From contig CM022673.1 of NCBI GenBank assembly GCA_012295275.1, positions 19,344,001-19,408,000 on the forward strand: a stretch of 64,000 bases of DNA. The letters are read 5' to 3'. This document shows, piece after piece, positions 1 to 64,000 of the stretch (position 1 is its first letter; each line of letters starts with the position of its first letter). The position numbers and the translations under genes were made by a program. Origin of the DNA: Chrysomallon squamiferum (lineage: Eukaryota > Animalia > Mollusca). A model generated the notes under the pieces. It was not told the origin of the DNA. It saw nothing but the letters and a program-made list of their open reading frames with translations, and searched no databases.

Positions 1-287
1 GAGGAGGGATTATCCATTTTTCAGTGAAACTTATCTTTTTGTTTGTTTCTTTCTTTCAGTAGTTCTAATTAATTAATAATTTAATTAATAATTATTATTT
101 TTTTTGTTGTTGTTGAGATTTGAATCTTGAACAAGAACAGTATATTTTCATTATGTAATGTGTGGCAACGGAATTATCTTAGTTTCATAGTTGTTGTTAG
201 TTTTTTGATATCTCTTCGAAAGAGAATTTACGGTTCTGTCTACAAATGGTACCTTCGTTAAAAGCTATTTCTTTGTCCATTTACCAG

Positions 288-329
288 GTCCGGTTACAAG
301 CCCTACGATATCTGTCTCATCTGTCACAG
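288..329 (+). CDS. Array A copy 1, PTS exon, 42 nt, phase 1-1 (GPVTSPTISVSSVT)
   Basis: tttaccag|GTCCGG...GTCACAG|gtaatg; length divisible by 3; S/T/P-rich. Confidence 0.85.
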
Positions 330-2782
330 GTAATGTCTTTCTAAAACAAGATTGAAGATATAATAATTTAGAAACTATCTGGAATTCTTTTTTAATGTTT
401 AAGTGGTTCTTTATCGGTGTTTTAAACAGCTTTAGTTACAACGATTAGTTGTTTTCATTATTTCAAACTTCTATGAAACTTCAGATCCGATTAAGGTGAT
501 AACACCTTGTTATTGTTTTTTTTCTAGTTTGATAGGGTTTTCTACCTAAACCTTTGATGGTTTTCGTCTTAGTTTTTTCTGTGGTTTGACTTCTTTTTAT
601 GTTCATTTGTTTGTTTGTTTAATTGATGACGTTTCACTGAAACCCGCATTGTATCTCTCAAACAGAATGTGAACTCACTGATATGATGGGCGAACCCGGT
701 TCACCAAAACAACCTCTTAAGTACGATGCAGACACGAAAACGGCGGTGATAACAGTCGATGGTCCAGTAGAAAAGGTTACGAAAATACCTGAAGATGCTA
801 AAGTGTACGTCACGAAGGTAAGAATTTAGCGGATGGTTAACGGAAACCTAACTCATTTACATTTAATGCATCGATTATTCTCGATGTTGAAAGGCAGTTG
901 CTAATTTAAATGTTTGTTTAATGAATAGGATAAACCAACTCCAGGTCCTGAGCAGAAAGTGTTTTATCCTGCCGGTAATCCTCCAAAGGACGGTACGACA
1001 ATTACGGTAACAGTCAAGGATAAAACAGGTATTTATTAATCAGTTATTATAACTATGAAAATAGAAAATCGCGATTGGTAGCAGTAAATATTAACAAGGA
1101 AAGTAGCGAATAAGTAAATAAATGAGGAAAATGTACTGATAATATAGAATAAATAAGAGAAACTTAAAAATAAAATGGTGCAAAATCTACCATCAGTACA
1201 AACATACATTGTTCCTACTGTTACTTTCTGTTTAAAACAGGTACTGAAAAGCAATCAACAGCAGAAGTGAAGACTGAGGGTAATATTGTTACACTGAAAC
1301 TTCCCAAGGACGAAACATTTGTTAACATCCCACAGCAGCCTGATGTTCTTAAAGTAGAGGAAATAAAACCAACCGTAAGGACATGCGAAATTGATTTGTG
1401 ATTTGTAGAGGTGTGGGGAATAAAAAGTAAAAGAAAACGAAATGAAACAATAAAAAGAAAAAAGAAAAGAAAAAAAATATATAGAGTGTACAAAGAGGTA
1501 TTCTTCTGAATCCACACGGCAGGGAAATAGCCGACGACTGTTACCTAATGTGATACTGATATTCATTCATTTGATCGTACTTAAAACACTAAAGTCTTTC
1601 TTATATTTTCGAGATGAATAACCTATATTATTAATGTTTAATGACACATGTTATTGTGCTTTGTTTTTTGTTTGGCCATGTCCAGAATGGAGAAATTACT
1701 CCGAATGGCGAAGACATTGATAAAATTATAATTACTGGCATCCCCGAAAACAAGTCAAGAGATATCGACGTGTTGGTTTGTAAGAAAGGTAAGATAATAA
1801 TGAATGATTGATGTAATTCATGTTTGATTTACCCACTTTCTGAAACGTAATTTCATGTATTGCTACTATTCCCCAACGACGAGGAAGAGATGATTTAACA
1901 AAACAAAGAAATATGGAAGATACAGTCAAATATATAAAGGTGGTTACGTTGAAAACGGCAATTGTACAGTTCAATCACAGGATCATAAAACTAATTTGTG
2001 CAAATATTGTGTTTCTTCTGACAACGAAGTGTATTTTGTGAATTTAGTTTCGAAAAGTAAAGTTAATTGTATAAATACGGGAACTGACTTTTGACCGGTT
2101 TCATTTCTATATTACAGTTCCAACAACAACCACGCCAGGAACAACAATTTCGCGTACTACAGGTAATCATTTCACATTAATTTGTATCGGTTACAAATCT
2201 TGAAGTCATTCGTTTAGCCGTCCGTGGTAGAGTACGGCAATGATTTGTTCAGGAGAAATATAGAACTAATTGTCGTTATAAACTTACATCTCTTCAAAAT
2301 AATTGAAAAAGTGTGCAAGAAAAGTAACTGCAGTCGTTTTCTTAATATCATTCCAGGTACGTCACCAACGACTGGAACAGGCCCGACATCAACTGTTTCT
2401 AGTGCAACCACTTCAGGTAACTCAACTATGATTGTTTCACTTGTAAACAATTCGATCTCTATCGATTCATTATAAAGAAAGTCGAGGACGGATTATGCAT
2501 TTCGAGAGAAACAGAATAATTTATTTCTTTATTTATATATTACTAATTAAGTAATTAGGAAAACAAAGAAAACAGTAGTAGCAGCAGCAGTAGTAAAACG
2601 GACACATCTGATAGAAGAAGATCATGGTTCATTTAGAACGAGTATGATTACGGCAAAGCCTTTCTGACTGAGATCGAAAAGTTTCAATAAAATAAATTGG
2701 AACGACAAAAGCTATAAAAAAGTTCCAAATACTACTACTACTACTACTACTAACAGTAATTATAATAGTAACAATAATGATG

Positions 2783-2842
<60 letters not shown>

Positions 2843-5800
2843 GAAATAGAAATAGAAATAATAATACTAATACTACTACTACTAATACTACTACTAATAA
2901 TAATAACAATAGTAATAATAATTACAATAATAATAATAAAAGAACAACAACAACAACAATACTCGTCGTATAGTAGGAACAATACAAAAAAAATACATTA
3001 GGTTACAGATGATTCTACATTAGAAACAGACTCTAGCGAATTTTGATTAATAGTTGATTAGTAGTTTGCTGTGAACTTGTACCGATCGTTTTCACTGTCC
3101 CTCAAACATCATGGATTTTGTTAATATTATTCCAGGTACGTCACCAACGACTGGAACAGGCCCAACATCAACTGTTTCTAGTGCAACCACTCCAGGTAAC
3201 TCAACTATAATTGTTTCGCTTGGAAACAGTTTGATCTCTATCGATGCAGTTATATAAAGAAAGTCGAGGAGGGATTATCCATTTTTCAGTGAAACTTATC
3301 TTTTTGTTTGTTTCTTTCTTTCAGTAGTTCTAATTAATTAATAATTTAATTAATAATTATTTTTTTTTTGTTGTTGTTGAGATTTGAATCTTGAACAAGA
3401 ACAGTATATTTTCATTATGTAATGTGTGGCAACGGAATTATCTTAGTTTCATAGTTGTTGTTAGTTTTGATATCTCTTCGAAAGAGAATTTACGGTTCTG
3501 TCTACAAATGGTACCTTCGTTAAAAGCTATTTCTTTGTCCATTTACCAGGTCCGGTTACAAGCCCTACGATATCTGTCTCATCTGTCACAGGTAATGTCT
3601 TTCTAAAACAAGATTGAAGATATAATAATTTAGAAACTATCTGGAATTCTTTTTTAATGTTTAAGTGGTTCTTTATCGGTGTTTTAAACAGCTTTAGTTA
3701 CAACGATTAGTTGTTTTCATTATTTCAAACTTCTATGAAACTTCAGATCCGATTAAGGTGATAACACCTTGTTATTGTTGCTTTTTTCTAGTTTGATAGG
3801 GTTTTCTACCTAAACCTTTGATGGTTTTCGTCTTAGTTTTTTTCTGTGGTTTGACTTCTTTTTTTATGTTCATTTGTTTGTTTGTTTAATTGATGACGTT
3901 TCACTGAAACCCGCATTGTATCTCTCAAACAGAATGTGAACTCACTGATATGATGGGCGAACCCGGTTCACCAAAACAACCTCTTAAGTACGATGCAGAC
4001 ACGAAAACGGCGGTGATAACAGTCGATGGTCCAGTAGAAAAGGTTACGAAAATACCTGAAGATGCTAAAGTGTACGTCACGAAGGTAAGAATTTAGCGGA
4101 TGGTTAACGGAAACCTAACTCATTTACATTTAATGCATCGATTATTCTCGATGTTGAAAGGCAGTTGCTAATTTAAATGTTTGTTTAATGAATAGGATAA
4201 ACCAACTCCAGGTCCTGAGCAGAAAGTGTTTTATCCTGCCGGTAATCCTCCAAAGGACGGTACGACAATTACGGTAACAGTCAAGGATAAAACAGGTATT
4301 TATTAATCAGTTATTATAACTATGAAAATAGAAAATCGCGATTGGTAGCAGTAAATATTAACAAGGAAAGTAGCGAATAAGTAAATAAATGAGGAAAATG
4401 TACTGATAATATAGAATAAATAAGAGAAACTTAAAAATAAAATGGTGCAAAATCTACCATCAGTACAAACACATTGTTCCTACTGTTACTTTCTGTTTAA
4501 AACAGGTACTGAAAAGCAATCAACAGCAGAAGTGAAGACTGAGGGTAATATTGTTACACTGAAACTTCCCAAGGACGAAACATTTGTTAACATCCCACAG
4601 CAGCCTGATGTTCTTAAAGTAGAGGAAATAAAACCAACCGTAAGGACATGCGAAATTGATTTGTGATTTGTAGAGGTGTGGGGAATAAAAAGTAAAAGAA
4701 AACGAAATGAAACAATAAAAAGAAAAAAGAAAAGAAAAAAAAATATATAGAGTGTACAAAGAGGTATTCTTCTGAATCCACACGGCAGGGAAATAGCCGA
4801 CGACTGTTACCTAATGTGATACTGATATTCATTCATTTGATCGTACTTAAAAACACTAAAGTCTTTCTTATATTTTCGAGATGAATAACCTATATTATTA
4901 ATGTTTAATGACACATGTTATTGTGCTTTGTTTTTTGTTTGGCCATGTCCAGAATGGAGAAATTACTCCGAATGGCGAAGACATTGATAAAATTATAATT
5001 ACTGGCATCCCCGAAAACAAGTCAAGAGATATCGACGTGTTGGTTTGTAAGAAAGGTAAGATAATAATGAATGATTGATGTAATTCATGTTTGATTTACC
5101 CACTTTCTGAAACGTAATTTCATGTATTGCTACTATTCCCCAACGACGAGGAAGAGATGATTTAACAAAACAAAGAAATATGGAAGATACAGTCAAATAT
5201 ATAAAGGTGGTTACGTTGAAAACGGCAATTGTACAGTTCAATCACAGGATCATAAAACTAATTTGTGCAAATATTGTGTTTCTTCTGACAACGAAGTGTA
5301 TTTTGTGAATTTAGTTTCGAAAAGTAAAGTTAATTGTATAAATACGGGAACTGACTTTTGACCGGTTTCATTTCTATATTACAGTTCCAACAACAACCAC
5401 GCCAGGAACAACAATTTCGCGTACTACAGGTAATCATTTCACATTAATTTGTATCGGTTACAAATCTTGAAGTCATTCGTTTAGCCGTCCGTGGTAGAGT
5501 ACGGCAATGATTTGTTCAGGAGAAATATAGAACTAATTGTCGTTATAAACTTACATCTCTTCAAAATAATTGAAAAAGTGTGCAAGAAAAGTAACTGCAG
5601 TCGTTTTCTTAATATCATTCCAGGTACGTCACCAACGACTGGAACAGGCCCGACATCAACTGTTTCTAGTGCAACCACTTCAGGTAACTCAACTATGATT
5701 GTTTCACTTGTAAACAATTCGATCTCTATCGATTCATTTGCATAAAGAAAGTCGAGGACGGATTATGCATTTCGAGAGAAACAGAATAATTTATTTCTTT

Positions 5801-6057
5801 ATTTATATATTACTAATTAAGTAATTAGGAAAACAAAGAAAACAGTAGTAGCAGCAGCAGTAGTAAAACGGACACATCTGATAGAAGAAGATCACGGTTC
5901 ATTTAGAACGAGTATGATTACGGCAAAGCCTTTCTGACTGAGATCGAAAAGTTTCAATAAAATAAATTGGAACGACAAAAGCTATAAAAAGTTCCAAATA
6001 CTACTACTGCTACTACTACTAACAGTAATTATAATAATAGTAATAATGATGATAATA

Positions 6058-6109
<52 letters not shown>

Positions 6110-7975
6110 GAAATAGAAATAGAAATAATACTAATACTACTACTACTAATACTACTACTAATAATAATAACAATAGTAATAATAATTACAATAATAATAA
6201 TAAAAGAACAACAACAACAACAATACTCGTATAGTAGGAACAATAAAAAAATACATTAGGTTACAGATGATTCTACATTAGAAACAGACTCTAGCGAATT
6301 TTGATTAATAGTTGATTAGTAGTTTGCTGTGAACTTGTACCGATCGTTTTCACTGTCCCTCAAACATCATGGATTTTTGTTAATATTATTCCAGGTACGT
6401 CACCAACGACTGGAACAGGCCCAACATCAACTGTTTCTAGTGCAACCACTCCAGGTAACTCAACTATAATTGTTTCGCTTGGAAACAGTTTGATCTCTAT
6501 CGATGCAGTTATATAAAGAAAGTCGAGGAGGGATTATCCATTTTTCAGTGAAACTTATCTTTTTGTTTGTTTCTTTCTTTCAGTAGTTCTAATTAATTAA
6601 TAATTTAATTAATAATTATTATTTTTTGTTGTTGTTGAGATTTGAATCTTGAACAAGAACAGTATATTTTCATTATGTAATGTGTGGCAACGGAATTATC
6701 TTAGTTTCATAGTTGTTGTTAGTTTTTTGATATCTCTTCGAAAGAGAATTTACGGTTCTGTCTACAAATGGTACCTTCGTTAAAAGCTATTTCTTTGTCC
6801 ATTTACCAGGTCCGGTTACAAGCCCTACGATATCTGTCTCATCTGTCACAGGTAATGTCTTTCTAAAACAAGATTGAAGATATAATAATTTAGAAACTAT
6901 CTGGAATTCTTTTTTAATGTTTAAGTGGTTCTTTATCGGTGTTTTAAACAGCTTTAGTTACAACGATTAGTTGTTTTCATTATTTCAAACTTCTATGAAA
7001 CTTCAGATCCGATTAAGGTGATAACACCTTGTTATTGTTGCTTTTCTAGTTTGATAGGGTTTTCTACCTAAACCTTTGATGGTTTTCGTCTTAGTTTTTT
7101 TTCTGTGGTTTGACTTCTTTTTATGTTCATTTGTTTGTTTGTTTAATTGATGACGTTTCACTGAAACCCGCATTGTATCTCTCAAACAGAATGTGAACTC
7201 ACTGATATGATGGGCGAACCCGGTTCACCAAAACAACCTCTTAAGTACGATGCAGACACGAAAACGGCGGTGATAACAGTCGATGGTCCAGTAGAAAAGG
7301 TTACGAAAATACCTGAAGATGCTAAAGTGTACGTCACGAAGGTAAGAATTTAGCGGATGGTTAACGGAAACCTAACTCATTTACATTTAATGCATCGATT
7401 ATTCTCGATGTTGAAAGGCAGTTGCTAATTTAAATGTTTGTTTAATGAATAGGATAAACCAACTCCAGGTCCTGAGCAGAAAGTGTTTTATCCTGCCGGT
7501 AATCCTCCAAAGGACGGTACGACAATTACGGTAACAGTCAAGGATAAAACAGGTATTTATTAATCAGTTATTATAACTATGAAAATAGAAAATCGCGATT
7601 GGTAGCAGTAAATATTAACAAGGAAAGTAGCGAATAAGTAAATAAATGAGGAAAATGTACTGATAATATAGAATAAATAAGAGAAACTTAAAAATAAAAT
7701 GGTGCAAAATCTACCATCAGTACAAACATACATTGTTCCTACTGTTACTTTCTGTTTAAAACAGGTACTGAAAAGCAATCAACAGCAGAAGTGAAGACTG
7801 AGGGTAATATTGTTACACTGAAACTTCCCAAGGACGAAACATTTGTTAACATCCCACAGCAGCCTGATGTTCTTAAAGTAGAGGAAATAAAACCAACCGT
7901 AAGGACATGCGAAATTGATTTGTGATTTGTAGAGGTGTGGGGAATAAAAAGTAAAAAAAAAACGAAAATGAAAAA

Positions 7976-8011
<36 letters not shown>

Positions 8012-9319
8012 TAGAGTGTACAAAGAGGTATTCTTCTGAATCCACACGGCAGGGAAATAGCCGACGACTGTTACCTAATGTGATACTGATATTCATTCAT
8101 TTGATCGTACTTAAAACACTAAAGTCTTTCTTATATTTTCGAGATGAATAACCTATATTATTAATGTTTAATGACACATGTTATTGTGCTTTGTTTTTTG
8201 TTTGGCCATGTCCAGAATGGAGAAATTACTCCGAATGGCGAAGACATTGATAAAATTATAATTACTGGCATCCCCGAAAACAAGTCAAGAGATATCGACG
8301 TGTTGGTTTGTAAGAAAGGTAAGATAATAATGAATGATTGATGTAATTCATGTTTGATTTACCCACTTTCTGAAACGTAATTTCATGTATTGCTACTATT
8401 CCCCAACGACGAGGAAGAGATGATTTAACAAAACAAAGAAATATGGAAGATACAGTCAAATATATAAAGGTGGTTACGTTGAAAACGGCAATTGTACAGT
8501 TCAATCACAGGATCATAAAACTAATTTGTGCAAATATTGTGTTTCTTCTGACAACGAAGTGTATTTTGTGAATTTAGTTTCGAAAAGTAAAGTTAATTGT
8601 ATAAATACGGGAACTGACTTTTGACCGGTTTCATTTCTATATTACAGTTCCAACAACAACCACGCCAGGAACAACAATTTCGCGTACTACAGGTAATCAT
8701 TTCACATTAATTTGTATCGGTTACAAATCTTGAAGTCATTCGTTTAGCCGTCCGTGGTAGAGTACGGCAATGATTTGTTCAGGAGAAATATAGAACTAAT
8801 TGTCGTTATAAACTTACATCTCTTCAAAATAATTGAAAAAGTGTGCAAGAAAAGTAACTGCAGTCGTTTTCTTAATATCATTCCAGGTACGTCACCAACG
8901 ACTGGAACAGGCCCGACATCAACTGTTTCTAGTGCAACCACTTCAGGTAACTCAACTATGATTGTTTCACTTGTAAAAACAATTCGATCTCTATCGATTC
9001 ATTTGCATAAAGAAAGTCGAGGACGGATTATGCATTTCGAGAGAAACAGAATAATTTATTTCTTTATTTATATATTACTAATTAAGTAATTAGGAAAACA
9101 AAGAAAACAGTAGTAGCAGCAGCAGTAGTAAAACGGACACATCTGATAGAAGAAGATCATGGTTCATTTAGAACGAGTATGATTACGGCAAAGCCTTTCT
9201 GACTGAGATCGAAAAGTTTCAATAAAATAAATTGGAACGACAAAAGCTATAAAAAGTTCCAAATACTACTACTGCTACTACTACTACTAACAGTAATTAT
9301 AATAGTAACAATAATGATG

Positions 9320-9388
<69 letters not shown>

Positions 9389-12300
9389 GAAATAGAAATA
9401 ATAATACTAATACTACTACTACTAATACTACTACTAATAATAATAACAATAGTAATAATAATTACAATAATAATAATAAAAGAACAACAACAACAACAAT
9501 ACTCGTATAGTAGGAACAATAAAAAATACATTAGGTTACAGATGATTCTACATTAGAAACAGACTCTAGCGAATTTTGATTAATAGTTGATTAGTAGTTT
9601 GCTGTGAACTTGTACCGATCGTTTTCACTGTCCCTCAAACATCATGGATTTTTGTTAATATTATTCCAGGTACGTCACCAACGACTGGAACAGGCCCAAC
9701 ATCAACTGTTTCTAGTGCAACCACTCCAGGTAACTCAACTATAATTGTTTCGCTTGGAAACAGTTTGATCTCTATCGATGCAGTTATATAAAGAAAGTCG
9801 AGGAGGGATTATCCATTTTTCAGTGAAACTTATCTTTTTTTGTTTGTTTCTTTCTTTCAGTAGTTCTAATTAATTAATAATTTAATTAATAATTATTATT
9901 TTTTTTGTTGTTGTTGAGATTTGAATCTTGAACAAGAACAGTATATTTTCATTATGTAATGTGTGGCAACGGAATTATCTTAGTTTCATAGTTGTTGTTA
10001 GTTTTTTGATATCTCTTCGAAAGAGAATTTACGGTTCTGTCTACAAATGGTACCTTCGTTAAAAGCTATTTCTTTGTCCATTTACCAGGTCCGGTTACAA
10101 GCCCTACGATATCTGTCTCATCTGTCACAGGTAATGTCTTTCTAAAACAAGATTGAAGATATAATAATTTAGAAACTATCTGGAATTTTTTTAATGTTTA
10201 AGTGGTTCTTTATCGGTGTTTTAAACAGCTTTAGTTACAACGATTAGTTGTTTTCATTATTTCAAACTTCTATGAAACTTCAGATCCGATTAAGGTGATA
10301 ACACCTTGTTATTGTTGCTTTTCTAGTTTGATAGGGTTTTCTACCTAAACCTTTGATGGTTTTTTTCGTCTTAGTTTTTTTTCTGTGGTTTGACTTCTTT
10401 TTATGTTCATTTGTTTGTTTGTTTAATTGATGACGTTTCACTGAAACCCGCATTGTATCTCTCAAACAGAATGTGAACTCACTGATATGATGGGCGAACC
10501 CGGTTCACCAAAACAACCTCTTAAGTACGATGCAGACACGAAAACGGCGGTGATAACAGTCGATGGTCCAGTAGAAAAGGTTACGAAAATACCTGAAGAT
10601 GCTAAAGTGTACGTCACGAAGGTAAGAATTTAGCGGATGGTTAACGGAAACCTAACTCATTTACATTTAATGCATCGATTATTCTCGATGTTGAAAGGCA
10701 GTTGCTAATTTAAATGTTTGTTTAATGAATAGGATAAACCAACTCCAGGTCCTGAGCAGAAAGTGTTTTATCCTGCCGGTAATCCTCCAAAGGACGGTAC
10801 GACAATTACGGTAACAGTCAAGGATAAAACAGGTATTTATTAATCAGTTATTATAACTATGAAAATAGAAAATCGCGATTGGTAGCAGTAAATATTAACA
10901 AGGAAAGTAGCGAATAAGTAAATAAATGAGGAAAATGTACTGATAATATAGAATAAATAAGAGAAACTTAAAAATAAAATGGTGCAAAATCTACCATCAG
11001 TACAAACATACATTGTTCCTACTGTTACTTTCTGTTTAAAACAGGTACTGAAAAGCAATCAACAGCAGAAGTGAAGACTGAGGGTAATATTGTTACACTG
11101 AAACTTCCCAAGGACGAAACATTTGTTAACATCCCACAGCAGCCTGATGTTCTTAAAGTAGAGGAAATAAAACCAACCGTAAGGACATGCGAAATTGATT
11201 TGTGATTTGTAGAGGTGTGGGGAATAAAAAGTAAAAGAAAACGAAATGAAACAATAAAAAGAAAAAAAAAAGAAAAAAAAAAATATATAGAGTGTACAAA
11301 GAGGTATTCTTCTGAATCCACGGCAGGGAAATAGCCGACGACTGTTACCTAATGTGATACTGATATTCATTCATTTGATCGTACTTAAAACACTAAAGTC
11401 TTTCTTATATTTTCGAGATGAATAACCTATATTATTAATGTTTAATGACACATGTTATTGTGCTTTGTTTTTTGTTTGGCCATGTCCAGAATGGAGAAAT
11501 TACTCCGAATGGCGAAGACATTGATAAAATTATAATTACTGGCATCCCCGAAAACAAGTCAAGAGATATCGACGTGTTGGTTTGTAAGAAAGGTAAGATA
11601 ATAATGAATGATTGATGTAATTCATGTTTGATTTACCCACTTTCTGAAACGTAATTTCATGTATTGCTACTATTCCCCAACGACGAGGAAGAGATGATTT
11701 AACAAAACAAAGAAATATGGAAGATACAGTCAAATATATAAAGGTGGTTACGTTGAAAACGGCAATTGTACAGTTCAATCACAGGATCATAAAACTAATT
11801 TGTGCAAATATTGTGTTTCTTCTGACAACGAAGTGTATTTTGTGAATTTAGTTTCGAAAAGTAAAGTTAATTGTATAAATACGGGAACTGACTTTTGACC
11901 GGTTTCATTTCTATATTACAGTTCCAACAACAACCACGCCAGGAACAACAATTTCGCGTACTACAGGTAATCATTTCACATTAATTTGTATCGGTTACAA
12001 ATCTTGAAGTCATTCGTTTAGCCGTCCGTGGTAGAGTACGGCAATGATTTGTTCAGGAGAAATATAGAACTAATTGTCGTTATAAACTTACATCTCTTCA
12101 AAATAATTGAAAAAGTGTGCAAGAAAAGTAACTGCAGTCGTTTTCTTAATATCATTCCAGGTACGTCACCAACGACTGGAACAGGCCCGACATCAACTGT
12201 TTCTAGTGCAACCACTTCAGGTAACTCAACTATGATTGTTTCACTTGTAAACAATTCGATCTCTATCGATTCATTTGCATAAAGAAAGTCGAGGACGGAT

Positions 12301-12591
12301 TATGCATTTCGAGAGAAACAGAATAATTTATTTCTTTATTTATATATTACTAATTAAGTAATTAGGAAAACAAAGAAAACAGTAGTAGCAGCAGCAGTAG
12401 TAAAACGGACACATCTGATAGAAGAAGATCATGGTTCATTTAGAACGAGTATGATTACGGCAAAGCCTTTCTCTGGACTGAGATCGAAAAGTTTCAATAA
12501 AATAAATTGGAACGACAAAAGCTATAAAAAGTTCCAAATACTACTACTGCTACTACTACTAACAGTAATTATAATAGTAACAATAATGATG

Positions 12592-12657
<66 letters not shown>

Positions 12658-15600
12658 GAAATAGAAATAATAATACTAATACTACTACTACTAATACTAC
12701 TACTAATAATAATAACAATAGTAATAATAATTACAATAATAATAATAAAAAGAACAACAACAACAACAATACTCGTATAGTAGGAACAATAAAAAAAATA
12801 CATTAGGTTACAGATGATTCTACATTAGAAACAGACTCTAGCGAATTTTGATTAATAGTTGATTAGTAGTTTGCTGTGAACTTGTACCGATCGTTTTCAC
12901 TGTCCCTCAAACATCATGGATTTTTGTTAATATTATTCCAGGTACGTCACCAACGACTGGAACAGGCCCAACATCAACTGTTTCTAGTGCAACCACTCCA
13001 GGTAACTCAACTATAATTGTTTCGCTTGGAAACAGTTTGATCTCTATCGATGCAGTTATATAAAGAAAGTCGAGGAGGGATTATCCATTTTTCAGTGAAA
13101 CTTATCTTTTTGTTTGTTTCTTTCTTTCAGTAGTTCTAATTAATTAATAATTTAATTAATAATTATTTTTTTTTTGTTGTTGTTGAGATTTGAATCTTGA
13201 ACAAGAACAGTATATTTTCATTATGTAATGTGTGGCAACGGAATTATCTTAGTTTCATAGTTGTTGTTAGTTTTTGATATCTCTTCGAAAGAGAATTTAC
13301 GGTTCTGTCTACAAATGGTACCTTCGTTAAAAGCTATTTCTTTGTCCATTTACCAGGTCCGGTTACAAGCCCTACGATATCTGTCTCATCTGTCACAGGT
13401 AATGTCTTTCTAAAACAAGATTGAAGATATAATAATTTAGAAACTATCTGGAATTCTTTTTTAATGTTTAAGTGGTTCTTTATCGGTGTTTTAAACAGCT
13501 TTAGTTACAACGATTAGTTGTTTTCATTATTTCAAACTTCTATGAAACTTCAGATCCGATTAAGGTGATAACACCTTGTTATTGTTGCTTTTCTAGTTTG
13601 ATAGGGTTTTCTACCTAAACCTTTGATGGTTTTCGTCTTAGTTTTTTTTCTGTGGTTTGACTTCTTTTTATGTTCATTTGTTTGTTTGTTTAATTGATGA
13701 CGTTTCACTGAAACCCGCATTGTATCTCTCAAACAGAATGTGAACTCACTGATATGATGGGCGAACCCGGTTCACCAAAACAACCTCTTAAGTACGATGC
13801 AGACACGAAAACGGCGGTGATAACAGTCGATGGTCCAGTAGAAAAGGTTACGAAAATACCTGAAGATGCTAAAGTGTACGTCACGAAGGTAAGAATTTAG
13901 CGGATGGTTAACGGAAACCTAACTCATTTACATTTAATGCATCGATTATTCTCGATGTTGAAAGGCAGTTGCTAATTTAAATGTTTGTTTAATGAATAGG
14001 ATAAACCAACTCCAGGTCCTGAGCAGAAAGTGTTTTATCCTGCCGGTAATCCTCCAAAGGACGGTACGACAATTACGGTAACAGTCAAGGATAAAACAGG
14101 TATTTATTAATCAGTTATTATAACTATGAAAATAGAAAATCGCGATTGGTAGCAGTAAATATTAACAAGGAAAGTAGCGAATAAGTAAATAAATGAGGAA
14201 AATGTACTGATAATATAGAATAAATAAGAGAAACTTAAAAATAAAATGGTGCAAAATCTACCATCAGTACAAACATACATTGTTCCTACTGTTACTTTCT
14301 GTTTAAAACAGGTACTGAAAAGCAATCAACAGCAGAAGTGAAGACTGAGGGTAATATTGTTACACTGAAACTTCCCAAGGACGAAACATTTGTTAACATC
14401 CCACAGCAGCCTGATGTTCTTAAAGTAGAGGAAATAAAACCAACCGTAAGGACATGCGAAATTGATTTGTGATTTGTAGAGGTGTGGGGAATAAAAAGTA
14501 AAAGAAAACGAAATGAAACAATAAAAAAAAAAAAAAAGAAAAGAAAAAAAATATATAGAGTGTACAAAGAGGTATTCTTCTGAATCCACACGGCAGGGAA
14601 ATAGCCGACGACTGTTACCTAATGTGATACTGATATTCATTCATTTGATCGTACTTAAAACACTAAAGTCTTTCTTATATTTTCGAGATGAATAACCTAT
14701 ATTATTAATGTTTAATGACACATGTTATTGTGCTTTGTTTTTTGTTTGGCCATGTCCAGAATGGAGAAATTACTCCGAATGGCGAAGACATTGATAAAAT
14801 TATAATTACTGGCATCCCCGAAAACAAGTCAAGAGATATCGACGTGTTGGTTTGTAAGAAAGGTAAGATAATAATGAATGATTGATGTAATTCATGTTTG
14901 ATTTACCCACTTTCTGAAACGTAATTTCATGTATTGCTACTATTCCCCAACGACGAGGAAGAGATGATTTAACAAAACAAAGAAATATGGAAGATACAGT
15001 CAAATATATAAAGGTGGTTACGTTGAAAACGGCAATTGTACAGTTCAATCACAGGATCATAAAACTAATTTGTGCAAATATTGTGTTTCTTCTGACAACG
15101 AAGTGTATTTTGTGAATTTAGTTTCGAAAAGTAAAGTTAATTGTATAAATACGGGAACTGACTTTTGACCGGTTTCATTTCTATATTACAGTTCCAACAA
15201 CAACCACGCCAGGAACAACAATTTCGCGTACTACAGGTAATCATTTCACATTAATTTGTATCGGTTACAAATCTTGAAGTCATTCGTTTAGCCGTCCGTG
15301 GTAGAGTACGGCAATGATTTGTTCAGGAGAAATATAGAACTAATTGTCGTTATAAACTTACATCTCTTCAAAATAATTGAAAAAAAGTGTGCAAGAAAAG
15401 TAACTGCAGTCGTTTTCTTAATATCATTCCAGGTACGTCACCAACGACTGGAACAGGCCCGACATCAACTGTTTCTAGTGCAACCACTTCAGGTAACTCA
15501 ACTATGATTGTTTCACTTGTAAACAATTCGATCTCTATCGATTCATTTGCATAAAGAAAGTCGAGGACGGATTATGCATTTCGAGAGAAACAGAATAATT

Positions 15601-15872
15601 TATTTCTTTATTTATATATTACTAATTAAGTAATTAGGAAAACAAAGAAAACAGTAGTAGCAGCAGCAGTAGTAAAACGGACACATCTGATAGAAGAAGA
15701 TCACGGTTCATTTAGAACGAGTATGATTACGGCAAAGCCTTTCTGACTGAGATCGAAAAGTTTCAATAAAATAAATTGGAACGACAAAAGCTATAAAAAG
15801 TTCCAAATACTACTACTGCTACTACTACTAACAGTAATTATAATAGTAACAATAATGATGATAATAATAATC

Positions 15873-15932
<60 letters not shown>

Positions 15933-18900
15933 GAAATAGAAATAATAATACTAATACTACTACTACTAATACTACTACTAATAATAATAACAATAGTAAT
16001 AATAATTACAACAATAATAATAAAAAAAGAACAACAACAACAACAATACTCGTATAGTAGGAACAATAAAAAATACATTAGGTTACAGATGATTCTACAT
16101 TAGAAACAGACTCTAGCGAATTTTGATTAATAGTTGATTAGTAGTTTGCTGTGAACTTGTACCGATCGTTTTCACTGTCCCTCAAACATCATGGATTTTT
16201 GTTAATATTATTCCAGGTACGTCACCAACGACTGGAACAGGCCCAACATCAACTGTTTCTAGTGCAACCACTCCAGGTAACTCAACTATAATTGTTTCGC
16301 TTGGAAACAGTTTGATCTCTATCGATGCAGTTATATAAAGAAAGTCGAGGAGGGATTATCCATTTTTCAGTGAAACTTATTTTTTTGTTTGTTTCTTTCT
16401 TTCAGTAGTTCTAATTAATTAATAATTTAATTAATAATTATTATTTTTTGTTGTTGTTGAGATTTGAATCTTGAACAAGAACAGTATATTTTCATTATGT
16501 AATGTGTGGCAACGGAATTATCTTAGTTTCATAGTTGTTGTTAGTTTTTGATATCTCTTCGAAAGAGAATTTACGGTTCTGTCTACAAATGGTACCTTCG
16601 TTAAAAGCTATTTCTTTGTCCATTTACCAGGTCCGGTTACAAGCCCTACGATATCTGTCTCATCTGTCACAGGTAATGTCTTTCTAAAACAAGATTGAAG
16701 ATATAATAATTTAGAAACTATCTGGAATTCTTTTTTAATGTTTAAGTGGTTCTTTATCGGTGTTTTAAACAGCTTTAGTTACAACGATTAGTTGTTTTCA
16801 TTATTTCAAACTTCTATGAAACTTCAGATCCGATTAAGGTGATAACACCTTGTTATTGTTGCTTTTCTAGTTTGATAGGGTTTTCTACCTAAACCTTTGA
16901 TGGTTTTCGTCTTAGTTTTTTTTTTTCTGTGGTTTGACTTCTTTTTATGTTCATTTGTTTGTTTGTTTAATTGATGACGTTTCACTGAAACCCGCATTGT
17001 ATCTCTCAAACAGAATGTGAACTCACTGATATGATGGGCGAACCCGGTTCACCAAAACAACCTCTTAAGTACGATGCAGACACGAAAACGGCGGTGATAA
17101 CAGTCGATGGTCCAGTAGAAAAGGTTACGAAAATACCTGAAGATGCTAAAGTGTACGTCACGAAGGTAAGAATTTAGCGGATGGTTAACGGAAACCTAAC
17201 TCATTTACATTTAATGCATCGATTATTCTCGATGTTGAAAGGCAGTTGCTAATTTAAATGTTTGTTTAATGAATAGGATAAACCAACTCCAGGTCCTGAG
17301 CAGAAAGTGTTTTATCCTGCCGGTAATCCTCAAAGGACGGTACGACAATTACGGTAACAGTCAAGGATAAAACAGGTATTTATTAATCAGTTATTATAAC
17401 TATGAAAATAGAAAATCGCGATTGGTAGCAGTAAATATTAACAAGGAAAGTAGCGAATAAGTAAATAAATGAGGAAAATGTACTGATAATATAGAATAAA
17501 TAAGAGAAACTTAAAAATAAAATGGTGCAAAATCTACCATCAGTACAAACATACATTGTTCCTACTGTTACTTTCTGTTTTAAAACAGGTACTGAAAAGC
17601 AATCAACAGCAGAAGTGAAGACTGAGGGTAATATTGTTACACTGAAACTTCCCAAGGACGAAACATTTGTTAACATCCCACAGCAGCCTGATGTTCTTAA
17701 AGTAGAGGAAATAAAACCAACCGTAAGGACATGCGAAATTGATTTGTGATTTGTAGAGGTGTGGGGAATAAAAAGTAAAAGAAAACGAAATGAAACAATA
17801 AAAAAAAAAAAAGAAAAAAAAAAAAATATATAGAGTGTACAAAGAGGTATTCTTCTGAATCCACACGGCAGGGAAATAGCCGACGACTGTTACCTAATGT
17901 GATACTGATATTCATTCATTTGATCGTACTTAAAACACTAAAGTCTTTCTTATATTTTCGAGATGAATAACCTATATTATTAATGTTTAATGACACATGT
18001 TATTGTGCTTTGTTTTTTGTTTGGCCATGTCCAGAATGGAGAAATTACTCGAATGGCGAAGACATTGATAAAATTATAATTACTGGCATCCCCGAAAACA
18101 AGTCAAGAGATATCGACGTGTTGGTTTGTAAGAAAGGTAAGATAATAATGAATGATTGATGTAATTCATGTTTGATTTACCCACTTTCTGAAACGTAATT
18201 TCATGTATTGCTACTATTCCCCAACGACGAGGAAGAGATGATTTAACAAAACAAAGAAATATGGAAGATACAGTCAAATATATAAAGGTGGTTACGTTGA
18301 AAACGGCAATTGTACAGTTCAATCACAGGATCATAAAACTAATTTGTGCAAATATTGTGTTTCTTCTGACAACGAAGTGTATTTTGTGAATTTAGTTTCG
18401 AAAAGTAAAGTTAATTGTATAAATACGGGAACTGACTTTTGACCGGTTTCATTTCTATATTACAGTTCCAACAACAACACACGCCAGGAACAACAATTTC
18501 GCGTACTACAGGTAATCATTTCACATTAATTTGTATCGGTTACAAATCTTGAAGTCATTCGTTTAGCCGTCCGTGGTAGAGTACGGCAATGATTTGTTCA
18601 GGAGAAATATAGAACTAATTGTCGTTATAAACTTACATCTCTTCAAAATAATTGAAAAAGTGTGCAAGAAAAGTAACTGCAGTCGTTTTCTTAATATCAT
18701 TCCAGGTACGTCACCAACGACTGGAACAGGCCCGACATCAACTGTTTCTAGTGCAACCACTTCAGGTAACTCAACTATGATTGTTTCACTTGTAAACAAT
18801 TCGATCTCTATCGATTCATTTGCATAAAGAAAGTCGAGGACGGATTATGCATTTCGAGAGAAACAGAATAATTTATTTCTTTATTTATATATTACTAATT

Positions 18901-19134
18901 AAGTAATTAGGAAAACAAAGAAAACAGTAGTAGCAGCAGCAGTAGTAAAACGGACACATCTGATAGAAGAAGATCATGGTTCATTTAGAACGAGTATGAT
19001 TACGGCAAAGCCTTTCTGACTGAGATCGAAAAGTTTCAATAAAATAAATTGGAACGACAAAAGCTATAAAAAAGTTCCAAATACTACTACTGCTACTACT
19101 ACTAACAGTAATTATAATAGTAACAATAATGATG

Positions 19135-19191
<57 letters not shown>

Positions 19192-22104
19192 GAAATAGAA
19201 ATAATAATACTAATACTACTACTACTAATACTACTACTAATAATAATAACAATAGTAATAATAATTACAATAATAATAATAAAAGAACAACAACAACAAC
19301 AATACTCGTATAGTAGGAACAATAAAAAAATACATTAGGTTACAGATGATTCTACATTAGAAACAGACTCTAGCGAATTTTGATTAATAGTTGATTAGTA
19401 GTTTGCTGTGAACTTGTACCGATCGTTTTCACTGTCCCTCAAACATCATGGATTTTTGTTAATATTATTCCAGGTACGTCACCAACGACTGGAACAGGCC
19501 CAACATCAACTGTTTCTAGTGCAACCACTCCAGGTAACTCAACTATAATTGTTTCGCTTGGAAACAGTTTGATCTCTATCGATGCAGTTATATAAAGAAA
19601 GTCGAGGAGGGATTATCCATTTTTCAGTGAAACTTATCTTTTTGTTTGTTTCTTTCTTTCAGTAGTTCTAATTAATTAATAATTTAATTAATAATTATTA
19701 TTTTTTTTGTTGTTGTTGAGATTTGAATCTTGAACAAGAACAGTATATTTTCATTATGTAATGTGTGGCAACGGAATTATCTTAGTTTCATAGTTGTTGT
19801 TAGTTTTTGATATCTCTTCGAAAGAGAATTTACGGTTCTGTCTACAAATGGTACCTTCGTTAAAAGCTATTTCTTTGTCCATTTACCAGGTCCGGTTACA
19901 AGCCCTACGATATCTGTCTCATCTGTCACAGGTAATGTCTTTCTAAAACAAGATTGAAGATATAATAATTTAGAAACTATCTGGAATTCTTTTTAATGTT
20001 TAAGTGGTTCTTTATCGGTGTTTTTAAACAGCTTTAGTTACAACGATTAGTTGTTTTCATTATTTCAAACTTCTATGAAACTTCAGATCCGATTAAGGTG
20101 ATAACACCTTGTTATTGTTGCTTTTCTAGTTTGATAGGGTTTTCTACCTAAACCTTTGATGGTTTTCGTCTTAGTTTTTTTTCTGTGGTTTGACTTCTTT
20201 TTATGTTCATTTGTTTGTTTGTTTAATTGATGACGTTTCACTGAAACCCGCATTGTATCTCTCAAACAGAATGTGAACTCACTGATATGATGGGCGAACC
20301 CGGTTCACCAAAACAACCTCTTAAGTACGATGCAGACACGAAAACGGCGGTGATAACAGTCGATGGTCCAGTAGAAAAGGTTACGAAAATACCTGAAGAT
20401 GCTAAAGTGTACGTCACGAAGGTAAGAATTTAGCGGATGGTTAACGGAAACCTAACTCATTTACATTTAATGCATCGATTATTCTCGATGTTGAAAGGCA
20501 GTTGCTAATTTAAATGTTTGTTTAATGAATAGGATAAACCAACTCCAGGTCCTGAGCAGAAAGTGTTTTATCCTGCCGGTAATCCTCCAAAGGACGGTAC
20601 GACAATTACGGTAACAGTCAAGGATAAAACAGGTATTTATTAATCAGTTATTATAACTATGAAAATAGAAAATCGCGATTGGTAGCAGTAAATATTAACA
20701 AGGAAAGTAGCGAATAAGTAAATAAATGAGGAAAATGTACTGATAATATAGAATAAATAAGAGAAACTTAAAAATAAAATGGTGCAAAATCTACCATCAG
20801 TACAAACATACATTGTTCCTACTGTTACTTTCTGTTTAAAACAGGTACTGAAAAGCAATCAACAGCAGAAGTGAAGACTGAGGGTAATATTGTTACACTG
20901 AAACTTCCCAAGGACGAAACATTTGTTAACATCCCACAGCAGCCTGATGTTCTTAAAGTAGAGGAAATAAAACCAACCGTAAGGACATGCGAAATTGATT
21001 TGTGATTTGTAGAGGTGTGGGGAATAAAAAGTAAAAGAAAACGAAATGAAACAATAAAAAGAAAAAAGAAAAGAAAAAAATATATAGAGTGTACAAAGAG
21101 GTATTCTTCTGAATCCACACGGCAGGGAAATAGCCGACGACTGTTACCTAATGTGATACTGATATTCATTCATTTGATCGTACTTAAAACACTAAAGTCT
21201 TTCTTATATTTTCGAGATGAATAACCTATATTATTAATGTTTAATGACACATGTTATTGTGCTTTGTTTTTTGTTTGGCCATGTCCAGAATGGAGAAATT
21301 ACTCCGAATGGCGAAGACATTGATAAAATTATAATTACTGGCATCCCCGAAAACAAGTCAAGAGATATCGACGTGTTGGTTTGTAAGAAAGGTAAGATAA
21401 TAATGAATGATTGATGTAATTCATGTTTGATTTACCCACTTTCTGAAACGTAATTTCATGTATTGCTACTATTCCCCAACGACGAGGAAGAGATGATTTA
21501 ACAAAACAAAGAAATATGGAAGATACAGTCAAATATATAAAGGTGGTTACGTTGAAAACGGCAATTGTACAGTTCAATCACAGGATCATAAAACTAATTT
21601 GTGCAAATATTGTGTTTCTTCTGACAACGAAGTGTATTTTGTGAATTTAGTTTCGAAAAGTAAAGTTAATTGTATAAATACGGGAACTGACTTTTGACCG
21701 GTTTCATTTCTATATTACAGTTCCAACAACAACCACGCCAGGAACAACAATTTCGCGTACTACAGGTAATCATTTCACATTAATTTGTATCGGTTATAAA
21801 TCTTGAAGTCATTCGTTTAGCCGTCCGTGGTAGAGTACGGCAATGATTTGTTCAGGAGAAATATAGAACTAATTGTCGTTATAAACTTACATCTCTTCAA
21901 AATAATTGAAAAAGTGTGCAAGAAAAGTAACTGCAGTCGTTTTCTTAATATCATTCCAGGTACGTCACCAACGACTGGAACAGGCCCGACATCAACTGTT
22001 TCTAGTGCAACCACTCCAGGTAACTCAACTATAATTGTTTCGCTTGGAAACAGCTTGATCTCTATCGATGCAGTTATATGCACACATAAGTATGAAGGAT
22101 AATA

Positions 22105-22164
<60 letters not shown>

Positions 22165-23006
22165 GAATAATTGAAGTAGTGGTAGCAGATGTACTGATAA
22201 AATCGATACGTCCGGTTACTGGAGACTGTTTATACTTAATGAGAATGATAAGAGAAGTGCCATTGTGATTGAGACAGAAACATTTTAAACGCTTAGCGTG
22301 AAGATCATTCTACATTACAAATATATTCCGGAGAATTTCGATTAATAATTCATTTTAAGCTTTGTGTGAACTTGTAGCGATCTTTTTCACTATCCGTCAA
22401 ACATTACCGATTATAAATAATGTTACAGGTACCTCTCTTACTACGTCTCCGAGCACAGGAACAGGTTCAACATCAACTGTTTCTAGTCCTACAACATCAG
22501 GTAAGTAAATTGCTGTTCGGACAGAGGTAAAATTTTCATATTAGAAGAAGCAGAACATTGTAAAATGTTGTATTTAGCTATTCAGCATTCTACGAAGTAC
22601 AGTGAAATTAACAAGGAAGAAACTAAAATTGTACGACATCTGCGTACGGAACCCACCGCTTGATTTACACGTTTCCTTACTGAAGTTATCAAAATATTGT
22701 ACTTGCGAATTGTAGTCTTGCTTTCGTCCCTCTCGTCTAAAGTCTTGCAGGAAACAGAATTATTAAATTTTATCTTTGAAATTACTTCCAGGTACATCAC
22801 CAACGACAGGAACAGGCCCGACACCATCTGTTTCTAGCACAGCCACACCAGGTAACCTATTTATAAATATCTTCTTTCGAAGAGTAACGACATACAGACT
22901 GATGATCGATTTCTGTTAACTATGTATCGCAGCCGTCTTGAAACTAGCGTTTGTGTAGTTTTAGGCACACTTAAGTAGGAACGATAATAATAATAATAAT
23001 AATAAC

Positions 23007-23053
<47 letters not shown>

Positions 23054-23880
23054 CAACAACAAAAAAATTTAAGTAGTAGTAGCAGATGTACTGATAAAAT
23101 CGATACGTCCGGTGACTGGAGATTGTTTATACTTAATGAGAATGATTAGTGAAGCGCCCTTGTGATTGAGACAGAAACATTTTAAACGCTTAGCGTGATG
23201 ATCATTCTACATTACAAATATATTCCGGAGAATTTCGATTAATAATTGATTTTAAGGTTTGTGTGAACTTGTAGCGATCTTTTTCACTATCCGTCAAACA
23301 TTACCGATTATAAATAATGTTACAGGTACCTCTCTTACTACGTCTCCGAGCACAGGAACAGGTTCAACATCAACTGTTTCTAGTCCTACAACATCAGGTA
23401 ACTAAATTGCTGTTCGGACAGAGGTAAAATGTTCATATTAGAAGAACCAGAACATTGTAAAATGTTGTATTTACCTATTCAGCATTCTACGAAGTACAGT
23501 GAAATTAACAAGGAAGAAACTAAAATTGTACGACATCTGCGTACGGAACCCACCGCATGATTTACACGTTTCCTTACTGAAGTTATCAAAATATTGTACT
23601 TGCGAATTGTAGTCTTGCTTTCGTCCCTCTCGTCTAAAGTCTTGGAGGAAACAGAATTATTAAATTTTATCTTTGAAATTACTTCCAGGTACATCACCAA
23701 CGACAGGAACAGGCCCCACACCATCTGTTTCTAGCACAGCCACACCAGGTAACCTATTTATAAATATCTTCTTTCGAAGAGTAACGACATACAGACTGAT
23801 GATCGATTTCTGTTAACTATGTATGGCAGCCGTCTTGAAATTAGCGTTTGTGTAGTTTTAGGCACACTTAAGTAGGAAGG

Positions 23881-23965
<85 letters not shown>

Positions 23966-24789
23966 CAACAACAAAAATTTAAGTAGTAGTAGCAGATGTA
24001 CTGATAAAATCGATACGTCCGGTTACTGGAGATTGTTTATACTTAATGAGAATGATTAGCGAAGCGCCCTTGTGATTGAGACAGAAACATTTTAAACGCT
24101 TAGCGTGAAGATCATTCTACATTACAAATATATTCCGGAGAATTTCGATTAATAATTGATTTTAAGGTTTGTGTGAACTTGTAGCGATCTTTTTCACTAT
24201 CCGTCAAACATTACCGATTATAAATAATGTTACAGGTACCTCTCTTACTACGTCTCCGAGCACAGGAACAGGTTCAACATCAACTGTTTCTAGTCCTACA
24301 ACATCAGGTAACTAAATTACTGTTCGGACGGAGGTAAAATGTTCATATTAGAAGAACCAGAACATTGTAAAATGTTGTATTTAGTTATTCAGCATTCTAC
24401 GAAGTACAGTGAAATTAACAAGGAAGAAACTAAAATTGTACGACATCTGCGTACGGAACCCACCGCATGATTTACACGTTTCCTTACTGAAGTTATCAAA
24501 ATATTGTACTTGCGAATTGTAGTCTTGCTTTCGTCCCTCTCGTCTAAAGTCTTGGAGGAAACAGAATTATTAAATTTTATCTTTGAAATTACTTCCAGGT
24601 ACATCACCGACGACAGGAACAGGCCCCACACCATCTGTTTCTAGCACAGCCACACCAGGTAACCTATTTATAAATATCTTCTTTCGAAGAGTAACGACAT
24701 ACAGACTGATGATCGATTTCTGTTAACTATGTTAGCAGCCGTCTTGAAATTAGCGTTTGTGTAGTTTTAGGCACACTTAAGTAGGAATG

Positions 24790-24850
<61 letters not shown>

Positions 24851-25672
24851 CAACAAAAAATTTAAGTAGTAGTAGCAGATGTACTGATAAAATCGATACG
24901 TCCGGTTACTGGAGATTGTTTATACTTAATGAGAATGATTAGCGAAGCGCCCTTGTGATTGAGACAGAAACATTTTAAACGCTTAGCGTGAAGATCATTC
25001 TACATTACAAATATATTCCGGAGAATTTCGATTAATAATTGATTTTAAGCTTTGTGTGAACTTGTAGCGATCTTTTTCACTATCCGTCAAACATTACCGA
25101 TTATAAATAATGTTACAGGTACCTCTCTTACTACGTCTCCGAGCACAGGAACAGGTTCAACATCAACTGTTTCTAGTCCTACAACATCAGGTAACTAAAT
25201 TGCTGTTCGGACAGAGGTAAAATGTTCATATTAGAAGAACCAGAACATTGTAAAATGTTGTATTTAGTTATTCAGCATTCTATAAAGTACAGTGAAATTA
25301 ACAAGGAAGAAACTAAAATTGTACGACATCTGCGTACGGAACCCACCGCATGATTTACTCGTTTCCTTACTGAAGTTATCAAAATATTGTACTTGCGAAT
25401 TGTAGTCTTGCTTTCGTCCCTCTCGTCTAAAGTCTTGGAGGAAACAGAATTATTAAATTTTATCTTTGAAATTACTTCCAGGTACATCACCAACGACAGG
25501 AACAGGCCCCACACCATCTGTTTCTAGCACAGCCACACCAGGTAACCTATTTATAAATATCTTCTTTCGAAGAGTAACGACATACAGACTGATGATCGAT
25601 TTCTGTTAACTATGTTAGCAGCCGTCTTGAAATTAGCGTTTGTGTAGTTTTAGGCACACTTAAGTAGGAACG

Positions 25673-25739
<67 letters not shown>

Positions 25740-26577
25740 CAACAACAAAAATTGAAGTAGTAGTAGCAGATGTACTGATAAAATCGATACGTCCGGTTAC
25801 TGGAGATTGTTTATACTTAATGAGAATGATTAGCGAAGCGCCCTTGTGATTGAGACAGAAACATTTTAAACGCTTAGCGTGAAGATCATTCTACATTACA
25901 AATATATTCCGGAGAATTTCGATTAATAATTGATTTTAAGGTTTGTGTGAACTTGTAGCGATCTTTTTCACTATCCGTCAAACATTACCGATTATAAATA
26001 ATGTTACAGGTACCTCTCTTACTACGTCTCCGAGCACAGGAACAGGTTCAACATCAACTGTTTCTAGTCCTACAACATCAGGTAACTAAATTGCTGTTCG
26101 GACAGAGGTAAAATGTTCATATTAGAAGAACCAGAACATTGTAAAATGTTGTATTTAGCTATTCAGCATTCTACGAAGTACAGTGAAATTAACAAGGAAG
26201 AAACTAAAATTGTACGACATCTGCGTACGGAACCCACCGCATGATTTACTCGTTTACTTACTGAAGTTATCAAAATATTGTACTTGCGAATTGTAGTCTT
26301 GCTTTCGTCCCTCTCGTCTAAAGTCTTGGAGGAAACAGAATTATTAAATTTTATCTTTGAAATTACTTCCAGGTACATCACCAACGACAGGAACAGGCCC
26401 CACACCATCTGTTTCTAGCACAGCCACACCAGGTAACCTATTTATAAATATCTTCTTTCGAAGAGTAACGACATACAGACTGATGATCGATTTCTGTTAA
26501 CTATGTTAGCAGCCGTCTTGAAATTAGCGTTTGTCTAGTTTTAGGCACACTTAAGTAGGAAGGATAATAATAATAAC

Positions 26578-26654
<77 letters not shown>

Positions 26655-27474
26655 TAAAAAATTTAAAGTAGTAGTAGCAGATGTACTGATAAAATCGATA
26701 CGTCCGGTTACTGGAGATTGTTTATACTTAATGAGAATGATTAGCGAAGCGCCCTTGTGATTGAGACAGAAACATTTTAAACGCTTAGCGTGAAGATCAT
26801 TCTACATTACAAATATATTCCGGAGAATTTCGATTAATAATTGATTTTAAGGTTTGTGTGAACTTGTAGCGATCTTTTTCACTATCCGTCAAACATTACC
26901 GATTATAAATAATGTTACAGGTACCTCTCTTACTACGTCTCCGAGCACAGGAACAGGTTCAACATCAACTGTTTCTAGTCCTACAACATCAGGTAACTAA
27001 ATTGCTGTTCGGACAGAGGTAAAATGTTCATATTAGAAGAACCAGAACATTGTAAAATGTTGTATTTAGTTATTCAGCATTGTATAAAGTACAGTGAAAT
27101 TAACAAGGAAGAAACTAAAATTGTACGACATCTGCGTACGGAACCCACCGCATGATTTACACGTTTCCTTACTGAAGTTATCAAAATATTGTACTTGCGA
27201 ATTGTAGTCTTGCTTTCGTCCCTCTCGTCTAAAGTCTTGGAGGAAACAGAATTATTAAATTTTATCTTTGAAATTACTTCCAGGTACATCACCGACGACA
27301 GGAACAGGCCCCACACCATCTGTTTCTAGCACAGCCACACCAGGTAACCTATTTATAAATATCTTCTTTCGAAGAGTAACGACATACAGACTGATGATCG
27401 ATTTCTGTTAACTATGTTAGCAGCCGTCTTGAAATTAGCGTTTGTGTAGTTTTAGGCACACTTAAGTAGGAACG

Positions 27475-27547
<73 letters not shown>

Positions 27548-28372
27548 CAACAACAAAAAATTGAAGTAGTAGTAGCAGATGTACTGATAAAATCGATACG
27601 TCCGGTTACTGGAGATTGTTTATACTTAATGAGAATGATTAGCGAAGCGCCCTTGTGATTGAGACAGAAACATTTTAAACGCTTAGCGTGAAGATCATTC
27701 TACATTACAAATATATTCCGGAGAATTTCGATTAATAATTCATTTTAAGCTTTGTGTGAACTTGTAGCGATCTTTTTCACTATCCGTCAAACATTACCGA
27801 TTATAAATAATGTTACAGGTACCTCTCTTACTACGTCTCCGAGCACAGGAACAGGTTCAACATCAACTGTTTCTAGTCCTACAACATCAGGTAACTAAAT
27901 TGCTGTTCGGACAGAGGTAAAATGTTCATATTAGAAGAACCAGAACATTGTAAAATGTTGTATTTAGCTATTCAGCATTCTACGAAGTACAGTGAAATTA
28001 ACAAGGAAGAAACTAAAATTGTACGACATCTGCGTACGGAACCCACCGCATGATTTACTCGTTTCCTTACTGAAGTTATCAAAATATTGTACTTGCGAAT
28101 TGTAGTCTTGCTTTCGTCCCTCTCGTCTAAAGTCTTGGAGGAAACAGAATTATTAAATTTTATCTTTGAAATTACTTCCAGGTACATCACCAACGACAGG
28201 AACAGGCCCCACACCATCTGTTTCTAGCACAGCCACACCAGGTAACCTATTTATAAATATCTTCTTTCGAAGAGTAACGACATACAGACTGATGATCGAT
28301 TTCTGTTAACTATGTTAGCAGCCGTCTTGAAATTAGCGTTTGTGTAGTTTTAGGCACACTTAAGTAGGAACG

Positions 28373-28457
<85 letters not shown>

Positions 28458-29282
28458 CAACAAAAAAAAATTTAAGTAGTAGTAGCAGATGTACTGATAA
28501 AATCGATACGTCCGGTTACTGGAGATTGTTTATACTTAATGAGAATGATTAGCGAAGCGCCCTTGTGATTGAGACAGAAACATTTTAAACGCTTAGCGTG
28601 AAGATCATTCTACATTACAAATATATTCCGGAGAATTTCGATTAATAATTCATTTTAAGGTTTGTGTGAACTTGTAGCGATCTTTTTCACTATCCGTCAA
28701 ACATTACCGATTATAAATAATGTTACAGGTACCTCTCTTACTACGTCTCCGAGCACAGGAACAGGTTCAACATCAACTGTTTCTAGTCCTACAACATCAG
28801 GTAACTAAATTGCTGTTCGGACAGAGGTAAAATGTTCATATTAGAAGAACCAGAACATTGTAAAATGTTGTATTTAGCTATTCAGCATTCTACGAAGTAC
28901 AGTGAAATTAACAAGGAAGAAACTAAAATTGTACGACATCTGCGTACGGAACCCACCGCATGATTTACTCGTTTCCTTACTGAAGTTATCAAAATATTGT
29001 ACTTGCGAATTGTAGTCTTGCTTTCGTCCCTCTCGTCTAAAGTCTTGGAGGAAACAGAATTATTAAATTTTATCTTTGAAATTACTTCCAGGTACATCAC
29101 CAACGACAGGAACAGGCCCCACACCATCTGTTTCTAGCACAGCCACACCAGGTAACCTATTTATAAATATCTTCTTTCGAAGAGTAACGACATACAGACT
29201 GATGATCGATTTCTGTTAACTATGTTAGCAGCCGTCTTGAAATTAGCGTTTGTGTAGTTTTAGGCACACTTAAGTAGGAACG

Positions 29283-29349
<67 letters not shown>

Positions 29350-30175
29350 CAACAACAACAAAAATTGAAGTAGTAGTAGCAGATGTACTGATAAAATCGA
29401 TACGTCCGGTTACTGGAGATTGTTTATACTTAATGAGAATGATTAGCGAAGCGCCCTTGTGATTGAGACAGAAACATTTTAAACGCTTAGCGTGAAGATC
29501 ATTCTACATTACAAATATATTCCGGAGAATTTCGATTAATAATTCATTTTAGGTTTGTGTGAACTTGTAGCGATCTTTTTCACTATCCGTCAAACATTAC
29601 CGATTATAAATAATGTTACAGGTACCTCTCTTACTACGTCTCCGAGCACAGGAACAGGTTCAACATCAACTGTTTCTAGTCCTACAACATCAGGTAACTA
29701 AATTGCTGTTCGGACAGAGGTAAAATGTTCATATTAGAAGAACCAGAACATTGTAAAATGTTGTATTTAGCTATTCAGCATTCTACGAAGTACAGTGAAA
29801 TTAACAAGGAAGAAACTAAAATTGTACGACATCTGCGTACGGAACCCACCGCATGATTTACTCGTTTCCTTACTGAAGTTATCAAAATATTGTACTTGCG
29901 AATTGTAGTCTTGCTTTCGTCCCTCTCGTCTAAAGTCTTGGAGGAAACAGAATTATTAAATTTTATCTTTGAAATTACTTCCAGGTACATCACCAACGAC
30001 AGGAACAGGCCCCACACCATCTGTTTCTAGCACAGCCACACCAGGTAACCTATTTATAAATATCTTCTTTCGAAGAGTAACGACATACAGACTGATGATC
30101 GATTTCTGTTAACTATGTTAGCAGCCGTCTTGAAATTAGCGTTTGTGTAGTTTTAGGCACACTTAAGTAGGAACG

Positions 30176-30239
<64 letters not shown>

Positions 30240-31063
30240 CAACAACAAAAATTTAAGTAGTAGTAGCAGATGTACTGATAAAATCGATACGTCCGGTTAC
30301 TGGAGATTGTTTATACTTAATGAGAATGATTAGCGAAGCGCCCTTGTGATTGAGACAGAAACATTTTAAACGCTTAGCGTGAAGATCATTCTACATTACA
30401 AATATATTCCGGAGAATTTCGATTAATAATTCATTTTAAGGTTTGTGTGAACTTGTAGCGATCTTTTTCACTATCCGTCAAACATTACCGATTATAAATA
30501 ATGTTACAGGTACCTCTCTTACTACGTCTCCGAGCACAGGAACAGGTTCAACATCAACTGTTTCTAGTCCTACAACATCAGGTAACTAAATTGCTGTTCG
30601 GACAGAGGTAAAATGTTCATATTAGAAGAACCAGAACATTGTAAAATGTTGTATTTAGCTATTCAGCATTCTACGAAGTACAGTGAAATTAACAAGGAAG
30701 AAACTAAAATTGTACGACATCTGCGTACGGAACCCACCGCATGATTTACTCGTTTCCTTACTGAAGTTATCAAAATATTGTACTTGCGAATTGTAGTCTT
30801 GCTTTCGTCCCTCTCGTCTAAAGTCTTGGAGGAAACAGAATTATTAAATTTTATCTTTGAAATTACTTCCAGGTACATCACCAACGACAGGAACAGGCCC
30901 CACACCATCTGTTTCTAGCACAGCCACACCAGGTAACCTATTTATAAATATCTTCTTTCGAAGAGTAACGACATACAGACTGATGATCGATTTCTGTTAA
31001 CTATGTTAGCAGCCGTCTTGAAATTAGCGTTTGTGTAGTTTTAGGCACACTTAAGTAGGAACG

Positions 31064-31130
<67 letters not shown>

Positions 31131-31961
31131 CAACAACAACAAAATTTAAGTAGTAGTAGCAGATGTACTGATAAAATCGATACGTCCGGTTACTGGAGAT
31201 TGTTTATACTTAATGAGAATGATTAGCGAAGCGCCCTTGTGATTGAGACAGAAACATTTTAAACGCTTAGCGTGAAGATCATTCTACATTACAAATATAT
31301 TCCGGAGAATTTCGATTAATAATTCATTTTAAGGTTTGTGTGAACTTGTAGCGATCTTTTTCACTATCCGTCAAACATTACCGATTATAAATAATGTTAC
31401 AGGTACCTCTCTTACTACGTCTCCGAGCACAGGAACAGGTTCAACATCAACTGTTTCTAGTCCTACAACATCAGGTAACTAAATTGCTGTTCGGACAGAG
31501 GTAAAATGTTCATATTAGAAGAACCAGAACATTGTAAAATGTTGTATTTAGCTATTCAGCATTCTACGAAGTACAGTGAAATTAACAAGGAAGAAACTAA
31601 AATTGTACGACATCTGCGTACGGAACCCACCGCATGATTTACTCGTTTCCTTACTGAAGTTATCAAAATATTGTACTTGCGAATTGTAGTCTTGCTTTCG
31701 TCCCTCTCGTCTAAAGTCTTGGAGGAAACAGAATTATTAAATTTTATCTTTGAAATTACTTCCAGGTACATCACCAACGACAGGAACAGGCCCCACACCA
31801 TCTGTTTCTAGCACAGCCACACCAGGTAACCTATTTATAAATATCTTCTTTCGAAGAGTAACGACATACAGACTGATGATCGATTTCTGTTAACTATGTT
31901 AGCAGCCGTCTTGAAATTAGCGTTTGTGTAGTTTTAGGCACACTTAAGTAGGAACGATAAG

Positions 31962-32037
<76 letters not shown>

Positions 32038-32861
32038 CAACAACAAAAATTTAAGTAGTAGTAGCAGATGTACTGATAAAATCGATACGTCCGGTTACTG
32101 GAGATTGTTTATACTTAATGAGAATGATTAGCGAAGCGCCCTTGTGATTGAGACAGAAACATTTTAAACGCTTAGCGTGAAGATCATTCTACATTACAAA
32201 TATATTCCGGAGAATTTCGATTAATAATTCATTTTAAGGTTTGTGTGAACTTGTAGCGATCTTTTTCACTATCCGTCAAACATTACCGATTATAAATAAT
32301 GTTACAGGTACCTCTCTTACTACGTCTCCGAGCACAGGAACAGGTTCAACATCAACTGTTTCTAGTCCTACAACATCAGGTAACTAAATTGCTGTTCGGA
32401 CAGAGGTAAAATGTTCATATTAGAAGAACCAGAACATTGTAAAATGTTGTATTTAGCTATTCAGCATTCTACGAAGTACAGTGAAATTAACAAGGAAGAA
32501 ACTAAAATTGTACGACATCTGCGTACGGAACCCACCGCATGATTTACTCGTTTCCTTACTGAAGTTATCAAAATATTGTACTTGCGAATTGTAGTCTTGC
32601 TTTCGTCCCTCTCGTCTAAAGTCTTGGAGGAAACAGAATTATTAAATTTTATCTTTGAAATTACTTCCAGGTACATCACCAACGACAGGAACAGGCCCCA
32701 CACCATCTGTTTCTAGCACAGCCACACCAGGTAACCTATTTATAAATATCTTCTTTCGAAGAGTAACGACATACAGACTGATGATCGATTTCTGTTAACT
32801 ATGTTAGCAGCCGTCTTGAAATTAGCGTTTGTGTAGTTTTAGGCACACTTAAGTAGGAACG

Positions 32862-32931
<70 letters not shown>

Positions 32932-33755
32932 CAACAACAAAAATTGAAGTAGTAGTAGCAGATGTACTGATAAAATCGATACGTCCGGTTACTGGAGATT
33001 GTTTATACTTAATGAGAATGATTAGCGAAGCGCCCTTGTGATTGAGACAGAAACATTTTAAACGCTTAGCGTGAAGATCATTCTACATTACAAATATATT
33101 CCGGAGAATTTCGATTAATAATTCATTTTAAGGTTTGTGTGAACTTGTAGCGATCTTTTTCACTATCCGTCAAACATTACCGATTATAAATAATGTTACA
33201 GGTACCTCTCTTACTACGTCTCCGAGCACAGGAACAGGTTCAACATCAACTGTTTCTAGTCCTACAACATCAGGTAACTAAATTGCTGTTCGGACAGAGG
33301 TAAAATGTTCATATTAGAAGAACCAGAACATTGTAAAATGTTGTATTTAGCTATTCAGCATTCTACGAAGTACAGTGAAATTAACAAGGAAGAAACTAAA
33401 ATTGTACGACATCTGCGTACGGAACCCACCGCATGATTTACTCGTTTCCTTACTGAAGTTATCAAAATATTGTACTTGCGAATTGTAGTCTTGCTTTCGT
33501 CCCTCTCGTCTAAAGTCTTGGAGGAAACAGAATTATTAAATTTTATCTTTGAAATTACTTCCAGGTACATCACCAACGACAGGAACAGGCCCCACACCAT
33601 CTGTTTCTAGCACAGCCACACCAGGTAACCTATTTATAAATATCTTCTTTCGAAGAGTAACGACATACAGACTGATGATCGATTTCTGTTAACTATGTTA
33701 GCAGCCGTCTTGAAATTAGCGTTTGTGTAGTTTTAGGCACACTTAAGTAGGAAGG

Positions 33756-33837
<82 letters not shown>

Positions 33838-34661
33838 CAACAACAAAAATTTAAGTAGTAGTAGCAGATGTACTGATAAAATCGATACGTCCGGTTACTG
33901 GAGATTGTTTATACTTAATGAGAATGATTAGCGAAGCGCCCTTGTGATTGAGACAGAAACATTTTAAACGCTTAGCGTGAAGATCATTCTACATTACAAA
34001 TATATTCCGGAGAATTTCGATTAATAATTCATTTTAAGGTTTGTGTGAACTTGTAGCGATCTTTTTCACTATCCGTCAAACATTACCGATTATAAATAAT
34101 GTTACAGGTACCTCTCTTACTACGTCTCCGAGCACAGGAACAGGTTCAACATCAACTGTTTCTAGTCCTACAACATCAGGTAACTAAATTGCTGTTCGGA
34201 CAGAGGTAAAATGTTCATATTAGAAGAACCAGAACATTGTAAAATGTTGTATTTAGCTATTCAGCATTCTACGAAGTACAGTGAAATTAACAAGGAAGAA
34301 ACTAAAATTGTACGACATCTGCGTACGGAACCCACCGCATGATTTACTCGTTTCCTTACTGAAGTTATCAAAATATTGTACTTGCGAATTGTAGTCTTGC
34401 TTTCGTCCCTCTCGTCTAAAGTCTTGGAGGAAACAGAATTATTAAATTTTATCTTTGAAATTACTTCCAGGTACATCACCAACGACAGGAACAGGCCCCA
34501 CACCATCTGTTTCTAGCACAGCCACACCAGGTAACCTATTTATAAATATCTTCTTTCGAAGAGTAACGACATACAGACTGATGATCGATTTCTGTTAACT
34601 ATGTTAGCAGCCGTCTTGAAATTAGCGTTTGTGTAGTTTTAGGCACACTTAAGTAGGAACG

Positions 34662-34725
<64 letters not shown>

Positions 34726-35549
34726 CAACAACAAAAATTTAAGTAGTAGTAGCAGATGTACTGATAAAATCGATACGTCCGGTTACTGGAGATTGTTTAT
34801 ACTTAATGAGAATGATTAGCGAAGCGCCCTTGTGATTGAGACAGAAACATTTTAAACGCTTAGCGTGAAGATCATTCTACATTACAAATATATTCCGGAG
34901 AATTTCGATTAATAATTCATTTTAAGGTTTGTGTGAACTTGTAGCGATCTTTTTCACTATCCGTCAAACATTACCGATTATAAATAATGTTACAGGTACC
35001 TCTCTTACTACGTCTCCGAGCACAGGAACAGGTTCAACATCAACTGTTTCTAGTCCTACAACATCAGGTAACTAAATTGCTGTTCGGACAGAGGTAAAAT
35101 GTTCATATTAGAAGAACCAGAACATTGTAAAATGTTGTATTTAGCTATTCAGCATTCTACGAAGTACAGTGAAATTAACAAGGAAGAAACTAAAATTGTA
35201 CGACATCTGCGTACGGAACCCACCGCATGATTTACTCGTTTCCTTACTGAAGTTATCAAAATATTGTACTTGCGAATTGTAGTCTTGCTTTCGTCCCTCT
35301 CGTCTAAAGTCTTGGAGGAAACAGAATTATTAAATTTTATCTTTGAAATTACTTCCAGGTACATCACCAACGACAGGAACAGGCCCCACACCATCTGTTT
35401 CTAGCACAGCCACACCAGGTAACCTATTTATAAATATCTTCTTTCGAAGAGTAACGACATACAGACTGATGATCGATTTCTGTTAACTATGTTAGCAGCC
35501 GTCTTGAAATTAGCGTTTGTGTAGTTTTAGGCACACTTAAGTAGGAACG

Positions 35550-35631
<82 letters not shown>

Positions 35632-36455
35632 CAACAACAAAAATTGAAGTAGTAGTAGCAGATGTACTGATAAAATCGATACGTCCGGTTACTGGAGATT
35701 GTTTATACTTAATGAGAATGATTAGCGAAGCGCCCTTGTGATTGAGACAGAAACATTTTAAACGCTTAGCGTGAAGATCATTCTACATTACAAATATATT
35801 CCGGAGAATTTCGATTAATAATTCATTTTATGGTTTGTGTGAACTTGTAGCGATCTTTTTCACTATCCGTCAAACATTACCGATTATAAATAATGTTACA
35901 GGTACCTCTCTTACTACGTCTCCGAGCACAGGAACAGGTTCAACATCAACTGTTTCTAGTCCTACAACATCAGGTAACTAAATTGCTGTTCGGACAGAGG
36001 TAAAATGTTCATATTAGAAGAACCAGAACATTGTAAAATGTTGTATTTAGCTATTCAGCATTCTACGAAGTACAGTGAAATTAACAAGGAAGAAACTAAA
36101 ATTGTACGACATCTGCGTACGGAACCCACCGCATGATTTACTCGTTTCCTTACTGAAGTTATCAAAATATTGTACTTGCGAATTGTAGTCTTGCTTTCGT
36201 CCCTCTCGTCTAAAGTCTTGGAGGAAACAGAATTATTAAATTTTATCTTTGAAATTACTTCCAGGTACATCACCAACGACAGGAACAGGCCCCACACCAT
36301 CTGTTTCTAGCACAGCCACACCAGGTAACCTATTTATAAATATCTTCTTTCGAAGAGTAACGACATACAGACTGATGATCGATTTCTGTTAACTATGTTA
36401 GCAGCCGTCTTGAAATTAGCGTTTGTGTAGTTTTAGGCACACTTAAGTAGGAACG

Positions 36456-36531
<76 letters not shown>

Positions 36532-37358
36532 CAACAACAACAAAAATTGAAGTAGTAGTAGCAGATGTACTGATAAAATCGATACGTCCGGTTACTGGAG
36601 ATTGTTTATACTTAATGAGAATGATTAGCGAAGCGCCCTTGTGATTGAGACAGAAACATTTTAAACGCTTAGCGTGAAGATCATTCTACATTACAAATAT
36701 ATTCCGGAGAATTTCGATTAATAATTCATTTTAAGGTTTGTGTGAACTTGTAGCGATCTTTTTCACTATCCGTCAAACATTACCGATTATAAATAATGTT
36801 ACAGGTACCTCTCTTACTACGTCTCCGAGCACAGGAACAGGTTCAACATCAACTGTTTCTAGTCCTACAACATCAGGTAACTAAATTGCTGTTCGGACAG
36901 AGGTAAAATGTTCATATTAGAAGAACCAGAACATTGTAAAATGTTGTATTTAGCTATTCAGCATTCTACGAAGTACAGTGAAATTAACAAGGAAGAAACT
37001 AAAATTGTACGACATCTGCGTACGGAACCCACCGCATGATTTACTCGTTTCCTTACTGAAGTTATCAAAATATTGTACTTGCGAATTGTAGTCTTGCTTT
37101 CGTCCCTCTCGTCTAAAGTCTTGGAGGAAACAGAATTATTAAATTTTATCTTTGAAATTACTTCCAGGTACATCACCAACGACAGGAACAGGCCCCACAC
37201 CATCTGTTTCTAGCACAGCCACACCAGGTAACCTATTTATAAATATCTTCTTTCGAAGAGTAACGACATACAGACTGATGATCGATTTCTGTTAACTATG
37301 TTAGCAGCCGTCTTGAAATTAGCGTTTGTGTAGTTTTAGGCACACTTAAGTAGGAACG

Positions 37359-37435
<77 letters not shown>

Positions 37436-38256
37436 CAACAAAAATTTAAGTAGTAGTAGCAGATGTACTGATAAAATCGATACGTCCGGTTACTGGAGAT
37501 TGTTTATACTTAATGAGAATGATTAGCGAAGCGCCCTTGTGATTGAGACAGAAACATTTTAAACGCTTAGCGTGAAGATCATTCTACATTACAAATATAT
37601 TCCGGAGAATTTCGATTAATAATTCATTTTAAGGTTTGTGTGAACTTGTAGCGATCTTTTTCACTATCCGTCAAACATTACCGATTATAAATAATGTTAC
37701 AGGTACCTCTCTTACTACGTCTCCGAGCACAGGAACAGGTTCAACATCAACTGTTTCTAGTCCTACAACATCAGGTAACTAAATTGCTGTTCGGACAGAG
37801 GTAAAATGTTCATATTAGAAGAACCAGAACATTGTAAAATGTTGTATTTAGCTATTCAGCATTCTACGAAGTACAGTGAAATTAACAAGGAAGAAACTAA
37901 AATTGTACGACATCTGCGTACGGAACCCACCGCATGATTTACTCGTTTCCTTACTGAAGTTATCAAAATATTGTACTTGCGAATTGTAGTCTTGCTTTCG
38001 TCCCTCTCGTCTAAAGTCTTGGAGGAAACAGAATTATTAAATTTTATCTTTGAAATTACTTCCAGGTACATCACCAACGACAGGAACAGGCCCCACACCA
38101 TCTGTTTCTAGCACAGCCACACCAGGTAACCTATTTATAAATATCTTCTTTCGAAGAGTAACGACATACAGACTGATGATCGATTTCTGTTAACTATGTT
38201 AGCAGCCGTCTTGAAATTAGCGTTTGTGTAGTTTTAGGCACACTTAAGTAGGAACG

Positions 38257-38332
<76 letters not shown>

Positions 38333-39159
38333 CAACAACAAGAAAAATTGAAGTAGTAGTAGCAGATGTACTGATAAAATCGATACGTCCGGTTACTGGA
38401 GATTGTTTATACTTAATGAGAATGATTAGCGAAGCGCCCTTGTGATTGAGACAGAAACATTTTAAACGCTTAGCGTGAAGATCATTCTACATTACAAATA
38501 TATTCCGGAGAATTTCGATTAATAATTCATTTTAAGGTTTGTGTGAACTTGTAGCGATCTTTTTCACTATCCGTCAAACATTACCGATTATAAATAATGT
38601 TACAGGTACCTCTCTTACTACGTCTCCGAGCACAGGAACAGGTTCAACATCAACTGTTTCTAGTCCTACAACATCAGGTAACTAAATTGCTGTTCGGACA
38701 GAGGTAAAATGTTCATATTAGAAGAACCAGAACATTGTAAAATGTTGTATTTAGCTATTCAGCATTCTACGAAGTACAGTGAAATTAACAAGGAAGAAAC
38801 TAAAATTGTACGACATCTGCGTACGGAACCCACCGCATGATTTACTCGTTTCCTTACTGAAGTTATCAAAATATTGTACTTGCGAATTGTAGTCTTGCTT
38901 TCGTCCCTCTCGTCTAAAGTCTTGGAGGAAACAGAATTATTAAATTTTATCTTTGAAATTACTTCCAGGTACATCACCAACGACAGGAACAGGCCCCACA
39001 CCATCTGTTTCTAGCACAGCCACACCAGGTAACCTATATATAAATATCTTCTTTCGAAGAGTAACGACATACAGACTGATGATCGATTTCTGTTAACTAT
39101 GTTAGCAGCCGTCTTGAAATTAGCGTTTGTGTAGTTTTAGGCACACTTAAGTAGGAACG

Positions 39160-39214
<55 letters not shown>

Positions 39215-42200
39215 CAACAACAAAAATTTAAGTAGTAGTAGCAGATGTACTGATAAAATCGATACGTCCGGTTACTGGAGATTGTTTATACTTAATGAGA
39301 ATGATTAGCGAAGCGCCCTTGTGATTGAGACAGAAACATTTTAAACGCTTAGCGTGAAGATCATTCTACATTACAAATATATTCCGGAGAATTTCGATTA
39401 ATAATTCATTTTAAGGTTTGTGTGAACTTGTAGCGATCTTTTTCACTATCCGTCAAACATTACCGATTATAAATAATGTTACAGGTACCTCTCTTACTAC
39501 GTCTCCGAGCACAGGAACAGGTTCAACATCAACTGTTTCTAGTCCTACAACATCAGGTAACTAAATTGCTGTTCGGACAGAGGTAAAATATTCATATTAG
39601 AAGAACCAGAACATTGTAAAATGTTGTATTTAGCTATTCAGCATTCTACGAAGTACAGTGAAATTAACAAGGAAGAAACTAAAATTGTACGACATCTGCG
39701 TACTGAACCCACCGCATGATTTACTCGTTTCCTTACTGAAGTTATCAAAATATTGTACTTGCGAATTGTAGTCTTGCTTTCGTCCCTCTCGTCTAAAGTC
39801 TTGGAGGAAACAGAATTATTAAATTTTATCTTTGAAATTACTTCCAGGTACATCACCAACGACAGGAACAGGCCCCACACCATCTGTTTCTAGCACAGCC
39901 ACACCAGGTAACCTCTTTATAAATATCTTCTTTCGAAGAGTAACGACATACAGACCGATGATTCATTTGTGGAAACCATGTGTCGCAGCGGTCGTGAAAT
40001 TAGCGTTTGTGTAGTTTTAGGCACACATAAGTATGAAGGCTAATAATAATAATAATAATAATAATAATAAGAATAAGAATAAGAATAAGAATAAGAATAA
40101 GAATAAGAATAATAATAATAATAATAATAACAATAACAATAATTGACGTAGTAGTAGGAGATGTAGTGATAAAATCGATACGTCCCTTTACTGAAGATGG
40201 TTTATATTTAATGAGAATGATTATGGTAACTACCTTCTGATTGAGACAGAAACATTTTATAGGCTAAGCGTGAAGAACATTCTACGTTACAATTATATTT
40301 TGGAGAATTTCGAGTAATAATTGATTTTACGTTTTCTATGAACTTGCAGCGTTTGTGTAGTTTTAGGCACACATATGTATGAAGGATAATAATAATAATA
40401 ATAGTACTTGTAGTAGATATAGTGGTAACACTGGTGTAACTGATACATCTTGTTGGAGAATATCGTTGTTATTTTCGAATGTGTTTGATTATGTCAGCGC
40501 CTTTCTGATTCAGAGCGAAGTGTTTTATAGATACAGCTTAAAACTTATTCTTCACTGCAAATTGAGTATCGAATTTTGTTTAACAGTTTTTAGCAGTTTG
40601 TTGTGAACTTGTGCCTGTTGTTCTCACTATCTGTTATGTTTTCAAATGTTTTTTTTACTGAGTTCCTTTTAATATGGTTTTGCAGAACTGTAACTGGTTC
40701 ATCATCAACTGTTTCTAGTCCTACTACGTGAGATAAATAAGTTGCTTTTTATGCGGTATTAAGGCGTTAGTTTCAGGAGAACTTGAGATAAATAATATTT
40801 TTTGTAGACGTATTCTGGATTTTATGAAGCTCAGTCAAAGTTAACTCAGAAAATATAAAATATAAATTAAAATCCCACCTTTGGAAATATAAAATATAAA
40901 TTAAAATCCCAGCTTTGGAAATAGTTATCCGTGAAAGCAAATCGAAATGGCTTTTTCCTTTTATTTTTGTATCTTGTCTTTTTCATTCTAGATTATATGT
41001 TGTCGGTTTTAAATAATGTTTCAGGTACCTTTGTTACTACAGCTCTGAGCACTGGAACATATTCATCATGAATTTCCGCTAAATAAATTACCATTCAGAA
41101 AGTGTTTGCCTTTATGAAACATAGCAAAATTTAGTAGATTGTATTTTAAATATTTTGTCTGTTCTGAGTTAGGTTGTCATTTCTTCACTCTGTCTGTTGC
41201 TAGTATTGAAACGCAGAGCTTTGTTTCTCAGAGAACATTTTCTTTGCTGCAAGCAGTATGATGTCTGTTTCCATTAATTCGTTTTTGAGATAAATTTGTT
41301 AATGTTGTTTTTGTCGTTGTCATCATCATCATCATCTTGACACTCTATAATAGAAATCATTGGTGTTACAATGTTTTCTTACAATATACTGGATGGCATT
41401 TATTTATTTTTTTTTTTTACAGTAAAAGTTTGCAAGGATGATATGCAACCTGTCGAAAAACTGGAGTTTAATCCGAAACGCACTATTTCCTTTGGAGACG
41501 ACAACGTAGCAAGTTTTACAATCAAAGCTACTAGTGACGCAGAGTGGAACGAAATACGTATTGACGTGCCAAATCGAATAAAACGTATTCAGATTAAATT
41601 TGGGAATCAAGAAGTAAGAGTGGGAATCATATAGTGTTTTTTTATTTATATATTTTTTAAAGTTAGCTCTTATGAGGAAACGTTCTTATTATGAGGACAT
41701 TTCATGTTAGTAAACGAAACAAAAATATGTGGCAACATAATACTGCTGGATATTGTTACTTGATTAAAATGCTAGAAAATATAGATTATTCTGCAAATGA
41801 GTCAGGAAATTTCAGATAGCTGGACAATACGATACTATCTAAAAAAAATATATAAGTATGTCGTTAAATTCAAAATGTCATTAACTTCCGAAGTATCCCA
41901 AATGTTTAAATATGTTCGATAAATAACAGAAAATTTACAGAGATTTTTCTTCTTGCAATAAGTGATATGATGGTACATTCAGCAATAGTTGCAACACAGA
42001 AATAAACATTGATAGAAATATCACATTGACCCTCAATTAATTTTCCTTTTCCTTCTCAAGTTTGAAGCAAACATCCAAAATGGTAAGGCTATTTGGACCA
42101 GCCAAAGAGAAATAACGAGTCAGTCTGCTACAGTAACAGTTACACGGGAACCTGATGGACCATCGTCGTTTAATTTGGCCAGTGTGAAAGTTGTTGCTTG

Positions 42201-42689
42201 TCGAAAGGGTAAGAAATTAATCCTAGTGAATAGCGAGTGAAATTGTGATTATTTACCTCCATATGTAAGTATGTGTTTTGTACAAAAACAAAACCTTAAA
42301 TTAATCATTAAGCTACTTTCTTAATACTATATCATAGCTATGTTATCACCACTTTTATCATTTCCATTATATTACGACAATAATTTAAGTAAAAATTAGT
42401 TCTTAGTGTTCAGCAGTTATATATAAATAGGCAAAAAAGCAATATGTAAATCTTCAGGGAGTTCGTCGTTCTCTAATTATATAGTATTTATTATTATTAT
42501 TATTTAATTTGTTCTGTCTATACCTCTTCGCGTGTGATGTATTTATGTATTTATTCATGCGTCTTCTGACCTACACATAATTAATATTCCATTATAAGGT
42601 AACTACGAAACAAAATAGTTTAACATGATGTAGGCAGTTCCAGGACTATTGTGCGCTGTAATTGTAATCATAATAATAATAAATGCAAT

Positions 42690-42777
<88 letters not shown>

Positions 42778-43245
42778 TTATAACAAAAAACATAAAATGC
42801 CTATTGTTATTTTCATCCATTTTAACACAGTTATTTGTAGATATAGAAGTGGTTCCTCACTGAATCGTATATATTTGTTTATTAAAGTCGAATGACAATA
42901 TACATAACAATAACGCTTGTGTGAAAAACATTGTGAAATAGTTGAGAGAGGTTGAATAAAATCTATAGAAATCATTTACAAAATCATTTAGAAAAATATG
43001 TAAATACATTTATAATTAATTAGGAAAATCCAGTTATATTATTATATGTACAACAGAACGTATATCCTATTATTAGAAAACCATGTCTTAATTTAAAAAC
43101 ATGCTAAATACATAAAAATTATTTAACAAACCTAGTTTAATAAAGGGATATATATATAAAAAAAATAATCTTTATTATTAAAATATGATACATAAACTCA
43201 ATATTAATGTAACGAAATCAATAAAAATATTAAATTTATATCCGG

Positions 43246-43285
<40 letters not shown>

Positions 43286-43486
43286 ACACTTAATGCATTT
43301 AGGTTCGTGTTTCAGTATTATTATGTAAATTCCAAATACAATTAAATTTAACTCTCTTCTTTTTGTTTTTAATTTCAGAGGAAGAGATAACAACAACAGG
43401 TTTGTTGATTTTTGATTTAGTTATCTTTACGATAAAACAAATGATGACATCAAGTTCCTAAGAATATTGCGAACAACTTTCAACTG

Positions 43487-43518
<32 letters not shown>

Positions 43519-45797
43519 TATATTTTTGATTTTCAGAAAACTGTGGTATTTCTGTATAACATTTCTATATGTCATGTTACTTTGGTGAAAATCTGGTAAA
43601 CCAAAAGTATTAATTTTTAAAAATATTTTCATTGGCAAATGATATTTAAGACTCCATCTGACTTCCATATTATATATGCTATAAAATATATATATATTAT
43701 ATTTACACATTACAAATCATAATAAATCTTTATTCGTAAAAAATGCCTTAATTTAAACAGAAAATAAATTAAACTCCGTTACTGCATGAAAAAATAGGAA
43801 AGAACAGGCAGAATAATACATAGGTATACACAACCGAACCGCAAGTCCAAACCATTCCCGTACGAAACCAGTCGGTAACACATATATTATAATATTATAA
43901 TGTGGTGTTGTTACCATTTTGTACAAAAGTCTATAATTGTCTCTTCTTCTGTTTCATCCTGTTCAGATCAGTTTTATATATAGAACAGACAAATTGTAAA
44001 ATTAGCACTCGACATGAATGCGCTCATTCAGAACACAAACTGTTAGATCCTGATCGATTTTATATGTCACATAGGAATGTTGCCATAATTATCTAATTCA
44101 AATCAATAGCCAGTATAAATGATTTATAATGTAATTACTTAAATAGAATTGTAATTTGTTATTTTTTATTTTTTTTATTGTTTATCCAGAAACAACAGGT
44201 GGCGGAGGAGAGACATCAGCTCAGACATCAACAACTATTACATCTAAGACATCAACAACCATTACATCTAAGACATCAACAACCATTACACCTAAGTCTA
44301 CAACAAGTAAGCATTTACTTTTAACAGACAGTGGAATTTAATTTTCCTCTACTCTAGCAAAGAAGATGACCTATCCGTTTTGTTTTGTTTTGTGAATGCA
44401 TTGAACTTATATTCAATGAGAGTTTGTCGCAAGCAAAAATATCCAGAAGTAACAAACATTATTTAGGATAACCGTTATGTAACGACGATTTAACAAATAT
44501 AAAATATATTTAAACTATTTCTTTCATTCATTTATTTTGCACTTTGTATTAGAAAGGTATTTTCAAACCATGACCCTTTCAAAAAGTACACTGTATATCC
44601 GTAACTTTACACAACCCACAAAACGTTGACAATATAAAAAAAAAAAAAATAAAAATAAATCAACTGTTTCAATTATTTTTTGTCCATAAAATATTGGGTA
44701 ATATAATTTTCATTTCGTGAGAGTGTATTCTACGTGTGTCCTAAACTGTAATTTTAAATACACAGATAAATATACACATATCTGTATTATCATTACCTTT
44801 TCTTTTCTTTTTATTTATTTATTTATTACCTTAGATCATATTTTAGTTCAAACAATTCGCCAATACATTTTTTTTTGAATAAATCACACAATTTAGTTAA
44901 TTTATTACCGGGTAATATTTATATTGCGGTATCGACGAAGACATCTGCGATATCAGCTACCAAACAAATAAGCACTGTTGGAATAACAAGTAATATGTTA
45001 AAAAAATATATACTGCATTAGCAGAAGTATCTACGGATTATATTTCCAAAGTAAATCCGTTTTGTTAATCCGAGACTTTAGCAGGGTTTTGATGATATTA
45101 ATTCACAAATAACTTATATTCCATTTACTTACAGTAAATTGATTTTCTTTATTATTTTCCATTTTTGCTTTGAAATTCGATTTTTTTACCTTCATGAGGA
45201 GATATTCATGGGAACTGTCCAAAGGGGGGACTCTTGATAGTAGAGTAATACAAGCATAATTACCTTAATAGGTAAATATAATTTTCCCCTGACTTCACCA
45301 TACTCCTTGTATCAAAATTACTATTGTTTCTGCAGCTACAGTTACTACTATTAATTTTACTACTACTAATACTGCTGCTTCTGCTACTGCTGCTACAACT
45401 ATAAATAATCATACAAATCAAAACATTTAGCTATTAATAGTGTATTTGCATAATCTTAACGTTAACGAGTAACTAAATATTCCATGTATTATTTTATAGA
45501 ACTATCATGTACTGATGATATGAGTCCAGTAGCTATGGAGAAATTAAAATCGGCCTTACCAAAGAACGTTGAATTTGGAAAAACAAACGAACAGATTGTT
45601 ATTGCAGAATTAACCAGTGTTGAACGAATAGTTTTGTTTGAACTTGAATTATCATTCGGGAAACCAGTGACAGCTGCACTGTCTGATGGGACAAATTATG
45701 TGAGTATAATCACAGGCAGTTCGGGTATGTAAAATACTTTTATATCTTCACCCGTGTAAAGTAAAATTATTTAATCCAACTATGCAGTGACAGAATA

Positions 45798-45873
<76 letters not shown>

Positions 45874-48704
45874 TGCGTAATGTGTGTGTGTTTATGATCT
45901 AACTAATCTGCATTTATATTTTTAATGCATCTAGATTCCCATGAAGTCAAACGATAAAAGAATAACCTTTTCATACACCAACACTGATGGTTTGAATTTG
46001 AAGAACATCAAATTGAATATCACGAAAAATCCTGAAGATGGACCATCTATACAGATTACTGTCAACAAAATTACGGCCTGTGCCAAAGGTAACAACAAAC
46101 AATATTTCATAAACATAACAACAAAAACAAACCCCCCAAAATTAACAACTAATTTCCATATGCCTGAATAATGATGATGACGATGATGATGATGATGATA
46201 ATAATAATAATAATAAAGACAACAAAAACAAGAACAACGACATCGACAGCAACAACAATAATAAACTGTCATAATAAACATTAGATATAACTAGATGAAT
46301 ACAAATGAAGACAAATTTCGGAATTATGAAAATTACTCGCTCGTCATCGATGAAAACATTTGAAAATACTTTAAAAAATGTTTTGTTTGTTTATCGGCCT
46401 AAATTTATTTATTCTGTTTAATTTTAACTTTTCTTTTGTTTCCTCAATATTTGTAATATTTATGATTGAAATTTTTATTTTCGAGATGACGCTGTCAACT
46501 GTCAATGCAGAAAGGTTAAAATGTATTTTCTTAGACCAAAGTATCAAAAGAATATCTGACAAAACAAATAGACTTTAGCGCATATATTGCATTAAACTAA
46601 TTATCAGTGAAAACAGAAAGATGGACAATTTGAAACTGTATATAATTTGCTAATGACATACTAAAAGTCAAACTGTCATGATAAAAAACGACAAAGACGA
46701 AAACGACAAAGAAAAATATAAAAAATTAAAATGAACATAAAAAAGAAAACAAATAAAAAGAAAAAAAGAAAATGAAAAGAAAAAGAAAAACGGAAACAAC
46801 AAAAAAATTACAGATAATGTAATGGAACGAAAACAAAAGAAAACAGTAATTTTTTGTTTCTTATGACGCAAACATTTGATATTAAAATATGATAATATAG
46901 ATAATAATAAAAATTAATTTTGCTTATTTTTATTATAATTCTAATTAATATAACATAATATTTATTCCTAATATGTATCTTTAAATAAACTACAATAAAA
47001 GTTTATTTTAATCTTTAGAGCTGGAATTTTTCATGTTTTAAGTATATTTCCAGTTAAAATAATCTCATTTTTAATTCGTAATATATAACTTTTATTTTAA
47101 GAGCAGGCATCGGCTCTATGCATGCATCTTAGTGATTTCTTTACAAGTATTTGAATGACAAGTGAGCCCTTTTAATAGTTCACATAATCTTTGTTTTGAA
47201 TGATAGGGTACATTAACAGTCTTCTACCTTGTTTCAACAATACTGACAATTAACAGTTCTAAAACGTTGATAGCAATAACAATTATAAACAAAAGAAAGA
47301 TGCCAAAATGTCAATGGTAATATAAAGCCTATGTAACGCCTAATAAATTACATAATACCAGGTGCGGGCAAAGAATGTTTATTTTCTGTAAAGAATAATG
47401 CCATGACGAAATATTTCGCTAGATCACTCAGTAAACCTGTTGGATTACAATAATTATTTAGAAATATATATATAAACACCTTTTAAATATCTAAGTTTGC
47501 CTCAGGCATATTCGAAATAGTTATCAATAAATTTGATAACGAAAAAAACCAGGAAGTAGCAGTAGAAATATATATTTCAAATTAATTCTTAATAATATTC
47601 TATCAATAATATTGAAGATCTATTTAAACCAACTAAATCTAAATTAACGAGCAAACATAGAATATCTGCTTTTCCAATAAAATATATTCTCAAACCCTTG
47701 ACGGGAAAATATCTTTACCATTTTCAGAGACATAAGGAGTTTAAACAGAAAAATAAAGATAACAAATGACTAAAGAAATGTATATAAAATAAAAAGTTGT
47801 ATCATATTCCAAGAAACGTACTAAACCAAGAAAAAAATAATAATATATATATATATATAAAACCCACAGGATCCATTAATGAATCTCACATTTCGTTTAA
47901 AAAACATGACGTTCGAGATAATAACATAATGATTAGAGTAAACATAGCTTAGGCTACTTCGAGGACGATGCAGGTGACGCAAGCTATGCCTAAAACGTAA
48001 AACAAAACGAAACACCGAAACAAAGGCAACAAACACAAAACGACTTTCAAACAAACAAAATAATTAATGCACAAAACATGAAGGAAAAATTAAAGAAAAA
48101 TTAATTATGTCCTTCAGTATTTACGACAAAACCCAGCAGATATATCAATGATAGACTTTAATCTTCTACTTCTAGTAAACGCCCTTTATGGATAAGCTGA
48201 TATGCATGCAAATGAAATTTACACATTCTTTTTTCTTTGTACAACCTAATTTTTCATGGTATTAACCCTTTATGTTTGCTCACTGAAACAACATCATTTC
48301 TGTCTGTTCGATTCACCACGTATGGCTGTAGGAAAACTCAATAATGGAAATTCATTTCATTTTCAAGAATGTTGCAAGGACATGAGCCCAGTGTCACCGA
48401 ATGACTACGATGTGAAAAGAGAAAGTGGACAGACTTTTTGCTGTACACTACTCCATTCAAGATTTATCTGTACCAGTAAGAACGGAATTAGCAGATACCT
48501 TTAGAATACTCAAACCTGTTGCACTGAAAACTATTTTGTTGAATATACAACATGCTTAAATGCTTGAATTTCTTCTAGTGAATCTGCTTGTCTATTCCCT
48601 TGGTATTTGTATATCTATAATTTGCGTAATCACCTGCAGTTAAATGATCTGCATTTATAATACGAAAATTGTTATACACGCGATTAATGGAGTTAAAAGG
48701 AAAA

Positions 48705-48739
<35 letters not shown>

Positions 48740-50494
48740 ACAATAATAATAATAATAAAATAATAATAATAATAAAAATAATAATAGTAATGTAAAACAA
48801 ACAAAAAAAAACATAACATTTAAAAGCAATTGGAAATAAATCAGAAAATTTCTTAACAGTTTAACAACCAATCTAACATTTTTCGGGAAAATGGAAGAAA
48901 TCTTACGATTGCGTACATGACGTTCAGAGAAACATTGGTCGGTGAAGTTAACGTAAGGTAATGTACTTCGAGCACGATTCCGATGACGCAAGCCTTGCAG
49001 AAAAAGTGTAGCAAAAACAAACACTGAAAGAGAGGAAAGACGAACCAAACAAAAGGGGAAACAAACGAATGAATTAATATATCATGTATGAGACCTACTT
49101 TAATCAAGTATTTATTTTCTTGTTTCAGTGTCTTCAACGACAACACCCACTGTAGGAACAACTGTTAGTGCCACTCCTAGCGTCAGTGGAACAACACCTA
49201 GTGTCACAGGACCAACACCTAGTGTCACAGGACCAACACCTAGTGTCAGTGGAACAACACCTAGTGTCAGTGCGACAACTCCTATCGGTATGACTGGCTT
49301 CATGATTTAAGCAATTTTATGAAACCTTCGATCATTTTTCAGTTATAACAATGATAGACTTTAATGCTGTCTTTCTAAGTAAACGCTCTTTATGGATTTG
49401 CAGTTCTGAGTGGAAATTTAATTATATATTGATTTTTTTTCGTATAACCTAATTTTTCATGGTGTTAACCCTTTATGTTTGCTCACTGAAAGGACATCGT
49501 TTGTGTCTGTTCGATTCACCAAGTATGGATGTAGGAAAACTGTATAGTGGAATTTCATTTTATTTTCAAGGATGCGGCAAGGACATGAGCCCTGTTTCAC
49601 CGAATGACTACAATGTGAAACCATCTAAGACAGCAACGTTTCCAGATAAGGACACGGAAGTAACCGTAACTTTAGAGACCAACACTGACGAAACAGTCTG
49701 GTACAAAGTCACCTTCGATGCTCCCGATAAAATCACTGCTGTGGTTTTCACTGTTGGTGACAAAAACGTGAGTATTCAGTAAAATGTTATAAATCCTTGG
49801 TTTTAATGTCCGAGTACCGTATGCATATCTTGCTACGTTTAATATATAATATCACTATTATTGAACAAGTGTCTTCTCAGTCTGTATTCATATTCGTCTG
49901 CAGTACTTATATTGTAACTGGAGTTAACTTAGTGACGAAACCTTTTCCCCTTCTCGTTAAAGGTCAATGGAAAACTGGAAAATGAAAAATTTGTGTTTGA
50001 AACTGACGAAAATGGATTGAAAGGAAAGACTCTTACAATAAAACTAACACGCTCCGTGCCAGGACCTGCGTCTGTAACGCTCGACAATATGGAAGTGACG
50101 GCTTGCCAGAAAGGTATGTTCTCCAACATGTATAAAAATGTTAGTTTTGTTTCAGGTGTTACAAAAGAGATTTCAGTAGTCTTTTCAAAAATCAAGAATT
50201 AACGTGTGCTTTTGGTGAAAGGTGGTGTTCACAATTAAGAAAAGAGAAAGTGAACTAACGTTTTGCTGTACACTACTCCATTCAAGATTTATCTGTACCA
50301 GTAAGAACGGAATTAGCAGATACCTTTAGAATAGTCAAACCTGCTGCACTGAAAACTATTTTGTTGAAGATACAACATGCGTAAATGCGTGAACTTTCTT
50401 CTGGTGAATCTGTTTGTCTATTTCCTTGGTATTTGTATATCTATAATTTGCGAAATCACCTGCAGTTAAATGATCAGCATTTGTAATGCGAAAA

Positions 50495-50530
<36 letters not shown>

Positions 50531-52287
50531 CCAGAGAAAAATGCGTAACAGTAAAAGAATCTTGTTATATTAGTAGACACGCCTATGTAAAACAAAAGTA
50601 AACATAACATACAAAAGCAATTGGTAATAAATCAGAAGATTTGTTAACAGCTTACCAACCATTCTAAGATTTTTTCTATGAAATGGAAGAAATCTTATGC
50701 TTGCGTAGACGGCGTTCAGAGTAACATTGGTCGGTGAAGTTAACGTAAGGTAATGTATTTTGAGCACGATTCCGATGACGCAAGCCTTGCAGAAAAAGCG
50801 TAGCAAAAACAAACACTGAAAGAGAGGAAAGACGAACCAAACAAAAGGGGAAACAAACGAATGAATTAATATATCATGTATGAGACCTACTTTAATCAAG
50901 TATTTATTTTCTTGTTTCAGTGTCTTCAACGACAACACCCACTGTAGGAACAACTGTTAGTGCCACTCCTAGCGTCAGTGGAACAACACCTAGTGTCACA
51001 GGACCAACACCTAGTGTCACAGGACCAACACCTAGTGTCAGTGGAACAACACCTAGTGTCAGTGCGACAACTCCTTTCGGTATGACTGGCTTCATGATTT
51101 AAGCAATTTTATGAAACCTTCGATCATTTTTCAGTTATAACAATGATAGACTTTAATGCTGTCTTTCTAAGTAAACGCTCTTTATGGATTTGCTGTTCTG
51201 AGTGGAAATTTAATTATATATTTTTTTTTTTTTCGTATAACCTAATTTTTCATGGTGTTAACCCTTTATGTTTGCTCACTGAAAGGACATCGTTTGTGTC
51301 TGTTCGATTCACCAAGTATGGATGTAGGAAAACTGTATAGTGGAATTTCATTTTATTTTCAAGTATGCGGCAAGGACATGAGCCCTGTTTCACCGAATGA
51401 CTACAATGTGAAACCATCTAAGACAGCAACGTTTCCAGATAAGGACACGGAAGTAACCGTAACTTTAGAGACCACCACTGACGAAACAGTCTGGTACAAA
51501 GTCACCTTCGATGCTCCCGATATAATCACTGCTGTGGTTTTCACTGTTGGTGACAAAAACGTGAGTATTCAGTAAAATGTTATAAATCCTTGGTTTTAAT
51601 GTCCGAGTACCGTATGCATATCTTGCTACGTTTAATATATAATATCACTATTATTGAACGAGTGTCTTCTCAGTCTGTATTCATATTCGTCTGCAGTATT
51701 TATATTGTAACTGGAGTTAACTTAGTGACGAAACCTTTTCCCCTTCTCGTTAAAGGTCAATGGAAAACTGGAAAATGGGAAATTTGTGTTTGAAACTGAC
51801 AAAAATGGATTGAAAGGAAAGACTCTTACAATAAAACTAACAAGCTCCGTGCCAGGACCTGCGTCTGTAACGCTCGACAATATGGAAGTGACGGCTTGCC
51901 AGAAAGGTATGTTCTCCAACATGTATAAAAATGTTAGTTTTGTTTCAGGTGTTACAAAAGAGATTTCAGTATTCTTTTCAAAAATCAAGAATTAACGTGT
52001 GCTTTTGGTGAAAGGTGGTGTTCACAATTAAGAAAAGAGAAAGTGAACTAACGTTTTGCTGTACACTACTCCATTCAAGATGTATCTGTACCAGTAAGAA
52101 CGGAATTAGCAGATACCTTTAGAATAGTCAAACCAGCTGCACTGAAAACTATTTTGTTGAAGATACAACATGCGTAAATGCGTGAACTTTCTTCTGGTGA
52201 ATCTGTTTGTCTATTTCCTTGGTATTTGTATATCTATAATTTGCGTAATCACCTGCAGTTAAATGATCAGCATTTATAATGCGAAAA

Positions 52288-52323
<36 letters not shown>

Positions 52324-54078
52324 CCAGAGAAAAATGCGTAACAATAAAAGAATCTTGTTATATTAGTAGACACGCCTATGTAAAACAAAAGTAAACATAA
52401 CATACAAAAGCAATTGGTAATAAATCAGAAGATTTGTTAACAGCTTACCAACCATTCTAAGATTTTTCTATGAAATGGAAGAAATCTTATGCTTGCGTAC
52501 ACGGCGTTCAGAGTAACATTGGTCGGTGAAGTTAACGTAAGGTAATGTACTTTGAGCACGATTCCGATGACGCAAGCCTTGCAGAAAAAGTGTAGCAAAA
52601 ACAAACACTGAAAGAGAGGAAAGACGAACCAAACAAAAGGGGAAACAAACGAATGAATTAATATATCATGTATGAGACCTACTTTAATCAAGTATTTATT
52701 TTCTTGTTTCAGTGTCTTCAACGACAACACCCACTGTAGGAACAACTGTTAGTGCCACTCCTAGCGTCAGTGGAACAACACCTAGTGTCACAGGACCAAC
52801 ACCTAGTGTCACAGGACCAACACCTAGTGTCAGTGGAACAACACCTAGTGTCAGTGCGACAACTCCTTTCGGTATGACTGGCTTCCATGATTTAAGCAAT
52901 TTTATGAAACCTTCGATCATTTTTCAGTTATAACAATGATAGACTTTAATGCTGTCTTTCTAAGTAAACGCTCTTTATGGATTTGCTGTTCTGAGTGGAA
53001 ATTTAATTATATATTTTTTTTTTTTTCGTATAACCTAATTTTTCATGGTGTTAACCCTTTATGTTTGCTCACTGAAAGGACATCGTTTGTGTCTGTTCGA
53101 TTCACCAAGTATGGATGTAGGAAAACTGTATAGTGGAATTTCATTTTATTTTCAAGTATGCGGCAAGGACATGAGCCCTGTTTCACCGAATGACTACAAT
53201 GTGAAACCATCTAAGACAGCAACGTTTCCAGATAAGGACACGGAAGTAACCGTAACTTTAGAGACCACCACTGACGAAACAGTCTGGTACAAAGTCACCT
53301 TCGATGCTCCCGATATAATCACTGCTGTGGTTTTCACTGTTGGTGACAAAAACGTGAGTATTCAGTAAAATGTTATAAATCCTTGGTTTTAATGTCCGAG
53401 TACCGTATGCATATCTTGCTACGTTTAATATATAATATCACTATTATTGAACGAGTGTCTTCTCAGTCTGTATTCATATTCGTCTGCAGTATTTATATTG
53501 TAACTGGAGTTAACTTAGTGACGAAACCTTTTCCCCTTCTCGTTAAAGGTCAATGGAAAACTGGAAAATGGGAAATTTGTGTTTGAAACTGACAAAATGG
53601 ATTGAAAGGAAAGACTCTTACAATAAAACTAACAAGCTCCGTGCCAGGACCTGCGTCTGTAACGCTCGACAATATGGAAGTGACGGCTTGCCAGAAAGGT
53701 ATGTTCTCCAACATGTATAAAAATGTTAGTTTTGTTTCAGGTGTTACAAAAGAGATTTCAGTATTCTTTTCAAAAATCAAGAATTAACGTGTGCTTTTGG
53801 TGAAAGGTGGTGTTCACAATTAAGAAAAGAGAAAGTGAACTAACGTTTTGCTGTACACTACTCCATTCAAGATGTATCTGTACCAGTAAGAACGGAATTA
53901 GCAGATACCTTTAGAATAGTCAAACCAGCTGCACTGAAAACTATTTTGTTGAAGATACAACATGCGTAAATGCGTGAACTTTCTTCTGGTGAATCTGTTT
54001 GTCTATTTCCTTGGTATTTGTATATCTATAATTTGCGTAATCACCTGCAGTTAAATGATCAGCATTTATAATGCGAAA

Positions 54079-54115
<37 letters not shown>

Positions 54116-55871
54116 CCAGAGAAAAATGCGTAACAATAAAAGAATCTTGTTATATTAGTAGACACGCCTATGTAAAACAAAAGTAAACATAACATACAAA
54201 AGCAATTGGTAATAAATCAGAAGATTTGTTAACAGCTTACCAACCATTCTAAGATTTTTCTATGAAATGGAAGAAATCTTATGCTTGCGTACACGGCGTT
54301 CAGAGTAACATTGGTCGGTGAAGTTAACGTAAGGTAATGTACTTTGAGCACGATTCCGATGACGCAAGCCTTGCAGAAAAAGTGTAGCAAAAACAAACAC
54401 TGAAAGAGAGGAAAGACGAACCAAACAAAAGGGGAAACAAACGAATGAATTAATATATCATGTATGAGACCTACTTTAATCAAGTATTTATTTTCTTGTT
54501 TCAGTGTCTTCAACGACAACACCCACTGTAGGAACAACTGTTAGTGCCACTCCTAGCGTCAGTGGAACAACACCTAGTGTCACAGGACCAACACCTAGTG
54601 TCACAGGACCAACACCTAGTGTCAGTGGAACAACACCTAGTGTCAGTGCGACAACTCCTTTCGGTATGACTGGCTTCATGATTTAAGCAATTTTATGAAA
54701 CCTTCGATCATTTTTCAGTTATAACAATGATAGACTTTAATGCTGTCTTTCTAAGTAAACGCTCTTTATGGATTTGCTGTTCTGAGTGGAAATTTAATTA
54801 TATATTTTTTTTTTTCGTATAACCTAATTTTTCATGGTGTTAACCCTTTATGTTTGCTCACTGAAAGGACATCGTTTGTGTCTGTTCGATTCACCAAGTA
54901 TGGATGTAGGAAAACTGTATAGTGGAATTTCATTTTATTTTCAAGTATGCGGCAAGGACATGAGCCCTGTTTCACCGAATGACTACAATGTGAAACCATC
55001 TAAGACAGCAACGTTTCCAGATAAGGACACGGAAGTAACCGTAACTTTAGAGACCACCACTGACGAAACAGTCTGGTACAAAGTCACCTTCGATGCTCCC
55101 GATATAATCACTGCTGTGGTTTTCACTGTTGGTGACAAAAACGTGAGTATTCAGTAAAATGTTATAAATCCTTGGTTTTAATGTCCGAGTACCGTATGCA
55201 TATCTTGCTACGTTTAATATATAATATCACTATTATTGAACGAGTGTCTTCTCAGTCTGTATTCATATTCGTCTGCAGTATTTATATTGTAACTGGAGTT
55301 AACTTAGTGACGAAACCTTTTCCCCTTCTCGTTAAAGGTCAATGGAAAACTGGAAAATGGGAAATTTGTGTTTGAAACTGACAAAAATGGATTGAAAGGA
55401 AAGACTCTTACAATAAAACTAACAAGCTCCGTGCCAGGACCTGCGTCTGTAACGCTCGACAATATGGAAGTGACGGCTTGCCAGAAAGGTATGTTCTCCA
55501 ACATGTATAAAAATGTTAGTTTTGTTTCAGGTGTTACAAAAAAGAGATTTCAGTATTCTTTTCAAAAATCAAGAATTAACGTGTGCTTTTGGTGAAAGGT
55601 GGTGTTCACAATTAAGAAAAGAGAAAGTGAACTAACGTTTTGCTGTACACTACTCCATTCAAGATGTATCTGTACCAGTAAGAACGGAATTAGCAGATAC
55701 CTTTAGAATAGTCAAACCAGCTGCACTGAAAACTATTTTGTTGAAGATACAACATGCGTAAATGCGTGAACTTTCTTCTGGTGAATCTGTTTGTCTATTT
55801 CCTTGGTATTTGTATATCTATAATTTGCGTAATCACCTGCAGTTAAATGATCAGCATTTATAATGCGAAAA

Positions 55872-55916
<45 letters not shown>

Positions 55917-57676
55917 CCAGAGAAAAATGCGTAACAATAAAAGAATCTTGTTATATTAGTAGACACGCCTATGTAAAACAAAAGTAAACATAACATACAA
56001 AAGCAATTGGTAATAAATCAGAAGATTTGTTAACAGCTTACCAACCATTCTAAGATTTTTCTATGAAATGGAAGAAATCTTATGCTTGCGTACACGGCGT
56101 TCAGAGTAACATTGGTCGGTGAAGTTAACGTAAGGTAATGTACTTTGAGCACGATTCCGATGACGCAAGCCTTGCAGCAAAAAAAGTGTAGCAAAAACAA
56201 ACACTGAAAGAGAGGAAAGACGAACCAAACAAAAGGGGAAACAAACGAATGAATTAATATATCATGTATGAGACCTACTTTAATCAAGTATTTATTTTCT
56301 TGTTTCAGTGTCTTCAACGACAACACCCACTGTAGGAACAACTGTTAGTGCCACTCCTAGCGTCAGTGGAACAACACCTAGTGTCACAGGACCAACACCT
56401 AGTGTCACAGGACCAACACCTAGTGTCAGTGGAACAACACCTAGTGTCAGTGCGACAACTCCTTTCGGTATGACTGGCTTCATGATTTAAGCAATTTTAT
56501 GAAACCTTCGATCATTTTTCAGTTATAACAATGATAGACTTTAATGCTGTCTTTCTAAGTAAACGCTCTTTATGGATTTGCTGTTCTGAGTGGAAATTTA
56601 ATTATATATTTTTTTTTTTTCGTATAACCTAATTTTTCATGGTGTTAACCCTTTATGTTTGCTCACTGAAAGGACATCGTTTGTGTCTGTTCGATTCACC
56701 AAGTATGGATGTAGGAAAACTGTATAGTGGAATTTCATTTTATTTTCAAGTATGCGGCAAGGACATGAGCCCTGTTTCACCGAATGACTACAATGTGAAA
56801 CCATCTAAGACAGCAACGTTTCCAGATAAGGACACGGAAGTAACCGTAACTTTAGAGACCACCACTGACGAAACAGTCTGGTACAAAGTCACCTTCGATG
56901 CTCCCGATATAATCACTGCTGTGGTTTTCACTGTTGGTGACAAAAACGTGAGTATTCAGTAAAATGTTATAAATCCTTGGTTTTAATGTCCGAGTACCGT
57001 ATGCATATCTTGCTACGTTTAATATATAATATCACTATTATTGAACGAGTGTCTTCTCAGTCTGTATTCATATTCGTCTGCAGTATTTATATTGTAACTG
57101 GAGTTAACTTAGTGACGAAACCTTTTCCCCTTCTCGTTAAAGGTCAATGGAAAACTGGAAAATGGGAAATTTGTGTTTGAAACTGACAAAAATGGATTGA
57201 AAGGAAAGACTCTTACAATAAAACTAACAAGCTCCGTGCCAGGACCTGCGTCTGTAACGCTCGACAATATGGAAGTGACGGCTTGCCAGAAAGGTATGTT
57301 CTCCAACATGTATAAAAATGTTAGTTTTGTTTCAGGTGTTACAAAAGAGATTTCAGTATTCTTTTCAAAAATCAAGAATTAACGTGTGCTTTTGGTGAAA
57401 GGTGGTGTTCACAATTAAGAAAAAGAGAAAGTGAACTAACGTTTTGCTGTACACTACTCCATTCAAGATGTATCTGTACCAGTAAGAACGGAATTAGCAG
57501 ATACCTTTAGAATAGTCAAACCAGCTGCACTGAAAACTATTTTGTTGAAGATACAACATGCGTAAATGCGTGAACTTTCTTCTGGTGAATCTGTTTGTCT
57601 ATTTCCTTGGTATTTGTATATCTATAATTTGCGTAATCACCTGCAGTTAAATGATCAGCATTTATAATGCGAAAAA

Positions 57677-57716
<40 letters not shown>

Positions 57717-59475
57717 CCAGAGAAAAATGCGTAACAATAAAAGAATCTTGTTATATTAGTAGACACGCCTATGTAAAACAAAAGTAAACATAACATACAA
57801 AAGCAATTGGTAATAAATCAGAAGATTTGTTAACAGCTTACCAACCATTCTAAGATTTTTCTATGAAATGGAAGAAATCTTATGCTTGCGTACACGGCGT
57901 TCAGAGTAACATTGGTCGGTGAAGTTAACGTAAGGTAATGTACTTTGAGCACGATTCCGATGACGCAAGCCTTGCAGAAAAAAAGTGTAGCAAAAACAAA
58001 CACTGAAAGAGAGGAAAGACGAACCAAACAAAAGGGGAAACAAACGAATGAATTAATATATCATGTATGAGACCTACTTTAATCAAGTATTTATTTTCTT
58101 GTTTCAGTGTCTTCAACGACAACACCCACTGTAGGAACAACTGTTAGTGCCACTCCTAGCGTCAGTGGAACAACACCTAGTGTCACAGGACCAACACCTA
58201 GTGTCACAGGACCAACACCTAGTGTCAGTGGAACAACACCTAGTGTCAGTGCGACAACTCCTTTCGGTATGACTGGCTTCATGATTTAAGCAATTTTATG
58301 AAACCTTCGATCATTTTTCAGTTATAACAATGATAGACTTTAATGCTGTCTTTCTAAGTAAACGCTCTTTATGGATTTTGCTGTTCTGAGTGGAAATTTA
58401 ATTATATATTTTTTTTTTTCGTATAACCTAATTTTTCATGGTGTTAACCCTTTATGTTTGCTCACTGAAAGGACATCGTTTTTGTGTCTGTTCGATTCAC
58501 CAAGTATGGATGTAGGAAAACTGTATAGTGGAATTTCATTTTATTTTCAAGTATGCGGCAAGGACATGAGCCCTGTTTCACCGAATGACTACAATGTGAA
58601 ACCATCTAAGACAGCAACGTTTCCAGATAAGGACACGGAAGTAACCGTAACTTTAGAGACCACCACTGACGAAACAGTCTGGTACAAAGTCACCTTCGAT
58701 GCTCCCGATATAATCACTGCTGTGGTTTTCACTGTTGGTGACAAAACGTGAGTATTCAGTAAAATGTTATAAATCCTTGGTTTTAATGTCCGAGTACCGT
58801 ATGCATATCTTGCTACGTTTAATATATAATATCACTATTATTGAACGAGTGTCTTCTCAGTCTGTATTCATATTTCGTCTGCAGTATTTATATTGTAACT
58901 GGAGTTAACTTAGTGACGAAACCTTTTCCCCTTCTCGTTAAAGGTCAATGGAAAACTGGAAAATGGGAAATTTGTGTTTGAAACTGACAAAAATGGATTG
59001 AAAGGAAAGACTCTTACAATAAAACTAACAAGCTCCGTGCCAGGACCTGCGTCTGTAACGCTCGACAATATGGAAGTGACGGCTTGCCAGAAAGGTATGT
59101 TCTCCAACATGTATAAAAATGTTAGTTTTGTTTCAGGTGTTACAAAAGAGATTTCAGTATTCTTTTCAAAAATCAAGAATTAACGTGTGCTTTTGGTGAA
59201 AGGTGGTGTTCACAATTAAGAAAAGAGAAAGTGAACTAACGTTTTGCTGTACACTACTCCATTCAAGATGTATCTGTACCAGTAAGAACGGAATTAGCAG
59301 ATACCTTTAGAATAGTCAAACCAGCTGCACTGAAAACTATTTTGTTGAAGATACAACATGCGTAAATGCGTGAACTTTCTTCTGGTGAATCTGTTTGTCT
59401 ATTTCCTTGGTATTTGTATATCTATAATTTGCGTAATCACCTGCAGTTAAATGATCAGCATTTATAATGCGAAAA

Positions 59476-59523
<48 letters not shown>

Positions 59524-61280
59524 CCAGAGAAAAATGCGTAACAATAAAAGAATCTTGTTATATTAGTAGACACGCCTATGTAAAACAAAAGTAAACATAA
59601 CATACAAAAGCAATTGGTAATAAATCAGAAGATTTGTTAACAGCTTACCAACCATTCTAAGATTTTTCTATGAAATGGAAGAAATCTTATGCTTGCGTAC
59701 ACGGCGTTCAGAGTAACATTGGTCGGTGAAGTTAACGTAAGGTAATGTACTTTGAGCACGATTCCGATGACGCAAGCCTTGCAGAAAAAGTGTAGCAAAA
59801 ACAAACACTGAAAGAGAGGAAAGACGAACCAAACAAAAGGGGAAACAAACGAATGAATTAATATATCATGTATGAGACCTACTTTAATCAAGTATTTATT
59901 TTCTTGTTTCAGTGTCTTCAACGACAACACCCACTGTAGGAACAACTGTTAGTGCCACTCCTAGCGTCAGTGGAACAACACCTAGTGTCACAGGACCAAC
60001 ACCTAGTGTCACAGGACCAACACCTAGTGTCAGTGGAACAACACCTAGTGTCAGTGCGACAACTCCTTTCGGTATGACTGGCTTCATGATTTAAGCAATT
60101 TTATGAAACCTTCGATCATTTTTCAGTTATAACAATGATAGACTTTAATGCTGTCTTTCTAAGTAAACGCTCTTTATGGATTTGCTGTTCTGAGTGGAAA
60201 TTTAATTATATATTTTTTTTTTTTCGTATAACCTAATTTTTCATGGTGTTAACCCTTTATGTTTGCTCACTGAAAGGACATCGTTTGTGTCTGTTCGATT
60301 CACCAAGTATGGATGTAGGAAAACTGTATAGTGGAATTTCATTTTATTTTCAAGTATGCGGCAAGGACATGAGAGCCCTGTTTCACCGAATGACTACAAT
60401 GTGAAACCATCTAAGACAGCAACGTTTCCAGATAAGGACACGGAAGTAACCGTAACTTTAGAGACCACCACTGACGAAACAGTCTGGTACAAAGTCACCT
60501 TCGATGCTCCCGATATAATCACTGCTGTGGTTTTCACTGTTGGTGACAAAAACGTGAGTATTCAGTAAAATGTTATAAATCCTTGGTTTTAATGTCCGAG
60601 TACCGTATGCATATCTTGCTACGTTTAATATATAATATCACTATTATTGAACGAGTGTCTTCTCAGTCTGTATTCATATTCGTCTGCAGTATTTATATTG
60701 TAACTGGAGTTAACTTAGTGACGAAACCTTTTCCCCTTCTCGTTAAAGGTCAATGGAAAACTGGAAAATGGGAAATTTGTGTTTGAAACTGACAAAAATG
60801 GATTGAAAGGAAAGACTCTTACAATAAAACTAACAAGCTCCGTGCCAGGACCTGCGTCTGTAACGCTCGACAATATGGAAGTGACGGCTTGCCAGAAAGG
60901 TATGTTCTCCAACATGTATAAAAATGTTAGTTTTGTTTCAGGTGTTACAAAAGAGATTTCAGTATTCTTTTCAAAAATCAAGAATTAACGTGTGCTTTTG
61001 GTGAAAGGTGGTGTTCACAATTAAGAAAAGAGAAAGTGAACTAACGTTTTGCTGTACACTACTCCATTCAAGATGTATCTGTACCAGTAAGAACGGAATT
61101 AGCAGATACCTTTAGAATAGTCAAACCAGCTGCACTGAAAACTATTTTGTTGAAGATACAACATGCGTAAATGCGTGAACTTTCTTCTGGTGAATCTGTT
61201 TGTCTATTTCCTTGGTATTTGTATATCTATAATTTGCGTAATCACCTGCAGTTAAATGATCAGCATTTATAATGCGAAAA

Positions 61281-61325
<45 letters not shown>

Positions 61326-63085
61326 CCAGAGAAAAATGCGTAACAATAAAAGAATCTTGTTATATTAGTAGACACGCCTATGTAAAACAAAAGTAAACAT
61401 AACATACAAAAGCAATTGGTAATAAATCAGAAGATTTGTTAACAGCTTACCAACCATTCTAAGATTTTTCTATGAAATGGAAGAAATCTTATGCTTGCGT
61501 ACACGGCGTTCAGAGTAACATTGGTCGGTGAAGTTAACGTAAGGTAATGTACTTTGAGCACGATTCCGATGACGCAAGCCTTGCAGAAAAAGTGTAGCAA
61601 AAACAAACACTGAAAGAGAGGAAAGACGAACCAAACAAAAGGGGAAACAAACGAATGAATTAATATATCATGTATGAGACCTACTTTAATCAAGTATTTA
61701 TTTTCTTGTTTCAGTGTCTTCAACGACAACACCCACTGTAGGAACAACTGTTAGTGCCACTCCTAGCGTCAGTGGAACAACACCTAGTGTCACAGGACCA
61801 ACACCTAGTGTCACAGGACCAACACCTAGTGTCAGTGGAACAACACCTAGTGTCAGTGCGACAACTCCTTTCGGTATGACTGGCTTCATGATTTAAGCAA
61901 TTTTATGAAACCTTCGATCATTTTTCAGTTATAACAATGATAGACTTTAATGCTGTCTTTCTAAGTAAACGCTCTTTATGGATTTGCTGTTCTGAGTGGA
62001 AATTTAATTATATATTTTTTTTTTTTTTTTTTCGTATAACCTAATTTTTCATGGTGTTAACCCTTTATGTTTGCTCACTGAAAGGACATCGTTTGTGTCT
62101 GTTCGATTCACCAAGTATGGATGTAGGAAAACTGTATAGTGGAATTTCATTTTATTTTCAAGTATGCGGCAAGGACATGAGCCCTGTTTCACCGAATGAC
62201 TACAATGTGAAACCATCTAAGACAGCAACGTTTCCAGATAAGGACACGGAAGTAACCGTAACTTTAGAGACCACCACTGACGAAACAGTCTGGTACAAAG
62301 TCACCTTCGATGCTCCCGATATAATCACTGCTGTGGTTTTCACTGTTGGTGACAAAAACGTGAGTATTCAGTAAAATGTTATAAATCCTTGGTTTTAATG
62401 TCCGAGTACCGTATGCATATCTTGCTACGTTTAATATATAATATCACTATTATTGAACGAGTGTCTTCTCAGTCTGTATTCATATTCGTCTGCAGTATTT
62501 ATATTGTAACTGGAGTTAACTTAGTGACGAAACCTTTTCCCCTTCTCGTTAAAGGTCAATGGAAAACTGGAAAATGGGAAATTTGTGTTTGAAACTGACA
62601 AAATGGATTGAAAGGAAAGACTCTTACAATAAAACTAACAAGCTCCGTGCCAGGACCTGCGTCTGTAACGCTCGACAATATGGAAGTGACGGCTTGCCAG
62701 AAAGGTATGTTCTCCAACATGTATAAAAATGTTAGTTTTGTTTCAGGTGTTACAAAAGAGATTTCAGTATTCTTTTCAAAAATCAAGAATTAACGTGTGC
62801 TTTTGGTGAAAGGTGGTGTTCACAATTAAGAAAAGAGAAAGTGAACTAACGTTTTGCTGTACACTACTCCATTCAAGATGTATCTGTACCAGTAAGAACG
62901 GAATTAGCAGATACCTTTAGAATAGTCAAACCAGCTGCACTGAAAACTATTTTGTTGAAGATACAACATGCGTAAATGCGTGAACTTTCTTCTGGTGAAT
63001 CTGTTTGTCTATTTCCTTGGTATTTGTATATCTATAATTTGCGTAATCACCTGCAGTTAAATGATCAGCATTTATAATGCGAAAA

Positions 63086-63127
<42 letters not shown>

Positions 63128-64000
63128 CCAGAGAAAAATGCGTAACAATAAAAGAATCTTGTTATATTAGTAGACACGCCTATGTAAAACAAAAGTAAAC
63201 ATAACATACAAAAGCAATTGGTAATAAATCAGAAGATTTGTTAACAGCTTACCAACCATTCTAAGATTTTTCTATGAAATGGAAGAAATCTTATGCTTGC
63301 GTACACGGCGTTCAGAGTAACATTGGTCGGTGAAGTTAACGTAAGGTAATGTACTTTGAGCACGATTCCGATGACGCAAGCCTTGCAGAAAAAGTGTAGC
63401 AAAAACAAACACTGAAAGAGAGGAAACACGAACGAAACGAAAGGGGAAACAAACGAATGAATTAATATATCATGTATGAGACCTACTTTAATCAAGTATT
63501 TAATTTCTTGTTTCAGTGTCTTCAACGACAACACCCACTGTAGGAACAACTGTCAGTGCCACTCCTAGCGTCAGTGGAACAACACCTAGTGTCACAGGAC
63601 CAACACCAACACCTAGTGTCAGTGGAACAACACCTAGTGTCAGTGCGACAACTCCTATCGGTATGACTGGCTTCATGATTTAAGCAATTTTATGAAACCT
63701 TCGATCATTTTTCAGTTATAACAATGATAGACTTTAATGCTGTCTTTCTAAGTAAACGCTCTTTATGGATTTGCTGTTCTGAGTGGAAATTTAAATTATA
63801 CATTTTTTTTTTTTTCGTATAACCTAATTTTTCATGGTGTTAACCCTTTATGTTTGCTCACTGAAAGGACATCGTTTGTGTTCTGTTCGATTCACCAAGT
63901 ATGGATGTAGGAAAACTGTATAGTGGAATTTCATTTTATTTTCAAGGATGCGGCAAGGACATGAGCCCTGTTTCACCGAATGACTACAATGTGAAACCAT
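288..64000 (+). CDS. Partial giant multi-exon mucin-like gene: PTS segments alternating with two-cysteine globular domains; open at both window edges
   Basis: About 127 exons with canonical AG/GT boundaries and mutually compatible phases (55 in array A, 40 in array B, 6 single-copy, 26 in array C). The spliced translation alternates Thr/Ser/Pro/Gly-rich stretches with Cys-bracketed domains. No initiator, signal peptide or terminal stop seen. Isolated 1-2 nt indels occur in a few copies. Confidence 0.88.
666..817 (+). CDS. Array A copy 1, domain exon 1, phase 1-0 (ECELTDMMGEPGSPKQPLKYDADTKTAVITVDGPVEKVTKIPEDAKVYVTK)
   Basis: caaacag|AATGT...ACGAAG|gtaaga; open frame, higher GC than flanks. 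Recurs at 3933, 7190, 10470, 13737, 17014 and 20270. Confidence 0.9.
929..1028 (+). CDS. Array A copy 1, domain exon 2, phase 0-1 (DKPTPGPEQKVFYPAGNPPKDGTTITVTVKDKT)
   Basis: gaatag|GATAAA...AAAACAG|gtattt; 100 nt; phase matches both neighbours. Confidence 0.85.
1241..1374 (+). CDS. Array A copy 1, domain exon 3, phase 1-0 (GTEKQSTAEVKTEGNIVTLKLPKDETFVNIPQQPDVLKVEEIKPT)
   Basis: tttaaaacag|GTACTG...CCAACC|gtaagg; 134 nt. The same peptide is visible in ORF-track entries 4442..4666 and 17522..17749. Confidence 0.88.
1686..1788 (+). CDS. Array A copy 1, domain exon 4, phase 0-1 (NGEITPNGEDIDKIIITGIPENKSRDIDVLVCKK)
   Basis: tgtccag|AATGGA...AAGAAAG|gtaaga; 103 nt; ends in the V-x-V-C-x-K motif shared with the other domains. 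Confidence 0.9.
2118..2162 (+). CDS. Array A copy 1, PTS exon, 45 nt, phase 1-1 (VPTTTTPGTTISRTT)
   Basis: attacag|TTCCAA...ACTACAG|gtaatc. Confidence 0.88.
2357..2416 (+). CDS. Array A copy 1, PTS exon, 60 nt, phase 1-1 (GTSPTTGTGPTSTVSSATTS)
   Basis: cattccag|GTACGT...ACTTCAG|gtaact. Confidence 0.9.
2728..2960. repeat. Compound intronic microsatellite (ACT)n/(AAT)n/(AATAGA)n/(AAC)n, present in array A copies 1-6
   Basis: Directly visible; length differs between copies; source of the poly-Ile and poly-Asn ORFs. Confidence 0.9.
3136..3195 (+). CDS. Array A copy 1, second 60-nt PTS exon, phase 1-1 (GTSPTTGTGPTSTVSSATTP)
   Basis: tattccag|GTACGT...ACTCCAG|gtaact; differs from exon 2357-2416 at two positions. 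Confidence 0.9.
21960..22019 (+). CDS. Last exon of array A, 60 nt (GTSPTTGTGPTSTVSSATTP), hybrid of the two 60-nt exon types
   Basis: Upstream intron and GGCCCG codon context match the first 60-nt exon; the ACTCCAG end and downstream intron (gtaactcaactataattgtttcgcttgg) match the second. Confidence 0.85.
22429..22500 (+). CDS. Array B copy 1, 72-nt PTS exon, phase 1-1 (GTSLTTSPSTGTGSTSTVSSPTTS)
   Basis: tgttacag|GTACCT...ACATCAG|gtaagt (gtaact in later copies). Confidence 0.9.
22792..22851 (+). CDS. Array B copy 1, 60-nt PTS exon, phase 1-1 (GTSPTTGTGPTPSVSSTATP)
   Basis: acttccag|GTACAT...ACACCAG|gtaacc; paralogous to the array A 60-nt exons. Confidence 0.9.
40655..40735 (+). pseudogene. 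Decayed copy of the 72-nt PTS exon
   Basis: actggttcatcatcaactgtttctagtcctactacgTGAgataaa aligns with acaggttcaacatcaactgtttctagtcctacaacatcag|gtaa. TCA has become a TGA stop and the donor GT has become AT. Confidence 0.75.
40851..40918. repeat. 34-bp tandem duplication
   Basis: aaatataaaatataaattaaaatccca(c/g)ctttgg twice, with one mismatch. Confidence 0.9.
41025..41071 (+). pseudogene. Second decayed copy of the 72-nt PTS exon (GTFVTTALSTGTYSS*)
   Basis: aaataatgtttcag|GTACCTTTGTTACTACAGCTCTGAGCACTGGAACA matches aaataatgttacag|GTACCTCTCTTACTACGTCTCCGAGCACAGGAACA. In-frame TGA at 41069-41071; no donor. Confidence 0.78.
41423..41613 (+). CDS. Single-copy domain D1, exon 1, phase 1-0 (VKVCKDDMQPVEKLEFNPKRTISFGDDNVASFTIKATSDAEWNEIRIDVPNRIKRIQIKFGNQE)
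   Basis: Poly-T tract then acag|TAAAAG...CAAGAA|gtaaga; 191 nt; C-x2-D-M-x-P-V motif. Confidence 0.9.
42061..42208 (+). CDS. Single-copy domain D1, exon 2, phase 0-1 (FEANIQNGKAIWTSQREITSQSATVTVTREPDGPSSFNLASVKVVACRK)
   Basis: ttttccttttccttctcaag|TTTGAA...CGAAAGG|gtaaga; 148 nt; ends V-x-A-C-x-K. Not in the ORF track. Confidence 0.9.
42693..42772. repeat. (GA)n microsatellite
   Basis: Directly visible. Confidence 0.98.
43248..43283. repeat. (AT)n microsatellite
   Basis: Directly visible. Confidence 0.97.
43379..43399 (+). CDS. 21-nt microexon, phase 1-1 (EEEITTT)
   Basis: ctctcttctttttgtttttaatttcag|AGGAAGAGATAACAACAACAG|gtttgt; strong pyrimidine tract; frame-preserving. Confidence 0.7.
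43488..43517. repeat. (TG)n microsatellite
   Basis: Directly visible. Confidence 0.97.
44190..44306 (+). CDS. Single-copy PTS exon, 117 nt, phase 1-1 (ETTGGGGETSAQTSTTITSKTSTTITSKTSTTITPKSTT)
   Basis: tttatccag|AAACAA...ACAACAA|gtaagc; internal 24-nt (8-aa) repeat three times. Confidence 0.9.
45500..45699 (+). CDS. Single-copy domain D2, exon 1, phase 1-0 (KLSCTDDMSPVAMEKLKSALPKNVEFGKTNEQIVIAELTSVERIVLFELELSFGKPVTAALSDGTNY)
   Basis: ttttatag|AACTAT...AATTAT|gtgagt; 200 nt; C-x2-D-M-x-P-V motif. Confidence 0.9.
45801..45869. repeat. (CT)n microsatellite in the D2 intron
   Basis: Directly visible. Confidence 0.98.
45935..46088 (+). CDS. Single-copy domain D2, exon 2, phase 0-1 (IPMKSNDKRITFSYTNTDGLNLKNIKLNITKNPEDGPSIQITVNKITACAK)
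   Basis: gcatctag|ATTCCC...GCCAAAG|gtaaca; 154 nt; ends I-x-A-C-x-K. Confidence 0.9.
47820..48480 (+). pseudogene. Diverged, internally deleted older copy of the array C unit
   Basis: Intron homology to the C unit (caatgatagactttaat, aacctaatttttcatggt). Short remnant of the PTS exon at about 48118. Domain exon starts at 48368 (ECCKDMSPVSPNDYDVK) and then jumps to sequence that normally lies ~620 bp downstream. Confidence 0.8.
49129..49287 (+). CDS. Array C copy 1, PTS exon, 159 nt, phase 1-1 (VSSTTTPTVGTTVSATPSVSGTTPSVTGPTPSVTGPTPSVSGTTPSVSATTPI)
   Basis: tgtttcag|TGTCTT...CCTATCG|gtatga; internal 21-nt (7-aa TPSV[ST]G[TP]) repeats. Confidence 0.92.
49571..49767 (+). CDS. Array C copy 1, domain exon 1, phase 1-0 (GCGKDMSPVSPNDYNVKPSKTATFPDKDTEVTVTLETNTDETVWYKVTFDAPDKITAVVFTVGDKN)
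   Basis: ttttcaag|GATGCG...AAAAAC|gtgagt; 197 nt. Confidence 0.92.
49963..50113 (+). CDS. Array C copy 1, domain exon 2, phase 0-1 (VNGKLENEKFVFETDENGLKGKTLTIKLTRSVPGPASVTLDNMEVTACQK)
   Basis: ccttttccccttctcgttaaag|GTCAAT...CAGAAAG|gtatgt; 151 nt; ends V-x-A-C-x-K. Confidence 0.92.
63517..63660 (+). CDS. Array C copy 9, PTS exon variant, 144 nt (15 nt shorter, in frame)
   Basis: GTCACAGGACCAACACCAACACCTAGT replaces two TPSVTGP units; same splice sites; ends CCTATCG|gtatga. Confidence 0.88.
63947..64000 (+). CDS. Array C copy 9, domain exon 1, truncated by the window edge (GCGKDMSPVSPNDYNVKP...)
   Basis: ttttcaag|GATGCGGCAAGGACATG, as in copy 1. Confidence 0.88.

What the first reader, a model, noticed from the sequence alone, without database searches (positions are those of the whole stretch)
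288..64000. Three satellite-like arrays are the coding body of one giant beads-on-a-string mucin-like gene
Seen: every repeat unit contains GT-AG exons whose lengths sum to a multiple of 3 (696, 132 and 507 nt) and whose outer boundaries are phase 1. All units therefore splice into one frame of about 4,200 aa: [domain A + PTS]x7, ~900 aa of pure PTS, D1, linker, D2, then [PTS + domain C]x8+. Known: in mammalian gel-forming mucins (MUC2, MUC5AC, MUC5B) the PTS region is largely encoded by one big central exon and varies by intra-exon VNTR. Inference: here the VNTR unit is a whole exon+intron cassette, so protein length expands or contracts by unequal crossover without breaking frame. Repeat masking would probably hide such a gene from annotation. 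A secreted mucus, adhesive or egg-coat role is plausible but unproven.
Basis: partly seen in the sequence, partly recalled or inferred. Interest (0 to 1): 0.85.

Follow-up and report, generated by a model that had tools for sequence, protein, structure and literature searches.

The report
Mollusc mucin from three exon arrays
Three satellite-looking DNA arrays are spliced together in RNA as consecutive parts of what is likely one giant mollusc mucus-type protein, with small beads of predicted discoidin fold on likely sugar-coated linkers; genes built by copying exons together with their introns are already known from other mucins and from spider silks.

Summary
The gene is real. Three arrays (units about 3,265, 897 and 1,800 bp) hold 126 GT-AG exons, about 4,160 codons. 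RNA contigs join 17 of 21 predicted junction types, including both array-to-array links; the one non-RNA run laid shows none. One 839-nt contig runs from array B through D1 and D2 into array C. Correction: as assembled, 5 of 34 complete units carry 1-2 base indels that break the frame; no run showed them, so they are likely assembly errors. D1, D2 and C are one domain family with relatives in the snail Gigantopelta aegis (32-55% identical), where RefSeq splits the region into two models. The relative's domain folds confidently (pLDDT 94.6) as a discoidin/F5-8 type C-like sandwich below Pfam's cut-off. Domain A stays unassigned. Near-identical inner units and diverged edge units fit unequal crossover; copy-number variation is not shown, nor are the gene's ends. 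The design has close precedents (Schistosoma SmPoMuc, Argiope MaSp2, LPA KIV-2, chicken Muc13), and this scan noted similar genes before on other DNA (octopus, sea urchin, shark). New member of a known kind.

The parts
1..287 (+). Last intron of a further A unit upstream; the array runs off the window's 5' end
   Evidence: repeats at +3,262-3,265; sequence
288..22019 (+). Array A: 7 units starting 288, 3550, 6810, 10089, 13357, 16631, 19890; 8 exons each (42,152,100,134,103,45,60,60 nt), last unit has 7; encodes a 162-aa two-cysteine domain A plus PTS linker; a (TAA)n tract in each full unit
   Evidence: junctions A1 to A7 and unit-to-unit joined in 3 of 3 RNA runs
666..1788 (+). Domain A exons of unit 1 (666-817, 929-1028, 1241-1374, 1686-1788; 489 nt, phase 1 to phase 1); family unassigned
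   Evidence: whole block skipped in frame in contigs of X2 and X3
17277..18511 (+). A unit 6 exons with three single-base indels (99, 102, 46 nt), likely assembly errors
   Evidence: not seen in table 4
22429..39907 (+). Array B: 20 units of two PTS exons (72 + 60 nt = 44 aa) with an (ATA)n tract in each unit; 880 aa of pure PTS; exons and part of an intron related to the PTS exons of array A
   Evidence: B1>B2 joint and loose ends
40684..41075 (+). Two decayed B1-like exon relics with stop codons, skipped by the 39907>41423 splice
41423..42208 (+). Domain D1 (exons 41423-41613, 42061-42208), 112 aa, two cysteines
   Evidence: joined in 4 of 4 RNA runs; 32% to P0002 domain 1
43379..44306 (+). 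Linker exons L1 (43379-43399, 21 nt) and L2 (44190-44306, with an internal 24-nt repeat; a 48-nt shorter form in RNA)
   Evidence: tables 5, 5c, 8
45500..46088 (+). Domain D2 (exons 45500-45699, 45935-46088), 117 aa, two cysteines
   Evidence: joined in 4 of 4 RNA runs; 55% to P0002 domain 2
48137..49128 (+). Decayed partial C unit (84% identity, most of the domain deleted) inside the D2b-C1 intron
   Evidence: skipped by 46088>49129
49129..64000 (+). Array C: units starting 49129, 50921, 52713, 54505, 56309, 58108, 59913, 61715, 63517; exons 159 (PTS) + 197 + 151 nt (115-aa domain C); runs off the 3' end; indels in units 3, 6, 7, 8
   Evidence: domain and unit-to-unit joints in 4 of 4 RNA runs; 45% to P0001 repeats

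Best explanation
The window is the spliced middle of what is likely one giant, probably secreted mollusc mucin-like protein, in which predicted discoidin-fold (F5/8 type C-like) beads and an unassigned domain A sit on likely O-glycosylated PTS linkers, and whose three arrays likely grew by unequal crossover of whole exon+intron cassettes. Shown: exons, phases, splicing between all blocks, homology of D1, D2 and C to each other and to a snail protein pair. Predicted: the jelly-roll fold (from the relative's domains), a disulfide between the two terminal cysteines. Inferred: because every cassette starts and ends in phase 1, gain, loss or skipping of a cassette keeps the frame; misaligned recombination homogenises inner units, leaves edge units diverged and strands decayed relics at the borders; the PTS stretches would form stiff hydrated spacers and the many beads would give multivalent binding to glycans or to each other in a mucus or matrix. 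Inferred: the 7 indels are assembly errors.
For: 125 of 125 introns GT-AG. 17 of 21 junction types listed as joints in RNA contigs, 1 more as loose ends, 2 by exact length inside spanning contigs; run X5 shows no splice joint over 19700-22950. Single contigs of 839-859 nt span D1-L-D2 with array B letters before it (X2, X3, X4; table 8). D1, D2, C homologous, z 7.6-24 against 2,000 shuffles. Profile search of 1.84 billion proteins: top hits Gigantopelta aegis XP_041347247.1 (E 2e-55, 'mucin-5AC-like, partial') and XP_041347248.1 (E 2e-22), each on a 108,329-bp contig; D2 55%, C 45%, D1 32% identical, while the snail's own repeats are 99-100% alike. Model pLDDT 94.6; top structural matches are CBM32, DOC, discoidin I, F-lectin, DDR, factor VIII C and neuropilin b domains, e.g. 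2v72 Z 8.4, rmsd 2.9, 104 aligned; Atlas structure search of the D2-like domain gives F5_F8_type_C parts first, TM 0.62, under its naming bar. F5_F8 domains are typical of lophotrochozoan mucin-like proteins (PMC4948705). Edge units differ most: B unit 1 by 14-21 and C unit 1 by 22-25 substitutions, inner units mostly by 0-5.
Against: No single read or contig covers the gene; the joints into arrays have only 25-28 letters on the short side (plus 2-6 shared), under the tool's 30-letter caution, and A>B is seen in 1 of 3 RNA runs. All RNA runs come from one study. The A7>A8 junction was not listed. The frame as assembled stops at codon 1,251. Neither end of the gene is in view, so signal peptide, VWD, cystine knot or membrane anchor are unknown. 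No window exon reaches a Pfam or NCBIfam cut-off and F5_F8_type_C scores 21.4 bits on P0001 against a cut-off of 28.2. The fold was predicted for the relative, not for the window's own domain; Foldseek gave no match at E<=0.001 and Z of 7-9 is near what unrelated models reach. Domain A does not match the C/D profile. Exons are more uniform than introns only in array A (p 0.008), not in B or C. No length allele of any array was shown.
Confidence: 0.75

Rival explanations
1. Same spliced gene, but a membrane-tethered or matrix (shell, scale, egg-case) glycoprotein rather than a secreted mucus mucin.
For: The ends are outside the window and no genome is held; PTS-plus-domain strings also occur in tethered mucins such as chicken Muc13 (PMC1552070).
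Against: No transmembrane or other terminal exon in the window; F5_F8 domains go with gel-forming mucin-like proteins in Lophotrochozoa (PMC4948705). Neither point is decisive.
Confidence: 0.2
2. Units are homogenised mainly by gene conversion at fairly fixed copy number, and length variety comes from alternative splicing of phase-symmetric blocks.
For: In-frame skip of the whole domain A block (19931>21721, GT-AG) in 2 of 3 RNA runs; every unit carries a microsatellite, as in SmPoMuc, where conversion was favoured (PMC2576457); frog FIM-C.1 is polymorphic by splicing (PMC7177656).
Against: The edge-to-centre gradient in B and C is what the unequal-crossover model predicts and what SmPoMuc lacked; decayed relics flank the arrays. 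The skip could also be one genomic unit lacking the domain.
Confidence: 0.2
3. Array A belongs to a separate neighbouring gene, or this allele is a partly broken gene truncated by real frameshifts.
For: A>B joint in only 1 of 3 RNA runs with a 25-letter side; domain A unlike C/D; 7 indels as assembled; RefSeq has two models for the relative.
Against: The A>B joint is GT-AG at the predicted bases and in frame; no stop, start or terminal exon lies between A and B; A and B PTS exons are related; indels sit in short runs, the same one twice in an A5 run, and are absent from all contigs laid.
Confidence: 0.08
4. The arrays are non-coding satellite DNA or an assembly artefact, and the exons are chance GT-AG matches.
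For: 80% of the span is intron; copy numbers of near-identical arrays are often mis-assembled.
Against: Exact splicing in RNA and none in run X5; X5 itself shows the unit-to-unit genomic join of array A; protein relatives in another species. Only the exact copy numbers remain doubtful.
Confidence: 0.02

Closest known systems
Gigantopelta aegis XP_041347247.1 (mucin-5AC-like, partial) and XP_041347248.1 (uncharacterized), RefSeq models
   Same: Same domain family; D1-like then D2-like domain in one model, near-identical C-like domains alternating with PTS in the other; 32-55% identity.
   Different: Automatic models, split in two and partial; PTS repeat sequence differs; no relative of domain A or of array B was looked for or found; their exon structure was not seen.
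Lophotrochozoan gel-forming mucin-like / hemolectin-type proteins with F5_F8 domains (PMC4948705; section 15 read, passages seen)
   Same: PTS stretches with discoidin-type domains in a lophotrochozoan.
   Different: Domains here are short (112-117 aa) and fall below the Pfam cut-off; no VWD, C8, TIL or CysD in the window; ends unknown. The paper's supplementary figure S4 was not seen and may list related architectures.
Schistosoma mansoni SmPoMuc genes (PMC2576457; passages seen)
   Same: Mucin repeats encoded by about 1-kb exon+intron units, up to 20 copies, microsatellite in each unit, introns over 93% alike, concerted evolution: close to array B.
   Different: One 27-nt exon per unit in a small multigene family; no folded domain in the unit; no edge gradient; here three different arrays lie in one gene.
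Argiope MaSp2 silk genes (PMC9779670; passages seen)
   Same: Two-exon, two-intron core units, homogenised introns (mean 97.6% excluding first and last).
   Different: Silk protein, no PTS or discoidin-like beads.
Human LPA kringle IV type 2 VNTR (PMC11462820; passages seen)
   Same: Two-exon folded domain with its introns as the repeat unit, like array C.
   Different: Copy number (1 to about 40) is measured there and only inferred here; unrelated domain.
Chicken Muc13 and MUC2 (PMC1552070, PMC3549977; passages seen)
   Same: PTS region spread over many repeated exons.
   Different: Vertebrate mucins with SEA or CysD/VWD domains.

Membership tests
Gel-forming mucins | Long Pro/Thr/Ser-rich repeat (PTS) domain | tested here: met
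   914-aa block with 37% T, 27% S, 14% P and no stop; linker exons 50-83% PTS
Gel-forming mucins | N-terminal VWD-C8-TIL units | not testable with these tools
   Gene start is outside the window; no genome held
Gel-forming mucins | Signal peptide; C-terminal cystine knot; no membrane anchor | not testable with these tools
   Both ends outside the window
Gel-forming mucins | Dense O-glycosylation and polymer formation | not testable with these tools
   Needs biochemistry
F5/8 type C (discoidin) domain | Galactose-binding-domain-like beta sandwich | tested here: met
   On relatives' domains: model pLDDT 94.6; CBM32, DOC, discoidin I, factor VIII C among top matches, Z 7.1-9.7, rmsd 2.6-3.8, 85-111 aligned; Atlas TM 0.62. 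This shows the superfamily fold, not the family
F5/8 type C (discoidin) domain | Pfam PF00754 score above the curated cut-off | tested here: not met
   21.4 bits against 28.2 on P0001, no stretch passing alone; no hit on 11 window exons or on the 12 rows of A5. Window exons are half domains, so their test is weak
F5/8 type C (discoidin) domain | Cysteine at each end of the domain (feature recalled, not from a call) | tested here: met
   Exactly two cysteines, at the ends of A, D1, D2 and C; the bond itself was not checked
F5/8 type C (discoidin) domain | Sugar-, lipid- or collagen-binding site | not tested
   A shared fold shows no function
Exon+intron cassette VNTR genes (SmPoMuc, LPA KIV-2, MaSp2 kind) | Tandem unit made of exons with their introns, frame-symmetric | tested here: met
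   29 of 34 complete units are multiples of 3 as assembled, phase 1 at both ends; unit-to-unit splices in RNA
Exon+intron cassette VNTR genes (SmPoMuc, LPA KIV-2, MaSp2 kind) | Introns homogenised along with exons | tested here: met
   Mean pairwise intron difference 0.4% (A, 6 units), 0.8% (B, 19), 0.4% (C, 8)
Exon+intron cassette VNTR genes (SmPoMuc, LPA KIV-2, MaSp2 kind) | Unit number varies between alleles | tested here: inconclusive
   Only contigs were available; their depth is no copy number

The most novel reading that the evidence does not exclude
A mollusc mucin whose lectin-like valency is tuned on three time scales: three independently homogenised exon+intron arrays that turn over wholesale between individuals (run X2's C contig carries three exon variants found in none of the window's 8 copies), in-frame skipping of whole domains, and an uncatalogued compact discoidin-like family plus an unassigned domain A that would bind microbial or self glycans at the mucus surface.
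Probability: 0.15. Interest if true: 0.7.

Novelty: new member of a known kind. Interest (0 to 1): 0.38.

Why it matters
It recovers, with RNA support, the body of a gene of over 4,000 codons that looks like satellite DNA and whose nearest relative is annotated only as two fragments. It defines a compact discoidin-like domain family that Pfam misses, useful for annotating mollusc mucus and matrix proteins. Three different cassette arrays with edge gradients, relics and differing array-wide variants between samples make it a good natural test of concerted evolution. The building principle itself is known, so the value is a clean example, not a new mechanism.

Tried and rejected
No genome is held, so flanks could not be read. 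Word-seeded protein searches with exon D2a, exon C2 and a four-exon alignment found nothing among proteins of about 115-2,000 aa; weak evidence, as the profile search later found relatives. Of 13 profile hits, 2 are the named snail proteins and 5 are unnamed exon-sized pieces that align from the M-x-P-V start; 6 were dropped: four long proteins with bacterial-type Ig, fn3, Calx-beta or InlB-type repeats and two short self-repeating sequences. Weak Pfam hints of an Ig-like or MSP fold on exon C2 were set aside after the fold search. Folding the first exon alone failed (pLDDT 51) and was not searched. PDB sequence searches gave nothing below E 0.03. Metagenome scan: 49 pattern matches, none confirmed. 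Hydrophobic-moment test for beta structure was not significant (z up to 1.8). No long ORF of another gene or transposon on either strand (13 stop-to-stop frames of 110-168 aa). Domain A: no match to the C/D profile, outscored by many of 500 shuffles; it was not folded, since no spliced relative was in hand. Contig depth ratios of array to unique exons (about 23-34 for A, 6-31 for C in X2-X4, by hand) would hint at longer and variable arrays, but the tool states that depth is no copy number, so they are not used. Two loose-end sequences from run X2 are not in the window. Paper searches for a description of this protein: 0 papers; 0 papers; 7 listed, passages of one read; none describes it; subscription journals are not covered. 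PMC6553539 (passages) and PMC10138644 (passages) gave no precedent; PMC2042186 is not held.
Full report
Observation. A self-comparison shows three tandem arrays with periods near 3,265, 897 and 1,800 bp, separated by unique DNA at about 39.9-49.1 kb. Reading the units and mapping exon borders to every copy gives 126 exons; all 125 introns are GT-AG, 111-3,040 bp long, and exons make up 20% of the span. Modal exon sums per unit are 696, 132 and 507 nt, each unit starting and ending in phase 1. The total is 12,481 nt, about 4,160 codons. Both ends of the window lie inside arrays, so the gene is longer.

Correction. Seven exons carry 1-2 base indels: three in A unit 6 and one each in C units 3, 6, 7 and 8. 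So 5 of 34 complete units break frame as assembled, and the first stop is at codon 1,251. The indels lie in short base or dinucleotide runs; the same loss occurs twice in a run of five A. No exon indel is listed for four RNA runs laid on an intact C unit (from 5 in 100) or for three RNA runs and run X5 laid on an intact A unit (from 1 in 100). Contigs drop rare variants and the individuals may differ, so assembly error is likely, not proven.

Splicing. One search found 4 RNA runs of one study and 1 run of unrecorded kind. Of 21 junction types in the model, 17 are listed as joints at the predicted bases, B2>B1 shows as loose ends, D1b>L1>L2 is fixed by length inside spanning contigs (19 unplaced letters in X2, as expected for the 21-nt exon), and A7>A8 is not listed. 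The links between blocks are 22019>22429 (1 of 3 RNA runs), 39907>41423 (4 of 4) and 46088>49129 (2 of 4, a third to copy 2). Contigs of 839-859 nt in X2, X3 and X4 carry D1, the linker and D2 in one piece. The short sides of joints into arrays are 25-28 letters plus 2-6 shared, below the tool's caution of 30, as expected for contigs that end at a repeat; their GT-AG ends and exact positions carry the weight. Run X5 covers introns and exons alike, shows no splice joint and shows the genomic unit-to-unit join of array A. RNA adds three things: an in-frame skip of all four domain A exons (2 of 3 runs), an L2 form 48 nt shorter (3 of 4 runs; X1 has both), and in X2 a further PTS-coding exon end before A1 that is not in the window.

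The domains. D1, D2 and C (112-117 aa) are homologous (z 7.6-24); each has two exons (phase 1-0-1) and two terminal cysteines. Domain A (162 aa, four exons) shares the terminal cysteines but not significant similarity. No window exon reaches a Pfam or NCBIfam cut-off. A profile of the three first exons, run against 1.84 billion proteins, gave 13 hits: two RefSeq models of the snail Gigantopelta aegis with consecutive accession numbers, each on a 108,329-bp contig, five unnamed exon-sized pieces, and six rows dropped as unrelated repeats. One model has a D1-like and a D2-like domain in the same order (32% and 55% identical), the other four C-like domains between PTS linkers (45% identical to C; the three complete ones 99-100% to each other). 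The window is therefore likely molluscan, by homology only. The snail domain, folded with an alignment of 12 rows, gives an all-beta model at pLDDT 94.6. Foldseek finds no match at E<=0.001, but its list and the full structural search are dominated by galactose-binding-domain-like sandwiches: CBM32 (2v72, Z 8.4, rmsd 2.9, 104 aligned), DOC, discoidin I, F-lectin, DDR, factor VIII C, neuropilin b; best Z 9.7. The Atlas structure search on the D2-like domain gives F5_F8_type_C parts first (TM 0.62, below its naming bar), and Pfam F5_F8_type_C scores 21.4 bits on the four-repeat protein against a cut-off of 28.2. Z values of this size are not far above background, but three routes point to one superfamily. 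Lang et al. report F5_F8 domains as characteristic of lophotrochozoan mucin-like proteins (PMC4948705, section 15 read).

How it likely works. Shown: phase-symmetric cassettes are spliced in series. Inferred: any cassette can be gained, lost or skipped without a frameshift. Introns are as uniform as exons (0.4-0.8% mean difference). Edge units diverge most in B and C, decayed relics flank the arrays and are spliced out, and array B's exons and part of an intron resemble the PTS cassette of array A. This is the pattern expected from unequal crossover (model as described in PMC2576457, passages). Within-species identity of repeats against 45% between species, and three exon variants in X2's single C contig that none of the window's 8 copies has, fit continuing array-wide turnover; a collapsed contig shows only the majority. 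At protein level the PTS stretches would be O-glycosylated spacers and the beads would bind glycans or each other multivalently in mucus or matrix; neither is tested.

Comparison. It works like a mucin with exon-cassette repeats. Membership of the gel-forming mucins cannot be tested without the ends. The domain has the discoidin-like fold but fails the Pfam family cut-off. The gene design is described for SmPoMuc (about 1-kb exon+intron units, up to 20 copies, microsatellites), Argiope MaSp2, LPA KIV-2, chicken Muc13 and MUC2, all seen as passages. Earlier notes of this scan describe similar genes in an octopus, a sea urchin and a shark; they are unchecked leads, one of which pointed to the SmPoMuc paper. 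No paper on this protein came up.

Verdict. A real and well-supported hidden gene body; new member of a known kind. What is particular is three different arrays in one gene, a compact discoidin-like family missing from Pfam, and an unassigned domain A. Interest 0.38.

Noticed in passing
window 19931>21721 (any A unit): RNA contigs of X2 and X3 skip all four domain A exons in frame at GT-AG ends; either alternative splicing or a unit outside the window that lacks the domain.
   Followed up: partly
window 44190-44306: Linker exon L2 holds an ordinary intra-exon 24-nt repeat with a 48-nt shorter form in RNA; run X1 shows both forms.
   Followed up: yes
window 49571-50113: Run X2's C contig has variants at 49652, 49674 and 50037 absent from all 8 window copies, while X3 and X4 match the window's inner copies; X1 has both sets.
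   Followed up: partly
before window 19890 (exon A1) and behind 49251 (exon C1): Loose ends in run X2 that are not in the window: likely the exon that enters array A from upstream, and a different C1 form or exit from array C.
   Followed up: partly
window 63517-63660: The ninth C1 exon is 15 nt shorter, in frame, and shares a last codon with the edge unit 1; the array's far edge may be near.
   Followed up: no
window 40684-41075 and 48137-49128: Decayed exon and unit relics at array borders, skipped by splicing.
   Followed up: yes
window 22474-22818 and equivalent B introns: RNA runs hold contigs that keep the B1-B2 intron at a depth above other introns; intron retention, unspliced RNA or DNA carry-over from many copies.
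   Followed up: no
all three arrays: Each unit carries an AT-rich trinucleotide microsatellite whose length accounts for most unit-length variation.
   Followed up: partly

What the first reader, a model, noticed from the sequence alone, without database searches (positions are those of the whole stretch)
41423..50113. An unnamed ~115-aa two-cysteine domain family defined by three diverged paralogues
Seen: D1 (113 aa), D2 (118 aa) and domain C (116 aa) are very diverged, yet each has exactly two Cys. They share N-terminal C-x2-D-M-x-P-V (CKDDMQPV, CTDDMSPV, CGKDMSPV), a P..F segment (NPKRTISF, LPKNVEF, KPSKTATF), a late GP turn (DGPSS, DGPSI, PGPAS) and C-terminal [VI]-x-A-C-x-K. All three have the same two-exon phase 1-0-1 structure. 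Alternating hydrophobic residues suggest an all-beta fold. Known: discoidin/F5-8 type C domains are beta-sandwiches closed by a disulfide between Cys at the two termini (C..PLGM ... ELxGC) and occur in invertebrate mucin-like and adhesive proteins; mucin CysD domains have about 10 Cys, so these are not CysD. Inference: a shortened, highly diverged discoidin/galactose-binding-like module, or a new family that may cross-link glycans.
Basis: partly seen in the sequence, partly recalled or inferred. Interest (0 to 1): 0.75.

Follow-up and report, generated by a model that had tools for sequence, protein, structure and literature searches.

The report
Shrunken discoidin modules in snail mucin
A giant mucin-like gene, likely from a deep-sea vent snail, carries small two-cysteine modules between its likely sugar-coated stretches; they match no catalogued family but are predicted to fold as stripped-down discoidin domains and likely act as knobs that cross-link mucus chains rather than as sugar binders.

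Summary
D1, D2 and C are real, spliced in 4 of 4 RNA runs (one study), mutually homologous (shuffle z 7–25), each with two terminal Cys and phase 1-0-1 exons. They are modules of one PTS-rich mucin-like gene, not separate paralogous genes. Named relatives were found only in the vent snail Gigantopelta aegis ('mucin-5AC-like'). No single domain reaches a Pfam cut-off. AlphaFold of the Gigantopelta C-type domain (pLDDT 94.6) is all-beta, and its structural matches are galactose-binding-domain-like jelly rolls (CBM32, DOC, discoidin, neuropilin b1, factor V/VIII C2; Z 7.0–9.6). By range arithmetic its two Cys fall on the neuropilin b1 disulfide Cys275–Cys424. D1- and D2-like homologues fit the same fold. 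It is not a new fold: F5/8 domains are already called characteristic of lophotrochozoan mucins. The modules are about 40 residues short and have no histidine, so canonical galactose binding is unlikely; a CysD-like non-covalent cross-linking role is my best, untested, guess. Verdict: new variant of a known kind.

The parts
41423..41613 (+). D1 exon 1 (phase 1 in, phase 0 out); first Cys
   Evidence: RNA joint 41613>42061 in 4 of 4 runs
42061..42208 (+). D1 exon 2; GP turn, second Cys
43379..43399 (+). 21-nt linker exon between D1 and the next PTS exon
   Evidence: AG/GT ends; 19 unplaced letters between 42207 and 44187 in RNA contig 7 of X2 and RNA cover in that bin; placement inferred
44190..44306 (+). 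Thr/Ser-rich (PTS) linker exon
   Evidence: RNA joint 44306>45500 in X1 and X2
45500..45699 (+). D2 exon 1; first Cys
   Evidence: RNA joint 45699>45935 in 4 of 4 runs
45935..46088 (+). D2 exon 2; second Cys
48137..49128 (+). Decayed first copy of the C repeat unit (84% identical) lacking unit positions about 493-1110; keeps a stub of C exon 1 from 48368; skipped in RNA
   Evidence: RNA joint 46086>49127 in X1 and X3
49129..49287 (+). PTS exon of the first whole C unit
   Evidence: RNA joint 49286>49570 in X1
49571..49767 (+). C exon 1; first Cys
   Evidence: RNA joint 49767>49963 in 4 of 4 runs
49963..50113 (+). C exon 2; GP turn, second Cys
49129..64000 (+). Array of 1.79-1.80 kb units (PTS exon + C domain): 8 whole, 1 cut by the window end; 97.8-98.7% identical to the first unit, introns included
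22430..39907 (+). Upstream PTS array: 20 units of about 0.9 kb, two short Thr/Ser/Pro exons each; spliced onto D1
   Evidence: the loose RNA end before 41420 in X1 and X4 matches the end of the array's 60-nt exon
666..21391 (+). Array of 7 units of about 3.27 kb carrying domain A (exons as 666-817, 929-1028, 1241-1374, 1686-1788; 162 aa, two terminal Cys) with PTS exons; relation to D1/D2/C unproven
   Evidence: RNA joints in X1-X3

Best explanation
D1, D2 and C are RNA-spliced two-cysteine modules of one giant PTS-rich mucin-like gene, predicted to fold as loop-stripped discoidin (F5/8 type C) jelly rolls likely closed by an end-to-end disulfide, and they likely work as side knobs that link mucin chains non-covalently, as CysD does in MUC2. 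Shown: exons, splicing, homology, PTS context, tandem amplification. Predicted, on Gigantopelta homologues: galactose-binding-domain-like fold (about 0.9). Inferred: descent from the F5/8 domains typical of lophotrochozoan mucins (about 0.75); the disulfide (about 0.9). Inferred mechanism (about 0.45): both chain ends leave the same pole, so each module would hang off the glycosylated chain, add little length, be shielded from pulling by the disulfide, and show its other faces to partner modules; the spacing set by the PTS exons would then set the mesh of the gel. The phase 1-0-1 exon pairs make each module a cassette that unequal crossing-over can multiply, as seen for C.
For: Splicing and one-gene context. 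Homologues are in a protein named mucin-5AC-like with the same domain/PTS alternation. Model pLDDT 94.6, pTM 0.86, all-beta from 10 aligned rows. Against 48,161 solved chains the 50 listed rows run from Z 9.6 to 7.0, where the tool's typical rank-50 Z is 4-5; 24 of 50 titles name CBM32, CBM62, DOC, discoidin/DS, F5/8, neuropilin, factor V/VIII or F-lectin, and I assign the others to the same superfamily from recall. Neuropilin b1 (8pfe): Z 7.2, rmsd 3.1, 106 aligned, model 2..116 on 274..427, which puts Cys3 and Cys113 on residues 275 and 424 if the ends are ungapped; Cys275-Cys424 is the disulfide at the barrel bottom, opposite the ligand loops (PMC10385628, passages). D1-like homologue: same hits, Z up to 8.7. 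D2-like homologue: three of the four top Atlas rows align to F5_F8_type_C parts, TM 0.61-0.63, all under the tool's bar for naming a family, and CBM86 at Z 8.2. F5_F8 is 'characteristic' of lophotrochozoan mucin-like proteins, with CysD inserted in the same region (PMC4948705). CysD forms non-covalent cross-links within PTS regions (PMC3195396, abstract).
Against: No direct evidence for the function: the cross-linking step rests on analogy with CysD and on the absence of a lectin signature. Foldseek gave no match with E up to 0.001 for the single domain. Metazoan discoidins (Z 7.0-7.2) rank below a rhamnosidase domain, DOC, IFT25 and CBM32 (Z 8-9.6), and the tool warns that Z under 8 may be only a common arrangement, so the structure search alone does not single out discoidin descent. 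In the D1-like model only the C-terminal Cys falls in register with 8pfe (11..122 on 274..427). Single domains do not match PF00754 at all. The Cys-Cys distance could not be measured (no coordinates served). The D2-like model is weaker (10-residue blocks pLDDT 56-80). VWD domains, signal peptide and gene ends lie outside the window and no genome is held.
Confidence: 0.5

Rival explanations
1. The modules are lectins that bind O-glycans of neighbouring mucin chains or glycans of microbes, through a non-canonical site.
For: The fold is shared with CBM32, discoidin I and F-lectins. CBM32 sites are diverse and 'not predictable' from sequence; one uses a single Trp plus polar residues (PMC5291390, passages). 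Each module sits among PTS stretches.
Against: Canonical CBM32 sites use His plus aromatics in variable apex loops. Here: His in 0 of 6 full domains, Trp absent from both D2-type domains, the only aromatic invariant in 6 of 6 is one Phe, and the domain is about 40 residues shorter than neuropilin b1 with the strands kept, so loops were lost (which loops is inferred).
Confidence: 0.25
2. The modules are discoidin relics without a binding role: compact, protease-resistant beads that break up the PTS chain, help folding and packing in granules, and spread by tandem duplication.
For: Low identity between types (12-34%) with few invariant residues (Cys, Met, Phe, Gly, Cys); C units are homogenised with their introns (97.8-98.7%) and one decayed unit is skipped.
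Against: D2 is 55% identical between the two snails (67-70% in exon 1) against 32% for D1, more than a fold-only constraint would need (inference); three types are kept in both species.
Confidence: 0.2
3. The fold is galactose-binding-domain-like but not of discoidin descent (from a DOC/IFT25/PITH-like or other jelly roll), and the terminal Cys pair is convergent.
For: The highest Z values go to DOC, IFT25 and bacterial CBM32 domains, not to animal discoidins; no sequence match to PF00754.
Against: Shorter-looped members score higher against a short query (inference); the Cys register with neuropilin b1 and the known F5/8 content of lophotrochozoan mucins point to discoidins; DOC, IFT25 and PITH are intracellular (recalled).
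Confidence: 0.15

Closest known systems
Discoidin / F5/8 type C domain (PF00754, FA58C), e.g. neuropilin-1 b1 (PDB 8pfe), factor V/VIII C2, sea-urchin Nectin repeats
   Same: Predicted jelly-roll beta-sandwich; Cys at both termini in the neuropilin b1 disulfide register; tandem use in extracellular invertebrate proteins (PMC10057474, passages).
   Different: 112-117 aa against 154-160; 6-12% identity in the structural alignments with neuropilin, factor V/VIII and DDR; no PF00754 match for single domains; loops much shorter.
Lophotrochozoan gel-forming-mucin-like proteins with F5_F8 and CysD domains (Lang et al. 2016, PMC4948705)
   Same: Discoidin-fold modules in a mollusc mucin-like protein with PTS stretches.
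   Different: Those F5_F8 domains were called with Pfam-type profiles; these are invisible to Pfam, come in three or four diverged types and are amplified as exon cassettes. VWD-C8-TIL units could not be checked here.
CysD (Mucin2_WxxW) domain of MUC2/MUC5
   Same: Small disulfide-stabilised module interrupting PTS regions; the functional model proposed here.
   Different: CysD has five disulfides (PMC3195396, abstract) and a WxxW motif (PMC4948705); these have two Cys and no WxxW.
CBM32 galactose-binding modules
   Same: Fold; Z 7.0-8.4 in rows titled CBM32.
   Different: Bacterial; His/aromatic site in apex loops and a Ca2+ cap (PMC5291390); no His here.
Gigantopelta aegis XP_041347247.1 (mucin-5AC-like, partial) and XP_041347248.1 (uncharacterized)
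   Same: Same domain family: C-type repeats with PTS linkers; a D1-like then D2-like pair; both on a 108,329-base contig.
   Different: Automatic names only; 32-55% identical to the window's domains; the D1-like assignment rests on position, as it is equally close to C (32%).

Membership tests
Discoidin / F5/8 type C (PF00754) | Galactose-binding-domain-like jelly-roll beta-sandwich | tested here: met
   On Gigantopelta homologues: C-type; D1-like; D2-like weaker; D2-like
Discoidin / F5/8 type C (PF00754) | Two Cys at the domain ends, in register with the family's disulfide | tested here: met
   Model 2..116 on 8pfe 274..427 gives Cys3/Cys113 on 275/424 if the ends are ungapped; in the D1-like model only the C-terminal Cys is in register
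Discoidin / F5/8 type C (PF00754) | The disulfide is formed | not testable with these tools
Discoidin / F5/8 type C (PF00754) | Score above the Pfam gathering threshold (28.2 bits) | tested here: not met
   Single domains: no PF00754 row. Four-repeat P0001: 21.4 bits summed, ranked 8th of 22 behind unrelated families. Exons: none
Discoidin / F5/8 type C (PF00754) | About 150-160 residues with long apical ligand loops | tested here: not met
   112-117 aa; 106 of 154 neuropilin b1 residues aligned
CBM32, canonical galactose binding | Binding-site His plus aromatic platform in variable apex loops | tested here: not met
   His in 0 of 6 full domains; feature from PMC5291390 passages
CBM32, canonical galactose binding | Structural Ca2+ site | not tested
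   No residue-level structural alignment was served
CBM32, canonical galactose binding | Binds a sugar | not testable with these tools
   Needs a glycan array or titration
CysD (Mucin2_WxxW) | Ten Cys in five disulfides and a WxxW motif | tested here: not met
   Two Cys, no WxxW in 6 of 6 domains or in A
CysD (Mucin2_WxxW) | Interspersed in PTS regions | tested here: met
CysD (Mucin2_WxxW) | Forms non-covalent dimers | not testable with these tools
   Needs gel filtration or native gels of recombinant modules
Gel-forming mucin | Long Pro/Thr/Ser-rich regions | tested here: met
   PTS exons through the whole window, RNA-spliced
Gel-forming mucin | N-terminal VWD-C8-TIL units, signal peptide, C-terminal cystine knot | not testable with these tools
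   The window holds only the central region; no genome is held

The most novel reading that the evidence does not exclude
Vent snails shrank the discoidin domain of lophotrochozoan mucins to a 115-residue core without its ligand loops, diversified it into at least three types and multiplied it as exon cassettes, so that it serves as an independently evolved CysD substitute that sets the mesh of the mucus; this would be a second, convergent solution to mucin cross-linking and a hidden domain family that may fill the 'domain-free' middles of many mollusc mucins.
Probability: 0.3. Interest if true: 0.62.

Novelty: new variant of a known kind. Interest (0 to 1): 0.4.

Why it matters
Mollusc mucins are poorly annotated, and their central regions are read as featureless PTS. 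This shows a folded, repeated module there that Pfam misses and gives it a fold, so a profile can be built and the region re-annotated. A stable 115-residue, one-disulfide jelly roll is easy to express, which makes the question of how invertebrate mucus gels are cross-linked directly testable. It is not a new fold, and discoidin domains in lophotrochozoan mucins are already reported, which caps the surprise.

Tried and rejected
Pfam on 10 single exons: nothing above cut-off. PDB sequence searches with A1, A2, A3: best E 0.59, 0.013, 0.57, all unrelated. Word-based protein searches: none for the exon-1 alignment, only P0001 itself, none for domain A, searched with a stack of its four non-homologous exons; all are weak negatives by the tool's own note. 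Five of the 12 hits (P0004, P0006, P0007, P0010, P0012) were dropped as repeat-inflated matches without the family's motifs. The Pfam hits above cut-off on P0001 (TFIIA_gamma_C, AAA_lid_10, VIT, HCP, SNX17_FERM_C) were rejected as short matches summed over four near-identical copies; none passes on one copy. The weak PF00754 row on P0001 is not used as evidence for the same reason. Foldseek on the two-domain model gave only low-TM (up to 0.28) tandem beta-protein matches. Homodimer prediction of the C-type domain returned no verdict (score 0.00, controls not run): no evidence either way. Two scans of metagenome contigs found no locus. Atlas feature search: no usable hit for the C-type part, best 0.80 for the D2-like part, within chance; the Atlas structure rows for the C-type part (TM 0.50-0.67) named no family for 9 of 10 aligned parts. 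Domain A shows no internal repeat (816 of 2000 shuffles as good) and no link to the family HMM; it could not be folded. RNA contig depths are higher over A and C than over D1/D2, but the tool states that contig depth cannot rank parts of a gene, so this is not used. Literature searches listed no title or abstract start describing this module; I read passages of only some papers, and did not see supplementary figure S4 of PMC4948705, which may bear on reduced F5_F8 forms. Earlier scan notes: nothing by sequence, place or words.
Full report
1. Observation. Pairwise identity is 18-25%. Local scores exceed all 2000 shuffles (z 24.5 D1-C, 11.4 D2-C, 7.2 D1-D2). Without the terminal motifs D1-C remains clear (z 13.8) and D2 is marginal (z 3.4 and 2.1); an HMM of C- and D1-type domains finds window D2 at 25.4 bits (0 of 957 shuffles) and its interior at 7.8 bits (2 of 974), the Gigantopelta D2-like domain at 10.7 bits (0 of 978) but not its interior (623 of 985). 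So D2 is the outlier but belongs. RNA contigs of 4 of 4 runs, all of one study, skip the three intradomain introns exactly.

2. Context. The whole window is the middle of one gene: 7 units of about 3.27 kb with a 162-aa two-Cys domain A and PTS exons, 20 units of about 0.9 kb of PTS exons only, then D1, PTS, D2, PTS, and 8 whole 1.79-1.80 kb units of PTS + C with a ninth cut off. RNA contigs span D1 to D2 (X2, X3, X4), join D2 to the PTS exon of the C unit and that exon to C, and carry the end of a PTS-array exon in front of D1; A is spliced in X1-X3. No contig spans everything, so the single transcript is inferred from overlapping joints. C units are 97.8-98.7% identical with their introns, and a decayed unit at 48137-49128 is skipped: cassette amplification by unequal crossing-over is the simplest reading (inference).

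3. Relatives. A profile of the three first exons against 1.84 billion representatives gave 12 hits at E up to 0.001; I kept 7 and dropped 5 repeat-inflated ones. Two are named: XP_041347247.1 (mucin-5AC-like, partial; four C-type domains with PTS linkers) and XP_041347248.1 (a D1-like then a D2-like domain), both Gigantopelta aegis, both on a 108,329-base contig. Five are unnamed exon-1 reading frames from ENA or JGI assemblies; 5 of 5 show Val where the window's exon 1 runs into its GT donor, which suggests the same intron position (inference). The window is therefore likely from a related vent snail (inference). The range of the family is not established: the one sensitive search used a half-domain profile of three sequences.

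4. Fold. The window's spliced domains could not be handed to the folding tools, so Gigantopelta homologues stood in (45%, 32% and 55% identical to C, D1, D2). The C-type domain folds with pLDDT 94.6 and pTM 0.86, all-beta. Foldseek gave no match at E up to 0.001; its top rows were CBM32, CBM86 and BIRC6. The exhaustive alignment to 48,161 chains gave Z 9.6 to 7.0 over 50 rows, 97-111 of 116 residues aligned at rmsd 2.6-4.0; 24 of 50 titles name CBM32, CBM62, DOC, discoidin/DS, F5/8, neuropilin, factor V/VIII or F-lectin, and I place the rest in the same galactose-binding-domain-like superfamily from recall (one search agrees). The D1-like domain gives the same set (Z up to 8.7); the D2-like domain is modelled less well, and matches CBM86 at Z 8.2 but also FlhE (6.9) and a GOLD domain (6.8); three of its four top Atlas rows align to F5_F8_type_C parts at TM 0.61-0.63, under the tool's bar for naming a family. 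For neuropilin-1 b1 (8pfe; Z 7.2, rmsd 3.1, 106 aligned) the ranges 2..116 and 274..427 put Cys3 and Cys113 on residues 275 and 424, the disulfide reported for that structure (PMC10385628, passages). The same arithmetic gives 431/583 for neuropilin b2 and 1/156 for factor V C2, which I recall as their disulfide pairs, and is off by one or two at one or both ends for factor VIII C2 and DDR2 (recalled numbers). This assumes ungapped ends; no residue-level alignment or coordinates were served. Against: animal discoidins rank below DOC, IFT25 and CBM32, and Z under 8 can reflect a common arrangement.

5. Mechanism. In neuropilin b1 the disulfide is at the bottom of the barrel and the ligand loops at the top. 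A module built this way would hang from the PTS chain by one pole, add little length, be bypassed mechanically by its disulfide and present its other faces outward (inference). With strands kept and about 48 neuropilin residues unmatched, the loss is in loops; that it includes the ligand loops is my inference. Canonical CBM32 sites use His and aromatics in such loops (PMC5291390, passages); these domains have His in 0 of 6, the D2 type has no Trp, and one Phe is the only invariant aromatic. The same paper shows non-canonical sites that sequence does not predict, so a lectin role stays open (0.25). The best precedent for a small disulfide-stabilised module interrupting PTS is CysD, which forms non-covalent dimers proposed to set mucus pore size (PMC3195396, abstract). 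I commit to that role by analogy at about 0.45 for the function and 0.5 for the statement as a whole; nothing here tests it.

6. Known versus new. Lang et al. state that the F5_F8 domain is characteristic of lophotrochozoan mucin-like proteins and that CysD is inserted in the same region (PMC4948705, passages and section 15); discoidin repeats also build sea-urchin Nectin (PMC10057474, passages). A limpet mucus study lists galactose-binding-domain superfamily hits in two mucus proteins (PMC7333891, passages). A preprint reports expansion of O-glycan initiation genes in vent Neomphaliones (10.64898/2026.09.02.748897, passages). The modules fail two membership features of PF00754 (score, length) and so are not filed as members; they are built like, and likely descend from, discoidin domains. 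They are not CysD. Six literature searches listed nothing describing them, within a library that lacks most subscription papers.

7. Verdict. Real, expressed, unnamed domain family with a known fold in a known kind of protein: new variant of a known kind, interest 0.4. Open: fold of the window's own domains and of A, taxonomic range, gene ends, and function.

Noticed in passing
window 666-21391: Domain A (162 aa, four exons, phases 1-0-1-0-1, two terminal Cys, no Trp or His) is RNA-spliced, exon-identical in 6 of 7 copies, matches no Pfam family by exon and has no detectable similarity to D1/D2/C. Its length equals that of a full discoidin domain; it may be a longer relative or a separate family.
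   Followed up: partly
window 53549-53698, 58552-58747, 60355-60553, 62555-62704, 17277-17375, 18035-18136: 4 of 8 whole C units and 1 of 7 A units carry 1-2 nt indels in exons; two C units share the same one-base loss next to an A run. Assembly error is likely, but copied lesions are not excluded.
   Followed up: partly
window 48137-49128: Decayed edge copy of the C unit with an internal deletion that fuses a stub of exon 1 to the downstream intron; skipped in RNA. It marks the boundary of the homogenised array.
   Followed up: yes
window 44190-44306: RNA contigs of X1, X3 and X4 show a shorter form of this PTS exon than the assembly (joint 44242>45500 with 16 other letters), while X1 and X2 show the full form: length polymorphism of the 24-nt repeat between individuals or alleles.
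   Followed up: no
window about 44940-44990: A short Thr/Ser-rich open stretch ending at a GT lies between the PTS exon and D2 but is skipped by the RNA joint 44306>45500; possibly a relic exon.
   Followed up: no
window 22430-39907: The PTS region is encoded by 20 near-identical 0.9-kb units of two tiny exons rather than by one large exon as in vertebrate mucins (vertebrate layout recalled).
   Followed up: no
window 45500-45699: D2 exon 1 is the most conserved part between the two snails (67-70% to P0002, 57% to unnamed P0008), well above D1 and C; a candidate for a specific binding surface.
   Followed up: partly
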